A DNA stretch of 51,945 bases from a plasmid. Positions 1 to 51,945 of this stretch are shown here, one piece after another. The stretch lies in sequence record NZ_CP027240.1. One strand, written 5' to 3'. Position 1 is the stretch's first letter. Each line of letters starts with the position of its first letter. Both the position numbers and the translations under genes were made by a program. Below the pieces are notes generated by a model. The model ran no database searches, had not been told where the DNA came from, and saw only the letters and a program-made list of their open reading frames with translations.

Positions 1-153
1 CAGGCCGGCAGGGTCGACAATGTGAGGTGCGGTCACCGTGATGCTCCGTTCGAGAGTGCTGTGAAGGGTTCACTCGAAGATCACGCGGTGGCCGCTCCAC
101 GTCTACTACGACGAGGCCGGCAACCGCGTTACACCATCATCGGGGACTCAACT
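1..153 (-). mobile_element. IS256-family insertion sequence, copy A: right-end (transposase 5' end) fragment truncated by the window edge. Includes the first ~14 codons of the transposase (GTG start near 41-43) and terminal IR ...GGGGACTCAACT.
   Basis: Positions 1..153 are identical to 44593..44742, the 5' end and terminal IR of the full IS256 copy B. The sequence diverges from copy B immediately after CAACTC. Confidence 0.85.
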
Positions 154-483
154 CGCTCCTTCTCCTGAAGTAGGCGCCGGGGAGGGCTGTTCGGCGCTCG
201 ATGAAGCGTTCACGTCGGTCGTGGACGAGTCGCTGTCGTCCTCCAATAGCGCCCCGACGGTGATGATTCCCGCCAATGCGACACCGGCGCCGCCGAGTGC
301 GGCCCAAAACGTCCAGGGTGTCTTTGGCTTTGGCCGACGGAAGGTCATGGTGGTTCGCAGGCGACCCTCCTGTCGGGTGAGCAGCTCCCAGCCTTCTCGC
401 TGCTTGCGTGCGATCGTTTTCGACTCAGTGCCCCGAATCGCCTTGATCTCAGTGGTCTCGTACCGCGTTTTCTCGCTGGCCAT
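148..483 (-). CDS. Hypothetical membrane-anchored protein (one TM helix, Ser/Pro-rich tail). Probably the 5' part of a gene split by IS256; the 3' part lies at 43145..43321.
   Basis: ORF-track 111-aa ORF with a TM segment. Its stop codon is supplied by the IS256 terminal sequence. The reading frame continues without a stop across the predicted circular junction into 43321..43145. Confidence 0.5.
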   Translation of the reverse strand: MASEKTRYETTEIKAIRGTESKTIARKQREGWELLTRQEGRLRTTMTFRRPKPKTPWTFWAALGGAGVALAGIITVGALLEDDSDSSTTDVNASSSAEQPSPAPTSGEGAS

Positions 484-563
484 GTTTCTCCGTCAATCGA
501 TAGCGGTGTTGCAGGTGAACCCGTACCGAAGGACGGTAGATAAGGTGCGCGGTGCAGTTTGCA

Positions 564-1142
564 CTAACTGTCGGACAAGTAGCGGTACACCGACGTCCTG
601 TGCAGTCCGAAGAATCGGCCAAGTTCTGCCGAGGTGTAGCCACCGGTGGCGTGCATCTCCCGCAATCTGTCGGCGTCGGCGGCGGAGAGCTTGGGTCGCC
701 GGCCCTTGTACTTGCCCTCTGCTTTGGCGCGGGCGACGCCCTCGCGGGTGCGTTCGCGATTCATGGCGACCTCGAACTCGGCAGCCATCCCGAGAACTTG
801 GAACATCATTGCGCCGGCGGGGTCGGCGGGATCGTATGTCGCGCGTCCGACAGTCAGGGCCGCACCCTTGGCGCGAATCTCGTCGGCGATGTCGAGGAGG
901 TCACGGAGTGACCGTCCGAGGCGATCGAGCTTGGTCACCACGATCTCGTCGCCATCGCGCAGCTCGCTTAGCGCCCGCTCCAGTGCTGGACGCACGCGCC
1001 GACGACCGCTCACGCCTCGATCCAGATGGATCTTGTCCGGGGCGACGCCCAGGGTAATGAGAGCCTCCCGTTGGGTCTCGACGTTCTGCTCCACGGTCGA
1101 CACGCGCCCGTATCCGATCTTCACGCCCTCAGTGTCGCACAT
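564..1142 (-). CDS. Serine recombinase (resolvase/DNA invertase family)
   Basis: N-terminal GYGRVSTVEQ catalytic-Ser motif and a C-terminal HTH, ~190 aa. Res-like AT-rich site TGATAATCTCTCTTTATTTGTAC immediately upstream (1148..1175). Confidence 0.85.
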   Translation of the reverse strand: MCDTEGVKIGYGRVSTVEQNVETQREALITLGVAPDKIHLDRGVSGRRRVRPALERALSELRDGDEIVVTKLDRLGRSLRDLLDIADEIRAKGAALTVGRATYDPADPAGAMMFQVLGMAAEFEVAMNRERTREGVARAKAEGKYKGRRPKLSAADADRLREMHATGGYTSAELGRFFGLHRTSVYRYLSDS

Positions 1143-1318
1143 AGCCCTGATAATCTCTCTTTATTTGTACTACACTCCAACACAACGCCGGCATGAGTCC
1201 CCCCTATTCTTCGAGCTGCACAAACTTCCAACACGGGGAGAACGTGTCAGGTGTCGCGTTAGGCGATCGTCAAACGCGACAACAGCTGCGTGGGCCCTCC
1301 CGCCGAGGCCGGGCGGAC

Positions 1319-1349
1319 TTGACCTTCCAGTCAACTTGAAGGTTTACCT
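1319..1349 (+). promoter_or_regulatory. MerR-type promoter/operator: TTGACC -35, 19-bp spacer containing perfect dyad ACCTTC-N10-GAAGGT, then TTACCT
   Basis: Seen directly at 1319..1349, about 40 bp upstream of the permease start. A 19-bp spacer with internal dyad is the hallmark of MerR-family regulated promoters. A MerR-family gene follows the permease. Confidence 0.45.
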
Positions 1350-1390
1350 TTGGGGCTGCCCTGCAGCTGCTGTTTGATGGAGGCCCATCG

Positions 1391-2383
1391 ATGACCTGGA
1401 TCGAGCGCTTGCAAAGCGTGTTTGTCGCCGCGGCCGCTCTGGCCGGGTTGGGGGTCGGTCTTGCGACTCCGCTCGGTGCCAGCGGCGAGTACGTAGTAAT
1501 TCCGGCTCTGCTGGTGATGCTTATCGCTGTGTTCGTCCAGCTCGACGCCTCGAACTTGAAGGACGTGGGCAACGCCAAGGCGCTGGTCGCTGTCAGCTTG
1601 GTGTTGAACTACGTCTTCACGCCGCTTCTCGCTTGGGGCCTGGGTATTGGCTTGCTCGGTGAGCAGCCCGATCTTCGAATCGGGTTGTTGCTGTTGCTCG
1701 TCACCCCGTGTACCGATTGGTATCTCGTCTTCACCGCGATGGCGCGTGGCCATGCAGGAATCGCTACGGCGCTGCTTCCCGTCAATCTCGTGTTACAGCT
1801 GCTTTTGTTGCCGGTCTACGTGATGTTGCTCGGTGGTGAGGCTGCGATGGTCGACGCTGGCACCCTGCTGGAGGCAGTAGGGCTGATTCTCCTCACCCCA
1901 CTGGGAGTGGCGTTCATACTGCGCTGGGTCAGCGCGGGATTCAAGGGCCGGCGATGGCGGGAACAGCACCTGATGAGGTGGGCGAACCGGGTGGTCACGC
2001 CGCTGCTGTGCCTAGCGGTCTTCGCGATGTTCGCCTGGCAAGCACCCGTGGTCGCCGAGAACGGCACCGAAATGCTGCTGCTACTACCTCCGCTACTCCT
2101 GTTCTTCGTCATCCTCCCGCTGACCGCCACCGGGGCAGCTCGACTGCTGCACCTACCTGGTCCACAGCGGGTCACTCTGACAATGGTGACCACGGCCAGG
2201 AATTCGCCCATCGCTCTGGGTATCGCGGTGGCGGCTTTCCCTGATCGGCCGCTGATTGCTGTCGCTCTGGTGGTGGGACCGTTGATCGAGTTGCCGATCC
2301 TCGCAGTACTCAGTCAAATCATCCGCCACCGGGACAAGGGCGCCCTCGATGAACAGGCTGCCGTCTCCATCGCCGACCGGTAA
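1391..2383 (+). CDS. Polytopic membrane permease of the ACR3/BASS (bile acid:Na+ symporter/arsenite efflux) superfamily; putative metal(loid) efflux
   Basis: 330 aa, ~10 predicted TM helices, Pro/Cys-containing TM motif (LVTPCTDWYL). Genetic linkage to a MerR regulator and an ArsR-CDF pair. Confidence 0.45.
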   Translation: MTWIERLQSVFVAAAALAGLGVGLATPLGASGEYVVIPALLVMLIAVFVQLDASNLKDVGNAKALVAVSLVLNYVFTPLLAWGLGIGLLGEQPDLRIGLLLLLVTPCTDWYLVFTAMARGHAGIATALLPVNLVLQLLLLPVYVMLLGGEAAMVDAGTLLEAVGLILLTPLGVAFILRWVSAGFKGRRWREQHLMRWANRVVTPLLCLAVFAMFAWQAPVVAENGTEMLLLLPPLLLFFVILPLTATGAARLLHLPGPQRVTLTMVTTARNSPIALGIAVAAFPDRPLIAVALVVGPLIELPILAVLSQIIRHRDKGALDEQAAVSIADR

Positions 2384-2412
2384 CCTTGAAGACCCGCTAG
2401 GAGAACGAGCGC

Positions 2413-2814
2413 ATGCGTATTTCTGAAGTGGCCAGGCGCAGCGGAGTGCCGGCCACCACGCTGCGGTACTACGAAAAGCTCAGCCTGATCAGCTCGACCC
2501 GGGCCAGCAATGGCTACCGCCAGTACGGGCCAGAGGTTCTCGAGCGTCTGTCGTTCATCCACGGGGCGAAGCAGATGGACTTGGAACTCGACCAGATCAA
2601 ATGGCTGCTCCAGGTCACCGCAACGGGGACCTGCACCAATACTCGAGATGCCCTGCACCCACTGCTCACCGATCGGCTACGCGAGGTCGACGACACCATT
2701 CAAAGGCTGGAAGAGCTCCGGTCAGTGCTGGACCGGTCACTCGATCACGTTGCAACATGCCCCGACAGCACCAGGCCCTGCCGGTCCGAGTGCGCCTTCA
2801 GCGCTCTCGTATGA
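2413..2814 (+). CDS. MerR-family transcriptional regulator with a C-terminal Cys cluster (metal-sensing type)
   Basis: N-terminal MRISEVARRSGVPATTLRYYEKLSLI HTH typical of MerR. C-terminal cysteines C...C...C. Confidence 0.8.
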   Translation: MRISEVARRSGVPATTLRYYEKLSLISSTRASNGYRQYGPEVLERLSFIHGAKQMDLELDQIKWLLQVTATGTCTNTRDALHPLLTDRLREVDDTIQRLEELRSVLDRSLDHVATCPDSTRPCRSECAFSALV

Positions 2815-3030
2815 CCCCTGGTGGTCGACCCAAGCAGAGCTACGGGGGCTCCACGACACCGCCGGACTGCCAGAACCGGTCTGCGACGCATCGGCGCTGC
2901 ACAACTAATCTGCGCACGAGCCAGCATCGTTCCTGATCAGCTCGCCCTTCTCGGCCCTCATGCACCCCGGTGCGCTATGACTGATGCCACCACATCCCCA
3001 CTGATCGCCATACTGAGCTATCATCGTCAT

Positions 3031-3480
3031 ATGACGATTGATAGCGTATCGGGTGACCCGGTCGACGAGTCCCTCCAGTTGGAGGATCGCAGCGTGTATG
3101 CGGCGCTGTTTCATGCTTTGGCAGAGCCGACGCGGTTGGCGATTCTCGAGCACCTCGGTAGCGGCGAGCACCGGGTGCGGGATGTGGTTGACCACATGCA
3201 CCTGGCGCAGTCCACGGTGAGCAAGCATCTGGCCTGTCTTCGGGACTGCGGGCTGGTGACTGTGCGGATCGAAGGCAGGGCCTCCTGGTTCTCGCTGGCG
3301 GACCCAACTCGGTTGGAAGCCCTGATCGAGTCTGCAGCGGCGCTCCTGAGCGCATCGGGGACCACGCTTTCGCTGCGCGAGCACCGCGATCTCCATGATC
3401 GCGATGCGGCTCAGTGGACCGAGACTGTCATGCGAGTGCCCCAATTGTCGCAGCCATCCACCAGTCGAGGAAAGGTCTGA
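3031..3480 (+). CDS. ArsR/SmtB-family metalloregulator (CmtR/CzrA-like). Start uncertain; alternative ATG at 2977.
   Basis: LAEPTRLAILEHL ... STVSKHLACLRDCGLV winged-HTH with Cys residues. Its stop lies 8 bp before the CDF gene start. Confidence 0.75.
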   Translation: MTIDSVSGDPVDESLQLEDRSVYAALFHALAEPTRLAILEHLGSGEHRVRDVVDHMHLAQSTVSKHLACLRDCGLVTVRIEGRASWFSLADPTRLEALIESAAALLSASGTTLSLREHRDLHDRDAAQWTETVMRVPQLSQPSTSRGKV

Positions 3481-3487
3481 AACCACT

Positions 3488-4423
3488 ATGAGTGCTGGAC
3501 ACAGTCACGGACCGAGTTCGGAGGAAGCCGCGTCGGCACCGGACTTCCGTAGAAAGCTCGGCATTGCCTTCGCGCTGGTCTTCTCCATCGTCGTTGCTCA
3601 GGGTGTCGGCGCCTGGATCACCGGCAGCCTGGCGCTGCTCGTTGATGTCGTCCACTCATTGACTGATTCCATCGGGCTGCTCGTCGCGCTGGTCGCGGCG
3701 GTACTGATGGTTCGTCCCTCAAACAAGCGGCGAACCTGGGGTTTTCGCCGCATCGAGGTCTTGGCGGCCCTCGGCCAGGCACTGCTCCTGGCCGGCGTCA
3801 GCGTCTACGCCCTTGTCGAAGCAGTCCAGCGCTGGAGCAACCCTCCAGAAGTCGCGGGTGCAGAGTTGCTGATTTTCGGCGTCGTCGCGTTGGCTCTCAA
3901 TATCGCTGCCGCACTCGTGCTCGCGTCCAGCCGCGGCGCGAACTTCAACATGCGCGCCGCGTTCCTGGAAGTCCTCATGGACGCGCTGGGAACGCTGGCG
4001 GTCATCGTCTCAGCCGTGCTCATCATGACCACCGGGTTTCAGCGTGCCGACACCATCGCCGCTGTCGCTATAGCGCTCATGATCATTCCCCGGGCTTTCC
4101 TTCTGGTTCGAGAAACTACCCACGTCCTCATGGAGTTCACCCCGGCTGGCCTCGACCTCGACCGGGTCCGAGCGCACATCCTTGCGATCGACCACGTGCG
4201 GGAGGTCCACGACCTCCACGCCTCGACTGTCGCCACCGGTCTTCCCACACTGTCTGCCCATGTCGTTCTTGACGATGAGTGCTTCGAGGACGGTCATGCC
4301 CCGGAGATCCTCGATACCGTGCGGCACTGTGTGGCCGAGCATTTCCACATCGAGCACACCACCTTCCAGCTTGAGACCCAGCACCACCGAGATCACGAAC
4401 CCCCGGTCGCGCGGCACCCCTGA
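3488..4423 (+). CDS. Cation diffusion facilitator (CDF) family divalent-cation efflux protein (CzcD/ZitB-like)
   Basis: His-rich N-terminus (MSAGHSHG), six TM helices, HSLTDS and EVLMDALG motifs, C-terminal cytoplasmic His-rich domain. Confidence 0.85.
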   Translation: MSAGHSHGPSSEEAASAPDFRRKLGIAFALVFSIVVAQGVGAWITGSLALLVDVVHSLTDSIGLLVALVAAVLMVRPSNKRRTWGFRRIEVLAALGQALLLAGVSVYALVEAVQRWSNPPEVAGAELLIFGVVALALNIAAALVLASSRGANFNMRAAFLEVLMDALGTLAVIVSAVLIMTTGFQRADTIAAVAIALMIIPRAFLLVRETTHVLMEFTPAGLDLDRVRAHILAIDHVREVHDLHASTVATGLPTLSAHVVLDDECFEDGHAPEILDTVRHCVAEHFHIEHTTFQLETQHHRDHEPPVARHP

Positions 4424-4619
4424 AGTACGGGAGATAGGGAACCGAACACGGGTATATGCGCCGACGTCTTGAAGATGCATGATCTAACTCAGTGGAGCCC
4501 GCCCGGCCGGCTTCGCCTTGGTGGATGAAGACCTGGTCGGCGCTTGCCCGAGTTCGGTGATCACCGAGCCGGTCAGTATGGTCAGCCACGGTGGGGGTCC
4601 TCGAAGGGAAGATGTTGGC

Positions 4620-5279
4620 ATGGCGAGACTGTCCATAAGGCCTAGAGCAGTGCGCGGTCGCCGAAACCGCACTTCCTGCAAGTCCATCGGAACAGTAGCC
4701 GCAGCCATAGTCGGCATGCTGACGCTGACAAGCTGCGCGACCGGAGCTGACGCTGTCGCTACCGGCGAGACGTTCGACTTCGTCAGCCCGAATGGCCAGT
4801 TGGAGATTTTCTACGACCCTCCGGAGGAGCGTAGGAAGATCGCGCCGATGTCTGGGCCGAACCTGCTCGACCCCGAGATGACCGTGGCCGTCGGTGATTA
4901 TCCCGGCGATGTGGTGCTGATCAACCTGTGGGGCCAATGGTGTGGGCCGTGCCGAGCGGAGATCGACGATCTACAACGCTTGCAGGACAAGTACGAATCC
5001 CGAGGGTTCACCAATGTCGGCGTCAATTTGCGTGACCCGAATCGCGACAAACCCGTTGACTTCGTCAAGGACAACGGGGTCACCTATCCCTCGATCTGGG
5101 ACCCGTCCCAGGCTGCGGTCGCGGCACTGGACGGTTTTCCCACGTCGGTGGTGCCGGCGACACTGATCCTCGATAAGCAACATCGGGTGGCTGCGGTGTT
5201 TCTAGCGGAGATCACTGATTATCAGTTGGAGCCGCTCATCGAGAGGCTGCTCGCGGAGCCGGTCGGGAGCGACGCTTGA
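4620..5279 (+). CDS. TlpA/ResA-like thiol-disulfide oxidoreductase lipoprotein (thioredoxin fold, WCGPC)
   Basis: [11 protein letters not shown] active site. Signal peptide/lipobox LTSC. Start chosen at an internal ATG of the longer track ORF. Confidence 0.8.
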
Positions 5280-6145
5280 TGAGCACGGTGTTGCTCGCGC
5301 AGTCCATTGGTGAGGCCTTTCAGCAGACAGCGGCTTCCGGCCCACTTCTGCTCGCGCTAGGTGCGTGCATGCTCGCGGGGCTCGTGTCGTTCGCCTCGCC
5401 GTGCGTGGTTCCGCTCGTGCCCGGCTACCTGGCCTATCTCGCAAGCATTGTCGGTGCGGAGCGCCCGGCAGTCACAGTGCAGGCGGCAGAACAACGTCGC
5501 GCCGCATCGGGCACGCTCACGCTTGAGGAGAAGCGCTACCGATCGTCATCGCGCAAACGCGTGGTTCTGGCGGCTCTGCTGTTCGTGGCAGGGTTCACGG
5601 TGGTGTTCGTCCTGCTGTCGGCGATGGTGTTGGGGGCCGTGCAGTATCTCGCCCCCCAGCAGGAGCTACTGCAGCGGCTCGGCGGAGTAGTCACAATCCT
5701 CATGGGGCTGGTGTTCATCGGGGTCGTTCCCGTACTTCAGAGGGACACCCGCATGCAGCCCAAAGCTCTGTCGACCTGGGCGGGCGCACCGTTGCTCGGG
5801 GCCGTCTTCGCTCTGGGGTGGACCCCCTGTCTTGGTCCGACGCTGGCGGCGGCCTTGTCAGTGGCCGCTGGGACTGGAATCGACGCGGCTCGCGGAGTGC
5901 TCCTTATTGTGGCGTACTGCTTGGGGCTTGGACTGCCTTTCGTGGTAGTGGCGTTTGGGTCTACGAGGGCCATCCGCACCGTCGGATGGCTGCAACGACA
6001 CACCCGGAAAATTCAGATCGCCGGCGGCGTCATGCTCATCATCGTCGGTTTGCTGCTGCTTAGTGGTCTTTGGACTCAGTTCGTGTACTGGCTTCGCGAC
6101 TTCGCCATCTCCGACACCACGCGGGGGTGGTGCACGGTTAGGTGA
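5276..6145 (+). CDS. ccdA: CcdA/DsbD-core family cytochrome c-type biogenesis thiol-disulfide transporter. The 3' end is replaced by IS3 sequence (native stop 6 codons downstream of the insertion point).
   Basis: Two conserved TM cysteines ([17 protein letters not shown] and [12 protein letters not shown]). The ORF runs into the IS3 terminal repeat at 6123. The native frame resumes after the IS at 7391 and gives ...DTTLPI*. Confidence 0.8.
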
Positions 6146-6154
6146 CAGGGTTAG

Positions 6155-7015
6155 TCACGCGGCCTGAGGGGCCTCATGGTTGATGATGGTCTCGTATTCG
6201 ATCGGGGTCAATCTGCCGAGGCGGTCCTGCCGTCTGCGGCGGTGGTAGGTGCGTTCGATCCAGTGCACGATGGCAGCCCGGAGCTCGTCTCTGGTGGCCC
6301 AGGATCGGCGGTCAAGGACGTTGTTCTGCAGCAGCGAAAAGAAGCTCTCCATGGCCGCGTTGTCACCGCACGCGCCGACTCTGCCCATCGACCCGAGCAT
6401 GCCGTGTCGCCGGATGGCCTTCTGCATCTTCTTCGAGCGAAATTGAGATCCTCTATCGCTGTGCAGGATGCAACCGGTCACCTCGCCCCGCCTGGCGACA
6501 GCGCTGTTCAGAGCGTTGACCGCCAGGCGGGACTTCATTCGCGCATCGATCGAATACCCGACGATCCGTCCCGAGTAGACGTCCTTGATCGCACACAGGT
6601 AGAGCTTGCCCTGGCCGGTGCGGTGCTCGGTGATGTCGGTCAGCCACAGCTCGTTCGGACCGTAGGCGGTGAAGTCCCGCTCGACCAAATCGTCGTGTAC
6701 GGGCTCGCCGGCCTTGCGGTGCTTGCCGCGGCCCTTTCGGCTGATGGCGCTGGTCCAGCCACCGGACGAGCAGATCCGCCAAGCGGTTCGCCGGCACATC
6801 TTCTCGCCCGCGGCCTCGGCCTCGTCGGCCAGGTAGCGGTACCCGAACTCCGGGTCTTCGCGGTGGGCATCGAACAGGGCGTTGGCCCGGTACGCCTCGG
6901 CCAGTTCGGCGTCGGTCACGGGCTTTTTGAGCCACCGGTAGTAGGGCTGACGAGCAATTCCGAGTACCCGGCACGTCACCGTGACAGCGATGCCGTCAGC
7001 GGCGAGCTCGTTCAC
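6155..7015 (-). CDS. IS3-family transposase OrfB (DDE integrase core)
   Basis: 286 aa with rve-type DDE motifs (LWLTDITE..., HSDRGSQF...). Overlaps the OrfA stop by GTGA. Confidence 0.9.
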   Translation of the reverse strand: MNELAADGIAVTVTCRVLGIARQPYYRWLKKPVTDAELAEAYRANALFDAHREDPEFGYRYLADEAEAAGEKMCRRTAWRICSSGGWTSAISRKGRGKHRKAGEPVHDDLVERDFTAYGPNELWLTDITEHRTGQGKLYLCAIKDVYSGRIVGYSIDARMKSRLAVNALNSAVARRGEVTGCILHSDRGSQFRSKKMQKAIRRHGMLGSMGRVGACGDNAAMESFFSLLQNNVLDRRSWATRDELRAAIVHWIERTYHRRRRQDRLGRLTPIEYETIINHEAPQAA

Positions 7016-7371
7016 GAGCGGGTACCACCTTTTCCCGGCAGATTCGCCTGGGACAGGTAGGCAGCAGCGCGGCGCAGGACCTCGTTCTCCTGCTCCAGCA
7101 GACGTACTCGGCGCTTGGCCTCGCGCAGCTCACGCGACTCGGCCGACGTGGTGCCGGGTTTGATCCCGGCCTCCACGTCGGCCTTGCGCATCCACTTCTG
7201 CAACGTCACTGGATGGACACCGAAGTCCCGGGCGATCTGGTCCAGGGAGACACCGTCCTCGCGGGACTGAGCCACCCGGACGACGTCGTCGCGGAACTCC
7301 TGGGGGTAGGGCTTGGGCACAGCAACATCCTTCCAGGCCCGCCCCGCAGGGCAAGCCAGATCAGATGTCAC
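7012..7371 (-). CDS. IS3-family transposase OrfA (HTH). Slippery heptamer GGGAAAA 18 nt before its stop allows -1 frameshift into OrfB.
   Basis: 119 aa with HTH and leucine-zipper-like region. The OrfB frame is open upstream of its GTG through the heptamer. Confidence 0.85.
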   Translation of the reverse strand: MTSDLACPAGRAWKDVAVPKPYPQEFRDDVVRVAQSREDGVSLDQIARDFGVHPVTLQKWMRKADVEAGIKPGTTSAESRELREAKRRVRLLEQENEVLRRAAAYLSQANLPGKGGTRS

Positions 7372-7681
7372 CTACTCATGCATCAGCCCCCGCTGCCGAT
7401 CTGAGTTAGGAGTGTGCGCACGCAGATTGTCGTCCGGTCGCTGGCAGCCATCATCATCAATGGTCTGTGGGCTGCTCGTATCGGAGCTACCGCTCCCCGA
7501 ACCGTCGCTGGCACACTGGCTCCGTCATTGCCGCCCACCATTGCTGTCCGTACCTGACCGTGCCTCTGCGTTACCAGAAGTCGGTCGCGAGCCGTCGGCA
7601 CGCCTCCGGGAATGCTCAGAATTCCGTGCGAGACGGTGTCCGGTCGTCTGGTTGCACAGCCTCTAAAAGTAGGGAAGTCAC

Positions 7682-8323
7682 TTGAGTAAGAACCTGGCAT
7701 TGTCCTTGGCCCTGATCGGTGTTGTCGGGCTCATCCTGGCCGGCATGCTGGTCTGGAACAGTCAAGACGAGTCATCCCCTGAGGCGGTCGGGGACGAGCC
7801 GACCGCGCAATTGGTGCGTGAGGACAGCCCCCGATTGTCCGAGGGTGAGGAAGCAGTATTCGTCGAGTACCTCGATTTCGAATGTGAAGGGTGTTTGGCT
7901 CTGTACCCGGTGATCGAGGACCTACGGGACAAGTACGGGGATCGGGTTGAATTCGTGGTGCGTCACATGCCGTTGCACGATAACTCGGTCAATGCAGCAC
8001 TGGCGGCGGAAGCTGCGGCCGAACAGGGTGAGTTCGAGGCCATGTATCAGCGACTGTTCGACTCCGTTGACCAGTGGGGCCACCAATCCACTTCCCAGGC
8101 GGAAACTTTCGTCGGTTACGCCGATGAACTGGGACTAGATGTCGACCGTTTCCGTGCCGATGTCAACGATCCGGCCACGTTGGCCAGCATCGAACAGAGC
8201 AGACAAGACGCTCAAGCCTTCGGAGTTACCGGCACGCCGACGCTGTTTCTGGACGGCCAACGCCTCGAGCCGACAAGCGTTGCCGATCTGGAAGCCAGCA
8301 TCGAGGCAGCCCTGAATGACTGA
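7682..8323 (+). CDS. dsbA: DsbA-family thiol:disulfide oxidoreductase (secreted/membrane-anchored, CEGC active site)
   Basis: N-terminal TM/signal segment. FECEGCLALYP CxxC in a thioredoxin fold. C-terminal GTPT cis-Pro loop. Confidence 0.85.
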   Translation: MSKNLALSLALIGVVGLILAGMLVWNSQDESSPEAVGDEPTAQLVREDSPRLSEGEEAVFVEYLDFECEGCLALYPVIEDLRDKYGDRVEFVVRHMPLHDNSVNAALAAEAAAEQGEFEAMYQRLFDSVDQWGHQSTSQAETFVGYADELGLDVDRFRADVNDPATLASIEQSRQDAQAFGVTGTPTLFLDGQRLEPTSVADLEASIEAALND

Positions 8324-8948
8324 AACCGCGGCAGGGTCCGAGGCTGACTTCGCACACGTCCAGGTGGGCGCCCGTCGGCTCGGTGCACTGCTGATCGGTG
8401 CAGGGCTCATCGGGCTCGCCGCAGCCATCGTGCTGCTGGTAGAGAAACTCGAACTACTGGTCAACCCTGACTACATACCCACCTGCGACGTCAGCCCGAT
8501 TCTCTCGTGTGGCTCAGTCATGACCACACCCCAGGCTGAGGCCTTCGGCATCCCGAACCCGATTATCGGAATCGCAGGGTTCGCCGCGGTCGCTGTCGTC
8601 GGTGGGGCAGTCCTGGCCGGCAGTGGATTTCGCCGCTGGTTTTGGGTTGGCGCCCAAGTCGGTGTCACCTTCGCGGTGGTGTTCGTCCACTGGCTGATCT
8701 ATCAAAGTCTCTACGTAATCGGCGCTTTGTGTCCGTACTGCATGGTCGTGTGGGCGGTGACAATCCCGATATTCTGGTACACCACCGTGTACAACCTCCA
8801 GCACTTCCAGGGGTCCACGCCGCGATGGGCGCGACAGAGCATTGAGATCGCCACGGGTTACCACGGCGTACTTCTCACCGCCTGGGTTCTCCTCGTCATC
8901 ACACTGATCGCGGCCCGTTTCTGGGACTACTGGATCAGCTTGATGTAA
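8316..8948 (+). CDS. Vitamin K epoxide reductase (VKOR) family protein, the DsbB-analog partner of DsbA in actinobacteria
   Basis: Loop Cys pair (PTCDVSPILSCGSV) plus TM CPYC active site, five TM helices. Gene overlaps the dsbA stop. Confidence 0.85.
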   Translation: MTETAAGSEADFAHVQVGARRLGALLIGAGLIGLAAAIVLLVEKLELLVNPDYIPTCDVSPILSCGSVMTTPQAEAFGIPNPIIGIAGFAAVAVVGGAVLAGSGFRRWFWVGAQVGVTFAVVFVHWLIYQSLYVIGALCPYCMVVWAVTIPIFWYTTVYNLQHFQGSTPRWARQSIEIATGYHGVLLTAWVLLVITLIAARFWDYWISLM

Positions 8949-9208
8949 CCGTCAGCACCAACTCCTTGGGCCACTTGAGTGATCCAAGCACCGCGAACAC
9001 GCCGCTCATCATCGCTCGCGGGGCCGCGCCCGCACACCCGACCGCGCCCAGTTACAGGTGACAGCGCGGAGCATAATACACTGGCACTAACGTTCCGCGG
9101 TTCGAATCGCTTCACCATGGTCCTTCATGTGAGTGCGAGGTGCCTGCCCAACGCCGAAGGTGGCCCCAACCTTCCGTGCTGCGGAGGGGGAGAGTTCGAG
9201 TGAACACA

Positions 9209-9769
9209 ATGCGCAAATCGGTATTCACTGCGGCGATCACCGCCGGTACTCTGCTGCTATCCGGCTGCACTGCAGACTCCCAGGGCGACGCTACGGCTAC
9301 ATCATCGGCGCCGGCTGAGGTTGCCCCGCTGGTGGCAGAAGATGTCTGGGTCAAAGCAGCTGACCCGAATGGCGCCGAAACTGAGCATTCCGGTGGCGAG
9401 ATGAATCGCCAGGCCGAGGTGATGACGCCGGTGTTCGGAACCCTGCGAAATCAGTCCGACTCCGACCTTCGGCTGATCGGTGCTTCTTCCGACGTTTCCG
9501 AGCAGGCCGAGCTGCACGAGACTGTGCCCGGCCCGACCGGCGCGGCGACGATGCAGAAGCGAGAGGAAGGGTTTGCGATCCCTCCGGGCGGCGAACTCAT
9601 TTTGGCGCCGGGGGGCAATCACGTCATGCTCATCGGGCTGCGTGGCCCGATCACCACAGGCCAACAGGTGACGATCACTCTCGAACTCGACGATGGCAAC
9701 AGCACTGAGATGGTCGTCTCAGGGAGATCCTTCGAGGGGGGCAACGAAAAATATCAGGGCGGGGAGTGA
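9209..9769 (+). CDS. PCu(A)C-family copper chaperone lipoprotein (DUF461)
   Basis: Lipobox LLSGC. His/Met copper-binding pattern (HSGGEM..., GGNHVMLIGL). Stop overlaps the efeB start. Confidence 0.65.
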   Translation: MRKSVFTAAITAGTLLLSGCTADSQGDATATSSAPAEVAPLVAEDVWVKAADPNGAETEHSGGEMNRQAEVMTPVFGTLRNQSDSDLRLIGASSDVSEQAELHETVPGPTGAATMQKREEGFAIPPGGELILAPGGNHVMLIGLRGPITTGQQVTITLELDDGNSTEMVVSGRSFEGGNEKYQGGE

Positions 9770-9775
9770 ACGACG

Positions 9776-10430
9776 GTGGCGAGGTCTGACCGTGGTCCAC
9801 AACTCGGCCGCCGGGGCTTTCTGACCGGTGGCGCCGCTCTGGCCGGCGGCGTCGTAGGATTCGGTGTCGCCGATAGGACCGCCACTTCCAGCTCCGCAGA
9901 CAGGGCTGTTCTCACCGATTCTCGCGCGGTCGGAGACGCGACGGAGCCATTCTATGGCGACCGACAGGCCGGAGTGACCACCGCGCCGCAGGCGCACGCG
10001 GTCTTCCTGGCCTTTGACCTCAGCAAGAAGGCGCACCGAGAGAACCTCACTGGAGTGCTGCGCACCTGGACTCACGACGCCGCCCGGTTGGCGCGGGGTC
10101 GAAGCGGACTTGCCGATCTCCAGCCCGAGTTGGCAGAGCATCCTGCCCGACTGACAGTCACCATCGGTTTCGGTCCCAACCTGCTCGGCAAAGTCGGACT
10201 GGGCGGCCGCAGTCCGCAGTGGCTTCGACCGCTCCCCGCTTTCCCGCAGATTGACCGTCTCGAGGACAGATGGTCCGGCGGAGACCTGTTGCTTCAGATC
10301 TGCGCGGATGACCCACTCACGGTGGCTCACGCCGCCCGCGTCCTGGCCTCCGGTGTCCGTGGTGTCGCCACCCAGCGGTGGGTCCAGCGCGGATTCCGGC
10401 GGGCAGTTGGCACCGATCCGTCCGGCCGGA
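9776..10430 (+). pseudogene. efeB: DyP-type peroxidase EfeB (Tat-secreted), 5' part, interrupted by IS21-family element
   Basis: Twin-arginine signal RRGFLTGGAALAGG. DyP N-domain. Frame ends ...GTDPSGR at the IS21 left end. Confidence 0.8.
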
Positions 10431-10554
10431 TGTCAAGGGCCAGTGAGTTCTGCCCAGGGGCGGTCTTGAGACCTGCCCGGTGACGGTCACCAGATCTGCC
10501 CGGAGATGGCCATGGGATCTGCCCAGGGGCTGGCCATCTCGGGTCCTCGGGTTG

Positions 10555-10768
10555 TCAGGCCAAGGGCTTCACCCCCTGGCCTGCGAGTGCTTGGGAGAGG
10601 CGGACGGAGTCGCCGCTGGTCTGGCAGACGTGGGCGTGGTGCAGGAGCCGGTCCACTGTCGCGGTGGCGATGGTCTTGGGCATGAGTTCGTCGAAGCCGG
10701 CCGGGTGCAGGTTCGAGCTGATCGCGATGGCTCGTTTTTCGTAGGCGGCGTCCACCAGGCGGTAAAGC
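10555..10768 (-). pseudogene. istB: IS21 helper ATPase IstB, C-terminal fragment (split by ISL3)
   Basis: Sequence ...LYRLVDAAYEKRAIAISSNL... continues the 12224..12815 ORF across the ISL3 insertion. Confidence 0.8.
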
Positions 10769-12223
10769 GGCTCTTCCGGATCCGGAGTGCGTAGCTGGGG
10801 TTCGCCGGTGATGCGGTGAGGCACAAGATGTAGGGGTCCTGGGGCGTGTGAAGATGCAGGTTCCTACGCCACGCATCGAACACCCCAGGACCCGCTTTGA
10901 ACGCTACCGCCAGCCTGCTTGCCGACACCATCTGCCGCACCGTCGAGCTCGGGGTGACGATCACCGACGCCGCTGTGGCTGACGAGCTCACGCACCTGTT
11001 CTGCGCCCCGGTCACACTCGACCCGGTCTGCGCCGAGTGCGGGATGGCGGGCCGTTTGCGGGACCACGTCCAGCGGAAGGTCACGGATCTGCCGATCGTG
11101 GGTCATCCCACCAGACTGCATGTGCGGGTACCGCGCTTCACCTGCGACAACATCGAATGCGAGACGCGCATCTTCCAGCAGCGGATGCCGGCGTTGGCCG
11201 AGCCGCGGGCCAAGACCACGCGTCGCTGCAGCCGCTGGATCCTGCAGCGTCTGGCGATCGACCGCACCAGCGTGTCCGCGGTCGCCAAGGCCCTCGGGCT
11301 GGGGTGGGATCTGGTCAACGATCTAGCACTGTCGGAGACTCGCACGATCGTCTACGACCAGCCCGGCCACTTCGACGGCGTCCGCATTCTCGGAGTCGAC
11401 GAGCACAAATGGAAGCACGTGCGCGGCGACGGCAGCAGCTCATTCGTCACCGTCCTGGTCGACCTGACCCCGGTCGTGGACGGCACCGGCCCGTCTCGCC
11501 TGTTGGACATGGTCCCCGGGCGCTCGGCGAAGGTGCTCACCGAGTGGCTCGACGCCCGTGACCAGGTGTTTCGAGACCGAGTCAAGGTGGTCACGATGGA
11601 CGGGTTCGCCGGCTACCACTCCGCCGCCGCCAAAGCCGTTCCCGCTGCCCGGACGGTGATGGACCCCTTCCACGTCGTGCGCCTGGCCGCCGACAAGCTC
11701 ACCGTGTGCCGCCAACGCATCCAGCAGGCCACCACCGGGCACCGGGGCCGCACGGGCGATCCGCTGTACGGCATCCGCCGGACCTTGAACACCCGAGCCG
11801 AGCTGCTCACCGACAAGCAGAAGGTGCGCCTGTTCAAAGCATTCACCGCCAACGATGCGCACGCGGCGGTCGAGGTCACCTACGGCGTCTACCAGCGACT
11901 CATCGCCGCCTACGACGCCGCCGGCAAGCGGGAGGGCAAGATCGCGATGTACAAGCTCCTGCGCTCGATCCGGGCCGGGGTGCCCAAGGAGCTGCCCGAG
12001 CTCGCCCAGCTCGGTCGCTCACTGTGGAAACGGCATCGCGAGATCCTCGCTTACTTCGACGTGGGTGCCTCCAACGGACCCGTCGAGGCCATCAACGGCC
12101 GCCTCGAGCACCTCCGCGGGATCGCCCTGGGCTTCCGCAACCTCAAGCACTACATCTTGCGGTCACTCATTCACTCCGGCCGGCTTCAGGATCGGATCAA
12201 TGCACTCTGATTCCGGAAGAGCC
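10769..12223 (+). mobile_element. ISL3-family insertion sequence, copy 1 (1455 bp). IRs GGCTCTTCCGGATCCGGAGTGCGTAG / GGCTCTTCCGGAATCAGAGTGCATTG. 8-bp TSD GGTAAAGC. Inserted in istB.
   Basis: TSD at 10761-10768 and 12224-12231. A second near-identical copy lies at 49622..51076. Confidence 0.9.
10897..12210 (+). CDS. ISL3-family transposase
   Basis: 437 aa, N-terminal zinc-finger Cys pairs, DDE core. Near-identical paralog at 49635..50948. Confidence 0.9.
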   Translation: MNATASLLADTICRTVELGVTITDAAVADELTHLFCAPVTLDPVCAECGMAGRLRDHVQRKVTDLPIVGHPTRLHVRVPRFTCDNIECETRIFQQRMPALAEPRAKTTRRCSRWILQRLAIDRTSVSAVAKALGLGWDLVNDLALSETRTIVYDQPGHFDGVRILGVDEHKWKHVRGDGSSSFVTVLVDLTPVVDGTGPSRLLDMVPGRSAKVLTEWLDARDQVFRDRVKVVTMDGFAGYHSAAAKAVPAARTVMDPFHVVRLAADKLTVCRQRIQQATTGHRGRTGDPLYGIRRTLNTRAELLTDKQKVRLFKAFTANDAHAAVEVTYGVYQRLIAAYDAAGKREGKIAMYKLLRSIRAGVPKELPELAQLGRSLWKRHREILAYFDVGASNGPVEAINGRLEHLRGIALGFRNLKHYILRSLIHSGRLQDRINAL

Positions 12224-12815
12224 GGTAAAGCCCTTCAGCGGCGTCGGTGGCCACCGGCAGCAGTCCGATGTCGTCGACGATGATCAGGTCGGCGCGCAGG
12301 ATCTTGGCGATGGCCTTGGTGACGGTGTCGTCGGCGCGGTGACTGCGCAGGAGAACGCCGAGGTCTTCCAGGGTGAACCAGGAGACCTTCAGTCCCTCCT
12401 CGACCGCCTGCTGCCCGAGGGCCTCGAGCAGGAACGTCTTGCCGGTCCCAGAGGGCCCGCAGACGACGAGGTTCTCCTTGCGGTGCACCCACTCCAGCGT
12501 CCGCAACGCCTGTTGAGTCGGTGCTGGAATCGAGGAGACGGACTCGTCCCACGCGTCGAACGTCTTGCCAGTGGGAAACCCGGCGGCAGCGCGTCGAGTG
12601 GCCAGCGAGGCCCGGTCACGGCCGCTGGCCTCCTCAGCCAACAGCGCACGCAGCACCTCGGCCGGGTCCCAGCGTTGGGCTTTGGCGGTGGCGATCACCT
12701 CGGGCGCGTGGCGGCGAATGTGCGGCAGTCTCAGGCGCCGCAACACGGCGTCCAGGTCTGCGGGCAGCGGCGGACTGGCCGGCACACCCAGCGCCGGAAC
12801 CTCGGTGGTGGTCAT
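12224..12815 (-). pseudogene. istB: IS21 helper ATPase IstB, N-terminal fragment (Walker A GPSGTGKT), truncated by ISL3
   Basis: CGPSGTGKTFLLEAL P-loop. 4-bp overlap with the istA stop. Confidence 0.85.
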
Positions 12816-14353
12816 CGGTCTACCTCCTCAGAATCGGCGGCCACCGGTGATTGCCCGCCGAGGGCGGCCCATCCGGAAGTGCCCTGGGTCAGCGACCGGT
12901 CCTCACCCGCTGTGTGGGCTTGGCCGGCACCGCCGGAGGTGGCGTGGTGGTTCAGGATCGAAGGCAGATCGGCCTCGGCGAACCGGCTGTGCAGCGCCGC
13001 GTGACCGAGCGCCCAGTCGACCTCGCCCGGGTCGAACAGCTTGGCCAGGGCCACGGCCTCGGCCATCTTCACCCGCATCCTGGCCGTGCCCGCCGCGGCG
13101 GCCTCGGTCAGCCACAGCCGCGCCCCGTCGCCGAGGGCCAGGAAGGCCGCCTCCGCGGCGTTGCGGGCCTTGGGTTGGCGGTGCAGGGCCCCGGCCGGGG
13201 CGTCCGGGAAGTGCGCATCAGCCAGCCGCGGACTGCCTGGGGTGGCCCGCAGGTGTCGGGCCACCTCCACCGGCCCGTCGGGGCCGACGTGCACCACGAC
13301 GATCTGCTCGCCGGCGCCGGCACCATAGGCGCGGACCCACACGGTCTGACCGAGCAGCGTGTGCGGCACCGAGTACTGTCCGGATTCAAACGTCACCATC
13401 GGCGAGTTCACCGGCACCTGCCGGGTCGCCCCCAGCGCCACCGTGTATGCCTCGGTCGGCACGGTGTGCAGGCGGGCCCGTTCCTGGGCGAGCATCTCCG
13501 CTGGCGCTCGCCGAGTGACGCGGTGCTCCCGGTCGTTGATCTGCTCGCACCACTGCTCGCAGGCCTCCTCCAGCTCAGCGAACGAGGAGTACTCGCCGCG
13601 CAGGTTCGTCTCCTTGGGCACCAGGTCGGCTTTGGCGACCTTGACCGTGGACTCGCTACCACCCTTGGAAGCCGGATCCGCGGGCTCGCACGTGAGCACC
13701 GTGACCCCATAGTGGCGGGCGAACGCCACCACCTGCGGGTTGCGCACCGCCATCCCGGCCACGTGCTCAACGGTGACGGTCTTCTCGTTGTCGGTCAGCA
13801 CATACGTCGGCGCCCCGCCCAGGCGGCGCAACGTCACATCCAGGGCAGCGAACACACTCGGGGCCGTCTTGTCGCGGATCGGCAGGACCACCCGGAACCG
13901 TGACCACGCCAGCCACGCGCAAAACAGCACGGTCTTGACCCCGTCGATCACCGGACCGTCACCGAAGTCGTACTGCAACCACAGGCCCGGCTCGGTCACC
14001 CAGGGCCGGTGCACCCGCGCATGGCCCACGCGGTAGGACTTCTTCACCGCCGCCACCGCCCGACGCGTGGTGCGCTCCGAGCCGGTGAACCCCACCGCGA
14101 GCAGCTTGTCGTGGACCACGTCCGCGCGGATCTTGCCGCCGGAGCGCTCCACCCATTCCTCGACCTTCGGCATGAACTCGTCCATCAACTGCGGACGGGC
14201 CGCCGGCTTGTCGGTCAACCGGCCCGCATCACGAGCAGTCACATAGCGGGCAACGGTGTGGTGCGAGACCCCGGCGAGCTCGCCGGCATCCCGATACGAC
14301 CCTGTCAGATCAAACGCTTCGAGAATTTCCATGATCTCCTCGGCAGACTTCAT
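12812..14353 (-). CDS. istA: IS21-family transposase IstA
   Basis: N-terminal HTH (MKSAEEIMEILEAF...) and DDE integrase core. Start taken at ATG 14353 rather than the upstream TTG of the track ORF. Confidence 0.85.
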   Translation of the reverse strand: MKSAEEIMEILEAFDLTGSYRDAGELAGVSHHTVARYVTARDAGRLTDKPAARPQLMDEFMPKVEEWVERSGGKIRADVVHDKLLAVGFTGSERTTRRAVAAVKKSYRVGHARVHRPWVTEPGLWLQYDFGDGPVIDGVKTVLFCAWLAWSRFRVVLPIRDKTAPSVFAALDVTLRRLGGAPTYVLTDNEKTVTVEHVAGMAVRNPQVVAFARHYGVTVLTCEPADPASKGGSESTVKVAKADLVPKETNLRGEYSSFAELEEACEQWCEQINDREHRVTRRAPAEMLAQERARLHTVPTEAYTVALGATRQVPVNSPMVTFESGQYSVPHTLLGQTVWVRAYGAGAGEQIVVVHVGPDGPVEVARHLRATPGSPRLADAHFPDAPAGALHRQPKARNAAEAAFLALGDGARLWLTEAAAAGTARMRVKMAEAVALAKLFDPGEVDWALGHAALHSRFAEADLPSILNHHATSGGAGQAHTAGEDRSLTQGTSGWAALGGQSPVAADSEEVDR

Positions 14354-14543
14354 GTTGTCCCTCCTCGGGGCGATGGGCGCTTCAGCACCGCTATCGCACC
14401 CGAGGAGGGGCCCCGAACCGCCCAAGCGGGCCGGGAAACAATGTCGTGTCGGGCAGATCCCATGACCGCCAGCGGGCAACTCTCACGTCCGCCAGCGGGC
14501 ACCTTCGTGACCGCCTACGGGCAGTCTCTCGTGTCCGTCGTCA

Positions 14544-15133
14544 GCCGGACGCAGCGGAATCTGTTTGGCCAGCTTGACGGCACCGTCAACCCCGCCCCCG
14601 CCGAATCCGACTTCGAGGCGCTGCTGTTTTCAGACGGCGCGGAACAGCAATGGATGCGTGGGGGGACGTCGCTGGTGCTGCGCCGCATCCGGATGACGAT
14701 GAACTCGTGGGAGGAGATCGACCGAAACAGCCGCGAGCTTTCGGTGGGACGAAAACTGGACACGGGTGCTCCGCTCACTGGCACAGACGAGCACGACCCC
14801 GCAGACTTCACGGCGATGAACGAGGTCGGTTTGCCCGTCATTCCCGCCGAATCGCATATCGCCCGTGCGCATTCGCGCAACCGAAGCGAGACAATCCTAC
14901 GTCGACCGTACAACTACGACGACACCCCGCAGCCAGGTGAGATCAGCAACTCCGGACTGCTGTTCGCCGCCTACCAAGCCGATCCGGTACGGCAGTATCT
15001 CCCGATCCAGCAACGACTCGCCGAGCAGGACATGCTTAACACCTGGACTGTGCCGATCGGATCAGCTGTCTTCGCCATTCCGCCCGGATGCCAGGAGGGT
15101 GGCTATATCGGCCAAGGAGTGATGGAGGGATAA
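14544..15133 (+). pseudogene. efeB: DyP-type peroxidase EfeB, 3' part (downstream of IS21)
   Basis: ...TQRNLFGQLDGTVNP... DyP C-domain motif. In frame with 9776..10430 once IS21 and one TSD copy are removed. Confidence 0.8.
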
Positions 15134-15229
15134 CCGTCCGAGGTACTGGCCAATGGCATCGACAGTCGGTTGACAGCCCGAGGCGGCGCACCGCACACGA
15201 GGGCGCCAGCTCCTCAGAACAGTTCAGAG

Positions 15230-16186
15230 CTAGCTCTGAACGGCAAGCGAATTGTTGGAGTACGGGTCGACGCCCTTCTGTCGGAGCCACTCCAGGGGAT
15301 CCGCTCGATCTCGTCCCTCATTTGTCCAGACCTCGAAGTGCAGGTGAGGCCCGGTGGAAAAACCGCGATTTCCCATTAGGGCGATTGTTTGCCCTGCTTG
15401 TACGCGCTGGCCCGTGGACACTAGGACTTCCTCCATGTGTCCATAAACGGTCATCGTGCCCTCATCCGACATGATGCGCACCCAGTTGCCGAATCCTTGC
15501 GCTGGCCCGGCATCGATGACCATGCCCTCGCTGGCCGCCAAGATGGGAGTGCCGATGGCGTTGGCGATATCGGCACCGCCGTGGAGTGCCCCCCAGCGCT
15601 GGCCGAATCCGGAGGTCAGCGAACCGCTCGTCGGCATCGCTGCCTTCGGACGACGCGCGGTCTCCTCAGTGACCTGTCGGTACGTATCGATGGCCGTGCC
15701 GGTCATCAGCGAAGTGACCATGGAGGCGGCACCTTCGTCCGCGGCGTCCTCCCGTGGGGTGATGGGCTCAGGACTGCCAGGAAGTGGCACGGGCGCCTCT
15801 GCCTGGTCAGACGCAGTGGGAGGCACCTCGGGCGCGCTCGGACTGATCGTCGATTGGTGAGCGATCAGGTCGATGTGTTCACCGGAGGCGTCTTCATGCG
15901 GGGTGGCCAGAGCGCTGCCCGACGAGGTGACCGCCCCTGCAGCAACCGCGACCACGATGACCCGATCGCGGACGGCGGTTGCCTGGGAGGGGCGGCGATG
16001 TTCCCCGCGATGCCGAACCGTACCGTCGAGCCCCCAATGGTCGACTGTGAGCGAGTCTCCGTTGCGGCGAGCGCGCCTTCTCTTCACTGCCGCCGTGTCC
16101 CCTCTGTCGCTGCGCCGTGATGCTTTCGTGATCTTACCCGTGCGAAGGTAGTCGAGTCGATTCGGCCACTGCAAACCTCGGGGCAA
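15230..16186 (-). CDS. M23-family metallopeptidase (LytM/lysostaphin-type). True start may be internal.
   Basis: C-terminal M23 motifs (HGGADIA..., GNRGFSTGPHLHFEV). Confidence 0.8.
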   Translation of the reverse strand: MPRGLQWPNRLDYLRTGKITKASRRSDRGDTAAVKRRRARRNGDSLTVDHWGLDGTVRHRGEHRRPSQATAVRDRVIVVAVAAGAVTSSGSALATPHEDASGEHIDLIAHQSTISPSAPEVPPTASDQAEAPVPLPGSPEPITPREDAADEGAASMVTSLMTGTAIDTYRQVTEETARRPKAAMPTSGSLTSGFGQRWGALHGGADIANAIGTPILAASEGMVIDAGPAQGFGNWVRIMSDEGTMTVYGHMEEVLVSTGQRVQAGQTIALMGNRGFSTGPHLHFEVWTNEGRDRADPLEWLRQKGVDPYSNNSLAVQS

Positions 16187-16258
16187 GATGGCTCCCCCGT
16201 GCGAGGGTCGTTTGGCTGCTGCCCGCGGGCATGCGGGGCAGCCTCAAGGAGCTCGGCT

Positions 16259-18253
16259 TCAGTTCGAGCTCGGGCCCTGCTGTAGCACCTTCTCGGAGCG
16301 CGGTTCGGCACGCTCGTCCGCCGTGGCGCGGTGGGCACGTTCCCGCGTCTGTCCTCTACTGGAATGCCATCTGCGCCCGAGGGCGAGGAGGACAACCAAC
16401 AGCATCGCCTCGCCCGCGGCCACGGAGATGCCACCTCCGACTTGCTGATCGCGAAGAAGATCAGGGATCCACGGCAGGTTGAGATCGCTGTACCAAGCCT
16501 CGGCGAGGATCGTTTGCGAGTTGATCAGCATAAGCCCGAAAAGGATATGAAACGACATCGAACTCAGGAGTATCAGGAATCTGGTGCGAGGGCTCACAGG
16601 TGTGGGTGTTTCATCCACGCCGATGATCACCCAGAAGAACAGGTAACCGCTGACCAGGAAGAATCCGTTCATGAACATATGGCCCAGGTGCTCGGAGATT
16701 AGCTCCTCGTACATGCCTCCGAGGTAGAAGAGGTAGAAACCAGCTACGAACTGCGCCCCGACGACGGCCGGGTGGGTGAGAAGCCGGGAGATCGGGTTGT
16801 TGATGAATTCGAGCAACCATTCGCGCGGACCGGGCGGATCTGCGGGTGCAGCGGCAGGTAGAGCACGGAGGGCGAGGGTCATCGGCCCCCCCATTGCGAG
16901 GAATATCGGCACGACGATGGACAGCAGAATATGTGCGGTCATGTGGGCGGAGAACTCGGCTCTCGCATACATGCCGAAGCCCGAGCTGGTGGTCAGAAAG
17001 AGGAACACACAGCCGGCCACCCACGAGATGGTGCGACCGGTCGGCCATCCGATTCCTCGCCTTCGCAGCGTTCGTAAGCCCCAGAGGTAAAGACCGAGCG
17101 CGACGACCGCCAGTGTTCCCGAGAGTAGATCGAACCGCCATTGCCCGACGATCGTGGCCATGGTGATCGGCCCGGAGAGTTGGAAGCCGATCAGCGATTC
17201 GTGAACGCTCGGGAGGTAGCGAGGTGCCGGCGGCGGGGTGCGGCCCAGAGATACAGCGATGGCCATAGTCGCGGCCATCAATCCAGCCTCAATGCCGGTG
17301 ATACGAATGAGGATGCGCCGGCGAAGCGGTGCGTCGGGGTCCCGACTGTCCAGATCGGCGAGGATGCGGGCGCGTACCAGCAAACCACACAAGCCCAGTA
17401 GGGCCAGGGCGAACAGTTTAGCTACGACAAGCAATCCGTATGTGGAGGTGAGCAGGTCGGACAGGCGCAAACGGGTGAAGAGATTGATGACGCCGCTGAG
17501 TGCCATCACCACGATCGCCACGGTCGCGACCGCAGAGAATCGACGCAGTGCGAGCGCGACCTTCTTGCCTCCCCGCCAGGCGTGCACAAGCACGGCGATG
17601 AGGCCGCCGACCCATGCCGCGGCGGCAAAGAGGTGAAGGATCAGCGAATTGGTGGCGATGTCGTGCGCCACCGCGCCTGCCGCATGTCCCGTCGCCGCGA
17701 CCGGCAGCAGTGACAATACGGTGACGGCGAGCCACACCGCCGACCAACGCCACGAGAGGCTGAAGCGCTGGCCGATGCCTGCAATCAAAGCCAGCAACGC
17801 AGCCCACCGCCACGATGAGGCGACCTCGATCTGTTCGACGGCGAGAATCCACTGCTCGGGCGGAAGCGAGGCGGATAATGGTTTGCCCGAAGTGTCCGAG
17901 AGGGTGAGCAAGATGAGCAGCGCGGCCGAGGCCGCCCATGCCAGATTCGCCCACGATGAGAGTCGCTGTGCGCGATACCCGGCCACGTCGAGGGTCCCAT
18001 CGGGTGCCGCAGGTGTGAAGAACACCGCGAACATCGCGGTGCCCACCGCGACTGCGCAGAGCAATTCGGCGACTACCCGTGTGGCAGGTAGCCCGGCAGT
18101 GGTGAGGATCCCAGGGTCGGGAATACCCAAAAGGACCAGGGCCTGGGCTGTTGATAATCCGGACAGCATGACCGCTAGAGCGGCACCGATGACGAGCAGG
18201 ACCAGAATGACCGGCCAGACAGGTCGGCGCACGCTCGCCAGAGGAGAACTCAT
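16259..18253 (-). CDS. CopD-family copper-resistance membrane protein fused to a cytochrome c oxidase assembly CtaG-like domain (664 aa, ~16 TM)
   Basis: N-terminal half has the CopD-like 8-TM arrangement with His residues. C-terminal half resembles caa3-type CtaG. Confidence 0.6.
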   Translation of the reverse strand: MSSPLASVRRPVWPVILVLLVIGAALAVMLSGLSTAQALVLLGIPDPGILTTAGLPATRVVAELLCAVAVGTAMFAVFFTPAAPDGTLDVAGYRAQRLSSWANLAWAASAALLILLTLSDTSGKPLSASLPPEQWILAVEQIEVASSWRWAALLALIAGIGQRFSLSWRWSAVWLAVTVLSLLPVAATGHAAGAVAHDIATNSLILHLFAAAAWVGGLIAVLVHAWRGGKKVALALRRFSAVATVAIVVMALSGVINLFTRLRLSDLLTSTYGLLVVAKLFALALLGLCGLLVRARILADLDSRDPDAPLRRRILIRITGIEAGLMAATMAIAVSLGRTPPPAPRYLPSVHESLIGFQLSGPITMATIVGQWRFDLLSGTLAVVALGLYLWGLRTLRRRGIGWPTGRTISWVAGCVFLFLTTSSGFGMYARAEFSAHMTAHILLSIVVPIFLAMGGPMTLALRALPAAAPADPPGPREWLLEFINNPISRLLTHPAVVGAQFVAGFYLFYLGGMYEELISEHLGHMFMNGFFLVSGYLFFWVIIGVDETPTPVSPRTRFLILLSSMSFHILFGLMLINSQTILAEAWYSDLNLPWIPDLLRDQQVGGGISVAAGEAMLLVVLLALGRRWHSSRGQTRERAHRATADERAEPRSEKVLQQGPSSN

Positions 18254-18503
18254 GGGCTCATCATAGAAAGCTCAACCCCGAGAACCGGAATGGACGAAGG
18301 GGGATCGCGACCAAGGGGGTCCTGCTGTCGGCGGAGCCAGGGAAATTAGCGGGGCCCGCCGAGGCCGTCGCCAACCAGGCTTCGGGTTGCACCTCGAAGG
18401 CCCCGGAGTCGTTCGAGGTCAATCGAGAGGTCGATGGGTAGCCGCCTGGCGGGACACGGCGACGGAAAGGAAAGGTTCGGTCAGCACATTGAGGCAGCAG
18501 CAC

Positions 18504-19472
18504 TCAATAATCGAGACGGTTACCTTGTCGCAGATGGCGCCGTCGTTCCGCGTCGAACCTGGTGCCGTAGCGATCGCGAACAGTCTTCTCGATGAGGCGC
18601 TCATGCGAGATGGGTCCGCTGGCGGTAGTAGCAACGGGACGGCCTGATGCGTCGGTAGCAGTATTGTCACCGTCGTCGGTCCGCCCCTGGGGGCCCTCGC
18701 CGGCGTCGTTTTCGAGGTCGATGCCATCGGCACGGTTGCGGCGGCGCTCTCGGATGTCGCTCCACAGGAAGTACCCGAAGCCAACTGGTGCTAGGACCCC
18801 GAACGCGAGCCACTGCAACCCATAGGACAGGTAGCTGCCCGCCTCGATGGACGGCGTCGGCACCGGCTCGAGCGACCCGGGTTGGTTTCCGGGGAGTTGG
18901 AGGTGATGCGGCACGAGGTCGAGGCCCACAAGCGGACCTATTGCGGAGGTTTCGACATTGCGCACCATGTGTCGACCATGCAAAACGATGGGCTCTGCTG
19001 GCGCATCGGTAGCCATTCGGAGCCTGGCGGTGATGGTCACGGGATCAGCCGGTACCGCAGGGTAGTCCGGCACCGAATTGTTCTCGCCGACTGGAACCCA
19101 CCCGCGATTGATGAGAAGGTCAGTGCCCTTCTCGGTTCGAAAGGCGGCGAAGACCTGGTACACGGCTTTACCGTCGACCGCTCGTTGGCGTAGTAGAACT
19201 TCTGCCTCCGGAAGGTAGCGGCCAGTCGTCGTCACGAGGTGCCACTCGGACTGCTCCAGCGGAGTGTTGCCAGTCGTCAGCTCCGCCAGCGGCACCGGAT
19301 CGGCCTCGATGCTCTCACGGAGTTGTGAGTTGCGTGCCTGTAGATCCTCATTCTTGCCCAACTGCCACGGTGCAAGCAGCGTGAAACACGCGTACACAAA
19401 AAGCGCGACGGCGATAACGGCGATCAGCCATCCCGACGTGATCGCACGAAAGAACCTCTGCACGCCGTTCAC
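18504..19472 (-). CDS. SURF1-family protein (cytochrome oxidase biogenesis). Start assigned to an internal GTG; the track ORF extends to 19646.
   Basis: Two TM helices flanking a large extracytoplasmic domain (WQLGKNEDL...; C-terminal YFLWSDIRERRRN). The upstream part of the track ORF overlaps the next gene. Confidence 0.6.
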   Translation of the reverse strand: MNGVQRFFRAITSGWLIAVIAVALFVYACFTLLAPWQLGKNEDLQARNSQLRESIEADPVPLAELTTGNTPLEQSEWHLVTTTGRYLPEAEVLLRQRAVDGKAVYQVFAAFRTEKGTDLLINRGWVPVGENNSVPDYPAVPADPVTITARLRMATDAPAEPIVLHGRHMVRNVETSAIGPLVGLDLVPHHLQLPGNQPGSLEPVPTPSIEAGSYLSYGLQWLAFGVLAPVGFGYFLWSDIRERRRNRADGIDLENDAGEGPQGRTDDGDNTATDASGRPVATTASGPISHERLIEKTVRDRYGTRFDAERRRHLRQGNRLDY

Positions 19473-19545
19473 GGTAGACCCGGGACCAAAGCGGTCAATA
19501 TCTGGGACCTCCGGTTCGCCGAGACCGCCGCGGTGGGCGCATCCG

Positions 19546-20271
19546 TCAGATGATGACACCGTTCGTCGCAAGCCACGACACCGAGTCGATCCACTGGCCG
19601 GCGGGGTTCTGCACGCCCAGGTGCAGATGCGGGCCGGTCGAGTCACCCCGGTTGCCGACTTCGCCGATCACCTGGCCGGCAGTGACCCGCTCGCCCACGG
19701 ACACGTAGTTGGCGTTGTTGTGGCCGTACTCCAGGAGGTAGCCGTCGTCAGTCTGGATGCGGATCCACAGCCCATAGCCGGCGGCGGGCCCGGAAGCCAC
19801 GACAGTGCCAGACTTGGCCGCGTACAAGGGAGTACCGATTGGAGCGCCGAAGTCGGTGCCACTGTGGTTGGAGCCCCACCGGGGGCCAAAGCTCGAAGTG
19901 ACAACACCGTCGGTCGGCTTGTGTGCGTCGACGCTGCCAGGCAGCTGCAAAGAACCGAGCCCGAGCTGATCTAGCCCGGGAATCTGGCTGGCGTACGCGC
20001 GGACCTGCTCGGCCCCGATGCCGTGCTGAGCGCCGACCTCCTGGACCATCTGTCCGACCTGGTCGAGATCAGACGATTGGGCGGAGGCGGTAGGCGTGGC
20101 GCTCAGTGCTGCACCGCTAGCAATCGCCGCGCCGGCCAGGGTGGTGGCAGCCATGCGGCCGATTCCCGCAGAGTGGCGGGCCCGATGCCGGCCGGCAGGG
20201 GACGCAGTGGTCTCGACACCGAGCGAGACCATGAGATCGGCGAACGGTACAGCCCGCGAAGAGTTCGACAT
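19546..20271 (-). CDS. M23-family metallopeptidase, secreted
   Basis: Signal-like N-terminus. HSGTDFGAP..., GNRGDSTGPHLHLGV motifs. Confidence 0.8.
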   Translation of the reverse strand: MSNSSRAVPFADLMVSLGVETTASPAGRHRARHSAGIGRMAATTLAGAAIASGAALSATPTASAQSSDLDQVGQMVQEVGAQHGIGAEQVRAYASQIPGLDQLGLGSLQLPGSVDAHKPTDGVVTSSFGPRWGSNHSGTDFGAPIGTPLYAAKSGTVVASGPAAGYGLWIRIQTDDGYLLEYGHNNANYVSVGERVTAGQVIGEVGNRGDSTGPHLHLGVQNPAGQWIDSVSWLATNGVII

Positions 20272-20492
20272 GCTGATTCCTTTGACGTGGTGATGCTTCC
20301 GGCTGGCCGCGGGCGGTCTCCGATTACTCTCGAAACGGTAACAGTTTCATATCGTCTTGTCTTGCGCGATCTCCGGAGACTTGAAACATCGCAGGTCAAA
20401 CCGTTGCTGGTCCGTGCGCTACGGTCGATCTGGCCATACGTCTTGGTGGCCAGGCGACAACGGGCTCGGGTAGACGTCCGTCCGAAGAATGT

Positions 20493-21764
20493 ATGAGGGA
20501 GTGGAATAAGGGGGCTCGTACAGTGGGGGCACAGACAAAACTGCAGCTGAGAGCTCGGGGATCGGGCCGAGCATGGCTGTTGGGCCCGGCCCTAGTCGCG
20601 GGTGTGGCCTACCTTGACCCTGGAAATGTTGCCGTCAACATGTCTGCCGGGGCTCAGTTCGGGTACTTGTTGGTATGGGTGCTTGTTGCGGCGAACGCAG
20701 CGGCGTGGCTGGTCCAGTACCTTTCGGCCAAGCTCGGGTTGGTTACTGGGTCGAGCATGGCTGAGCTTCTCGGTCAGCGCATCGCCAACCGGGCATGGCG
20801 TGTCCTGTATGGGTTGCAGGCCCAATGCGTCGCGATCGCTACCGATGTCGCTGAAGTCATCGGGGGCGCCGTCGCGCTGTGGATCTTGTTCGATGTCCCC
20901 CTTGTCGCCGGTGCTGTTATCACGGGAGTCATCTCCACAGGGCTTCTCTTGCTGCAAGCTCAACGTGGAGCGAGAACGTTTGAGTTCGCGATCATCGGCC
21001 TCATGCTCGTGATCGTCATCGGGTTCTGTTACGGCCTGTTCATTGCTCCGCCCGAGCCTGGTGCAGTACTAGGTGGCATGATCCCCCGCTTCGACGGCGC
21101 CCAATCGGTGTTGCTGGCAGCAAGTATTCTCGGGGCAACGGTCATGCCGCACGCAATCTACGCGCACTCCTCACTCGCCCGTGACAGGTTCGGTACAGAG
21201 AGGACCTACCCGCTTTCCCGGTTAATCAGGGCAACTCGGGTAGATGTGACTATCGCGTTGACGATCGCCGGGTCAGTGAACCTAGTGATGCTGCTTGTGG
21301 CGGCATCAGTGCTCCCCGGAGTGGCGGGCACTGAGACTATTGAAGGGGCTCACGCTGCGATCGAGAACACCCTCGGCACGACAGCCAGTCTTATGTTCGC
21401 AATCGCGCTATTGGCTTCAGGGCTCGCATCAACTGCCGTTGGCGCCTACGCGGGCAGCGACATCATGGGGGGCCTGTTTCGTACCCGGATGAAACTCCTC
21501 ACCCGCAGGCTCATCACCATTATCCCATCCATTATTGTGCTAGCAGCCGGGGTTGATCCCACGTACGCGCTGATTCTGAGCCAGGTAATTCTGTCGTTTG
21601 GCATCCCGTTTGCGCTGGTGCCATTGGTGTGGCTCACTTCCCGAAAATCCCTCATGGGCGCCTCGGTCAATGCGCGCGAAACAACATTCCTGGGCTGGGC
21701 GATCGCTGCTGTAATCATTGCTTTGAATGTCGCGCTGGTGGCTCTCGAGACGGGAATTGCCTGA
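20493..21764 (+). CDS. mntH: NRAMP-family divalent metal (Mn2+/Fe2+) transporter MntH
   Basis: 423 aa, 11 TM, conserved DPGN motif (VAYLDPGNVAVN) and GATVMPH. Confidence 0.85.
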   Translation: MREWNKGARTVGAQTKLQLRARGSGRAWLLGPALVAGVAYLDPGNVAVNMSAGAQFGYLLVWVLVAANAAAWLVQYLSAKLGLVTGSSMAELLGQRIANRAWRVLYGLQAQCVAIATDVAEVIGGAVALWILFDVPLVAGAVITGVISTGLLLLQAQRGARTFEFAIIGLMLVIVIGFCYGLFIAPPEPGAVLGGMIPRFDGAQSVLLAASILGATVMPHAIYAHSSLARDRFGTERTYPLSRLIRATRVDVTIALTIAGSVNLVMLLVAASVLPGVAGTETIEGAHAAIENTLGTTASLMFAIALLASGLASTAVGAYAGSDIMGGLFRTRMKLLTRRLITIIPSIIVLAAGVDPTYALILSQVILSFGIPFALVPLVWLTSRKSLMGASVNARETTFLGWAIAAVIIALNVALVALETGIA

Positions 21765-22213
21765 GTTACACCACCCTATGGTGCACCATTGTTGCTGCGG
21801 CATGTTGCACCGTCCGGAGGGGCTCCGCGTGGTGCGAACGCGTGGTATGAAACACGAGTCTCGACAACGGTCCGCAGGTGGCGACCTGCTCCACCATTCC
21901 GTCATTTCCCTGCGGTCAAGGTGGCGCAAGCAACGAAGCGCAGGCCCGAGATCCACCCACGCGCAGGTCGCGCTGGGGTTGACCGATACGAATGTGGGGA
22001 ACGGTTCGGTGGGGTACAGAGTTCGCGCGATCGGAAACTCGACACCATTAGCTTGTCATAAGGTCTGGTTAGCGGAGTCGCAGAAAGGCCCCAAGAATGA
22101 GGTGTGGCGGCAAACGTCTCCTTGGCGCAGTGCGCCAAGTGACTGGTTCTGGAAAGATGTCATGAGGAAGCCTTCTCTACGATTAGGCTCGCATAACCGC
22201 GAGGAGACCCGTC

Positions 22214-22444
22214 ATGTTTGGATTGTTTGGAAGACCCCCTAAAGGAGATCGTACGCCAGTTCATGAGTGCGGGTATGCCTACCCCCACCACAGTGATCAG
22301 CCTCATTACCATGTCGGACATCCGCGTAAGAAGACACAGTCAATGACTAAGGGCACTGGCCCCTTCGACGGTGATACCCGGTACGCGAACACAGGGGTTC
22401 CTCCTAGCCCTCCGGGCACTAAGAATCCTCCACTGGCCAGGTAG
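22214..22444 (+). CDS. Small His-rich hypothetical protein (76 aa) inside a low-GC island
   Basis: ATG preceded by GGAGAC. HECGYAYPHHSDQPHYHVGH His cluster. No family recognised. Confidence 0.25.
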   Translation: MFGLFGRPPKGDRTPVHECGYAYPHHSDQPHYHVGHPRKKTQSMTKGTGPFDGDTRYANTGVPPSPPGTKNPPLAR

Positions 22445-22523
22445 CAATAGAGGGGATGAGCGTCCCACTTCCAAGGAACTGGGACGTCGGCTTCTGTCGG
22501 CGGCGAGTTCTTTACTTTGGAGG

Positions 22524-24770
22524 CTAACTCTGGGTGTCGATGAGTCGGCCGTCGGCGGTGATTCCGCGTAGGACGTTCCCCGAGAACCAGACGGTTCCAT
22601 CTGCGGTGACTGCGATTGACGGGCGGGGGCTGTCGGTAAGGACGGTGGCCGCCGGCATGAGGTCGTTGTCCAGTCGCACTACGAGGTCCCGCGGGAATTC
22701 GCCCCGCGGTCCGATGTTGCTGACGATTTCCCGCAGACGCCACGGGTCCGGAGCCTCTGCGTTTCGCAGGTGCAAGGCGATCCGCTCGCCGTCAAGGGTG
22801 AGCCAGGGCCCGGTATTGGTCGACCCGGCAGAGTGCGCCCGATAGGGGAGCCGGTGGACAGTGGTTTTTCTGAGGGAGTCGTCGAACCGCAGGAGCAGAT
22901 CAGCACACAGCACCCATGGTCCCTCGGCGCTGCGTCCGACGGCAGTCGGAGGAACGGGCAGGCCGAAGGACGTCCCGACAGTCCACTGTCCCGAGTGGTC
23001 GTACACAGCGAGCCGGAAGCGTTGTGGCGCGGGAACAGGACCGAATCGGTGGCCCAGATCGTCGTTGTCGTCAGTGTCCTCGCTGGGTTCTCGTCCGATG
23101 GCGAGGAGCCCTTCGACTACCCGGTCCAGCGTGCATACGGTGGAGATTTCCGGGGGGAGCGTGATCGGGTCGATCTCGCCCTGAGTATCGAAGCGTCGGA
23201 GGGGCCTACCGGACGTCACGAGGTGGGGGCCAACCGTCACGGCGGAGCCCCAGCCCACGGCGCTCAGGTCGTGCAACTGCGCCGGCCCACCAGGGGCGGT
23301 ATCGACTGACCAGAGCGTCTGGGCGCGCTCGATCCAGAGGCCGTCGCTGCCGGCGTGCGGCGTGATCGCGCTCGAATAGACACTCACGGGCAGGGGAAGC
23401 AGGTGTTCCTCGGTCTGGGTTGGGAGTGCGCAATGGCGTCGTTGCAGAATCGGGCGGTGACGGTCGCCGGACCAGAGCTCGTCGCCGAGAGCCGACAACC
23501 CGCCTGGCTCGAAGTCGTTCCTGGCCCGGGGCGGCTGTGCGGCGTCCAGATCTAGATCCAAGGCCACGGCGATGGCCGGTGCGCTCCCCTCGGCTTCGTA
23601 GTGGGCCATCTGCGAATCGAAGTTGGGCGGGCACACTGGCTCGTCTGACCAGCCGTTGCCCGGTATCGAACCGGACTCGGGATCTGCTGCCACCGGGCCG
23701 GTGAGGCGGTTGACCCGGATTCTGGCGACGGCGGCGCGGGTGGGCGTGAACCAGTGGGCGGCCGCGGCATCATGGATGATCGCGAGGCATCCGGTGACCA
23801 CAACATGGCCCACCATCGGCCGGGGCGCAGACCAGGTGGCGGCCCAACCGTCCCCGCGGAGGATGGTGGGCCACCGCAGAACGCCGAAGTAGTCCTCATA
23901 CGGGGCGCCGGTACCGACCGGTTCGGCTCGGGCGTGAAACTCGGTGGACTCGACGCCCCGCGGAGAAGGGGCCTCGAAGAACGTCAGATATACCTCGATG
24001 GTCTCACCCACTCCCGGCGGTGACAGCTGACCGTCGGCGATCACGAGCTCGTCGAGCGTGACACGCAAGAGGCGTCCGCGTGGGTCGGCGGGCGCAGGGG
24101 CGGGGTCCGGTGCCGGGGTGATCGGGTCGGTGATTTGCAGGGGTTTCCAGTCGCCGCTGGGCTGGATCTGCTCAGGCGGATCAGCCCGGCCCGCCCAGCG
24201 GAAGACCGACTCATCAGCCTGTCTGAGTTCGAGGTTCTCGAGCCAGGCTTCCCAGGAGCAATCGACGGCGGCTACCCGGACGAGTACGCCGGTGCGCATG
24301 TCCACCGAGAGCTCGACGGCTCCGAATCCGTCTCCTGGATCTCCTGCCATCACCGCGACGGGCCGACCTTGGTGAGTGGATTGGCGGATGGGACCGGAGG
24401 GAAACCCGTACCCCAGCCCCTCCTCGGCATCGCTCGGCTGATCCACGAGCAAAGCGGCGAACCCGGAGGCGTTCGCGGACCTCACGCGGAACATCGTGGC
24501 GGTCTCATCGGGGGCGATCTGCCACACCGTCCCATCGTGAAAGAGCGTCCGTCTTCCGTCTGGGTGATCGAGGCGGACTCGAGAGCCTCCGACACGGGTG
24601 ATCCGGCTGCGACCCGGGCCGGCGTGCAGATTCGCTCGCGGATCGTCCATCACCCAGGACAGGACCGCAGGCGCCGGGGTGGTCTGCGGCTGCACCACGA
24701 GATCGGCTTCGAACTCGGCAGCGGCACCACGGGCGAGCAACTCGCCGATATCAGACCAAGTCGGTGTCAT
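22524..24770 (-). CDS. Large hypothetical protein (748 aa), no recognisable motifs, co-directional with merA and orf112
   Basis: Long uninterrupted ORF with coding-like composition. No P-loop, TM or known catalytic signature seen by eye. Confidence 0.55.
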   Translation of the reverse strand: MTPTWSDIGELLARGAAAEFEADLVVQPQTTPAPAVLSWVMDDPRANLHAGPGRSRITRVGGSRVRLDHPDGRRTLFHDGTVWQIAPDETATMFRVRSANASGFAALLVDQPSDAEEGLGYGFPSGPIRQSTHQGRPVAVMAGDPGDGFGAVELSVDMRTGVLVRVAAVDCSWEAWLENLELRQADESVFRWAGRADPPEQIQPSGDWKPLQITDPITPAPDPAPAPADPRGRLLRVTLDELVIADGQLSPPGVGETIEVYLTFFEAPSPRGVESTEFHARAEPVGTGAPYEDYFGVLRWPTILRGDGWAATWSAPRPMVGHVVVTGCLAIIHDAAAAHWFTPTRAAVARIRVNRLTGPVAADPESGSIPGNGWSDEPVCPPNFDSQMAHYEAEGSAPAIAVALDLDLDAAQPPRARNDFEPGGLSALGDELWSGDRHRPILQRRHCALPTQTEEHLLPLPVSVYSSAITPHAGSDGLWIERAQTLWSVDTAPGGPAQLHDLSAVGWGSAVTVGPHLVTSGRPLRRFDTQGEIDPITLPPEISTVCTLDRVVEGLLAIGREPSEDTDDNDDLGHRFGPVPAPQRFRLAVYDHSGQWTVGTSFGLPVPPTAVGRSAEGPWVLCADLLLRFDDSLRKTTVHRLPYRAHSAGSTNTGPWLTLDGERIALHLRNAEAPDPWRLREIVSNIGPRGEFPRDLVVRLDNDLMPAATVLTDSPRPSIAVTADGTVWFSGNVLRGITADGRLIDTQS

Positions 24771-24856
24771 GGCGCCAGCCTAGGTCGGCCTGACAGCGCG
24801 CTGGGCGCCGTCTTCGATAGGGGCTTTGGGTTTTCAGCCCCGCCAGAGAGGGAGAT

Positions 24857-25195
24857 CTAGCTATGCGGCTCAGGGTTGAGCTCATCATCGATGTCGACGA
24901 GATACTCCATCATGGCCGCAGCACGGTCGGAGTCCTCTGACTTGGCGAATATTTCATTGAGCAGCGCCTCGACAGGAATGGGTTTCGGCGCTCTTCGATA
25001 TCTGAGGTGAGCGCTGATCAAGTACATCTTCTGCTCGTCGTTGACGCATTCGAGGATGGGTCTCAGGTCGGCTTTTCGGGCGATGAACGATGAGGTGCCG
25101 AAGAGTTCGACGGCGGCGGCCAGAGTGACCCAGTCCCCTGAGTCCCTGAACTCCGTTAGAAGCGCTCGTGCGATGTGCTCCCGTTCGCCTGTCAT
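24857..25195 (-). CDS. Hypothetical acidic protein (112 aa), immediately upstream of orf748
   Basis: ORF-track ORF between merA and orf748. No recognisable domain. Confidence 0.45.
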   Translation of the reverse strand: MTGEREHIARALLTEFRDSGDWVTLAAAVELFGTSSFIARKADLRPILECVNDEQKMYLISAHLRYRRAPKPIPVEALLNEIFAKSEDSDRAAAMMEYLVDIDDELNPEPHS

Positions 25196-25503
25196 GCCCG
25201 CGCCAGATCCTCATACACCAGCGTCAGACCGCCGAGGGGCGGTCGACCCGCTGTGCCGACGCGGGTGCACGCCAACAGCCTCATGACTTGATTGTGTCTC
25301 ACGAACCCCGATCAGCAGTCGTTCCGCGACAACTAGGTGCGAGACGTCATATGAGACGCCGGAGGTCGCTGTCGGCCCATGAAGCGAACGTGCGCCCGGG
25401 CCTCCAACTGGAGTCTCGTAAAACTGTAGGTTTTTAAGGCACATTCACGGCGCCAGGCGGGCCGCCGCGGGAGCCCTCGTCCACCCCGCTGGGGCCGCGG
25501 GTT

Positions 25504-26904
25504 TCAGGCGCAGCATGACGTCGGCATCTGGTTTCGGAAGAGGCCGGCCACGATGCGCAGGCTTTCGCTCATGGTCAGGTACGGCGCCCAGGTGTCGGCC
25601 AGATCGTCGACGGTCATGCCGCTTTTGATGGCGTAGGTGGCCGCCAGCATGATCTCCCCGGCCCCGTCCGCCAGAGCGTGCACGCCCAGAACCTTGCCGC
25701 TCACGGCGTCGGCGACGAGCTTCACCGCCCCGCGGGTGTCGTGCTGGACGAGCGCCCGGGGGACATCGGACAGGTCCAGGACGCGGCAGTCGCACGCGTG
25801 CCCTCGGGTGAGGGCCTCGTCCTCGGTCAACCCCGCCGAGGCCAGCTGGGGCCGGGTGAACACGACCGCAGGAAAGCCGGCGTAGTCGACCCGAGCTGCC
25901 GGCGGGTACCTGTCCTCGGTCAGGGCGTTGAGCGCGGCGGCCCGACCGCCGGCGGCGGCGGCGTAGACGTACTGGGGAGCCCCCGAGACGTCACCGGCGG
26001 CCCAGACGCGCGGGTTGGAGGTGCGCTGGGTCTGGTCGACCACGACGAAGCCGCGCTCGTCCACGTCCACACCGGCAGCGGCCAGGTTCAGGCCGTCGGT
26101 GCGGGGCAGGCGTCCGGTGGCCACCAGGACCTGCGCGCCGCGCACCTGTTCGCCCGAGTCCGTGGTCACCACCACCTCTCCTGCGGGGCCTGGTTCGCGG
26201 GCCACAGTGGTCGCGCGCTCTTCGACCACGGTGATGCCGTCGTCGGTGAAGACTTCCCGAAGTCTCTGGGCCAGCTCCGGCTCGGCGTGCGGCGCCAGAC
26301 GCCCGACCACAGAGACCCGGGTGCCGAGGTGAGCGAACAGCTGGGCCTGCTCCATCCCGACGTACCCGCCACCGATAACGACCAGGGACTCAGGCAGCTC
26401 GGTCAGCTGCATCGCGGTGGTGGACGTCAGCCGGTCCACAGAGTCGAGACCGACCACCTCCGGGATGGCGGGGGTGGCACCGGTGGCGACCAGATAGGCC
26501 CGGGCCCGCAGCGCCTGGCCGTCGACGGCCAGGGTGTCCCCGTCCAGGAAGCTGGCCTGGCCTGGGCGGACCTGGAAGCCGTAGGCAGCGGCCACATCGG
26601 CGTACTTCGCATCACGCAGGCGCTCGATGAGTGCGTCCTTCTGGGCCACCAGATCGCCGAGGTTCACCGGTGCGGCTGACGTTGGGGCACCTTTGAAGGG
26701 ATTGGTGAGCGCGGCGTGCCGGGCCCCGGCGGCCGCCAGGAGCGTCTTGGACGGCACGCAGCCGATGTTCACGCACGTCCCGCCCAGAACACCGCGCTCA
26801 ACCAGCACGACGCTCTTACCGGCCTGGCTGGCCGCGATGGCGGCGGACATCGCCGCGCCTCCTGAGCCGATCACGGCCAGATCGACGTCGTAGTCCACAC
26901 CCAT
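25504..26904 (-). CDS. merA: Mercuric reductase MerA (core enzyme without N-terminal HMA domain)
   Basis: FAD motif GSGGAA. Redox-active GTCVNIGCVPSK. C-terminal vicinal Cys pair ...TSCCA diagnostic of MerA. Confidence 0.85.
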   Translation of the reverse strand: MGVDYDVDLAVIGSGGAAMSAAIAASQAGKSVVLVERGVLGGTCVNIGCVPSKTLLAAAGARHAALTNPFKGAPTSAAPVNLGDLVAQKDALIERLRDAKYADVAAAYGFQVRPGQASFLDGDTLAVDGQALRARAYLVATGATPAIPEVVGLDSVDRLTSTTAMQLTELPESLVVIGGGYVGMEQAQLFAHLGTRVSVVGRLAPHAEPELAQRLREVFTDDGITVVEERATTVAREPGPAGEVVVTTDSGEQVRGAQVLVATGRLPRTDGLNLAAAGVDVDERGFVVVDQTQRTSNPRVWAAGDVSGAPQYVYAAAAGGRAAALNALTEDRYPPAARVDYAGFPAVVFTRPQLASAGLTEDEALTRGHACDCRVLDLSDVPRALVQHDTRGAVKLVADAVSGKVLGVHALADGAGEIMLAATYAIKSGMTVDDLADTWAPYLTMSESLRIVAGLFRNQMPTSCCA

Positions 26905-26937
26905 TTGCCCACCTTCCTTCGCGTGACCCCTCTTCAG

Positions 26938-26952
26938 CGTCCATAGTGGACG
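26938..26952. promoter_or_regulatory. mer operator: perfect palindrome CGTCCA-TAG-TGGACG in the merA-merR divergent intergenic region
   Basis: Seen directly, ~35 bp upstream of the merA ATG and ~60 bp upstream of the merR GTG. Confidence 0.55.
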
Positions 26953-27009
26953 TTCCAGCGCAGGGGAAGGTCAAGGCGAACATGGACGAGAGCCGAGAAA
27001 GGGGCCACT

Positions 27010-27399
27010 GTGCGCATCGGTGAGTTGGCCGTGGCCAGCGGCACCACAACCAAGACGCTGCGCTTCTACGAAGAAGCCGGCCTACTACCTGCGCCTGAGC
27101 GCACCGCCAACGGATACCGCGACTACACCCCTGCGGCCCTGGCGCGCCTGGACTTCGTTCGCCGCGGCCGCACCGCTGGGCTCACCCTGGCCCAGATTCG
27201 CGAGATCCTCGACATCCGCGACGCCGGAGTCGCACCCTGCCAGCACGTGCACGCCCTGCTCGAAGCCCACCTGGGCGACCTGGACCGCCAAATCGCCGAC
27301 CTGCAAGCACTGCGACACACCGTCGCGCACCTTCACCACAGTGCCACCACCAGCGACCCCACCAAATGCGACACCACGACCGTCTGCCGCTATCTGTGA
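27010..27399 (+). CDS. merR: MerR-family Hg(II)-responsive regulator
   Basis: MRIGELAVASGTTTKTLRFYEEAGLL HTH. Conserved Cys (C..C...C) in the C-terminal part. Divergent from merA. Confidence 0.8.
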   Translation: MRIGELAVASGTTTKTLRFYEEAGLLPAPERTANGYRDYTPAALARLDFVRRGRTAGLTLAQIREILDIRDAGVAPCQHVHALLEAHLGDLDRQIADLQALRHTVAHLHHSATTSDPTKCDTTTVCRYL

Positions 27400-27641
27400 C
27401 CAGACCGGTGCTCGCGTGTATCGCCATGAGCAGATGCCGCCACAGAGCGTCGATAGAACCCCGCCATATAACGGCGAAAGCCACAGTGTTTTGCTATTTA
27501 TGAAACGCCGTCCCGTTGGGTCTAGGGTGTATTGATACATCTGCTCGGCGAAAGGGTCTTCTGGTGGCTGATCGGATCGGGACATTGCTTGACCGTTCGG
27601 GTGACGGTGGCGAGGAGGTGCTCATCGTCAGCCGCGGGAAG

Positions 27642-28364
27642 ATGCGGACTCGGTTCCGTCGCCGAGACGAGTTGGACTGGAGCCTTCGGGTGGAGTCAAC
27701 GGACTCGGAGAACATCGTCGAGGAGAAGCCGAAGCCGGATCCGACGTCGGCTCGCCGAGCCTCGCGTCCACGCGGTCAGCGGGTGGCGTATGTGCGGGTG
27801 TCGGCCGCCGATCAGAACGAGGCGCGTCAGCTCGAGGCGGTGGGGGAGTGCGACCGGGTCTACGTCGAGAAACAGTCCGCTCGCTCGCGTGCCGATCGCG
27901 TGAAGCTCGAAGAGTGCATTAGGTATCTCCGGGACGGTGACGAGCTGGTGGTCGCGTCAATGGACAGACTCGCTCGTTCCCTGGTCGATCTCAAGCAGAT
28001 CGTTGGTGAGGTCACTGCCAAGGGCGCGAGTGTGGAGTTTGTCCATGAACGGGCTACCTACGCCGCCGGCGCCCAAGATCCTCGAGCCGATCTGATGCTT
28101 TCGCTGCTCGGGGCGTTCGCCGAGTTCGAGCGGGCCATCATTCGTGAACGTCAGGCCGAGGGCATTGCCATCGCTAAGGCGAAGGGCAAGTACAAGGGTC
28201 GTAAGCGAGTCCTGACCGCCGAGCAGGTCGACAAAGCCCGGGCCCGCATCGAGGCAGGGGAGGGGCCATCAGTGATCGCCCGCAATCTCGGAGTTGGCCG
28301 ATCCACGCTCTACCGCGCACTACAGCGCGTTGAAGCGGGCGGGCGTGGACGCACCAGCCACTGA
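27642..28364 (+). CDS. Serine recombinase (resolvase family). Start chosen at ATG 27642; the track ORF starts at 27516.
   Basis: VAYVRVSAADQN catalytic motif, C-terminal HTH. Res-like inverted repeat TGTATTGATACA at 27528..27539 upstream. Confidence 0.8.
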   Translation: MRTRFRRRDELDWSLRVESTDSENIVEEKPKPDPTSARRASRPRGQRVAYVRVSAADQNEARQLEAVGECDRVYVEKQSARSRADRVKLEECIRYLRDGDELVVASMDRLARSLVDLKQIVGEVTAKGASVEFVHERATYAAGAQDPRADLMLSLLGAFAEFERAIIRERQAEGIAIAKAKGKYKGRKRVLTAEQVDKARARIEAGEGPSVIARNLGVGRSTLYRALQRVEAGGRGRTSH

Positions 28365-28507
28365 CCCCCGCCCTGAAGATGGTGGGTATCGCTAGCCACA
28401 GCAGCTCGACCGCCGAGATTCGGCACTCGGGAGGGACCGCGGTTCTTGCTGACCTTGCGCAGTTTCTCCAGGCACGAGTCAGTGCAGCCGGAAGCCGGAC
28501 GGGCCAC

Positions 28508-30085
28508 CTATCCGACGCTGTCCCGGTGTGCCGGTGCTGTGGAACTGGCCGTGGTCTTGTGGTCACGCGGAGTAGTGCCCGGGGCAAGGATCGCTAGCAA
28601 GACTGCGGCTGCGGCGGTGAGGATTGCCAACGTAAGTGTGGCCTGACTGCTGCCGTTGACAAATGCCTCTTTGGCGTAGTCGACCAATGGTTGCGCCATT
28701 GGTCCGGCTTGTGCGGCGATCTCTAGGGCGGCGGCCAGGGAGTCGGAGACCGGACCGCGGGCAGGTTCGGGTAACTGAGGCAGGGCGGGTTGGATGTGGC
28801 GGGTGTATCCGGCGGCCAGCACACTGCCGGCCACTGCGATCCCCATCGCAGCGCCGATCTCGCGGGCCGCATCGTTGACTGCGGCGGCGACCCCGTGTTT
28901 GCTCTCCGGAGTTTCGGCGATGATCGCGTAGGTCGCTGGGGCTGTGCATAGTCCGAGCCCTGCGCTCATGATCAACAGCGGCCATAGCAGGTCGAGGTAA
29001 CGTGCGTCGACGGTCATCCGGCTGACCAGCATCAGGCCAACTGCGATGGTCACCAGACCGGCGACGGTCATCACTCGTAGTCCAAATCGCTGTGACAGTC
29101 GGGGGGCGATCACCGAGATCACGATCAGGGGGACCGTCATCGGCACCAATCCCAACGCCGAGGCCAGCGGTCCGTATCCCAGGATCAGTTGCAGGTACTG
29201 CACCAGGAGTAGGAATACCCCGAAAGTGACCAAGAATTGGATGGCCACCGACAACGAGCCGGCGCTGAAGCCGCGCTTGGCGAACAACCGAACATCCAAC
29301 AAGGGGGCCGAGGATCGCAGCTCAATCAGGATAAAAAAGGCTGTCGCCAACATGCCGGCCCCGGCGCTGGCGAGAACGATCGGGTCGGCCCAGCCCCGCG
29401 CTGGAAACTCGATCGTGGCGAATACGATTCCCGCAACCGCGACTGCAGCTGCCGCCGCGCCCACCCAGTCCACGGGAGGGTGATCATGCTGGCTGGACTC
29501 AGCGATCGTGCATGCCAGCGCGGCCAGTAGGGCTCCCGCTGCGGTCAGTCCGACAAATACCGACACCCACGACCAGCGCTCAAGCAGCACCCCGGCGCCG
29601 AGGATGCCTAACACTGCTCCGGAGCCGGCGACTCCAGCCCACACACCTACTGCTCGGCCGCGATGAACGGCGGCGAAACCAGCAGTCAGAATCGATAGCG
29701 TCGAGGGCATTACCAGTGCAGCGCCCGCCCCGGCAATCGCTCGCGCAGCGATCAACCAGGCCGGGTCAGACAGCAGCAGGGGAAGTGCGGACGCAATGGT
29801 GAATATCGCCAGGCCTATTACGAGAACTGCGCGTCTGCCATAGCGGTCACCGATCGCTCCAGCGGGCAGGACCAGGCACGCCAGTACCAGCGTGTAGCCG
29901 TCGACGATCCAGGTCAGCTGGGCTTGCGTCGCTCCAGTCTCTACCGCAATCTCCGGTAATGCCGAATACAGCGCGGCCATGGCCGCGACCACCAACGCCA
30001 CGGCTAGGCACGACACCGTGAGCATCCACCATTCGGCTCGGGTCCACCGGGATGACTCGGTGATGGTCTGTTGGGGTGAGTGCAT
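28508..30085 (-). CDS. MFS transporter, DHA2-like 14-TM drug/H+ antiporter
   Basis: 14 TM helices. MFS motif GxxxDRxGRR (GAIGDRYGRRAV). Divergent TetR gene. Confidence 0.8.
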   Translation of the reverse strand: MHSPQQTITESSRWTRAEWWMLTVSCLAVALVVAAMAALYSALPEIAVETGATQAQLTWIVDGYTLVLACLVLPAGAIGDRYGRRAVLVIGLAIFTIASALPLLLSDPAWLIAARAIAGAGAALVMPSTLSILTAGFAAVHRGRAVGVWAGVAGSGAVLGILGAGVLLERWSWVSVFVGLTAAGALLAALACTIAESSQHDHPPVDWVGAAAAAVAVAGIVFATIEFPARGWADPIVLASAGAGMLATAFFILIELRSSAPLLDVRLFAKRGFSAGSLSVAIQFLVTFGVFLLLVQYLQLILGYGPLASALGLVPMTVPLIVISVIAPRLSQRFGLRVMTVAGLVTIAVGLMLVSRMTVDARYLDLLWPLLIMSAGLGLCTAPATYAIIAETPESKHGVAAAVNDAAREIGAAMGIAVAGSVLAAGYTRHIQPALPQLPEPARGPVSDSLAAALEIAAQAGPMAQPLVDYAKEAFVNGSSQATLTLAILTAAAAVLLAILAPGTTPRDHKTTASSTAPAHRDSVG

Positions 30086-30203
30086 CGCCGGCCCCTTGCT
30101 GTGAGATGGTCGGTCTTGGTCTGAGACAAGTAGTATCACAGTATCCGGCTGGCTGGACAGGTTAGCTTGGACGAGAAGTGACCGTCGGCCGAAGGGGGAG
30201 AGC

Positions 30204-30890
30204 GTGAACGACTGGAGTGCTGACCGGCCCGCTACGGACGACGATCAGCTCGATCCGCGACTGCTGCGCTCACGAAAACGATTGCTCGACGCTGCCACGC
30301 ATCTCCTGAGCACTGGCGGTGTAGAGGCGGTTACCGTCGAGGCGGTCACTCGAATGTCAAAGGTTGCGCGGGCCACGCTCTATCGGCATTTCGGCGGGAC
30401 CGCCCAGTTGCTTGCGGCGACCTTCGAGCGGCTGTTGCCTCGCGTCGAAGTCTCTGCCACCAGTGGGTCGGTACGCGACCAACTCATCGCGCTTCTCACG
30501 GCCCAAGCCGACCTGATTGACCAGGCGCCGCTAAACCTTACGACTCTGGCTTGGCTGTCAATCGGATCAGTCGGCGGCGATCCTGCCGATTCGGCCGCGA
30601 TCACCTCACTGCGTAGTCGAGTCATCGAGGAATACCGGCAGCCCTTTGACCGCATCCTCACACATCCTGACGTTCGAGCACAGCTCGGCAACGTCGACAC
30701 CACCTTCGCGATCGTTCAACTCCTGGGTCCCGTCGTGTTCGCTCGCCTTACTGGGCTCTGCACCGTCGACCACGACGGATGCGTGCAACTCGTTGATGAT
30801 TTTCTTGCTGCCCGCAAGCAGGGAGGCGAACCCATCCCGGCCGAGTCCATCCACGACCTGAACCGCCCTGGCGCCGGCGGATCTCGCTAA
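30204..30890 (+). CDS. TetR/AcrR-family transcriptional regulator
   Basis: N-terminal TetR HTH (EAVTVEAVTRMSKVARATLYRHF). Confidence 0.8.
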   Translation: MNDWSADRPATDDDQLDPRLLRSRKRLLDAATHLLSTGGVEAVTVEAVTRMSKVARATLYRHFGGTAQLLAATFERLLPRVEVSATSGSVRDQLIALLTAQADLIDQAPLNLTTLAWLSIGSVGGDPADSAAITSLRSRVIEEYRQPFDRILTHPDVRAQLGNVDTTFAIVQLLGPVVFARLTGLCTVDHDGCVQLVDDFLAARKQGGEPIPAESIHDLNRPGAGGSR

Positions 30891-31068
30891 ATCGGGGCTT
30901 CTTCTTGTCGGATGGGTGTGACCGCTCGATCGCCGAGGTCGCCGGGGAGGTGCCGAGTTCGCACAATCTACAACTCGGCATCGTTAGCTTTACGTAATCT
31001 ACGTTATCGGCGTTAACGTAATGGCTGGTCGGGCCCTGTTTTGGGGCTACGGTGTGTTCCAGCGTTGT

Positions 31069-32115
31069 TTACGAGTGGTCTTGGTCGTTCTCGGTGATTT
31101 GGGCCAGGGCTGCGGTGAGGTCGTCTTCGCTGGGTAGTGCCTCTTGCTCTGCGGCGGGTAGGGCCTCATAGCTGAAGGTTGAGACGGCCAGGGGTGCGCC
31201 GGCTTGGTTCAGTGCGTAGCGGACGACACGATCATTGCGGCTGCCGCAGACCAGGATCCCGACAGTCGGGGCATGCGAGGCGCGGCGCAGGCGATCCTCG
31301 ACCAGGGCGACGTAGAACTGCAGCTGCCCGGCGTGTTCTGGCTTGAACTTGCCGGTCTTGAGCTCAATGACGACGTACCGCAATTGCTCGACGTGGAAGA
31401 ACAGTAGGTCAGCGTAGAAGTCCTCGCCCCCGACGTCGAAGTGCACTTGTCTTCCCACGAAAGCGAATCCCGGGCCGAGCTCGCGCAGCGTATCGACGAT
31501 CCGGTCGGTCAGGGACTCCTCGAGCTCACGCTCGGCGACCTCGCCGGACAGGTCCAGAAAATCAAGGATCAGCGGGTCCTTGGCGATCTGCTGGGCAAGC
31601 TCGGAATCTTGCGCAACAAGCTGTTGCGCAAAATTCGACGGAGCCGCCCCGCGGCGTTCGAGGGCGCTGCTGGCGATCATGTTGGCCAGCACGTTGCGCG
31701 ACCAGCCGTGCTCGACGGCCGCGGCTGCGTACTTGTCTCGATCGTCCTGAGCGCTGAGCTTGTCCAGCAGGACAGTCACGTGCCCCCAGGGCAAGTACGC
31801 AACAGGCTGTTGCGCGATTGGCCCGGCAGTCCAGGCGCCGGCGAAGGTCGCCATGTACTGCAGGTTTCGGGCAGAAAAGCCCTTCATTTGGGGAAACTCG
31901 GCCCGAAGATCCTCGGCGAGCCTGCGAATCACACCGCTACCCCACCCCTGCCGGGCGCTCTCCTCGCGCACAGCCTGTCCGATGGACCAGTACAGCTCGA
32001 TCAGCTGGGTGTTGACCCTTCGCTGCGCGGTGACCTGTGCTCGTCGGACCCTGTCCTTGAGATCCTCGACGAGGCGCCCATAGTTGGATGGCAGGTCCAG
32101 GTCCCGGGAGGTCAC
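31069..32115 (-). CDS. DUF1016/YhcG-like PD-(D/E)XK nuclease-fold protein
   Basis: 348 aa. C-terminal FYADLLFFHVEQLRYVVIELK PD-(D/E)XK-like motif. Confidence 0.55.
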   Translation of the reverse strand: MTSRDLDLPSNYGRLVEDLKDRVRRAQVTAQRRVNTQLIELYWSIGQAVREESARQGWGSGVIRRLAEDLRAEFPQMKGFSARNLQYMATFAGAWTAGPIAQQPVAYLPWGHVTVLLDKLSAQDDRDKYAAAAVEHGWSRNVLANMIASSALERRGAAPSNFAQQLVAQDSELAQQIAKDPLILDFLDLSGEVAERELEESLTDRIVDTLRELGPGFAFVGRQVHFDVGGEDFYADLLFFHVEQLRYVVIELKTGKFKPEHAGQLQFYVALVEDRLRRASHAPTVGILVCGSRNDRVVRYALNQAGAPLAVSTFSYEALPAAEQEALPSEDDLTAALAQITENDQDHS

Positions 32116-32216
32116 CCGTCCATCCTGACAGGTTTACCCCGGCACGCTGGATAGCAACCGGCTGCAGATGTGCCAGGCCCGTCAATGGCGACTCGCCGGG
32201 GCCGGGCCCTCAAAGT

Positions 32217-32510
32217 TCAATCCCTGCCGGCGGGAAGAGCCTTCACCGCCTCACTCAGGGCCAAGCCGAGGCCAGCTCCGATGAGGCCGGCGCCGATGGC
32301 GCCTCCGGCGACCATGGGCAGGACCGCCGACGACGCCAGGACGGCGACTCCGGACAGTCCCAGGCCTGTCACGCCGGAGGCGATGCCGACGAACGTCCCC
32401 GGACGGCCAATGTGATGTCCGCGACCGGCGGGCACGGCAACCATCACGGTCACCGCGATCGCGCAGTACGCGCACACGCTCAGAGTGAGCGCGAGCATTG
32501 TTGCATCCAC
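32217..32510 (-). CDS. Small Gly-rich two-TM membrane protein (possibly GlsB/YeaQ/YmgE-like)
   Basis: 97 aa. GxxxG-rich hydrophobic segments. Confidence 0.3.
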   Translation of the reverse strand: MDATMLALTLSVCAYCAIAVTVMVAVPAGRGHHIGRPGTFVGIASGVTGLGLSGVAVLASSAVLPMVAGGAIGAGLIGAGLGLALSEAVKALPAGRD

Positions 32511-32650
32511 AATCTTCTCCGTTCAGTCGTTGGTACGTGGAATTGTCCACCCGGCTCATGTCGCCGCCGGTGTGCTCGCCGCCGGACGCCGGGCGCCTTA
32601 GCAGCGGTCAGCGCTCGATCCTCGACATGGGCGCGGGCGTCACCTAGAAT

Positions 32651-32693
32651 GGGTAACGTAGGAAACAAAACACGTTACCGATTACCGGTTACC
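32651..32693. promoter_or_regulatory. Putative kfrA operator: inverted repeat GGTAACGT-N12-ACGTTACC plus extra GTTACC half-site
   Basis: Seen directly 25-65 bp upstream of the kfrA ATG. KfrA proteins autoregulate via inverted repeats in their promoter. Confidence 0.4.
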
Positions 32694-32718
32694 AGACGCT
32701 GAATCTGGAAGGGCTGCC

Positions 32719-33279
32719 ATGTCGACGTCGGAGAAGATCGCTCACGCCTACGGCGTACTCGTCGCGCGGGGGGACAAGGTCACCGTGCGGGCGGTGCAGA
32801 AACAGGCGGGGGTGCGGATCGGCGAGGTAGCGGCGTGGATGCGCGAGCACGCCACGGGCGCAGCAGGCGAGGTTCCCGAGGCCCCGGACTTGTCTGAGCC
32901 GATGTCGGCGATGGTGGCCTCGGTGTGGGCGGCGGCGTGGAAGCGCGCCGCCGAGCAGGCAGACGAGGCCACCGCGGTGGCGCTCGATGCCGCGCGCGCC
33001 GGCGAGGCCGACGCCCTCGCCGCGGCGGAGACCGCCACCGCGCAACAAGCAGACGCCGACGCGGCCCGAGATGAGGCGGTCCGGGACGCCGAGCAGCTGC
33101 GCACCGAGCTGGCCCAGGTCCGCCAGCAACTCGAGACGATGCAGCGTGAGGCGGAGCAGGCGCGCGTCCAGGCCGAGGAGGCCGACCGCGCCCGGGTGCG
33201 CGCCGAGGCCACCTCGGACACCTTGCGTGAACTCCTGGACGCGTTTCGTTCCTCCGGGCAGGCCGACGAGGACAAGTAG
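32719..33279 (+). CDS. kfrA: KfrA-like plasmid DNA-binding protein (N-terminal HTH + Ala/Glu-rich coiled coil)
   Basis: 186 aa. N-terminal KfrA_N-like region (AHAYGVLVARGDKVTVRAVQKQAGV) followed by a long alpha-helical Ala/Glu/Arg repeat. Confidence 0.6.
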   Translation: MSTSEKIAHAYGVLVARGDKVTVRAVQKQAGVRIGEVAAWMREHATGAAGEVPEAPDLSEPMSAMVASVWAAAWKRAAEQADEATAVALDAARAGEADALAAAETATAQQADADAARDEAVRDAEQLRTELAQVRQQLETMQREAEQARVQAEEADRARVRAEATSDTLRELLDAFRSSGQADEDK

Positions 33280-33420
33280 CGATCCGCACCGTGGTGGCCT
33301 TGTCGTGTCGGACCGGGCGAGCACACTGACAAAGCAGGACAGGCAATGAACAAGCGGCCCGGACTTCCGTCAGGTGCGGTCGGGCCGTAACGGGACGAAC
33401 GCCAACACGGGAGGGGTGTC

Positions 33421-33744
33421 ATGTGGGATCTACAGACCGCGGTACAGGCCGTGGCGGTGGTCGCGGTGGCCTCGCTTTTGGTGCCGCCGCTGGCACGCGG
33501 CATCGGAGGCATCTGCGCCGTGATCGGCTTCTGTGGGGTGGTGCAGTCGAGCTCCTGGGCGCCGACGGTGATGGCGTTGGGGATGGTGGCGTGGTTTGTC
33601 GGGCACTGGTCGTTCGCCGTGCGCCACGATGTGCATTACCGGTCGCGTCTGGCGCTGGTGGTGATCGACAAGACGCCGTTGCGGTGGGCGATTCCGCGTT
33701 ACTGGCAGTTGCGCCTCCAGAGACGCATGGCGGCCGCCCGCTGA
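33421..33744 (+). CDS. Small hypothetical membrane protein (107 aa, 2-3 TM)
   Basis: Hydrophobic segments; ORF-track ORF. No family recognised. Confidence 0.3.
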   Translation: MWDLQTAVQAVAVVAVASLLVPPLARGIGGICAVIGFCGVVQSSSWAPTVMALGMVAWFVGHWSFAVRHDVHYRSRLALVVIDKTPLRWAIPRYWQLRLQRRMAAAR

Positions 33745-33821
33745 CACTTCCCACCCCGACCGATACAGCTATGGCCCCACCTCTTTGGTGGGGCCATAGC
33801 TGTAGGTGTTTGGAGACGATT

Positions 33822-34334
33822 CTAGAACAGTGGGGGCTCGTCTAGCGGCGCGGTGTTGCCGCAAGCTTGGGCGTAGGCCTTGGGGTTCCAGCCGCCGGCG
33901 ACCGCGTCGCGGACCGCGAGGGAGCGGGCGTGCCGGTCGTGGCGCTCGGTGGCGTTGCGGATGATCCCGGTGCGTCCGCAGGCGACCGCGTAGAGCAGGT
34001 TCGCCGATTGGGTTGAGGCGATGAGATGGTCCGGGTCTAGGCGCACGCACAAGGGTTCGTTGCAGCGGTGCTCACCGATCGCCTCGGCGGTCAGTTGGCC
34101 GGCGACCAGGAGGGCGAAGCGGTGCGCGTACTCGGTTCTGCTGACGCCGCCTTGTCGCCAGGTGATCCGTCCGTATCCGTCGGAGATGGCGCCGGTCCAG
34201 ATGTGGCATCCATTGCCCGGGGCGCGCACGACACGGGACTCAAACGCGGCAATCGCCGCCGCGGTCGGAGGCAGCGTCGAGTCGTAGGGCCGGGACCGTG
34301 TCGGGACAGGCTGTGGCCGGGGACGGGCGTCCAT
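33822..34334 (-). CDS. HNH endonuclease (start assigned to an internal ATG; the track ORF extends to 34448)
   Basis: GCHIWTG...H...CNEPLCVRLDPDHL HNH/zinc-finger motif. Confidence 0.65.
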   Translation of the reverse strand: MDARPRPQPVPTRSRPYDSTLPPTAAAIAAFESRVVRAPGNGCHIWTGAISDGYGRITWRQGGVSRTEYAHRFALLVAGQLTAEAIGEHRCNEPLCVRLDPDHLIASTQSANLLYAVACGRTGIIRNATERHDRHARSLAVRDAVAGGWNPKAYAQACGNTAPLDEPPLF

Positions 34335-34377
34335 TCCCGGGAGCGGGATGTCCTCGAACCACCGGCCCGGGGAAGGC

Positions 34378-34746
34378 TCAGGGCTGCTGGTCACCGTTGG
34401 TGTCCGCCGAGGTCTGATTCGCCGCTGGCGTGTCACCGCTGTCGGCATCGTTGACCGTGTCGTCGGTGTCGGTGGTGTTGTCCTTGGCGGCGCGGATCGC
34501 CGCCCCGACCTCGCGGGCGGACAGGCCGGTCATCTCCGCCAGATCGGCCTGCACCACGCCCAGGTCCCGAAGCTCGACCAGCGCCTGACCGAGGGCGATC
34601 TGCGCGTCATCGCGGGCATCGATCGCCGAGAACACCGCGACCAACTTGGCCTCACGCTTGCGAGCCCGCTCCAGCTCGTCGGCCATCGCCTGACGAGCCC
34701 TCGCGCGTGCGGTCTGTGAACGTGAATCAGTCTTGATAGCCGCCAT
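34378..34746 (-). CDS. Hypothetical HTH-like protein divergent from the relaxase gene (possible relaxosome accessory/regulator)
   Basis: ALGQALVELRDLGVVQADLAEMTGLSAREV resembles an HTH. Position upstream of and divergent from the MOBF relaxase. Coordinates +/-1. Confidence 0.35.
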   Translation of the reverse strand: MAAIKTDSRSQTARARARQAMADELERARKREAKLVAVFSAIDARDDAQIALGQALVELRDLGVVQADLAEMTGLSAREVGAAIRAAKDNTTDTDDTVNDADSGDTPAANQTSADTNGDQQP

Positions 34747-35002
34747 GACACCCGACCCTATTGCCCCACCCATCGTGCCGCAATCCCCAACCACCATGCC
34801 GCCGTCATCGTCTCCCCGTCCTGGTCCCCGATCGCCGCACCACATCTAGCACTGGCCGTGCTAGATCTTCCTCGCTGTCGCTCGCCACAAGCTGCCACAC
34901 ACAGTAGGCACTACGAGTGAACGACGGGAAACCGCTGGTCACATCGCCAGGCGCTGCGACGCATAGACGCGCGGATTCTGTCCGCATACGCTGGCGGGTG
35001 TG

Positions 35003-38000
35003 ATGAGCCTTCGAGCGGTGCACGCCGGTACTGGATACCAGTACCTGCTGCGCTCGGTCGCCACTCACGACGCCGACCCGCAAGGCATGGCCCTGTCGGA
35101 CTACTACGCCGCCAAGGGCACCCCACCCGGCGCATGGATCGGGCGCGGGCTCGACGGATTGGAATCGGACAACGCGATCGCGGGGGCGGTCGTCACCGAA
35201 GCGCAGATGGCGGCTCTGTACGGCGAGGGCCTGCACCCAGATACCGACCAGATGATGGCCGACGGCCGCAGCCTGTCGGCCTGCAAGCTCGGCCGATCCT
35301 TCCCCATCTACACCGGTGGGGTCGACGTGCTGGAGGCCATCGCTGCGGCCGAAAAGGCGTTCCTTCACACCGAGGGCCGGCGCCCCACCAGCGACGAACG
35401 AGGACAGATCGCCGAGGGGGTCGCGCGCCCGTTCTATACCGAGAAGTTCGGTTACGAACACGCCTCTGGCAAGGATGTCATCGCCTGGGTCAACCGTAAA
35501 CGCGACCAGGTCAAGCAAGCGGTCGCCGGGTTCGACTTCACGTTCTCCCCGGTGAAAAGTGTCAGCGTCTTGTGGGCGCTGGCCGATGAGAAGACTGCCT
35601 CTCGTGTGGCTGCGTTGCATCACGAAGCCGTGGCCGAAACCTTGGCATGGGCCGAGGACAACGCGATCTACACCAGGGTCGGAACGGGCGGCATCAAGCA
35701 GGTTAAGACGGGCGGCATCATCGCGGCTGAGTTCACCCATTTTGACACCCGAGGCGGCGACCCGGACCTGCATTCCCATGTACTGCTGGCCAACAAGGTC
35801 CAAGGCCCTGACGGGCGCTGGCTGTCGCTGGACTCTCGCGCGATCCATCAGATGCACCAGGCGATCTCGGCCCGCTACGACGCGACCCTGCACGACCTTC
35901 TGACCCGCCGTATGGGCGTGGAGTTCCAGGCCCACTACCCGCACCCGGACAAGGCGCCCATCTGGGAGGTCAAGGGCATCGACCGCCGTCTGATCGACGC
36001 CTTCTCCTCCCGCCGGGCCCTGGCCAGGCCGGTCTATGACCGACTCGTCGCGCAGTACGTTGAGAAGAACAATCGGCAGCCTTCCCAGCGGGCGTCCTAC
36101 GCCCTGTGGCAGAAGGCCATCCTCGACACCCGTGACGCCAAGAAGCCCGCCCAATCCCTGGCCGAACACCGCGCCACCTGGCGGGAGATGGCCGAACAGG
36201 CTGTGGGCACGCACGCGGTGGATAGCGTGGTTGGCGAGGTCACCGGGCAGGGTCGGAGCCAGGTGTCGCGGGAGCTGTTCGACGCCCAGGTCCACGCCCG
36301 CCTGGTGGCCGAGCGGGCGGTGGCGGCGGTGACCGCACGGCGGGCGCAGTTCCGCCGTTCCCACATCGAGACCGCCGTATTGGCCGCGCTCAAGGGTTAC
36401 CGATTCGAGGGCGCCGAGGCCCTGGACCGGGCGCACGAACAGGTCATGGCTACCGCTATGAACGAGATCGTGGTGCAGCTGACCCCGCCGGAGATTCTGG
36501 ACCTGCCGGGTGCGTTGACCGGGCCGGAAGGTGCCGGCATTGACCGGCACGCAAACGCCGAGAAGTACACCACTCAGGCAGTGCTGGACGCCGAGACCGC
36601 CACCCTGGAGGCGACTGGAACCCCGGTCGCTGTGATCGCTACCCGCGCCGATCTCGACCGTGCGCTGAAGGCGCACGAGGACGCCGAGGGTTGGTCCCTC
36701 AATGCCGGCCAGACCGCTCTGGCGCAGCACCTCATTGGTGCCGGAACGCTCCTGGCCGCCGGGGTGGGTCCGGCCGGGACCGGCAAGACCGCATCTATGA
36801 AGGTCGTGGCCCGCACCTGGCAACACACCGGCCGGTCGGTTGTCGGCCTTGCTCCTTCCGCGGCAGCGGCCAGCGTCCTCGCGGGCGACATCGGCACCGA
36901 CTGTCACACTATCGACTCTCTGACCTTCACCTGGATGGGCAAGCACCCCACCCTGCCCGGAAAGACTCTCGACGCGTTGCCCGTGATGATCCGCCCTGGC
37001 GACATGCTTCTGGTCGATGAGGCGGGCATGGCCAGCACCGAGAACCTGGCCGCGCTGACTGAGATCGCCGCCGAATCTGGGGCCATTCTCCGCCTGATCG
37101 GCGACCCCAAGCAGCTCGCTGCTGTCGAGACTGGCGGTCTGTTCGCCGACCTGGCCAGCACCCCAGGGACGCCTCAGCTGCGGGAGGTGATGCGCATGGG
37201 CGCAGACACCGACCAAGCCGGCGCGACCCTCGCTCTCCGCGAAGGCGATCCCGGCGCCCTGGACCTCTACAACGAGCGCGGATGGATCATCGGCGGGCAC
37301 CGGGAGCAGATGCTCACCCAGGCCGCCCAGGCGTTCCTGGCCGACACCACCGCGGGCCGACAGTCGCTGATCATCGCCTCCACCAACACCGACGTCGACA
37401 CCCTCAACGAAGTGATCCGCTCGAGCCGCATCGCCCACGGACTGGTCGACGACGCACACACCACCAGGGTCGCTCGCGGGGACACCGTGGGTGTCGGCGA
37501 CACCGTGATCGCCCGCACCAACTCCACGCTGTATTCCGATGACCGCACCTACCTCGGTCGGGTCATCAACGGACAGTTGTTCACCGTCACCGGCATCGCA
37601 GGCGACGGCTCACTTGGGGTGCGCGACTCCTCCACCGGGCAGGCCATGCTCATCCCCGCCAGCTACGCCGACAAGAGCATTCATCTCGGTTACGCGGCCA
37701 CCATCCACCGCGCGCAGGGCGCCACCGTCGATACCGTCCACGCCGTCATCGACGCTGGCGTGGATCGTGCCGGCCTGTACGTCGCCATGACCCGCGGCAG
37801 ACGAGAAAACCGCGCCTACGCCGTATGTGAACCCGTCCTCGACACGGGCGCCGAGGATGCGCACATGCACTCCGCCGGCGACCACCAAGCCCCAACACCC
37901 ACGCAGGTGCTCACTGGCGTTCTGGCCCGCGAGACGCACCAGGCCTCGGCCACCGAAACCCTCCGCCAGGAGTACGCCAGCGCCACCAGCGACGAACGAC

Positions 38001-38542
38001 TGGAGCAGCTCTACCGCCACGGCGTTGATTTAGCCGCCCGCGATTTTGCCGCCGCCACCCTCCCTGCCTACATCGACGCACTCCCCCGTGCCTTGGCCCA
38101 CCAGCTCGAGGCAGACCCCGACCAGTGCCAGGCCCTGGAAGGCGCGTGGACCGAAGCAGCAACCAGGGGCCTCGACCCCCGCGAGGAATGGGACAACGCC
38201 ACCGAAACCCTCGACACCGCCAACAAGCCCGGCACCGTCATCGCCCACCGGATACGTCACGCGACCGGTGAGACCACCGACACCACCACCCTGCCCACTC
38301 CCCCACCCGCGGCCCCGGAATGCGACACCGAACTGACCACCTGGCTTGCAGAAACCCATCGCACACTCACCGCCGATCCTGCCGCCCAGGCGATAGCCCC
38401 TGCCGCTTCCTTCACTGCCGAGGACTTTGTCGCCTCCTACCTCGCATCCCGGTCCGCAGAACACGAACCCGGCCCGGACACCCACCCCACGACGAGCTCG
38501 CCATGGGGGCCATCACCCGACTTCTCCCCCGACCTGTGGTGA
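35003..38542 (+). CDS. MOBF-family conjugative relaxase/helicase (TrwC/TraA-like: N-terminal relaxase domain + C-terminal RecD-like helicase)
   Basis: N-terminal TrwC-type relaxase region with catalytic Tyr context and HxH-type His cluster (HFDTRGGDPDLHSHVLL). Walker A GVGPAGTGKT, DEAGM Walker B, C-terminal UvrD-like helicase motifs. Confidence 0.85.
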   Translation: MSLRAVHAGTGYQYLLRSVATHDADPQGMALSDYYAAKGTPPGAWIGRGLDGLESDNAIAGAVVTEAQMAALYGEGLHPDTDQMMADGRSLSACKLGRSFPIYTGGVDVLEAIAAAEKAFLHTEGRRPTSDERGQIAEGVARPFYTEKFGYEHASGKDVIAWVNRKRDQVKQAVAGFDFTFSPVKSVSVLWALADEKTASRVAALHHEAVAETLAWAEDNAIYTRVGTGGIKQVKTGGIIAAEFTHFDTRGGDPDLHSHVLLANKVQGPDGRWLSLDSRAIHQMHQAISARYDATLHDLLTRRMGVEFQAHYPHPDKAPIWEVKGIDRRLIDAFSSRRALARPVYDRLVAQYVEKNNRQPSQRASYALWQKAILDTRDAKKPAQSLAEHRATWREMAEQAVGTHAVDSVVGEVTGQGRSQVSRELFDAQVHARLVAERAVAAVTARRAQFRRSHIETAVLAALKGYRFEGAEALDRAHEQVMATAMNEIVVQLTPPEILDLPGALTGPEGAGIDRHANAEKYTTQAVLDAETATLEATGTPVAVIATRADLDRALKAHEDAEGWSLNAGQTALAQHLIGAGTLLAAGVGPAGTGKTASMKVVARTWQHTGRSVVGLAPSAAAASVLAGDIGTDCHTIDSLTFTWMGKHPTLPGKTLDALPVMIRPGDMLLVDEAGMASTENLAALTEIAAESGAILRLIGDPKQLAAVETGGLFADLASTPGTPQLREVMRMGADTDQAGATLALREGDPGALDLYNERGWIIGGHREQMLTQAAQAFLADTTAGRQSLIIASTNTDVDTLNEVIRSSRIAHGLVDDAHTTRVARGDTVGVGDTVIARTNSTLYSDDRTYLGRVINGQLFTVTGIAGDGSLGVRDSSTGQAMLIPASYADKSIHLGYAATIHRAQGATVDTVHAVIDAGVDRAGLYVAMTRGRRENRAYAVCEPVLDTGAEDAHMHSAGDHQAPTPTQVLTGVLARETHQASATETLRQEYASATSDERLEQLYRHGVDLAARDFAAATLPAYIDALPRALAHQLEADPDQCQALEGAWTEAATRGLDPREEWDNATETLDTANKPGTVIAHRIRHATGETTDTTTLPTPPPAAPECDTELTTWLAETHRTLTADPAAQAIAPAASFTAEDFVASYLASRSAEHEPGPDTHPTTSSPWGPSPDFSPDLW

Positions 38543-38570
38543 CTCGCCCCTGCTCGTCAGGCCCCAGTGG

Positions 38571-40580
38571 TCAGGCTGCGGTGCGGGCCCATTGGTGCGG
38601 GGCCAGCAGCATGTCGGGGGCGGGCAGTGCGGCGCGGGCTGCGGCAACTAGTTCCCACCAGCTGTCGGGATCGGCCTCGCGATGGCAATCTTGGGCAGCC
38701 ATCGCCGCACCCCAGGTGGTGGCTGATACTGGCGGGCCGGTGGCGGCGGCGCCGTAGGCCAGGGCGATGTCGGTCGGGTGGATCTGCTCCGCCTCATCAG
38801 GATTGGGAAACTCGCCCCACTCGGCCAACGCGTCAGAGCGCTCTGGCTGCTGCCGGGTGGTGAACCACCACACGAACACCGCCGAATGCAGCCGGTACAG
38901 GCGCACCCGGTCGGCGTGCGCACCGTCGACACCAGCAGCAACAGCGGCTCGCGCTAACCGGGAACGACTCCGGTACACCCGGCCATCCGCGGTGCACAGC
39001 CCGAACGAGCGCAGTGCGCGCAGTTTGCTGCGCACCGTCGCCGGACAGATCCCCAGCCTGGTCGCCAGCTCACGCACCGATGCGCGACCAGCGGCCAAGT
39101 GTGTCCACACGCGCATGCCCAACACCCCCAGGGTGCGGGCGTGCCAAATGTCCTCCCGGGCGCATTCGAGCTCAGCGTCAAGCTGGCGCTGCATCTCTGG
39201 AGTAAATACTGCGCCACTTCTTTGCTCCCCGCCCCCTGGTCTCACGATCCGCCACACTGCCGCCCACGGGCCGACTGCTCGCTGCACGCGGGCGACCCAC
39301 CCCTGCTGGCACAGGACTTTGAGTCGGTCGGCGACGGTGTCTCTGGTCAGGCCGGCGGCGAGGGCCCAGTCGCGCTCGGACAGGTGCACCTCGCTAGCCG
39401 CGGCTGCGAGGGTGCGTGCTGCCAGTGCCAGGAGCACCAGGCGGTCCTGGGCTCCTGTCTTGCCGGCCCACCGGCAGGGCTGAGCGTCCATACGGGTGAG
39501 CAGGTCGGCGACAGCGGCCTCGGCAGTTCGGCGGGCGGGTGAGGGTCCTGCAGTGCTGCGGTGGGTGTAGCTGGCTGCGGTGACGGCTTTGGCCCACTGG
39601 CGGGCCAACTCAGCTGCCGCGTCGAATCGGGGTGCGCGCTCCCCCGCACTGGTGCGGTGGGTGCGGACAAACTCCAACCCGGGCCAACGGGCGGTGAAAG
39701 CGGCCTCGTGCACGTCGCGGTACTGCATCCGGGCGTGGGCGCAGGCCAACAGGATCGACCACCCCACCGCGGAGGCATCCGTGCGGTCGGTGATCGGGGC
39801 GCGGGCAAGGGCACGAATCTGTGGGTTCAGGGGGCGTTTGGGCCCGGAGAGGCACGGATGACCTTGCACATCAACGTGCACAGGAACCGGCGCGATCCCA
39901 GCACCGGCGGTGGCTCTGCTGCTGGCTTGAGGGAGTTGTGTCAGGTGCGTGAGTACGGTGCGCAAGGCCCGCAGGGACACCGGGCGAATATGAGGATCCG
40001 TCAGGGGCATCGATGTGCCGCCGGCGCGGTGGGGCGAGCCCGGGGCGCGGACACAACCCGTGCGCGAATTAGCCAGCGGGCCCCGATCCAGCGAGGGCCA
40101 CACGGCGCAGAAAGCGTCGAAGATCGGTGCCAGGCGCTGCGCGGAGACGGCGGTGCTCAACCGGATCCACACGTGGTATCCCCCACCAGGTCCTGACGAG
40201 CACACCAGATGCTCGATGCCCGCGGCAGTCAAGGCAGCCGTGCACGCTGCGAGGTCTCTGTCCGCGGTTGAGCCGGCACGGTGGGCGTCAAAATCCAGGG
40301 CGAGGAGCCGAAACTTGCCCGATTCATCGGCTAGGTGCAGCGCGAAAGGTGTCCCCTCCCCCGGCGCGCCGTCGGTGAGGCGCCTGGTGGCGGCGAAGGT
40401 ATGCGCTTTGCGGGAGTCGACACGCACATACGGACGCGGACTCCACGCGCACACCACAGAGTCCCACCACCAGGTGGGATCGAGAGGTATGAGGTTGTCG
40501 CGGTCAGAGCGAGACACGCCGACCGGATCGACTGGACCATCCGATGGGTATGACTTACTCTGAGAGGTGCCTGGAAGCAC
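38571..40580 (-). CDS. Plasmid replication initiator with archaeo-eukaryotic primase (Prim-Pol) domain
   Basis: LLALDFDAH (DxD) and GGGYHVWIRL (h-H-h) Prim-Pol motifs in the N-terminal third. Located next to par genes and iterons. Confidence 0.6.
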   Translation of the reverse strand: MLPGTSQSKSYPSDGPVDPVGVSRSDRDNLIPLDPTWWWDSVVCAWSPRPYVRVDSRKAHTFAATRRLTDGAPGEGTPFALHLADESGKFRLLALDFDAHRAGSTADRDLAACTAALTAAGIEHLVCSSGPGGGYHVWIRLSTAVSAQRLAPIFDAFCAVWPSLDRGPLANSRTGCVRAPGSPHRAGGTSMPLTDPHIRPVSLRALRTVLTHLTQLPQASSRATAGAGIAPVPVHVDVQGHPCLSGPKRPLNPQIRALARAPITDRTDASAVGWSILLACAHARMQYRDVHEAAFTARWPGLEFVRTHRTSAGERAPRFDAAAELARQWAKAVTAASYTHRSTAGPSPARRTAEAAVADLLTRMDAQPCRWAGKTGAQDRLVLLALAARTLAAAASEVHLSERDWALAAGLTRDTVADRLKVLCQQGWVARVQRAVGPWAAVWRIVRPGGGEQRSGAVFTPEMQRQLDAELECAREDIWHARTLGVLGMRVWTHLAAGRASVRELATRLGICPATVRSKLRALRSFGLCTADGRVYRSRSRLARAAVAAGVDGAHADRVRLYRLHSAVFVWWFTTRQQPERSDALAEWGEFPNPDEAEQIHPTDIALAYGAAATGPPVSATTWGAAMAAQDCHREADPDSWWELVAAARAALPAPDMLLAPHQWARTAA

Positions 40581-40640
40581 AGCTCTCCTAATTGGTGAGC
40601 AACACCGAGTTTGAGCGCCAACTCAGACTCTTGACTTTCG

Positions 40641-40670
40641 ATACCGGCCCACTCGCCAGTGGGCCGGTAT
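40641..40670. other. Perfect 13-bp stem / 4-nt loop hairpin ATACCGGCCCACT-CGCC-AGTGGGCCGGTAT between the RHH gene and rep. Candidate ssi/ori or attenuator element.
   Basis: Seen directly. Not followed by a U-run on either strand, so not a canonical intrinsic terminator. Confidence 0.4.
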
Positions 40671-40726
40671 CAGTCATTTCAGGTGCTGCATGGAGTGTTC
40701 AGTTTTCAGTCAGGCAGCTGGCTACT

Positions 40727-40942
40727 TCACGCGGGAATCGCCTCCTGGTCGTCGTAGCTCGACACGGCTTCAGACATGCCGAGGTGTGCCGCTGCGACCT
40801 CGGCTACGTACTGGTTCATTGAGATGCCACGGGCTGCCGCTTCACGTCGAAGCGCGTCGTAGACATCTGAAGGTACGCGGACTGTCATTCGTGTCCGCTC
40901 CCCTAGCGCTGGTCTCCCAGGCCCAGATCGTGTGGTCGCCAT
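40727..40942 (-). CDS. Ribbon-helix-helix (CopG/Arc/MetJ-type) DNA-binding protein upstream of rep
   Basis: VRVPSDVYDALRREAAARGISMNQYVAEV RHH fold signature. Confidence 0.7.
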   Translation of the reverse strand: MATTRSGPGRPALGERTRMTVRVPSDVYDALRREAAARGISMNQYVAEVAAAHLGMSEAVSSYDDQEAIPA

Positions 40943-41005
40943 GACGTCAAAAATGGCATGCCTGACGTCAAAAATGCGCGCGACACGCGCAAGGCGTCAA
41001 ACATG
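40942..41005. repeat. Three iteron-like direct repeats TGACGTCAAAAATG (x2) and GGCGTCAAACATG, each containing or derived from the palindrome TGACGTCA. Spaced 21 and 30 bp apart and abutting the RHH gene start.
   Basis: Seen directly at 40942-40955, 40963-40976, 40993-41005. Confidence 0.7.
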
Positions 41006-41069
41006 CCGCGAGCGGCGCCCTCGAGGACCGACGCGCCTTGGAGGTCGGGTCACTCCCCAATCAGCTGGC

Positions 41070-41369
41070 TCAACACCCCTTTGACTCCAAGTACTCGACG
41101 ATGGCCTTGTCGGTGATAGAAGCAATGCTGATGGTGCGGTCGCCAGTTTCGTAGCGGAGCTTGTCTACTGCACGTAATAGACGCGCTTTAGTGGACGGGC
41201 GAAGCCGTACGTTGTGCTGCTCTGTCAGTCGCTCTTCTTCAGCTGAGCCGCCTGGCGCGGAAGCCGGGGGCGTGGGAATAGCTGGTGGCTTAGTTCGTGA
41301 AGGCCTCTCAGGCAGGTCTGCTGCAGGATGCACAGCTCGACGGATTGCGGGTTCACGTTCGATGCTCAT
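41070..41369 (-). CDS. ParG-like RHH centromere-binding protein (ParB analog of a type Ib partition system)
   Basis: C-terminal VRLRPSTKARLLRAVDKLRYETGDRTISIASITDKAIVEYL RHH. Translationally coupled (ATGA overlap) to parA. Confidence 0.6.
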   Translation of the reverse strand: MSIEREPAIRRAVHPAADLPERPSRTKPPAIPTPPASAPGGSAEEERLTEQHNVRLRPSTKARLLRAVDKLRYETGDRTISIASITDKAIVEYLESKGC

Positions 41370-42148
41370 GCTGCAGCTCCTTTGGGGCCAAGCGCTAGCT
41401 CTGCTAGCAGATCTGTATACGCGACCTGGAGGGCTAGGGCCTTTCCGCCGGTGAAGCTATGGATCGGTGTGTGCGAGCTATGTGCGTCCTGGCGTGCGGT
41501 TAGCTCCGGGATTGAGGTCTTAGCCACCAAGTCCCCGTACGTGTCGCGAAGTTCACGCTCGCGGAATTGGTGTTCGCCGGTTGTTCTCTTGCGGCTCAGG
41601 ACGAGCTTTTCGAGCACGAGGTGCGGGTTGGGTCGCCTCTGGACGTTACGGATAGTCTCTTGCAGGTTTTCAATCCCGCGGACACTGTCAATGGTCGGCT
41701 CAGTGACAGCGATGACTCCGTCTGCTGCGCAAAGCACGGCGAAGAGGAGCTTCCCCAGAGATGGTGGGCAGTCAAATAGGACCGCGTCGTAGGCGGACAG
41801 GTCGAGCCCCTCGAATGCGATGTCGAGGCGGAAGATGAGGTCATTGGCGCCGTCAGATTCGATGTTCGCCAGCGCTTCGTTGGATGGGATGAGATCCACT
41901 TTGTCCCATGGAGTTGCGATGACTGCGTCGGCTGCCGACCCCGGGACCGTTCGGTTCATGAGGTCGAATGTCGTCATCATGGTCTCCGTCAATTCGACAC
42001 CGAGGCCCGTCGTGGAGTTGCCCTGAGGATCGACGTCCACCACTAGAACGTTGCGTCCTTGATGGCTTAGCGCACTGGCCAAGCCCAGCGTTGTAGCAGT
42101 TTTGCCGACGCCGCCCTTCTGGTTGCAGAGAGCCAGTTTTCGAGTCAA
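41366..42148 (-). CDS. parA: ParA-family partition ATPase (small type Ib ParA)
   Basis: Deviant Walker A KGGVGKT. 260 aa. Confidence 0.9.
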   Translation of the reverse strand: MTRKLALCNQKGGVGKTATTLGLASALSHQGRNVLVVDVDPQGNSTTGLGVELTETMMTTFDLMNRTVPGSAADAVIATPWDKVDLIPSNEALANIESDGANDLIFRLDIAFEGLDLSAYDAVLFDCPPSLGKLLFAVLCAADGVIAVTEPTIDSVRGIENLQETIRNVQRRPNPHLVLEKLVLSRKRTTGEHQFRERELRDTYGDLVAKTSIPELTARQDAHSSHTPIHSFTGGKALALQVAYTDLLAELALGPKGAAA

Positions 42149-42400
42149 TGTCCATTCCTCTCCACGAAGGTAGCCGGGCGAAGCTAGCTGTGACGACAGC
42201 TCTAGCGAGCCTAGCTCGAGTAGTAAGACTACCTTGCGTGTCTAGCACAGACTGTGGCAACAACGCTAGCTAAGAAGACTAACTGTGCTTTACAGGCTAT
42301 CAGTGATAGCAAAGCTATGACTGCGGCGCTAGCTATTACGAAGTAACTAGCGTACGGTGCCAAGGCCAACAGGCCCAGTGGAGTGCGGTCGCAATCGGCT

Positions 42401-42655
42401 TCAGTCAAGTAGGTCGAGGTAGGTGCGGCGCGCCTTCATTGCGTGAATGACTTCGGTACTGCCGTCGTCGTAATGCAGAGCGACCAATTCCAGCACTCGG
42501 GCCTGGGAGTCGAATCCAAGCGTGAGGACCCGTTGGGGGTGGTCGTCGTCGAGTGGTCCGGCCAGGAGGGGAGTGGCCAGCGCGGCGAGGATGTCGTTGT
42601 CGCTGATGCCGTGCTTGCGAGCGGATTGCCGGATGATCACGAGGCGGCGGCCCAC
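42401..42655 (-). CDS. brnT: BrnT-like (DUF497) type II toxin
   Basis: KHGIS...RVLTLGF...VIHAMKARR pattern resembling BrnT. Overlaps the upstream RHH-protein gene. Confidence 0.5.
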   Translation of the reverse strand: MGRRLVIIRQSARKHGISDNDILAALATPLLAGPLDDDHPQRVLTLGFDSQARVLELVALHYDDGSTEVIHAMKARRTYLDLLD

Positions 42656-42894
42656 TGGGCCAGCGCCTGACGGATCGCCTCGGACCGGTTGAGGTGCTCG
42701 CGTTCAGCACGAGCCATGACGGCCCCAAGCTCGGCGTCAGTAAGGCGGACCGGCACGACCTTCGCTGCGTGTTCGGCTCGCGCCGGGCGGCCAAGGCGCT
42801 TGCCCAACCACTCGGGGTCGTAGCCAGTTTCGGCTTCATCGACCCACTGGGCGATCTGCTCCTCGGAAACGTTGTGGCCCTGAATCTTCCGCTC
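42637..42894 (-). CDS. brnA: BrnA-like RHH antitoxin
   Basis: C-terminal VPVRLTDAELGAVMARAEREHLNRSEAIRQALAQW RHH motif. 19-bp overlap with the toxin gene. Confidence 0.5.
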   Translation of the reverse strand, partial: ERKIQGHNVSEEQIAQWVDEAETGYDPEWLGKRLGRPARAEHAAKVVPVRLTDAELGAVMARAEREHLNRSEAIRQALAQWAAAS

Positions 42895-43144
42895 CATGAA
42901 CACAATCGTAATACGAATACCTGGCCAGGGGAAGGAACGCACTGGGGTCAGCCAAGCGACGGGTTTGTTAGGTACCCGGGTCCTTCGGCTCTCGCCCGAA
43001 CCCCGGCTCAACATCATCGCGGCCGAAAGCGTCGACCAGGACCGCCCCGGGCCCTGCTAGCGAGCACCGGCCACACCTGTCGAGACGCTAACAGCGACCA
43101 CAGGTGCATTTGGTTTTGACCAGCAGTGACGACAGAATCTGACA

Positions 43145-43321
43145 TTATCGGCACATCCCGTCGTTACTCAGCGTGAACTCGACCGGTTCGCCCACGGTGA
43201 TCTCCAGCTCTACCTCGCCCGACCGAACCTTGTCGCTGTAGATCGCGGTCTGGCCGAACTTGCATGGCTCTCCGCTCGGGCTCGTATCGCAGATCATCGG
43301 GTCAGCCGAGGAAGAGGGCTC
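43145..43321 (-). pseudogene. 3' part (59 codons, ...CKFGQTAIYSDKVRSGEVELEITVGEPVEFTLSNDGMCR*) of the gene whose 5' part is 148..483, separated by IS256-mediated linearisation
   Basis: In-frame continuation of the 148..483 ORF when 154..161 is joined to 43322..43329 (shared CGCTCCTT). Protein-like composition. Stop at 43145. Confidence 0.45.
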
Positions 43322-43329
43322 CGCTCCTT

Positions 43330-44742
43330 GGTCAAGTCCCAGGTAGTGGTGTATCGCCTGTGATCCTTCGTAGGGGTTAGGCGCTGAGTTCGAGGACGGG
43401 GTCGGTGCTCACCTCCGTCGTCGTGTCGGTCACTGGAGCGAGTCGGCAGCGGGCGAGGACTTCGAGGCCGAGGTAGCGGCGGCCTTCGGCCCATTCGTCG
43501 GTCTGTTCGGCCAGCACGGCCCCGACGAGGCGAACGATGGCCTGCCGGTTGGGGAAGATGCCCACGGCGTCGGTGCGGCGCCGGATCTCCTTGTTCAGCC
43601 GCTCGGAGGGGTTGTTGGACCAGATCTGGGTCCAGACGTCCTTGGGGAAGGCGGTGAAGGCCAGGATGTCGGCGCGGGCGGCGTCGAGGTGCTCGGCCAC
43701 CGCCGGCAGCTTGGCGGCCACGTAGTCCAGCAGCCGGTCGAACTGGGCGTGCACCGCGGCGGCGTCGGGCTGGTCGTAGACCGAGTGCAGCATCGCCTTG
43801 ACCGCCGGCCACATCGACTTCGGGGTCACGCTCATGAGGTTGGCGGCGTAGTGGGTGCGGCAGCGCTGCCAGGTGGCGCCGGGAAGGTTGGCCGCGATGG
43901 CCTCGACGAGGCCGGCGTGCGCGTCTGAGGTCACGAGCCGGACCCCAGCCAGGCCGCGGGCCACGAGGTCGGCGAAGAACTCGTTCCACGCCGCCCCGGT
44001 CTCGGCCGTGGCCACCCGCATGCCCAGGACCTCGCGGTGCCCGTCACCGTTGACACCGGTCGCGATCAGGACCACGGCGTTGATGACCCGCCCGCCCTCG
44101 CGCACCTTCATGGTCAGGGCGTCGGCGGCGACGAACGTGAAGGGTCCGGCCTCGTCGAGGGGCCGGTGGCGGAAGGCCTCGACCTGGGCGTCGAGGTCGG
44201 CGGCCATCCGGGACACCTGCGACTTCGACAGGCTGTTGATGCCCAGCTGCTTGACGAGCTTGTCCATCCGGCGGGTGCTCACCCCGGCCAGATAACAGTC
44301 CGCCACCACCGTGATCAGCGCCGACTCGGCCCGCTTGCGCCGCTCGAGCAGCCACTCGGGGAAGTACGTCCCGGTGCGCAGCTTGGGGATCGCGACGTCG
44401 ATCGTGCCGACCCGGGTGTCCAGGTCGCGGTGCCGGTAGCCGTTGCGCTGCGCGGTCCGGTCCGGGCTGCGTTGGCCCCACTCGGCACCGACCACCGCGT
44501 CGGCGTCGGCGGACAGCAGCGCGTTGATCACCGTCTGCAGCAGGTTGCGCATGAGGTCCGGGGAGGCTTCCGCCAGGGCCTCGCCAAGCAGGCCGGCAGG
44601 GTCGACAATGTGAGGTGCGGTCACCGTGATGCTCCGTTCGAGAGTGCTGTGAAGGGTTCACTCGAAGATCACGCGGTGGCCGCTCCACGTCTACTACGAC
44701 GAGGCCGGCAACCGCGTTACACCATCATCGGGGACTCAACTC
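43330..44742 (-). mobile_element. IS256-family insertion sequence, copy B (complete, ~1413 bp). Imperfect IRs GGTCAAGTCCCAGGTAGTGGTGTATCGC / GAGTTGAGTCCCCGATGATGGTGTAACGC.
   Basis: Ends defined by comparison with copies A and C. Left flank CGCTCCTT (43322-43329). Confidence 0.85.
43377..44624 (-). CDS. IS256-family (Mutator-like) transposase
   Basis: 415 aa with DDE motif typical of IS256 transposases. Three copies or fragments in the window. Confidence 0.9.
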
Positions 44743-45033
44743 GTTTCCGCCCTGAAGGAGCGCTGCGTGGGCGGGAGACGATGTGATCTACTGCGTTCCT
44801 CGCCAACCCAGGCGAAGCCCTCATGCAGTCGGCGCGTGGTTCCGGCGCCTTCATTTACCGTACTCATCGAGATCGGTCAGGCCAGTCACTATGGAAACCG
44901 TGGCCCTCGCGGGGAAGTGGGCATCGCTCTAGCGTTACCCGCCAGTCCTCATGAGTTCGCCGTCGCGGAACGGTGCGGACTTGGTCGCCAACGCGCCTGT
45001 CGGCGCCATGCAGACGTCGACAGGCGCGGAAAG

Positions 45034-47106
45034 TCATCTGCCGTGCTCGCGCTGGTCGTACGAGCTTCCCGCGGCTACCGAGTGTCCATCGGTCGTCGAG
45101 CCCGGAGCGCACGGTCGCCCGGAGTTCAGGTCAGAACCTTGGCGGGTACCGAAATCGACCTGGGCGCGCCTAGTTTCGCCACGGCCCGGGCGGAGCATGC
45201 GCAGGCCGTTGAGGATGATCAGCGCCGCGCTGCCCTCGTTGAGGAGCAGGCCGGTGGTCAGGGACATCCAGCCGGCGAGGGCGGCGACGATCAGGATGGC
45301 GACGACGGTCAGGCTCAGGGCGATGTTGATCTTGATGTTGTTCCGAGCGCGGCGCGATAGTCGGATGGCGGCCGGGAGCCGGTCGAGCTCGTCGGCCATG
45401 AGGGCGACATCGGCGGTCTCTAGGGCGACGTCGGTGCTGGCGGCACCCATGGCGATGGCGAGGTCGGCGTTGGCCAGGGCGGGGGCGTCGTTGACGCCGT
45501 CGCCGACCATCGCGATCACGCCGTGTTTCTCGCGCAGCTCACGGATTGCGGCGGATTTGTCCTCGGGGAGCAACTCGGCGCGGTAGTCGTCTAGCCCCAG
45601 GGCCTGCGCGGTGGATCTGGCGACGGTGGCGTTGTCGCCGGTGAGCATCAGGACCCGCTCGACTCCGAGGTCGCGCAGCTCGGTAAGGGTGCTTTCGGCG
45701 TCGGGGCGCAGCTGGTCGGCCACCGCCACGACGGCCAAGGGTCGGGTGTCGTCGCGAAGAACCACGGCCGTGCATCCTTCCGCCTCGGCGTGCGCCAGCG
45801 CCGGGCCTGCGGTGCCGTCAGTCCGGTCCTCGTCGGTGGGCCGGCCGATGTGCAGGGTGCGACCGTCGAGGGTGGCTTCCATGCCGGCTCCTGGCAGGGC
45901 GCGTGCATCCTGGACGGCCGGGATGGTCAACCCGCGGTCGCGGGCACCGGCCACGATCGCGGTCGCGATGGGGTGCTCGCTACCGGTCTCGACCGCCGCC
46001 GCAAGGGTCAGAGCCTCGTCCTCGCTGATCCCGTCGAGGGGCGTCACTTGAGCGAGAGTGGGCCGGCCGCGGGTGAGGGTGCCGGTCTTGTCGAAGGCGA
46101 CGGCCTTGATGTCGGCCAGGCGCTCAAGGTAGATGCCGCCCTTGATGAGGATGCCGTCGCGGGCGCCCCGGGCGATAGCGGTGACCACGCTGACAGGCAC
46201 CGAGATGATCAGGGCGCAGGAGCAGGAGACGACCAGGACCACGAGGGCTCGGTAGATCGCCTCGCGCCACTCGAAGCCGAGCAGCGGCAGTACTAGTGCC
46301 ACGGCTATGGCCAGGGCGAACATCGCCGGGGTGTAGACAGCACCGAACTTGTCCGCGAACCGCTCGGCGCCGCTGCGGTTGGCCTGGGCCTCCTCGACCT
46401 GCTCGATCACGCGGGCCAGGACCGTGTCGTAGTACTCCTTGGTGACCTCGATCCGCAGCACGCCATTGCCGTTGAGGCTGCCGCCGAAGACCTCGGTGCC
46501 CGCGGTGGCCTCGACCGGCACGGACTCCCCGGTCACCGGGCTGGCGTCCACCCACGAGGCGCCATCGATCACAGCGCCGTCGGTGGGTAGGCGCTCACCG
46601 GGACGCACCAGGACGACGTCACCGGGGTGGAGTTCCTCCACCGCCACGGTCTTGGTCGCCCCGTCATCGTTGAGTCGGTTGGCGGTGGGGGGTGCGAGCT
46701 CCATCAGGGCGCTAATAGACCCGCGGGCCTTGTCGGTGGCGTAGGCCTCCATCGCCTCACCGAGGCTGAAGATGACGACGAGCATCGCCGCCTCCTCGAT
46801 CACCCCAAGCGCGATGGCTCCGATGGCGGCCACGACCAGCAGCACGGTGATGGTCAGCCGTTTGTGGCGCACCGCCCGGATCGCGCTGCGCAATGGGTAG
46901 ACGCCGCCGATGAGGATCGCGCCCCAGAATAGGGCCAGGGCCACCGGCTCGGAGTGGATGGTCCACTCCACCACCAGCCCGGCCACCAGCAGCACCGCGG
47001 CGACGGCCAGCGTGACCATCTCGGGCTTCTGCCACCAGCGGCGGGCGCGAGGCCGAACCGCGACAGCGGACGTGACGTGTGGTGACGTGCTCGCATTAGC
47101 ACTCAT
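45034..47106 (-). CDS. P1B-type heavy-metal translocating ATPase lacking an N-terminal metal-binding domain, with atypical TM motif S-C-S-C (CSC instead of CPC/SPC)
   Basis: DKTGTLT, GDGVNDAP, TGES motifs. 8 TM. TM6 sequence VVLVVSCSCALIIS confirmed on the DNA (tcc tgc tcc tgc). Confidence 0.85.
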   Translation of the reverse strand: MSANASTSPHVTSAVAVRPRARRWWQKPEMVTLAVAAVLLVAGLVVEWTIHSEPVALALFWGAILIGGVYPLRSAIRAVRHKRLTITVLLVVAAIGAIALGVIEEAAMLVVIFSLGEAMEAYATDKARGSISALMELAPPTANRLNDDGATKTVAVEELHPGDVVLVRPGERLPTDGAVIDGASWVDASPVTGESVPVEATAGTEVFGGSLNGNGVLRIEVTKEYYDTVLARVIEQVEEAQANRSGAERFADKFGAVYTPAMFALAIAVALVLPLLGFEWREAIYRALVVLVVSCSCALIISVPVSVVTAIARGARDGILIKGGIYLERLADIKAVAFDKTGTLTRGRPTLAQVTPLDGISEDEALTLAAAVETGSEHPIATAIVAGARDRGLTIPAVQDARALPGAGMEATLDGRTLHIGRPTDEDRTDGTAGPALAHAEAEGCTAVVLRDDTRPLAVVAVADQLRPDAESTLTELRDLGVERVLMLTGDNATVARSTAQALGLDDYRAELLPEDKSAAIRELREKHGVIAMVGDGVNDAPALANADLAIAMGAASTDVALETADVALMADELDRLPAAIRLSRRARNNIKINIALSLTVVAILIVAALAGWMSLTTGLLLNEGSAALIILNGLRMLRPGRGETRRAQVDFGTRQGSDLNSGRPCAPGSTTDGHSVAAGSSYDQREHGR

Positions 47107-47135
47107 CGACTATTTCCCTTCCTCCACCGGTGACT

Positions 47136-47381
47136 TCATGCCCGGACCGGGCGCGCCGGGCCGGCGGCGACCAGGGGCAGCCCGGACTTCTTCGCGGCCG
47201 CGACGACGGCGTCATCGCTCACGGTGCCGTCGTGAGTGACCAGCACCAGACCGGAAGCAAGCGCGTCGACCTCCTTGACCCCGGGCAGGGACTCCACGAC
47301 GGCGAGGTCACCCGCGCAGGTCACGCAGCCGCCTTCGATGGCGCGGTACTTGGAGCGGAGGAACTGGGTAGGGGTGGTCAC
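47136..47381 (-). CDS. Small HMA-like (heavy-metal-associated fold) putative metallochaperone with CVTC motif
   Basis: 81 aa, GGCVTCAG...LPGV...beta-alpha-beta-beta-alpha-beta-like pattern. Immediately upstream of the ATPase gene. Confidence 0.45.
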   Translation of the reverse strand: MTTPTQFLRSKYRAIEGGCVTCAGDLAVVESLPGVKEVDALASGLVLVTHDGTVSDDAVVAAAKKSGLPLVAAGPARPVRA

Positions 47382-47482
47382 GGTTGATCTCCTTCTAGCT
47401 CGTGGAACATCGGACTTCGATGGACGTCAAAGTCTACGTTCCCGAGTTTGCCGTAGAGTTCGATACATGTCAATATGTACCC

Positions 47483-47857
47483 ATGTCGATGTCTGGTCTG
47501 TCCGCCCGTGACGCCGCGTTGGGATACTGCACGCCCCTCGCCCGCGAGCCGATCACCCCGGCGCAGGCCGAAGGTGTCTCCCGCATGCTTAAGGCTCTGG
47601 CCGATCCGGTGCGGCTGCGATTGATGTCGATGATCCTGTCCCACGAGGGCGCCCAGGCGTGCGCCATGTGCGACCTGACAGAAGGCTTCGACCTGTCGCA
47701 GTCGACCCTCAGCCACCACCTGAAAGTTATGCACGACGCCGGCTTGGTCGACCGCCACAAGCGCGGCGTTTGGGTCTACTACAAGGCCCGCACGGAGGCG
47801 ATGGACGCCCTGCGCACCCTGTTCAGCGGCGACCTCGCTGCTCCTCAGTTGGCGTGA
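47483..47857 (+). CDS. ArsR/SmtB-family metalloregulator (CadC/CmtR-like), divergent from the chaperone-ATPase operon
   Basis: LADPVRLRLMSMIL...ACAMCDL...STLSHHLKVMHDAGLV. N-terminal Cys. Start chosen at an internal ATG. Confidence 0.75.
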   Translation: MSMSGLSARDAALGYCTPLAREPITPAQAEGVSRMLKALADPVRLRLMSMILSHEGAQACAMCDLTEGFDLSQSTLSHHLKVMHDAGLVDRHKRGVWVYYKARTEAMDALRTLFSGDLAAPQLA

Positions 47858-47952
47858 CCGAAACTCTTGTCCTGTCTTCTCGGTACGGCCGCGAACTTGG
47901 GTTATCTTCTGGGATGCGAGCACATCTCGGCGGCGCATGCGCCGCCTCTGGT

Positions 47953-48437
47953 GGTCAAGTCCCAGGTAGTGGTGTATCGCCTGTGATCCTTCGTAGGGGT
48001 TAGGCGCTGAGTTCGAGGACGGGGTCGGTGCTCACCTCCGTCGTCGTGTCGGTCACTGGAGCGAGTCGGCAGCGGGCGAGGACTTCGAGGCCGAGGTAGC
48101 GGCGGCCTTCGGCCCATTCGTCGGTCTGTTCGGCCAGCACGGCCCCGACGAGGCGAACGATGGCCTGCCGGTTGGGGAAGATGCCCACGGCGTCGGTGCG
48201 GCGCCGGATCTCCTTGTTCAGCCGCTCGGAGGGGTTGTTGGACCAGATCTGGGTCCAGACGTCCTTGGGGAAGGCGGTGAAGGCCAGGATGTCGGCGCGG
48301 GCGGCGTCGAGGTGCTCGGCCACCGCCGGCAGCTTGGCGGCCACGTAGTCCAGCAGCCGGTCGAACTGGGCGTGCACCGCGGCGGCGTCGGGCTGGTCGT
48401 AGACCGAGTGCAGCATCGCCTTGACCGCCGGCCACAT
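47953..48437 (-). mobile_element. IS256 copy C, transposase-3' segment (left IR to the IS3 insertion point)
   Basis: Identical to the 43330..43814 part of copy B. Ends at CAT where IS3 is inserted. Confidence 0.85.
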
Positions 48438-48456
48438 GGGGCTGATGCATGAGTAG

Positions 48457-48816
48457 GTGACATCTGATCTGGCTTGCCCTGCGGGGCGGGCCTGGAAGGA
48501 TGTTGCTGTGCCCAAGCCCTACCCCCAGGAGTTCCGCGACGACGTCGTCCGGGTGGCTCAGTCCCGCGAGGACGGTGTCTCCCTGGACCAGATCGCCCGG
48601 GACTTCGGTGTCCATCCAGTGACGTTGCAGAAGTGGATGCGCAAGGCCGACGTGGAGGCCGGGATCAAACCCGGCACCACGTCGGCCGAGTCGCGTGAGC
48701 TGCGCGAGGCCAAGCGCCGAGTACGTCTGCTGGAGCAGGAGAACGAGGTCCTGCGCCGCGCTGCTGCCTACCTGTCCCAGGCGAATCTGCCGGGAAAAGG
48801 TGGTACCCGCTCGTGA
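48457..48816 (+). CDS. IS3-family transposase OrfA (copy 2)
   Basis: Identical to 7012..7371. Confidence 0.85.
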
Positions 48817-49621
48817 ACGAGCTCGCCGCTGACGGCATCGCTGTCACGGTGACGTGCCGGGTACTCGGAATTGCTCGTCAGCCCTACTACCGGTGGCTCA
48901 AAAAGCCCGTGACCGACGCCGAACTGGCCGAGGCGTACCGGGCCAACGCCCTGTTCGATGCCCACCGCGAAGACCCGGAGTTCGGGTACCGCTACCTGGC
49001 CGACGAGGCCGAGGCCGCGGGCGAGAAGATGTGCCGGCGAACCGCTTGGCGGATCTGCTCGTCCGGTGGCTGGACCAGCGCCATCAGCCGAAAGGGCCGC
49101 GGCAAGCACCGCAAGGCCGGCGAGCCCGTACACGACGATTTGGTCGAGCGGGACTTCACCGCCTACGGTCCGAACGAGCTGTGGCTGACCGACATCACCG
49201 AGCACCGCACCGGCCAGGGCAAGCTCTACCTGTGTGCGATCAAGGACGTCTACTCGGGACGGATCGTCGGGTATTCGATCGATGCGCGAATGAAGTCCCG
49301 CCTGGCGGTCAACGCTCTGAACAGCGCTGTCGCCAGGCGGGGCGAGGTGACCGGTTGCATCCTGCACAGCGATAGAGGATCTCAATTTCGCTCGAAGAAG
49401 ATGCAGAAGGCCATCCGGCGACACGGCATGCTCGGGTCGATGGGCAGAGTCGGCGCGTGCGGTGACAACGCGGCCATGGAGAGCTTCTTTTCGCTGCTGC
49501 AGAACAACGTCCTTGACCGCCGATCCTGGGCCACCAGAGACGAGCTCCGGGCTGCCATCGTGCACTGGATCGAACGCACCTACCACCGCCGCAGACGGCA
49601 GGACCGCCTCGGCAGATTGAC
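48813..49621 (+). pseudogene. IS3-family transposase OrfB (copy 2), truncated 21 codons before its stop by the ISL3 insertion
   Basis: Identical to copy 1 up to ...RQDRLGRL, then ISL3 IR sequence. Remaining codons PIEYETIINHEAPQAA found at 51085..51136. Confidence 0.85.
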
Positions 49622-51076
49622 GGCTCTTCCGGAATCAGAGTGCATTGATCCGATCCTGAAGCCGGCCGGAGTGAATGAGTGACCGCAAGATGTAGTGCTT
49701 GAGGTTCCGGAAGCCCAGGGCGATCCCGCGCAGGTGCTCGAGGCGGCCGTTGATGGCCTCGACGGGGCCGTTGGAGGCACCCACGTCGAAGTAAGCGAGG
49801 ATCTCGCGATGCCGTTTCCACAGCGACCGGCCCAGCTGGGCGAGCTCGGGCAACTCCGTTGGCACACCGGCCCGGATCGACTTGAGGAGCTTGTACATCG
49901 CGATCTTGCCCTCCCGCTTGCCCGAGGCCTCGTAGGCGGCGATGAGTCGCTGGTAGACGCCGTAGGTGACCTCCACCGCCGCGTGCGCATCATGGGCGGT
50001 GAACGCCTTGAACAGGCGGACCTTCTGCTTGTCGGTCAACAGCTCAGCGCGGGTGCGCAGGATGCGACGGATGCCGTACAGCGGATCGCCGGTGCGGCCC
50101 CGGTGCCCGGTGGTGGCCTGCTGGATCCGCTGGCGGCACACGGTGAGCTTGTCCGCGGCCAGGTGCACGACGTGGAACGGGTCCATCACCGTCCGTGCTG
50201 CAGGAACAGCTTTCGCCGCAGCGGAATGGTAGCCGGCGAACCCGTCCATCGTGACAACCTTGACTCGATCCCGAAACACCTGGTCACGGGCGTCCAGCCA
50301 CTCGGTGAGCACCTTCGCCGAACGCCCCGGGACCATGTCCAGCAGACGAGACGGGCCAGTGCCGTCCACGACCGGGGTGAGGTCGACCAGCACGGTGACG
50401 AACGCACTGCTGCCGTCGCCGCGCACGTGCTTCCACTTGTGCTCATCGACACCGAGAACGCGGACGCCATCGAAGTGTCCGGGCTGCTCGTAGACCATCG
50501 CGCGAACCTCCGAGACCGCCAGGTCATTGACCAAATCCCACCCCAGCCCGAGGGCCTTGGCCACCGCGGACACGCTGGTGCGGTCGATCGCCAAGCGCTG
50601 CAGGATCCAGCGGCTGCAGCGGCGGGTGGTCTTGGCCCGCGGCTCGGCCAACGCCGGCATCCGCTGCTGGAAGATCCTCGTAGCGCACTCGGTGTTGTCG
50701 CAGGTGAAGCGCGGTACCCGCACGTGCAGTCTGGTCGGGTGCCCGACGATCGGTAGATCCGTGACCTTCCGCTGGACGTGGTCCCGCAAACGGCCCGCCA
50801 TCCCGCACTCGGCGCAGATCGGGTCGAGTGTGACCGGGGCGCAGAACAGGTGCGTGAGCTCGTCAGCCACAGCGGCGTCGGTGATGGTCACCCCGAGCTC
50901 GACGGTGCGGCAGATGGTGTCGGCGAGCAGGCTGGCGGTAGCGTTCAAAGCGGGTCCTGGGGATGCGAAGTGCTGGTGTAGGAACTTGCATCTTCACACG
51001 CCCCAGGACCCCTACATCTTGTGCCTCACCGCATCACCGGCGAACCCCAGCTATGCACTCCGGATCCGGAAGGGCC
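49622..51076 (-). mobile_element. ISL3-family insertion sequence, copy 2 (1455 bp), 8-bp TSD AGATTGAC, inserted in IS3 orfB
   Basis: AGATTGAC at 49614-49621 and 51077-51084. IRs match copy 1. Confidence 0.9.
49635..50948 (-). CDS. ISL3-family transposase (copy 2; few aa differences from copy 1)
   Basis: 437 aa, identical length and near-identical sequence to 10897..12210. Confidence 0.9.
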   Translation of the reverse strand: MNATASLLADTICRTVELGVTITDAAVADELTHLFCAPVTLDPICAECGMAGRLRDHVQRKVTDLPIVGHPTRLHVRVPRFTCDNTECATRIFQQRMPALAEPRAKTTRRCSRWILQRLAIDRTSVSAVAKALGLGWDLVNDLAVSEVRAMVYEQPGHFDGVRVLGVDEHKWKHVRGDGSSAFVTVLVDLTPVVDGTGPSRLLDMVPGRSAKVLTEWLDARDQVFRDRVKVVTMDGFAGYHSAAAKAVPAARTVMDPFHVVHLAADKLTVCRQRIQQATTGHRGRTGDPLYGIRRILRTRAELLTDKQKVRLFKAFTAHDAHAAVEVTYGVYQRLIAAYEASGKREGKIAMYKLLKSIRAGVPTELPELAQLGRSLWKRHREILAYFDVGASNGPVEAINGRLEHLRGIALGFRNLKHYILRSLIHSGRLQDRINAL

Positions 51077-51168
51077 AGATTGACCCCGATCGAATACGAG
51101 ACCATCATCAACCATGAGGCCCCTCAGGCCGCGTGACTAACCCTGTCACCTAACCGTGCACCACCCCC

Positions 51169-51945
51169 CATCGACTTCGGGGTCACGCTCATGAGGTTGG
51201 CGGCGTAGTGGGTGCGGCAGCGCTGCCAGGTGGCGCCGGGAAGGTTGGCCGCGATGGCCTCGACGAGGCCGGCGTGCGCGTCTGAGGTCACGAGCCGGAC
51301 CCCAGCCAGGCCGCGGGCCACGAGGTCGGCGAAGAACTCGTTCCACGCCGCCCCGGTCTCGGCCGTGGCCACCCGCATGCCCAGGACCTCGCGGTGCCCG
51401 TCACCGTTGACACCGGTCGCGATCAGGACCACGGCGTTGATGACCCGCCCGCCCTCGCGCACCTTCATGGTCAGGGCGTCGGCGGCGACGAACGTGAAGG
51501 GTCCGGCCTCGTCGAGGGGCCGGTGGCGGAAGGCCTCGACCTGGGCGTCGAGGTCGGCGGCCATCCGGGACACCTGCGACTTCGACAGGCTGTTGATGCC
51601 CAGCTGCTTGACGAGCTTGTCCATCCGGCGGGTGCTCACCCCGGCCAGATAACAGTCCGCCACCACCGTGATCAGCGCCGACTCGGCCCGCTTGCGCCGC
51701 TCGAGCAGCCACTCGGGGAAGTACGTCCCGGTGCGCAGCTTGGGGATCGCGACGTCGATCGTGCCGACCCGGGTGTCCAGGTCGCGGTGCCGGTAGCCGT
51801 TGCGCTGCGCGGTCCGGTCCGGGCTGCGTTGGCCCCACTCGGCACCGACCACCGCGTCGGCGTCGGCGGACAGCAGCGCGTTGATCACCGTCTGCAGCAG
51901 GTTGCGCATGAGGTCCGGGGAGGCTTCCGCCAGGGCCTCGCCAAG
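51169..51945 (-). mobile_element. IS256 copy C, transposase-5' segment (continues beyond the window end). The transposase N-terminal part is 51172..51945.
   Basis: Identical to 43815..44591 of copy B. Joined to the IS3 right IR after TSD CAT. Confidence 0.85.

What the first reader, a model, noticed from the sequence alone, without database searches (positions are those of the whole stretch)
1..44742. Two direct IS256 copies carry the same 8-bp sequence on their inner flanks and split one gene: a cointegrate signature around a ~43-kb plasmid-like segment
Copy A ends at ...GGGGACTCAACT followed by CGCTCCTT (154-161). Copy B begins at GGTCAAG preceded by CGCTCCTT (43322-43329). A single IS insertion would carry its 8-bp duplication on the outer sides. 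Finding the two copies of one TSD on the inner sides of two direct IS copies is what a cointegrate gives, or an IS-IS recombination that integrates a circle already carrying one IS. When 154-161 is joined to 43322-43329, the 148..483 ORF reads straight on for 59 more codons (EPSSSADPMICDTSPSGEPCKFGQTAIYSDKVRSGEVELEITVGEPVEFTLSNDGMCR*) with protein-like composition. The enclosed 43 kb contains a full plasmid backbone: rep, par, relaxase, kfrA and a toxin-antitoxin pair.
Basis: partly seen in the sequence, partly recalled or inferred. Interest (0 to 1): 0.8.

Follow-up and report, generated by a model that had tools for sequence, protein, structure and literature searches.

The report
IS256-flanked cadmium transposon in a plasmid
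The window is a whole circular Dietzia-type metal-resistance plasmid, and the "two IS copies with the duplication on their inner sides" are the two arms of an ordinary composite transposon, carrying a cadmium/heavy-metal pump, that landed in a plasmid gene; this is a textbook structure, not a plasmid integrated into something larger.

Summary
CGCTCCTT lies at 154-161 and 43322-43329, exactly abutting the ends of a 1412-bp IS256-family element. Joining the two sites restores a gene that aligns without gaps to about 50 intact homologs.

The geometry is misread. The window ends at IS position 1259 and begins at position 1260, and seven independent assemblies read straight across that join, so it is a complete 51,945-bp circle. 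"Copy A" is the tail of a copy that starts at 47953 and is itself split by a nested IS3/ISL3 insertion.

On the circle, the two direct copies bracket only 3.2 kb: an ArsR/SmtB regulator, an 81-aa protein and a cadmium-family P-type ATPase. The 8-bp duplication lies on the outer flanks of that unit. The 43-kb arc is therefore the target plasmid, not an inserted circle.

The cargo is 99.97-100% identical to a widespread TrwC-type element, and the identity stops exactly at both IS ends. The same IS-cargo-IS junctions occur in a Nocardioides MAG. Sister assemblies show the same site with a single IS, and with the unit without the nested ISs.

Verdict: a new member of a known kind (composite transposon, as Tn4001 and Tn5432). 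Low interest.

The parts
43322..43329 (.). Target-site duplication, left copy (CGCTCCTT), abutting the left end of IS copy B
43330..44741 (-). IS256-family element, copy B, intact. 1412 bp, imperfect terminal inverted repeats, transposase 43377..44624 on the minus strand (415 aa).
   Evidence: PF00872 at 2.5e-138. NF033543 IS256 family at 337.8 bits against a cutoff of 150. Ends fixed by 7 external copies with 8-bp TSDs. IRs.
44742..47952 (.). Cargo, 3211 bp, captured from a TrwC-type element. Its first 8 bp (CGTTTCCG) and last 8 bp (CCTCTGGT) are the inferred duplications of the two original IS insertions.
   Evidence: 99.97-100% identity to L027, L028, L030-L033, L035 and L036 (99.56% to L034), with homology stopping at both IS ends. 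The same junctions are in Nocardioides MAG contig L003.
45034..47106 (-). Heavy-metal (cadmium-family) P1B-type ATPase, 690 aa as the longest ORF
   Evidence: TIGR01525 at 604.5 bits (cutoff 346) and TIGR01512 at 514 bits (cutoff 313.5). PF00122 and PF00702.
47136..47381 (-). Conserved 81-aa protein of the operon, no family match
   Evidence: The exact sequence is indexed in 663 blocks of the assembly collection.
47402..47857 (+). ArsR/SmtB-family metalloregulator, divergent from the pump
   Evidence: PF01022. NF033788 at 84 bits against a cutoff of 55.
47953..48437 (-). IS256-family copy C, left 485 bp (identical to 43330-43814)
48438..51168 (+). Later insertion inside copy C. It is an IS3-family element (twin of 6123-7390, 3-bp TSD CAT at 48435-48437 and 51169-51171) that is itself split by an ISL3-family element at 49622-51075 (8-bp TSD AGATTGAC).
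   Evidence: It is absent from sister scaffolds L018 and L021.
51169..51945 (-). IS256-family copy C, middle part (identical to 43812-44588). It runs to the last base of the window.
1..153 (-).
154..161 (.). Target-site duplication, right copy (CGCTCCTT)
162..483 (-). 5' part of the disrupted gene (membrane-anchored protein related to DUF4839/DUF4352 proteins). The present ORF 148..483 (111 aa) ends inside the IS.
   Evidence: The 111-aa product is P0039, annotated in Dietzia cinnamea.
43145..43321 (-). 3' part of the disrupted gene. Homology to intact homologs ends at about 43156.

Best explanation
The window is a complete circular 51,945-bp metal-resistance plasmid of the Dietzia/Rhodococcus type. 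It carries a composite transposon built from two direct, identical copies of a 1412-bp IS256-family element around a 3.2-kb heavy-metal efflux module (ArsR/SmtB regulator, 81-aa protein, cadmium-family P-type ATPase). The unit is 6035 bp in its original form. Here it is 8769 bp, because one arm later received an IS3-family element that in turn received an ISL3-family element. Inferred history: (1) two separate insertions of the IS bracketed the cad module in a widespread TrwC-type conjugative element; (2) the transposase acted on the outermost left and right ends and moved IS-cad-IS as one piece into a gene of a 43,168-bp plasmid, making the 8-bp duplication CGCTCCTT on the unit's outer flanks; (3) the nested ISs arrived and inactivated the transposase gene of arm C, leaving arm B to supply transposase. 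What is shown: circularity, IS ends, the 8-bp rule, the duplication, the split gene, the origin and exact limits of the cargo, and the sister states. What is inferred: that step 2 was transposition of the whole unit rather than recombination at an IS already in place.
For: Circularity comes from contiguous IS coordinates at the window ends and seven independent contigs crossing the join at 99.97-100% identity. IS boundaries and the 8-bp duplication hold for 7 of 7 external copies. Neither arm has its own duplication: the four flanks are CGCTCCTT|B|CGTTTCCG and CCTCTGGT|C|CGCTCCTT. Every other IS in the plasmid does have its own. The restored target gene is collinear with intact homologs, and single-piece DNA matches span the joined site in Rhodococcus plasmids (H25-H28). 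The cargo is 99.97-100% identical to uninterrupted source contexts in 8 of the 10 loci L027-L036 (99.56% in L034; only partial, 99.5%, in L029), and identity stops exactly at both IS ends. The same two inner junctions are on a 3472-bp contig of a Nocardioides MAG, and that MAG's two other IS-left-end contigs show no similarity to this plasmid. Scaffolds L018 and L021, and L019 apart from a collapsed arm C, have all four junctions without the nested ISs. The arms are 100% identical to each other. The transposase is IS256 family. That family uses copy-out/paste-in with circular intermediates and 8-bp duplications (PMC7780238).
Against: No second insertion site of the whole unit with a different 8-bp duplication was recovered, so movement as a unit is inferred from one site plus a MAG fragment whose outer flanks are unknown. 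A Dietzia cinnamea assembly (L017) has a single IS at exactly this site with CGCTCCTT on both sides. That state could be the ancestor rather than a deletion product. The predicted donor junctions (source flank + duplication + IS end) were not found in JGI metagenomes. The unit is not in PLSDB.
Confidence: 0.6

Rival explanations
1. IS first, cargo second. One IS copy inserted into the gene and made the duplication (the state seen in L017). Later a circle carrying one IS plus the 3.2-kb cad module, looped out by recombination between the two arms in a donor, integrated by homologous recombination into the resident IS. The final sequence would be identical.
For: The single-IS state at the same site with the same duplication exists in D. 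cinnamea GCA_025151765.1 (L017). That same genome holds the cad module in its source context at 100% identity (L031). The MAG contig L003 (IS end - cargo - IS end) is equally what a circular IS+cargo molecule would assemble into. The two arms are identical.
Against: The single-IS state is also the expected product of arm-arm recombination deleting the cargo, so it does not show direction. No source context with flanking ISs was found.
Confidence: 0.3
2. Replicon fusion. A donor replicon carrying the IS formed a cointegrate with the 43-kb plasmid, and most of the donor was later deleted, leaving 3.2 kb.
For: Direct IS repeats with the target duplication facing the target replicon are the cointegrate topology. 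IS256 elements are reported to form tandem dimers as well as circles (title of Prudhomme et al. 2002, listed in the references of PMC7780238).
Against: The donor-side flanks of the two arms should then carry the same donor duplication, but they are CGTTTCCG and CCTCTGGT. A deletion ending exactly at an IS end and leaving a segment that coincides with the unit in a Nocardioides MAG would be needed. The small arc has no replication or transfer gene.
Confidence: 0.05
3. One reading: a 43-kb plasmid integrated or cointegrated into a larger replicon that continues beyond the window.
For: In the linear view the duplication lies on the inner flanks of 'copy A' and copy B.
Against: The window closes on itself inside one IS copy, and independent contigs cross the join. 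Nothing lies outside. Relatives are free plasmids of 27-98 kb.
Confidence: 0.02
4. Assembly artefact: the assembler duplicated or misjoined a repeated IS and the arrangement does not exist.
For: IS repeats are frequent sites of misassembly. L019 shows a collapsed arm.
Against: The same four junctions are present in several independent assemblies from different samples (L018, L019, L020, L021). The nested IS3/ISL3 insertion has clean duplications.
Confidence: 0.03

Closest known systems
Tn4001 (IS256 - aacA-aphD - IS256, staphylococci)
   Same: Two copies of an IS256-family element bracket a short resistance module. The family uses copy-out/paste-in and makes 8-bp duplications (PMC7780238). The unit is a few kb and plasmid-borne.
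   Different: The Tn4001 arms are inverted (my own knowledge), whereas here they are direct. The cargo here is a metal-efflux operon, not an aminoglycoside-modifying enzyme. The host is an actinobacterium. The transposase is a distant family member, not IS256 itself. One arm is inactivated by nested ISs.
Tn5432 (IS1249 - erm(X) - IS1249, Corynebacterium, Cutibacterium and other actinobacteria)
   Same: An actinobacterial composite transposon with two identical IS copies flanking a resistance gene, found on plasmids and chromosomes of several genera (PMC8304765).
   Different: IS1249 is a separate lineage: NCBIfam's IS1249 model scores only 23 bits here against a cutoff of 300. The cargo differs.
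cmtR/cadC-type regulator + P1B ATPase cadmium-resistance operons (e.g. cadCA; M. tuberculosis cmtR-Rv1993c-ctpG, from my own knowledge)
   Same: An ArsR/SmtB regulator, a small protein and a cadmium-family P-type ATPase.
   Different: The regulator does not reach the CmtR equivalog cutoff (35 bits against 150) and is transcribed divergently. No HMA domain was detected in the pump. Metal specificity was not tested.
IS26/IS6-family translocatable units and pseudo-compound transposons
   Same: Direct IS repeats bracket the cargo, a single-IS state exists at the same site, and an IS+cargo circle is possible.
   Different: The transposase is IS256 family, not IS6. Nothing here shows a transposase-catalysed targeted conservative reaction.

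Membership tests
IS256 family insertion sequence | Single Mutator-type DDE transposase gene | tested here: met
   PF00872 at 2.5e-138. NF033543 at 337.8 bits against a cutoff of 150.
IS256 family insertion sequence | Element of about 1.2-1.5 kb with imperfect terminal inverted repeats | tested here: met
   1412 bp. The ends GGTCAAGTCCC.../...GGGACTCAACT match at about 19 of the first 28 positions.
IS256 family insertion sequence | 8-bp (8-9 bp) target-site duplication | tested here: met
   7 of 7 external full copies have perfect 8-bp duplications. L017 has a single copy with CGCTCCTT on both sides.
IS256 family insertion sequence | Circular double-stranded intermediate with abutted ends | not testable with these tools
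   Needs PCR or sequencing reads of the end-to-end junction.
Composite (compound) transposon | Two copies of the same IS bracket non-IS cargo | tested here: met
   Copy B and copy C are 100% identical and in direct orientation around 3211 bp.
Composite (compound) transposon | Target duplication flanks the whole unit and not the individual arms | tested here: met
   The outer flanks are CGCTCCTT and CGCTCCTT. The inner flanks are CGTTTCCG and CCTCTGGT.
Composite (compound) transposon | The empty target is continuous in relatives | tested here: met
   Gap-free protein alignment across the join, single-piece DNA matches H25-H28, and about 50 full-length homologs. No 100%-identical empty site was found.
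Composite (compound) transposon | The same unit occurs at a second, different site with a different duplication | tested here: inconclusive
   The inner junctions are present in a Nocardioides MAG (L003), and that MAG's two other IS-left-end contigs are unrelated to this plasmid. The unit's outer flanks there are unknown.
Composite (compound) transposon | Demonstrated movement as a unit | not testable with these tools
   Needs a mating-out or transposition assay.
   The small arc holds only a regulator, an 81-aa protein and an ATPase.
   CGTTTCCG and CCTCTGGT lie 3.2 kb apart in the source element.
   CGCTCCTT is at both ends of the 43-kb arc. This feature is shared with composite transposition.
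IS26-type translocatable unit | IS6-family transposase | tested here: not met
   The transposase is IS256 family.

The most novel reading that the evidence does not exclude
The IS256-family element moves the cad module as a one-IS 'translocatable unit' that is inserted by the transposase specifically next to a resident copy of the same IS. This would be an IS26-like targeted conservative reaction in a copy-out/paste-in family. It would explain why the same plasmid site is seen with one IS (L017) and with IS-cad-IS, and why a MAG contig has the form IS end - cargo - IS end.
Probability: 0.03. Interest if true: 0.6.

Novelty: new member of a known kind. Interest (0 to 1): 0.2.

Why it matters
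It is a clean, fully traceable example of how a metal-resistance operon is lifted out of a conjugative element by two IS insertions and dropped into an unrelated plasmid, with later decay by nested ISs. That is useful for annotating this plasmid family and for naming the transposon, but it adds no new principle. The practical lesson for the scan is to test whether a window closes on itself before reading IS geometry. A duplication on the "inner" flanks in a linearised circle is the outer duplication of the complementary arc.

Tried and rejected
- Alternative IS boundaries. The identity between copies runs one base further left (T) and two bases further right (CG). With boundaries of 43329-43743, the flanks no longer match. 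External copies fix the ends at GGTCAAG...CAACT, so the extra bases are coincidence.
- PLSDB searches. Neither the plasmid nor the IS-cad-IS unit is there. The closest IS in PLSDB is 87% identical.
- Exact-protein look-up of the 151-aa ArsR ORF. Nothing is on record, probably because callers use a later start (145 aa).
- Two metagenome scans for the predicted donor junctions (source flank + CGTTTCCG + IS left end; IS right end + CCTCTGGT + source flank). Both gave 0 hits. This is uninformative rather than refuting.
- M. luteus pSGAir0127 as the source of the cargo. It matches only 45169-47954, because an IS481 cuts the pump there.
- Pfam and NCBIfam on the restored gene gave no family. Only more distant homologs carry PF16127 (DUF4839).
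- No way was found to decide the order of events (unit transposition versus IS-first). The arms and the single IS in L017 are identical in sequence, so there are no informative SNPs.


Full report
**1.

The octamer CGCTCCTT lies at 154-161, immediately after ...GGGGACTCAACT. It also lies at 43322-43329, immediately before GGTCAAGTCC.... It occurs three times in the window on both strands against two expected, so finding it at both exact IS junctions is not chance.

I fixed the ends of the element independently. An exact-match scan of one genome per species found the same IS at 99.7-100% identity in Rhodococcus sp. SJ-3, Nocardioides soli and Nocardioides MAGs. All seven full copies are 1412 bp, run from GGTCAAG to CAACT, and are flanked by a perfect 8-bp duplication, different in each case. 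Copy B is therefore 43330-44741.

The transposase (43377..44624, minus strand) is Mutator/IS256 type. PF00872 scores 2.5e-138 and NF033543 scores 337.8 bits against a cutoff of 150.

**2. The split gene holds**

It aligns without a gap across the join to a 267-aa Rhodococcus qingshengii plasmid protein (124/164 identical). It also aligns to about 50 proteins of 263-277 aa at 98-99% query coverage, the best at 90% identity. In DNA, Rhodococcus plasmids match the joined site in one piece (query 827-1405, join at 1000).

One addition: the homologs run about 100 aa further. Homology to them stops at about 43156, where 96-99.8% identity to Dietzia plasmid backbones begins. The gene was therefore already 3'-truncated at a mosaic breakpoint.

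**3. The window is a closed circle**

The repeat search showed a third stretch of the IS at 47952-48437 and a fourth at about 51169-51945.

- Base-by-base comparison shows that 47953-48437 equals 43330-43814.
- It also shows that 51169-51945 equals 43812-44588, and that 1-153 equals 44589-44741.
- The last base of the window and the first base are therefore consecutive positions of one IS copy.
- Seven independent contigs from other assemblies align at 99.97-100% straight across 51945|1: L017, L018, L020, L021, L024, L025 and L026.

**4. Copy C carries a later, nested insertion**

The segment 48438-51168 is an IS3-family element, a 100% twin of 6123-7390, with a 3-bp duplication CAT. It is itself split at 49622-51075 by an ISL3-family element with an 8-bp duplication AGATTGAC. 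That ISL3 element is 93-96% identical to the one at 10769-12224.

The arithmetic fits: 485 + 777 + 153 = 1415, which is 1412 plus the 3-bp duplication. Every other IS in the plasmid has its own duplication. Only the two IS256-family copies lack one individually.

**5. What lies between the copies on the short arc**

The segment 44742-47952 (3211 bp) encodes three proteins:

- a cadmium-family heavy-metal P-type ATPase (TIGR01525 at 604 bits, cutoff 346; TIGR01512 at 514 bits, cutoff 313.5);
- a conserved 81-aa protein;
- a divergent ArsR/SmtB metalloregulator (NF033788 at 84 bits, cutoff 55).

There is no replication or transfer function. Read around the circle, the order is: CGCTCCTT | IS (B) | CGTTTCCG...cargo...CCTCTGGT | IS (C) | CGCTCCTT.

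The duplication therefore flanks the outside of an IS-cargo-IS unit. That unit is 6035 bp in its original form and 8769 bp with the nested ISs. The rest is a 43,168-bp plasmid with one target site.

**6. Where the cargo came from**

An exact look-up of the 81-aa protein found it in many assemblies. In 9 of the 10 contexts shown (L027, L028, L030-L036) the whole cargo is present, at 99.97-100% identity in eight of them and 99.56% in L034. In most of these contexts it sits inside a TrwC / ArdC / Prim-Pol element next to a CBASS system; in L034 it lies between IS3-family copies instead. The tenth context, L029, is the IS481-cut M. luteus plasmid and matches only 45169-47954 (99.5%). In all nine full-length contexts the identity stops exactly at the two IS ends.

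In the source the sequence reads ...CTGGCGAT-CGTTTCCG-CCCTGAAGG... on one side and ...CGCCG-CCTCTGGT-GGGAGGACGG... on the other. The cargo thus runs from one 8-bp site to another 8-bp site. That is what two independent insertions of an 8-bp-duplicating IS on either side of the operon would leave on their inner faces.

**7. The unit elsewhere, and sister states of this site**

- A 3472-bp contig of a Nocardioides MAG (L003) is IS right end - cargo - IS left end, at 99.86% identity with identical junctions. That MAG's two other IS-left-end contigs (L011, L012) share nothing with this plasmid beyond the IS.
- The 111-aa truncated product is annotated in Dietzia cinnamea (P0039).
- Scaffolds L018 and L021 have all four junctions without the nested ISs.
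- L019 has the same four junctions with a collapsed arm C. L020 shows the arm C side.
- L017, from D. cinnamea GCA_025151765.1, has a single IS at the site with CGCTCCTT on both sides. That genome also holds the cargo in its source context (L031, 100%).

**8. Mechanism**

IS256-family elements transpose by copy-out/paste-in through a circular intermediate and make 8-bp duplications (PMC7780238). IS256 arms of Tn4001 are reported to give several product types, including tandem dimers and IS circles (a title cited in that paper).

*Best reading (0.6).* Two insertions created IS-cad-IS in the source element. The transposase then used the outermost left and right ends and pasted the whole unit into the plasmid gene. 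The single-IS plasmids are arm-arm recombination products.

*Main rival (0.3).* The IS came first (the L017 state), and an IS+cad circle then entered by homologous recombination. The final sequence is the same, and the copies carry no informative differences.

*Disfavoured.* A one-IS replicative cointegrate with later deletion is unlikely, because the donor-side flanks differ and lie 3.2 kb apart in the source.

**9. Comparison with known systems**

This is a composite transposon in the classical sense. The closest analogues are Tn4001 (IS256 arms) and, among actinobacteria, Tn5432 (IS1249 arms; PMC8304765). The differences are the direct orientation of the arms, the metal-efflux cargo, the particular IS, and one arm disabled by nested ISs.

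I found no description of this unit in PLSDB or in a literature search on IS256, composite transposon and cadmium. It is a new member of a known kind.

**10. Negative results**

The predicted donor junctions were not in JGI metagenomes. No 100%-identical empty site was found. No second complete insertion site of the unit was recovered.

**11. Verdict**

The feature is ordinary. Interest 0.2.

Noticed in passing
window 51945|1: The window is a complete circular replicon linearised inside an IS copy. Any feature near either end should be read on the circle.
   Followed up: yes
window 48438-51168; 6123-7390; 10769-12224: An IS3-family element (3-bp TSD CAT) sits inside IS256 copy C and itself contains an ISL3-family element (49622-51075, TSD AGATTGAC). 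An intact twin of the IS3 element is at 6123-7390 (TSD CGC). A 93-96% relative of the ISL3 element is at 10769-12224 (TSD GGTAAAGC).
   Followed up: yes
window about 10426-14544: An IS21-family element (istA 12812-14479, shortened istB 12186-12815) appears to be interrupted by the ISL3 element at 10769-12224. Relatives in Rhodococcus and Dietzia plasmids match on both sides of the ISL3.
   Followed up: partly
window about 43145-43160: The disrupted gene is also 3'-truncated (168 aa against about 267 aa). Rhodococcus-type homology ends and Dietzia backbone homology (96-99.8%) begins at about 43155. This is a mosaic breakpoint older than the transposon insertion.
   Followed up: partly
window 564-8948, 16259-18253, 25504-27399: Heavy load of metal and redox genes: resolvase, ACR3/SBF-like transporter, MerR, CDF transporter, redoxin, DsbD, VKOR, CopD-CtaG fusion, and a MerA-like reductase with MerR. 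The plasmid is a metal-resistance plasmid even without the cad transposon.
   Followed up: partly
L027-L036 (e.g. L032 1-16246): The source context of the cad module is a widespread TrwC / ArdC / Prim-Pol element in actinobacterial chromosomes and plasmids (records identified include Micrococcus luteus and Dietzia cinnamea). It carries a CBASS-like set (SMODS nucleotidyltransferase, patatin, Cap2-like E1/E2) beside the relaxase.
   Followed up: no
window 44755-44762 (minus strand) and 162-175 versus 44750-44763: A third CGCTCCTT lies inverted 14 bp inside the cargo. The sequences to the right of both IS copies share CCTGAAG at nearly the same distance. This may be chance or a weak target preference of the IS.
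   Followed up: no
window 700-794 versus 28107-28201: A 95-nt inverted repeat at 73% complementarity. One arm lies in the resolvase gene at 564-1142, so there may be a second, diverged recombinase gene near 28100.
   Followed up: no
L002 (M. luteus pSGAir0127) 3998-5005: In that plasmid the same cad pump is cut at its 3' end by an IS481-family element, at the position corresponding to window 45169. This is an independent IS hit on the same module.
   Followed up: partly

Follow-up and report, generated by a model that had tools for sequence, protein, structure and literature searches.

The genes considered here lie in a 51,945 nt stretch of a Dietzia plasmid (referred to below as the window), and all of the genes in the region are encoded on the minus strand (Table 1). 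Full-length homologues of the protein Rep are found down to 45% identity, and its motifs DFD and SSGPGGGxHVW are invariant. A structural model of Rep matched the CAPP Prim-Pol in Foldseek (E 6.8e-4), as well as the LigD PolDom and the RepB′ structures 3h25 and 3h20 (probability 0.99-1.00); the value of 1.00 was obtained with 3h25, which holds the catalytic domain together with initiator hairpin DNA. The original prediction of a Prim-Pol Rep is supported by its AEP motifs and by this fold match. The winged-helix domains are recognized by Pfam, and no helicase domain was detected in Rep.

The 71 aa protein encoded upstream of rep matches the Pfam families HicB (25.5 bits, cut-off 21) and RHH_1 (18.8 bits), which backs its earlier designation as an RHH protein. 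In close relatives, and also in many distant ones whose Rep is 30-37% identical, a gene of this kind is located directly upstream of Rep. Only synonymous changes separate the N-terminal 18 codons from those of the relative L002, and residues M1, A2, G9, R10, P11, G14 and R16 (motif MAT..GRP.LG.R) are invariant across RHH types. For these reasons, the ATG at 40942 is the true start.

Table 1. Features of the control region and neighbouring genes (window coordinates).
Feature	Position	Strand	Description
Rep	38571..40580	-	669 aa; N-terminal AEP/Prim-Pol domain, two winged-helix domains, C-terminal region
Structured element P0/P1/P2/P3	40560..40696	-	137 nt; RHH-rep spacer and first rep codons
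P3 hairpin	40562..40588	-	pairs rep Shine-Dalgarno and start codon with codons 5-7
P0 closing stem, 3′ strand	40599..40606	-	coding strand GGTGTTGC; pairs with 40682-40689
P2 hairpin	40607..40630	-	9-bp stem, from folding; T-A/C-G and A-T variants among relatives
P1 hairpin	40632..40676	-	14-bp core stem 40640-40671, extended by TGACT/AGTCA with 3-nt bulge
P0 closing stem, 5′ strand	40682..40689	-	coding strand GCAGCACC
RHH protein	40727..40942	-	71 aa; probable autorepressor/copy-control protein of RHH-rep operon; Pfam HicB/RHH_1/FitA-like matches
Proximal repeat (putative operator)	40942..40955	-	coding strand CATTTTTGACGTCA; exact repeat; -13 to +1 of RHH start
Candidate -10 hexamer	40950..40955	-	CATTTT; -13 to -8 of RHH ATG
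Middle repeat (putative operator)	40963..40976	-	exact copy; -34 to -21 of RHH start
GCGTGTCG box	40981..40988	-	-46 to -39 of RHH ATG
Distal degenerate repeat	40992..41005	-	coding strand CATGTTTGACGCCT; without TGACGTCA palindrome
p99	41070..41369	-	probable type Ib centromere-binding protein; disordered N-terminus, strand-helix-helix C-terminus; not part of rep control element
CTAGC/GCTAGC array	42171..42351		upstream of parA; candidate centromere and par operator

Two features of the region had been singled out in the original prediction, a set of three direct repeats at the RHH start and a perfect hairpin before rep. Both are present, and both are non-random. The repeats consist of two exact copies of TGACGTCAAAAATG and a 79% copy, AGGCGTCAAACATG, with start-to-start distances of 21 and 29 bp. 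When up to two mismatches are allowed, the repeat 13-mer has three matches in the 51.9 kb of the window, which are these three sites, against 0.54 expected; three matches were obtained in 2 of 100 shuffles, a test that does not account for the clustering of the sites within 64 bp. The palindrome TGACGTCA, thought to occur in each repeat, is carried by two of the three and is degenerate in the distal copy.

The hairpin, first described with a 13-bp stem, is a perfect 14-bp stem closed by a 4-nt loop (a 13-bp stem with a 6-nt loop is an alternative reading), and the flanking sequences TGACT/AGTCA at 40632-40636 and 40672-40676 extend it further. Only one other perfect hairpin in the whole window has a stem of at least 11 bp, and 30 block shuffles gave no stem longer than 11 bp. 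As had been noted, the 14-bp hairpin is located between the RHH stop codon (40727) and the rep start codon (40580), and it is not a canonical terminator, there being no T-run after it on the coding (minus) strand.

This hairpin (P1) is not a free-standing element; it belongs, as a helix, to a larger conserved fold, and that fold also sequesters the rep ribosome binding site. In the RNAalifold consensus structure, a three-way junction formed by P0, P1 and P2 is followed by the hairpin P3. This architecture is the minimum-free-energy fold of all 21 distinct sequences, and a covariance model search found the element at 21 loci; a search of Rfam gave no match for it. Overall, 98.6% of the cells are paired and 11 of 41 base pairs carry double-sided (compensatory) changes; these counts were made on an alignment that had been fitted to the model and comprised only 21 related sequences. 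None of 500 shuffles reached these values, and slid controls gave at most four such pairs and at most 44% pairing. The folding z-score of the element is -4.9 (-5.6 for the plus strand), and the mean folding energies of the two strands are equal (-63.2 and -63.3 kcal/mol).

The hairpin is conserved, and its stem has changed in a compensatory manner among relatives: stem position 4 is A-T, C-G or T-A, and GAGTCC/GGACTC, CCTC/GAGG and the flank CGACT/AGTCG also occur. Taken alone, these symmetric changes in P1 could also stem from a palindromic protein-binding site. P0 joins strands 75 nt apart; four of its five modelled pairs show double changes, and it includes an internal G·U pair that is valid only on the coding strand. 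A P2-like hairpin is present in Rhodococcus loci whose Rep is only about 30% identical. In P3, codons 5-7 (ACC TCT CAG) pair with the rep Shine-Dalgarno sequence, GGAGAG at 40583-40588, and with the start codon, GTG at 40578-40580. The loop of P3 varies (UCCA, ACCA, GGGA or UCCC) and its stem never does, so that this helix receives no support from covariation. The spacer between RHH and rep measures 146 nt here and 141-151 nt among relatives, and in most comparisons its conservation exceeds that of the rep coding sequence (84.9% versus 74.7% for L002; 77.6% versus 68.9% for L106).

A fold that sequesters the rep ribosome binding site points to control of Rep at the RNA level, and post-transcriptional control of Rep expression is the most likely function of the element. 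P3 would keep codons 5-7 paired to the rep Shine-Dalgarno sequence and the start codon GTG, which would limit Rep synthesis post-transcriptionally. The three-way junction would then be a regulatory platform, with antisense RNA, Rep itself or ribosome coupling as possible effectors.

Other functions can be considered for the same sequences. Perhaps the hairpin, or P0-P2 as a whole, serves instead as a replication origin or single-strand initiation site that, once extruded or unwound, is recognized by the Prim-Pol/winged-helix Rep and primed there, although we regard this as rather unlikely. Such a site would resemble ssiA and ssiB, used by RepB′ in RSF1010, or the proposed stem-loop origin of pRN1, and would be compatible with a simultaneous RNA role of the element. 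The AEP fold of Rep matches the RepB′ catalytic domain on its initiator hairpin DNA (3h25) with the catalytic motifs kept, and RNA and single-stranded DNA are indistinguishable by covariation. The spacer and the promoter of about 75 bp are the only non-coding DNA always found with Rep, the flanks differing across the family, and only 28 nt separate the stop codons of rep and mobF. The GC content at the control region dips to 52-55%, a GC-rich hairpin precedes Rep in distant relatives too, and replication of pRN1 requires its stem-loop (PMC4234260). The sequestration of the Shine-Dalgarno sequence and start codon by P3, however, points to a translational purpose, and a long-range helix such as P0 is typical of a folded transcript. 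In addition, the region of lowest GC content in the window is found upstream of parA instead, and no AT-rich unwinding elements or Rep-specific repeats were found nearby.

The likeness to RSF1010, whose RepB′ is an AEP-fold plasmid primase and whose use of a DNA hairpin as priming signal underlies the idea of an initiation site in the original prediction, has limits of its own. In RSF1010, an iteron-type oriV contains two ssi sites, one on each strand, and the plasmid also has a separate RepA helicase and RepC initiator. The Dietzia plasmid has a single hairpin, with an arm that is unique in the window, embedded in the rep leader fold, and its Rep carries its own winged-helix domains.

An equally modest likelihood attaches to the proposal that the hairpin terminates a short antisense RNA, transcribed on the plus strand from about 40565-40575 (within the first rep codons) to about 40680. 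An RNA of this type would pair with the rep Shine-Dalgarno sequence, the start codon, P2 and P1 and so inhibit Rep translation, and may be likened to RNAII of pMV158 and to the countertranscripts of corynebacterial pGA1-type plasmids. Read on the plus strand, the extended stem (TGACT...AGTCA) runs directly into an invariant TTT(C/T/G). On the coding strand, an internal pair of P1 (alignment columns 34-49) is a C·A mismatch in 12 of 21 sequences, whereas the opposite, plus strand has G·U there, in 20 of the 21. That strand also folds equally stably, a plus-strand hexamer TAC(T/C)CT (TANNNT) is located at 40556-40561 in all relatives, and synonymous variation is absent from the first rep codons. 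The hexamer and the codon conservation are, however, equally well explained by the conserved peptide T-S-Q-S/G-K/R and by P3. The tail contains only three T residues and was not called by a terminator scan, and P0 and the loop-closing pairs turn to C·A on the plus strand, where 810 of 877 cells are paired; the coding strand has 853 of 877.

It is still less probable that the hairpin acts on the coding strand as an intrinsic terminator or attenuator, ending most RHH transcripts so that Rep is made by read-through only. A stable GC-rich stem-loop does lie just 3′ of the RHH gene, a GC-rich hairpin is found at the same place in distant relatives (followed by T4 in L065), and relatives with RHH proteins other than type 1 carry an extra hairpin directly after the RHH stop codon. 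Mycobacterial RNA polymerase reportedly needs a U-tract for termination, but none follows the hairpin (GAAAGTCAAGAG), which was not called by the scan. Moreover, termination would leave P0, P2, P3 and the fixed spacer length unexplained.

The last A of the proximal repeat is the A of the RHH ATG (40940-40942), and this overlap is kept at every type-1 locus, even where an insertion of some 130 nt separates p99 from the repeats. Within the proximal repeat, TTTTGACGTCATGG shows no variation among all type-1 relatives, and the middle repeat, 21 bp or two helical turns away, is kept in all of them as ATTT(C/T)TGACGTCA. The distal repeat reads TGACGTCG in L002, L025 and L021 and is missing from L022 and L093; in pDK58, a 76%-identical plasmid, upstream alignability starts exactly at this repeat. 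Plasmids whose RHH protein has the ribbon RMRVPVRM or TALKVRL in place of RTRMTVRV have other repeats in these positions (GGCGCCA with GTGGGAG, or TCACA/TGTGA). Ribbon residues and operator motif do not correspond perfectly, as L108 and L110 have different ribbons and a common CACA-type motif.

A candidate -10 hexamer is covered by the proximal repeat, and its pattern NANNNT is kept at this distance from the ATG in 11 of 11 distinct hexamers, in every RHH type. No Shine-Dalgarno sequence lies between the hexamer and the ATG in type 1, and we therefore infer a leaderless RHH mRNA. Scanning for promoters gave none of the sigma-70 type, and nothing resembling TTGACA is present in the -35 region. 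The GCGTGTCG box, which is not over-represented in the window, occurs at the same distance (±1 nt) in all RHH types despite their differing type-specific repeats, and may be a promoter-proximal element. The best reading of the repeats, from sequence, is that they form a putative RHH auto-operator overlapping a probable leaderless promoter.

The functions first offered for the repeats were operator, centromere or origin, of which the comparative evidence supports the operator and speaks against the other two. Although the three direct repeats are near rep and Rep has two winged-helix DNA-binding domains, it is very improbable that they are Rep-binding iterons forming an origin: the units are short (14 nt), with only two good copies, one fused to the RHH start codon, and they follow RHH type even between plasmids whose Rep is 90% identical (91-93% in the winged-helix domains), making 'iterons' a misleading label.

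We consider a centromere, or second centromere, bound by p99 to be just as poor a prospect. The repeats are 65 nt downstream of p99, and loci with p99 homologues have a short motif cluster just 3′ of that gene. Type-1 RHH genes and repeats always accompany the same parA-p99 cassette, so linkage alone cannot tell RHH from p99 as the binder and evidence from CTAGC motifs is needed. The p99 gene directly follows parA with a 4-nt overlap, and the C-terminal 50 aa of its product are nearly invariant across Mycobacteriales plasmids. This 99-aa protein (helices 58-75 and 82-96 in the model) has the RHH-like topology implied by the earlier description 'parG-like', but a significant match to ParG or ParB in sequence or fold was not obtained; the sole match, pCXC100 ParB (3no7), is non-significant. 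The cluster 3′ of p99 homologues is CTAGC rather than TGACGTCA, which is absent from p99 loci of unrelated Mycobacterium, Rhodococcus and Nocardia contigs. The densest CTAGC array of the window (16 TAGC/GCTA in 250 nt compared with a window mean of 0.86; GC content 45-49%) is directly upstream of parA, the canonical position of type Ib centromeres (PMC3074162), and the motif recurs there in relatives and in unrelated plasmids carrying p99. Because p99 consistently adjoins such arrays, which provide a candidate centromere, the TGACGTCA repeats are not needed for this role. Furthermore, the distance from p99 to the repeats ranges from 65 to about 190 nt, whereas that from the repeats to the RHH ATG is fixed. 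The cassette resembles type Ib partition systems (TP228 ParF/ParG; pCXC100 ParA/ParB) in having parA (260 aa, Walker type) followed by a small strand-helix-helix protein, in the disordered N-terminus of p99 and in a repeat array upstream of parA (PMC3074162), a comparison limited to parA-p99 and the CTAGC array.

Together, these observations make it somewhat probable that a two-gene replication operon on the minus strand, RHH then rep, is controlled from this region through an RHH auto-operator and a structured rep leader; the two genes would be co-transcribed. The proximal and middle repeats, being 21 bp apart, would lie on one face of the helix and would cover the putative -10 hexamer and start site and the -35 region, respectively. 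RHH dimers bound cooperatively at the TGACGTCA repeats would block RNA polymerase, and the mRNA would probably begin at the RHH ATG. Repression would set the transcription level of RHH and Rep, as with CopG of pMV158 and ORF56 of pRN1. Plasmid copy control of a known style would thereby be found within an unstudied plasmid family.

In pMV158, a CopG dimer of RHH dimers binds a (pseudo)symmetric element over the single cop-rep promoter, and Rep translation is controlled post-transcriptionally in the cop-rep spacer. The two plasmids are alike in placing an RHH repressor at the operon promoter and control of Rep in the spacer, which in pMV158 is exerted by antisense RNAII. An antisense RNA is only hypothetical for the Dietzia plasmid, whose Rep is an AEP protein and not an HUH rolling-circle nuclease as in pMV158. 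The Dietzia operator would also differ in consisting of direct repeats with an 8-bp palindrome in each, and its mRNA in being probably leaderless.

The pRN1 plasmid of Sulfolobus likewise joins a repressor gene and a Prim-Pol Rep gene in one replication operon: orf56 and orf904 are co-transcribed from an essential upstream promoter, and the replicon is associated with a conserved stem-loop (PMC4234260). This is a likeness without shown sequence homology, and the host of pRN1 is an archaeon and its promoter logic archaeal. The pRN1 Rep contains an SF3 helicase, a domain not detected in that of the Dietzia plasmid. The stem-loop of pRN1 is about 100 nt long and lies downstream of rep, whereas the Dietzia fold lies upstream and includes the rep ribosome binding site.

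In all close relatives of the Dietzia plasmid, and in many distant ones, the RHH gene, which encodes the putative repressor, lies directly upstream of rep in the same orientation, and the two genes are conserved as a pair. Among these relatives, which were drawn from PLSDB, GTDB genomes and metagenomes, the constant block consists of the predicted operator, the RHH gene, a spacer of about 146 nt and Rep. Plasmid pDK313-58 of D. kunjamensis is 98.5% identical to the window at 38500-42200, and four further Dietzia plasmids are 76-96% identical to the same region. The module is also present on plasmid pII of Dietzia sp. DQ12-45-1b (NZ_CP046569), at 92.6% identity. The end of a MobF relaxase gene, convergent with rep, is at 38542.

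Genes of the control region and helices P0-P3 of the conserved element between the RHH gene and rep
Feature	Position	Strand	Remarks
parA	41366-42148	minus	Walker ATPase
p99	41070-41369	minus	99-aa protein
RHH gene	40727-40942	minus	71-aa protein
P0, closing stem	40682-40689 with 40599-40606	minus	from the fold of 40560-40730
P1, the hairpin first noticed	40632-40676	minus	3-nt bulge; extended by TGACT/AGTCA
P2	40607-40630	minus	from the fold of 40560-40730
P3	40562-40588	minus	pairs the rep Shine-Dalgarno GGAGAG and GTG start with codons 5-7
rep	38571-40580	minus	669-aa Rep

The 71-aa protein carries an RHH domain of the Arc/MetJ/CopG superfamily. It matches the RHH part of the Pfam HicB profile with 25.5 bits (cut-off 21), scores 18.8 against a cut-off of 20.5 for RHH_1, and is also under the cut-offs for FitA-like, NikA-like and Arc; the strand/helix/helix pattern is kept across eight diverse homologues. 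In public annotations (PLSDB records L001-L010) the product is named 'HicB family antitoxin' at 53 or 71 aa, or is left out (L005). We rejected identity with a HicB antitoxin because the match covers only positions 19-49 of the 51 in the HicB profile, with no HicB N-terminal domain, and because a HicA gene is absent, the neighbours being p99 and Rep. The PGAP label thus reflects the RHH domain and is an artefact of naming. The 53-aa product in some records starts from an internal ATG. Relative to the 76%-identical pDK58, the 18 codons upstream of this ATG differ only at synonymous third positions, and the motif M-A-T..G-R-P-x-x-G-x-R is kept in all RHH variants. We therefore place the RHH start codon at the ATG at 40942, which lies within the proximal repeat.

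The direct repeats at this start, described in the original prediction, are real. Two exact 14-mers (40942-40955 and 40963-40976) are accompanied by a 79% copy at 40992-41005, and the motif has no further match in 52 kb (three observed, 0.54 expected). Each copy had been said to carry a palindrome; two contain TGACGTCA, but the third does not. Relative to the RHH ATG, the proximal repeat extends from -13 to +1 and the middle repeat from -34 to -21, so that the exact copies, each with its 8-bp palindrome, are 21 bp or two helical turns apart. As judged from the sequence, one such palindrome would be suited to one RHH dimer, and the arrangement is as expected if two dimers were to bind cooperatively to the 21-bp-spaced repeats and occlude RNA polymerase.

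The repeats overlap the -10 and -35 positions of the putative promoter, and the proximal repeat spans the candidate -10 hexamer and start site. A hexamer of the form NANNNT is found at -13 to -8 of the RHH ATG in every RHH type (11 distinct hexamers); this form keeps both of the positions that vary least in TANNNT, the -10 consensus of actinobacteria. A Shine-Dalgarno sequence is absent ahead of the RHH ATG in this type-1 plasmid, and we infer that the RHH mRNA may be leaderless. A generic sigma-70 scan of 40400-42400 did not find a promoter. Common to all RHH types, even though the surrounding type-specific repeats differ, is a GCGTGTCG box (40981-40988, -46 to -39 of the RHH ATG), which may act in the promoter or be bound by a factor common to the types, for instance Rep. 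It occurs three times in the window, fewer than expected by chance, and was therefore rejected as an iterated Rep site. Within the predicted operator (40975-40991, minus strand), a terminator scan called a small hairpin that resembles a terminator, TGCGCGTGTCGCGCGCA with TTTTT behind it, its only call besides P2; this hairpin could end the parA-p99 transcripts, and its pairing is not conserved in relatives.

Comparison among relatives distinguishes the roles that had been offered for the repeats, namely operator, origin or centromere, and supports the original interpretation in part. All type-1 loci, which share the ribbon RTRMTVRV (the window, L002, L016, L018, L021, L022, L025, L027, L093 and L105), have TTTTGACGTCATGG at the ATG and ATTT(C/T)TGACGTCA 21 bp upstream, with the distal copy variable or lost. 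Type 2 (ribbon RMRVPVRM) has, in the corresponding places, GGCGCCA direct repeats together with an inverted repeat, AAAACTCCAC/GTGGGAGTTTT, and two other loci, L108 and L110, have TCACA/TGTGA motifs. In pDK58, the gap between p99 and the repeats is longer by about 130 nt, upstream similarity starts exactly at the distal repeat, and the register of the repeats to the ATG is the same. The repeats thus change with the RHH type while keeping a fixed register to its start codon, which favours the operator among the proposed roles; we predict that the RHH protein binds them and represses its own gene. A type-1 and a type-2 plasmid whose Rep proteins are 90.3% identical (91-93% in the winged-helix domains) have unrelated repeats. 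The repeats do not co-vary with Rep, and therefore they are not Rep iterons, which argues against an iteron-type origin.

The centromere reading fared no better, as the repeats lie on the downstream side of p99, the position upstream of parA is taken by another array, made of CTAGC, and TGACGTCA is present in none of the p99-homologue loci on Mycobacterium-, Rhodococcus- and Nocardia-type contigs. The type-1 repeats always occur together with the same parA-p99 cassette, and linkage alone therefore does not exclude p99 as their binder; it is excluded by the GC minimum, the density and conservation of CTAGC, and the unrelated p99 loci. Specifically, a CTAGC/GCTAGC array occupies 42171-42351, directly upstream of parA, in the lowest-GC stretch (45-49%) of 38000-43500. 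TAGC/GCTA reaches 16 per 250 nt here against a mean of 0.86, the densest cluster in the whole window, and CTAGC-type motifs upstream of parA are retained in diverged relatives. At the p99 homologues on the unrelated contigs (L112-L114), CTAGC clusters precede parA and also lie close behind p99. The position upstream of parA is that of type Ib centromeres (PMC3074162), and the array is likely to serve p99 both as a centromere of this type and as the par operator.

The p99 protein itself combines a disordered N-terminus rich in proline with a C-terminal domain that hardly varies among homologues and, in an AlphaFold monomer model, shows strand-helix-helix topology. Assignment to the RHH proteins was not upheld, since hhalign returned a probability of 1% against the RHH family and the Foldseek matches were non-significant (best, pCXC100 ParB 3no7, E about 5-9). 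A PDB sequence search gave no meaningful match for p99. The term 'ParG-like' can accordingly be used for p99 only in the sense of a similar modelled architecture. In type-2 plasmids (L008 at 6540-6760, L014, L012 and L024), multiple CGGTATA(T/C)ACCG-like repeats lie on the upstream side, between the RHH operator and a divergent 191-aa ParA, and are probably the centromere of the type-2 cassette. Their half-site is similar to the P1 hairpin at its base (GATACCGG).

Rep is supported as a Prim-Pol (AEP) protein by its predicted fold and motifs; its primase/polymerase activity and its role as plasmid initiator are putative. All of the 17 homologues compared retain D96-F-D98 and SSGPGGGxH136-VW, and Pfam places two winged-helix domains after the AEP region. 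An AlphaFold model built with 17 sequences has a pLDDT of 80-90 across residues 40-215, and in Foldseek it matches CAPP (7p9j, E 6.8e-4), the LigD PolDom, the S-2L PrimPol and RSF1010 RepB' (3h25), all with probability 1.00. The Pfam AEP-TOTE match is under its cut-off (21.3 bits against 27), and a PDB sequence search with Rep gave weak HTH matches only. Relatives at 26-38% identity are encoded by at least 205 PLSDB plasmids, all from Actinomycetota, with hosts that include Rhodococcus (degradative plasmids), the plant pathogens Clavibacter and Curtobacterium, and Cutibacterium. None of these homologues is named, their annotations being only 'hypothetical' or 'HTH', and our literature search returned no characterized member of the family and nothing specific on Dietzia plasmid replication. 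The Rep family is widespread in Actinomycetota yet uncharacterized. In PLSDB records L001-L010 Rep is shortened to 385-436 aa or 618 aa. Because full-length homologues measure 650-673 aa, down to 45% identity, the PGAP calls of 385-436 aa are start-site errors.

Between the RHH gene and rep, the hairpin that had been noted is real and perfect, but its stem is 14 bp with a 4-nt loop (40640-40671) rather than 13 bp. Only two perfect stems of at least 11 bp exist in the window, and 30 shuffles gave none longer than 11 bp. It belongs to a larger conserved fold with four helices, P0 to P3. The coding strand of 40560-40730 folds with -72.7 kcal/mol (z-score -4.9 against shuffles), and the minimum-free-energy structure has the P0-P3 architecture in 21 of 21 distinct sequences, including four loci whose Rep is 48-60% identical. 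A covariance model built from 15 sequences finds the element at 21 loci with 61-165 bits, and 98.6% of the cells in its alignment are paired. In this alignment, which was fitted to the model and consists of related sequences, both sides change in 11 of 41 pairs (P0, 4/5; P1, 6/18). None of 500 shuffles equalled this count, and slid controls gave at most 4 pairs and at most 44% paired. Compensatory sets in P1 include GATACC/GGTATC, GATCCC/GGGATC, GATTCC/GGAATC and GAGTCC/GGACTC, together with a change from CCAC/GTGG to CCTC/GAGG. The spacer, 141-151 nt long, is usually better conserved than the rep coding sequence.

A search of 38000-43500 with Rfam 15 gave two chance-level matches, none of them on the element, and we found no published description of the fold in the literature. 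At loci whose Rep is 30-37% identical, the covariance model gave no match to the element; these loci have an RHH gene and a different, non-homologous GC-rich hairpin before Rep. Among them (L028-L091), distant relatives from Leifsonia, Microbacterium, Georgenia, Micrococcus and Arthrobacter (e.g. L042, L065, L028 and L031) have this hairpin, with a stem of 10-13 bp, within the 77-161 nt that precede Rep. The Rhodococcus loci L072 and L085 retain a P2-like hairpin (GAGTTAGCCGCTC).

The best-supported reading of this fold, which we rank first, is that it forms a structured leader on the predicted RHH-rep transcript and would limit Rep translation through sequestration of the ribosome-binding site by P3. 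Standard pairs occupy 853 of 877 cells on the coding strand compared with 810 of 877 on the opposite strand, and a G.U pair inside P0 is valid on the coding strand only. Against this overall preference for the coding strand, one internal P1 pair favours the opposite strand, being C.A on the former and G.U on the latter in most sequences. Folding energy is uninformative as to strand (averages of -63.2 and -63.3 kcal/mol). Ranked second is a possible antisense RNA, as in pMV158, which this DNA would encode as well and which would end at P1. The plus-strand features are weak, with an invariant TTT(C/T/G) directly behind the extended stem and a hexamer of the form TANNNT within the rep codons, and the strand comparison is mixed. 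A terminator scan of 40400-42400 called P2 on the plus strand and did not call the P1 hairpin.

The role given to the hairpin in the original prediction, an initiation site for Rep, ranks third. By analogy with pRN1 and RepB', the hairpin might possibly serve as an origin or priming site for the AEP Rep. The RSF1010 sites ssiA and ssiB are paired hairpins on opposite strands, whereas the Dietzia plasmid has a single hairpin, whose arm is unique in the window; with only this one hairpin, it was not placed in the ssi-type priming class. We also rejected an oriT, since the hairpin remains between the RHH gene and Rep at loci without an adjacent relaxase. We consider it improbable that the three-way-junction element serves two purposes, acting as a cis-regulatory RNA of a new class that controls a bacterial Prim-Pol initiator and also as a replication start, where Rep would prime on the extruded hairpin. 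Least well supported is a coding-strand terminator, which is unlikely given that P1 is not followed by a U-tract on this strand; an intrinsic terminator was rejected because the minus strand has no T-run and the plus strand only TTTC after the extended stem.

The pairing of a repressor with a Prim-Pol Rep is similar in architecture to orf56/orf904 of pRN1, where the two are co-transcribed and the promoter is essential (PMC4234260), and the module also resembles copG-repB of pMV158. No canonical terminator and no promoter were called by our scans in the RHH-rep spacer. In contrast to pRN1 and pMV158, the Dietzia Rep has no helicase domain, the conserved stem-loop lies upstream of rep with the ribosome-binding site inside it, leaderless transcription from the promoter is probable, and RHH-plus-operator cassettes are exchanged ahead of a constant leader and Rep. 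A repressor combined with a structured leader is a conventional mechanism of plasmid copy control, and the module is a copy-control module of an already known kind. The exchange of cassettes offers an explanation of incompatibility and module swapping, and the region of about 38540-41010 provides a testable minimal replicon for Dietzia/Rhodococcus vectors. The leader fold is a new RNA or single-stranded-DNA structural motif for family databases; the dual-purpose element, if true, would supply the origin logic for a widespread family of Actinomycetota plasmids (205 PLSDB records).

The other long perfect hairpin of the window (33764-33804; 18-bp stem, 5-nt loop, ATACAGCTATGGCCCCACC...GGTGGGGCCATAGCTGTA) lies just 3' of a stop codon on the plus strand, in what seems to be the gap between two converging genes, and resembles a bidirectional terminator. 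Adjoining the par locus, overlapping minus-strand genes at 42401-42655 and 42637-43017 encode an 84-aa DUF4258/BrnT-like protein and, upstream of it, an RHH_1 (CopG-family) protein, which are probably a toxin-antitoxin stability module.

Follow-up and report, generated by a model that had tools for sequence, protein, structure and literature searches.

An ISL3-family element nested in an IS3-family element within an IS256 copy on a circular, Dietzia-like plasmid

Related systems and the plasmid

Insertion sequences (IS) that interrupt other IS are found on IS-rich plasmids and in insertion hotspots, where each element brings its own target duplication and the relative order of arrival can be read. 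The composite transposons Tn5 and Tn10 consist of two IS copies around a cargo, with a target duplication on the outer sides only, and one of their arms (IS50L and IS10L, respectively) is without transposase function but has kept its outer end. Members of the IS256 family, like IS256 of Staphylococcus aureus and ISCth4, encode a single Mutator-type DDE transposase, carry imperfect inverted repeats and generate 8-bp duplications. The IS3 family (IS911, IS6110 and similar elements) has orfA and orfB in phases 0 and -1, an X_XXY_YYZ heptamer, an rve DDE domain, inverted repeats and 3-bp duplications. In the ISL3 family (IS31831, IS1096 and similar elements), a single transposase with a zinc ribbon, an HTH and a DDE_Tnp_ISL3 domain is combined with inverted repeats beginning with GGCTCTTCC and with 8-bp duplications at comparatively AT-rich targets. 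Copy-out/paste-in is the mode of movement of the IS3 and IS256 families, in the latter by way of a circular intermediate (PMC7780238). According to large surveys, IS hotspots attract new IS insertions (PMC9208149).

In the region presented here, an ISL3 element lies inside an IS3 element, which itself lies inside a copy of an IS256 element, as seen from the structure, the target duplications and the family membership of all three. The elements share the family traits listed above, and the nest does not differ mechanistically from other IS-in-IS insertions; its cleanness comes from the uninterrupted reference copies on the same molecule.

The nest is part of plasmid record NZ_CP027240.1. The window, i.e., the whole stretch of DNA that was analysed, is a circle of 51,945 bp: in a self-BLAST, bases 1-155 continue position 51945 exactly. 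The circle closes without overlap, and matching duplications are present on both sides of every insertion. A public contig (L002) also bridges the origin, running from window position 3036 to 1, through IS256 and on from 47951 to 45000 with no break. The whole window is absent from PLSDB, in which the nearest plasmid backbones are those of Dietzia plasmids (84-91% identity). The molecule is a circular, Dietzia-like MobF plasmid.

The circularity changes the reading of the first bases of the record. In the first-pass annotation, positions 1-155 were taken as a third, separate IS256 copy ("copy A"), which was rejected: the segment abuts position 51945 in IS256 coordinates, and the bridging contig spans the join. 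Because the window is circular, these bases are the end of IS256 copy C; the circularity and the composite transposon formed by copies B and C had both been missed.

Structure of the nest

The intact IS256 reference, copy B, is 1412 bp long (43330-44741, minus strand). Its ends were set by five independent, 100%-identical copies in public assemblies (L004, L005, L009, L010 and L011), all five of which are surrounded by perfect 8-bp duplications. Wider ends were rejected: copies B and C are identical from 43329 to 44743, but the five independent copies share only 43330-44741. The 415-aa transposase (43377-44624, minus strand) is encoded by one long ORF and matches NF033543 with 337.8 bits (cut-off 150) and PF00872 with 461.5 bits, a DDE transposase of the Mutator/IS256 type. 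The terminal inverted repeats are imperfect, with ~20 of 28 positions matching when read by eye, and the 8-bp duplication is within the 8-9 bp of the family. In comparison with IS256 of S. aureus and ISCth4, the present element is an actinobacterial member that also serves as the arms of a composite transposon. Its transposase is widespread in the collections searched.

Copy C, also on the minus strand, is distributed over three fragments. The left segment (47953-48437, 485 bp) holds the 3' part of the transposase gene and is 100% identical to 43330-43814. The right segment reaches the end of the window (51172-51945; 100% identical to 43815-44588), and the final 153 bp lie past the origin of the record (1-153; window 1-155 corresponds to 44589-44743, next to position 51945, which corresponds to 44588). 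Removal of 48438-51171 leaves an IS256-family element identical to copy B: joined together, 47952-48437, 51172-51945 and 1-155 reproduce 43329-44743 at 1415 of 1415 positions (self-BLAST and exact reconstruction).

The IS3-family element that interrupts copy C is itself split. Its left segment (48438-49621, plus strand, 1184 bp) is 100% identical to 7390-6207 and contains the left inverted repeat (48438-48462, plus strand), orfA (48508-48816, plus strand) and a slippery site G_GGA_AAA (48792-48798, plus strand). The interrupted orfB starts at 48813 and runs to a stop at 49682 (plus strand), its product ending in 19 foreign residues. The right segment (51085-51168, plus strand, 84 bp; 100% identical to 6206-6123) carries the last 16 orfB codons and the right inverted repeat. 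Once 49622-51084 is removed, 48438-49621 and 51085-51168 form an element identical, as reverse complement, at 1268 of 1268 positions to the intact reference IS3 (6123-7390, minus strand, 1268 bp; exact reconstruction).

A modelled -1 frameshift fusion, OrfAB (388 aa), covers NF033516 from 1 to 369 of 369 in one stretch, with 314.3 bits. OrfAB would be formed by programmed frameshifting, as suggested by the phases (0 and -1) of orfA and orfB and by the slippery heptamer. The rve DDE domain (PF00665, 83 bits; PF13683, 28 bits) places the element in the IS3 family, as do inverted repeats of ~25 bp and a 3-bp duplication at both copies, within the 3-5 bp of the family: CAT flanks the nested copy and GCG the intact one, where it reads CGC on the plus strand (6120-6122 and 7391-7393). 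The ends of the element are GGGG...CCCCC, unlike the common 5'-TG...CA-3' termini, which are frequent in the IS3 family but do not define it.

The innermost element is an intact ISL3-family member of 1455 bp (49622-51076, minus strand), recognized by profile matches and by its inverted repeats, GGCTCTTCCGGAATCAGAGTGCAT and GGCCCTTCCGGATCCGGAGTGCAT, which match at ~20 of 24 positions. Its 437-aa transposase (49635-50948, minus strand) matches NF033550 with 327.4 bits (cut-off 180), PF01610 with 183 bits, PF14690 and PF13542, and thus has the zinc ribbon, HTH and DDE_Tnp_ISL3 domains that, with the 8-bp duplication, characterize the family. Exact-protein look-ups of this transposase, made with each of two candidate start codons, gave no match. 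The nested ISL3 is intact and presumably active.

Both inner insertions are framed by duplications, read from the junction sequences. CAT flanks the IS3 element at 48435-48437, after codon 270 of the IS256 transposase, and at 51169-51171; copy B has a single CAT at the corresponding position. The ISL3 element is flanked by the 8-bp duplication AGATTGAC (49614-49621 and 51077-51084), of which the intact IS3 has a single copy (reverse complement of 6207-6214). Thus, for each insertion, the window also contains an uninterrupted reference copy with a single occurrence of the target and, because the comparison was made with uninterrupted copies, the duplications are not chance repeats. Their lengths also agree with those at other copies of the same elements (3 bp for IS3, 8 bp for ISL3 and 8 bp for IS256). 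Copy C has no duplication of its own: after wrapping around the circle, its flanks are CCTCTGGT and CGCTCCTT.

A second ISL3 element of 1455 bp (10769-12223, plus strand) is bordered by the duplication GGTAAAGC at 10761-10768 and 12224-12231, also written as GCTTTACC. Comparatively AT-rich targets are seen at both ISL3 copies. In a pairwise alignment of 49622-51076 with 12223-10769, the two are 92.45% identical, with 110 differences that are mostly synonymous, and the transposases share 95.9% identity. At 7.5% apart, the two copies are, by their sequences, distinct lineages within the family and not recent sisters. The second copy provides another example of nesting in the window, as it sits within istB of an IS21-family element.

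The first-pass annotation had described the three-level nest, its families and its junctions, and these were recovered base for base by the two reconstructions and by NCBIfam and Pfam; CAT and AGATTGAC are exactly where it had placed them. Its claim that all target-site duplications are readable holds for IS3 and ISL3, and fails for IS256, since copy C is cut by the end of the window and lies between differing flanks. Near-identity had been expected in all three pairwise alignments. It was found for IS256 and IS3 (100%), the latter with a second copy elsewhere in the window as described, whereas the ISL3 relative is too diverged for this; recent and ongoing transposition is accordingly indicated by within-window identity for IS3 and IS256 only.

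Order of the insertions

Successive transpositions, with the composite transposon arriving first, then IS3 and then ISL3, explain the region with a probability that we put at roughly 80%. The order IS256, IS3, ISL3 is drawn from the nesting itself and is its simplest and most parsimonious reading. It had previously been called unambiguous, which is too strict, as the structure alone is also compatible with a joint move of IS3 and ISL3. In the proposed sequence, a composite transposon made of two direct-repeat 1412-bp IS256 copies and their cargo would have landed in a small hypothetical gene, with duplication of CGCTCCTT. The 1268-bp IS3 would then have entered the transposase gene of arm C, duplicating CAT. 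Finally, the 1455-bp ISL3 would have integrated into IS3, 92 bp short of its right end, and duplicated AGATTGAC; this insertion would have replaced the last 16 OrfB residues and split the conserved ...LGRLT|PIEYE... tail.

The chimeric OrfB was not found by exact-protein look-up or in any collection searched, and the IS3/ISL3 and IS256/IS3 junctions gave zero matches in GTDB representative genomes and JGI metagenomes. By contrast, OrfB in its intact form, with the same start codon, is widespread and has entries in 56 blocks of the collection. A chimeric protein and two junctions that the searched collections lack, next to intact proteins that are widespread, fit an ISL3 event that is late and private to this plasmid.

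The same data bear on the possibility that ISL3 entered IS3 elsewhere, e.g., on a chromosome, and was then carried into IS256 as part of a 2.7-kb IS3::ISL3 unit, moved either by the OrfAB of an intact IS3 or by the unit's own OrfAB with its altered C terminus. ISL3 lies wholly between the two IS3 inverted repeats, both of which are intact, and the intact, 100%-identical IS3 on the same plasmid could supply the transposase; moreover, foreign sequence replaces no more than the final 16 of 388 residues of OrfAB and leaves the rve domain untouched. However, neither the window nor the GTDB representative genomes and JGI metagenomes searched contain another IS3::ISL3 junction, and the contrast between the chimeric OrfB, absent from the record, and the intact one also speaks against such a move. 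Another point against it is that IS3-family transposases act preferentially in cis. A joint move is improbable.

If the record was built from short reads, the assignment of IS3 to one of the IS256 copies and of ISL3 to one of the IS3 copies is uncertain, as the repeat arms are 100% identical. These arms extend over 485-1184 bp, more than short reads span, and public short-read metagenome scaffolds around the same IS3 do have mismatched flanks. The four junctions could thus be real and yet attributed to the wrong copies, with ISL3 belonging to the IS3 at 6123-7390 or IS3 belonging to copy B, in which case the three levels may not occur together on a single molecule. The closure of the window as a circle without overlap argues against this, as does a consistent arrangement in which the duplications match at every insertion. 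Independent contigs also match the window: one contains the context of copy B (L003, 7248 bp, 100%), and a metagenome scaffold contains that of the intact IS3 at 6123-7390 (L012, 100% identity over 6053 bp). A partial assembly artefact is as poorly favored as the joint move, and stepwise insertion is retained as the explanation of the nest.

No verified example of the intermediate, IS256::IS3 without ISL3, was found. Metagenome scaffolds L013-L021 were considered as such intermediates and rejected, since in most of them the left flank does not match the right one, a duplication is lacking and contexts are mixed, which points to chimeric assembly across the repeat; the two apparent intermediates (L016 and L017) are probably chimeric across the 1.27-kb repeat. 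The contig that bridges the origin shows copy C uninterrupted, and could likewise be a collapsed repeat path.

The IS256-flanked cargo

Copies B and C are direct repeats on either side of a cargo region (44742-47952). The cargo encodes a heavy-metal P1B-type ATPase of 690 aa (45034-47106, minus strand; TIGR01525, 604.5 bits), an 81-aa ORF (47136-47381, minus strand) and an ArsR/SmtB regulator (47420-47857, plus strand; NF033788, 84 bits). Without the nest, the composite unit measures 6,035 bp. Positions 45169-47954 are 99.5% identical to the Micrococcus luteus plasmid pSGAir0127.

The 8-bp duplication CGCTCCTT is confined to the outer flanks, with identical copies on the left (43322-43329) and on the right (154-161). 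The inner flanks are unrelated and have no duplication of their own; they agree between the two IS256 copies in a T to the left and CG to the right, a coincidence of 1 in 64. When the composite was deleted in silico, the restored ORF aligned in one piece with uninterrupted Rhodococcus plasmid genes. A search for the empty site yielded Rhodococcus plasmid homologues only (79-84% identity), collinear across the restored junction, and no identical empty site.

The IS256-cargo-IS256 unit is also present in scaffold_81 of ENA ERZ28598028 (L007 and L008), a short-read metagenome scaffold, with arms and cargo 99.8-100% identical. There, the neighboring genes are unrelated and the outer duplication is CAATCAGG. 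Two IS copies around a cargo with an outer-only duplication, and a second site with a different duplication, are the features of a composite transposon; the occurrence of the same unit at two sites with different outer duplications indicates that it is mobile.

Homologous recombination or a cointegrate between IS256 copies could also have produced the B/C arrangement, with the nest carried in passively on one arm. Inner flanks without their own duplication would agree with this, as would the one inner junction that differs between the window and scaffold_81. On the contrary, a perfect, outer-only 8-bp duplication at two unrelated sites (CGCTCCTT and CAATCAGG) is the mark that transposition of an entire unit leaves behind, and the restored target is a continuous gene. 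Of the explanations considered, recombination is the least probable, and very unlikely, so that whole-unit composite transposition is kept as the first step.

With Tn5 and Tn10, the unit shares the two IS around a cargo, the outer-only duplication and one defective arm with its outer end kept. It differs in that its arms are direct repeats, its cargo is a metal-efflux ATPase with an ArsR regulator, and its arm was inactivated by the nested IS3/ISL3 insertion and not by point mutation. The literature, searched for a cadmium composite transposon with IS256 arms in Actinobacteria, yielded nothing specific. The chances are about even that the IS256-flanked ArsR and P1B-ATPase unit is a composite transposon that has not been described before, is mobile at present and carries a Cd/Zn-type efflux module from one actinobacterial replicon to another, with one arm here disabled by the nest. 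If true, the plasmid would capture, in nature, how asymmetric composite transposons such as Tn5 and Tn10 come about.

Copy C and the nested IS3 have probably lost their autonomy. Their ends are intact, hence intact copies on the same plasmid could mobilize both in trans: dead as they are, the two elements could still move. For annotators, the fragments 1-153, 47953-48437 and 51172-51945 are one element. From the nest, the relative timing of IS activity on one plasmid can be read; otherwise, it is an ordinary transposon pile-up on a metal-resistance plasmid, of little relevance beyond annotation. The more useful result is the role of the outermost IS256 as an arm of a composite transposon, a concrete vehicle that moves a heavy-metal efflux module between actinobacterial plasmids and other replicons, and of modest value for tracking metal resistance in the mobilome.

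Structure of the nested insertion

Region 47953-51945 contains a real and cleanly readable nest, formed by an ISL3 element inside an IS3 element inside an IS256 element (copy C). The collinear pairwise matches predicted by the first-pass annotation were all recovered by a BLAST search of the window with 47501-51945 and by self-comparison of the whole window. For IS256, 47952-48437 is 100% identical to 43329-43814, and 51166-51945 shows one mismatch with 43809-44588, located in the over-extension of the alignment into the IS3 end. The two parts of IS3, 48438-49621 and 51076-51168, are 100% identical to 7390-6207 and 6215-6123, respectively, and the ISL3 element (49621-51076) matches 12224-10769 at 92.5%. 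By exact string reconstruction, removal of 49622-51084 leaves a 1268-bp element that is the reverse complement of the intact IS3 at 6123-7390; removal of 48438-51171 and addition of window 1-155 gives a 1415-bp sequence that matches 43329-44743 exactly, spanning the intact IS256 copy B.

The junction sequences also bear out both expected target duplications: CAT around IS3 (48435-48437 and 51169-51171), found a single time in copy B, and the 8-bp AGATTGAC around ISL3 (49614-49621 and 51077-51084), found once in the intact IS3. Because these uninterrupted references are present in the same window, the duplications are demonstrated and are not chance repeats.

The window is a closed circle, with no overlap at the join 51945/1. 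Fragment 1-155 was considered as a third IS256 copy (copy A in the first-pass annotation) and ruled out. It corresponds to 44589-44743 in copy B coordinates and, in the self-comparison, exactly continues 51945 (= 44588). Moreover, the public contig L002 (ENA ERZ26880502 NODE_169) bridges the join: it extends from window 3036 to 1, through one IS256 and on into 47951-45000. The window thus starts with the end of copy C.

A composite transposon with a metal-efflux module

The 415-aa IS256-like ORF matches NF033543 (337.8 bits, cut-off 150) and PF00872 (461 bits). The true ends of the element are 43330 and 44741 (1412 bp), the only span common to five independent 100%-identical copies in public assemblies; given these ends, each of the five has a perfect 8-bp duplication. 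An otherwise near-identical IS256 at 2884-4295 of L006 (GCA_025150145.1 JAMBAZ010000002.1) lies without an 8-bp duplication between GTTCGACCG and TCGAGTGC, suggesting that IS256 copies mediated a rearrangement or deletion in that genome.

With the same ends, the flanks are ...CCTCTGGT and CGCTCCTT... for copy C and ...CGCTCCTT and CGTTTCCG... for copy B. Individually, neither copy is flanked by a duplication; instead, the left flank of copy B is the right flank of copy C. The two copies are direct repeats around 44742-47952, which encodes a heavy-metal P1B-type ATPase (TIGR01525, 604 bits), an 81-aa ORF and an ArsR/SmtB regulator. The 8-mer CGCTCCTT is found on the outer flanks only (43322-43329 and 154-161), which is the signature of whole-unit transposition. 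Deletion of the unit and one copy of the duplication restores a minus-strand ORF of ~168 aa, with a single collinear alignment (79-84%) to uninterrupted hypothetical-protein genes on Rhodococcus plasmids. This gives four levels in all: gene, composite transposon, IS3 and ISL3. The same IS256-cargo-IS256 unit is present among unrelated genes in ENA ERZ28598028 scaffold_81 (L007, L008), bounded by another perfect 8-bp outer duplication, CAATCAGG, which differs from that in the window. Copies B and C and their cargo are thus a mobile composite transposon.

The outer duplication and the inner flanks of copies B and C have a left-hand T and a right-hand CG in common. The inner junction at copy C (47945-47952) is ...GCCTCTGGT|IS both in the window and in Micrococcus luteus, and ...GCCTCAAAAT|IS in scaffold_81 (L007).

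The cargo (45169-47954) is 99.5% identical to part of M. luteus plasmid pSGAir0127 (L001, NZ_CP025617.1) and is flanked there by IS481 and IS3 family elements. Within the Actinomycetes, M. luteus and the Dietzia-like backbone of the window belong to separate orders. Together, these observations suggest a recent move of the module between orders. The nearest backbones are Dietzia plasmids, with 84-91% identity over the region of the TrwC/MobF relaxase (35000-38542). Many metal-related genes are also carried by the backbone (CopD/CtaG, a pyridine nucleotide-disulphide oxidoreductase, Nramp, PCuAC). Metal and redox genes dominate the plasmid cargo (3155-30139): a CDF transporter, ArsR, DsbA/VKOR/DsbD, PCuAC and an N-terminal fragment of a Dyp-peroxidase, as well as CopD/CtaG, Nramp, a MerA-like oxidoreductase and an MFS transporter.

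The IS3 and ISL3 elements

In the nested IS3, orfA (48508-48816) encodes an HTH_Tnp_1 domain and orfB, in phase -1 relative to orfA, the rve and rve_3 domains found by domain search. A slippery heptamer, G_GGA_AAA, lies within their overlap (48792-48798), and the 388-aa product of a modelled -1 fusion matches NF033516 over its full length (1-369/369) in one stretch, at 314 bits. The intact IS3 has a 3-bp duplication too, GCG. The nested IS3 lies after codon 270 of 415 of the copy C transposase gene, which would have destroyed that transposase; copy B could still act on the outer ends, since both ends of copy C remain. Copy-out/paste-in is the transposition mode of the IS3 and IS256 families (PMC7780238).

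The ISL3-like ORF (437 aa; NF033550, 327 bits) contains zinc ribbon, HTH and DDE_Tnp_ISL3 domains. The inverted repeats of the nested element begin GGCTCTTCC, and the second copy has an 8-bp duplication, GCTTTACC. Both targets are comparatively AT-rich (window G+C, 65.3%). The two copies are intact. Their alignment of 1456 positions contains 110 differences (92.45% identity), and the transposases, at 95.9% identity, are separated by 71 synonymous and 18 non-synonymous codon differences. The two ISL3 copies represent distinct lineages that have been under purifying selection, rather than recent sisters. The best PLSDB match of the nested copy reaches 93.9%. Of the earlier claim that IS3 and ISL3 each have a nearly identical second copy, the IS3 half stands (the 1268-bp elements are identical) and the ISL3 half falls; only for IS3 and IS256, therefore, does within-window identity back recent transposition.

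An IS21-family element (region 10761-14479) in turn hosts the second ISL3 (10769-12223, duplication GGTAAAGC). Removal of this ISL3 yields an IstB-like ORF of ~265 aa, which lies downstream of an istA on the minus strand (12812-14479; NF033546, 185 bits). Two plasmids, of Rhodococcus sp. LW-XY12 and Dietzia kunjamensis (H24, H25), carry an ISL3 relative (88.5%) in two pieces ~4.1 kb apart, where the annotation under the match includes an IS21 istA and a gene for an ATP-binding protein, suggesting a related ISL3/IS21 nest in other plasmids.

Order of insertions and significance

The nested ISL3 entered 92 bp from the right end of IS3 and replaced the last 16 OrfB residues (...LGRLT|PIEYETIINHEAPQAA to ...LGRLT|ALPESECIDPILKPAGVNE). 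This chimeric OrfB has no record in a large gene collection, in which the intact OrfB, called from the same start codon, occurs in 56 blocks, and neither nest junction was found in GTDB representative genomes or JGI metagenomes. These absences fit, without proving the order, an ISL3 insertion that came last and is confined to this plasmid. The inverted repeats of the nested IS3 are intact despite ISL3; a possible alternative to this order is that an IS3::ISL3 unit was mobilised in trans into IS256. If the record derives from short reads, the junctions may also have been mis-assigned among 100%-identical repeats; short-read public scaffolds around the same IS3 are visibly chimeric.

In most of the SPIRE-style metagenome scaffolds with this IS3 (L013-L021), the left flank comes from a different context than the right one and a matching 3-bp duplication is missing; most of these assemblies are thus chimeric across the 1.27-kb repeat. 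One of them, L021, has two adjacent IS3 relatives, 96% and 88.5% identical to the window element.

The nest itself is an ordinary outcome of IS activity on an IS-rich plasmid, involving known families and no new mechanism; a tendency of IS hotspots to attract further insertions is known (PMC9208149). What is modestly new is only the mobile IS256 composite transposon with its metal-efflux module.
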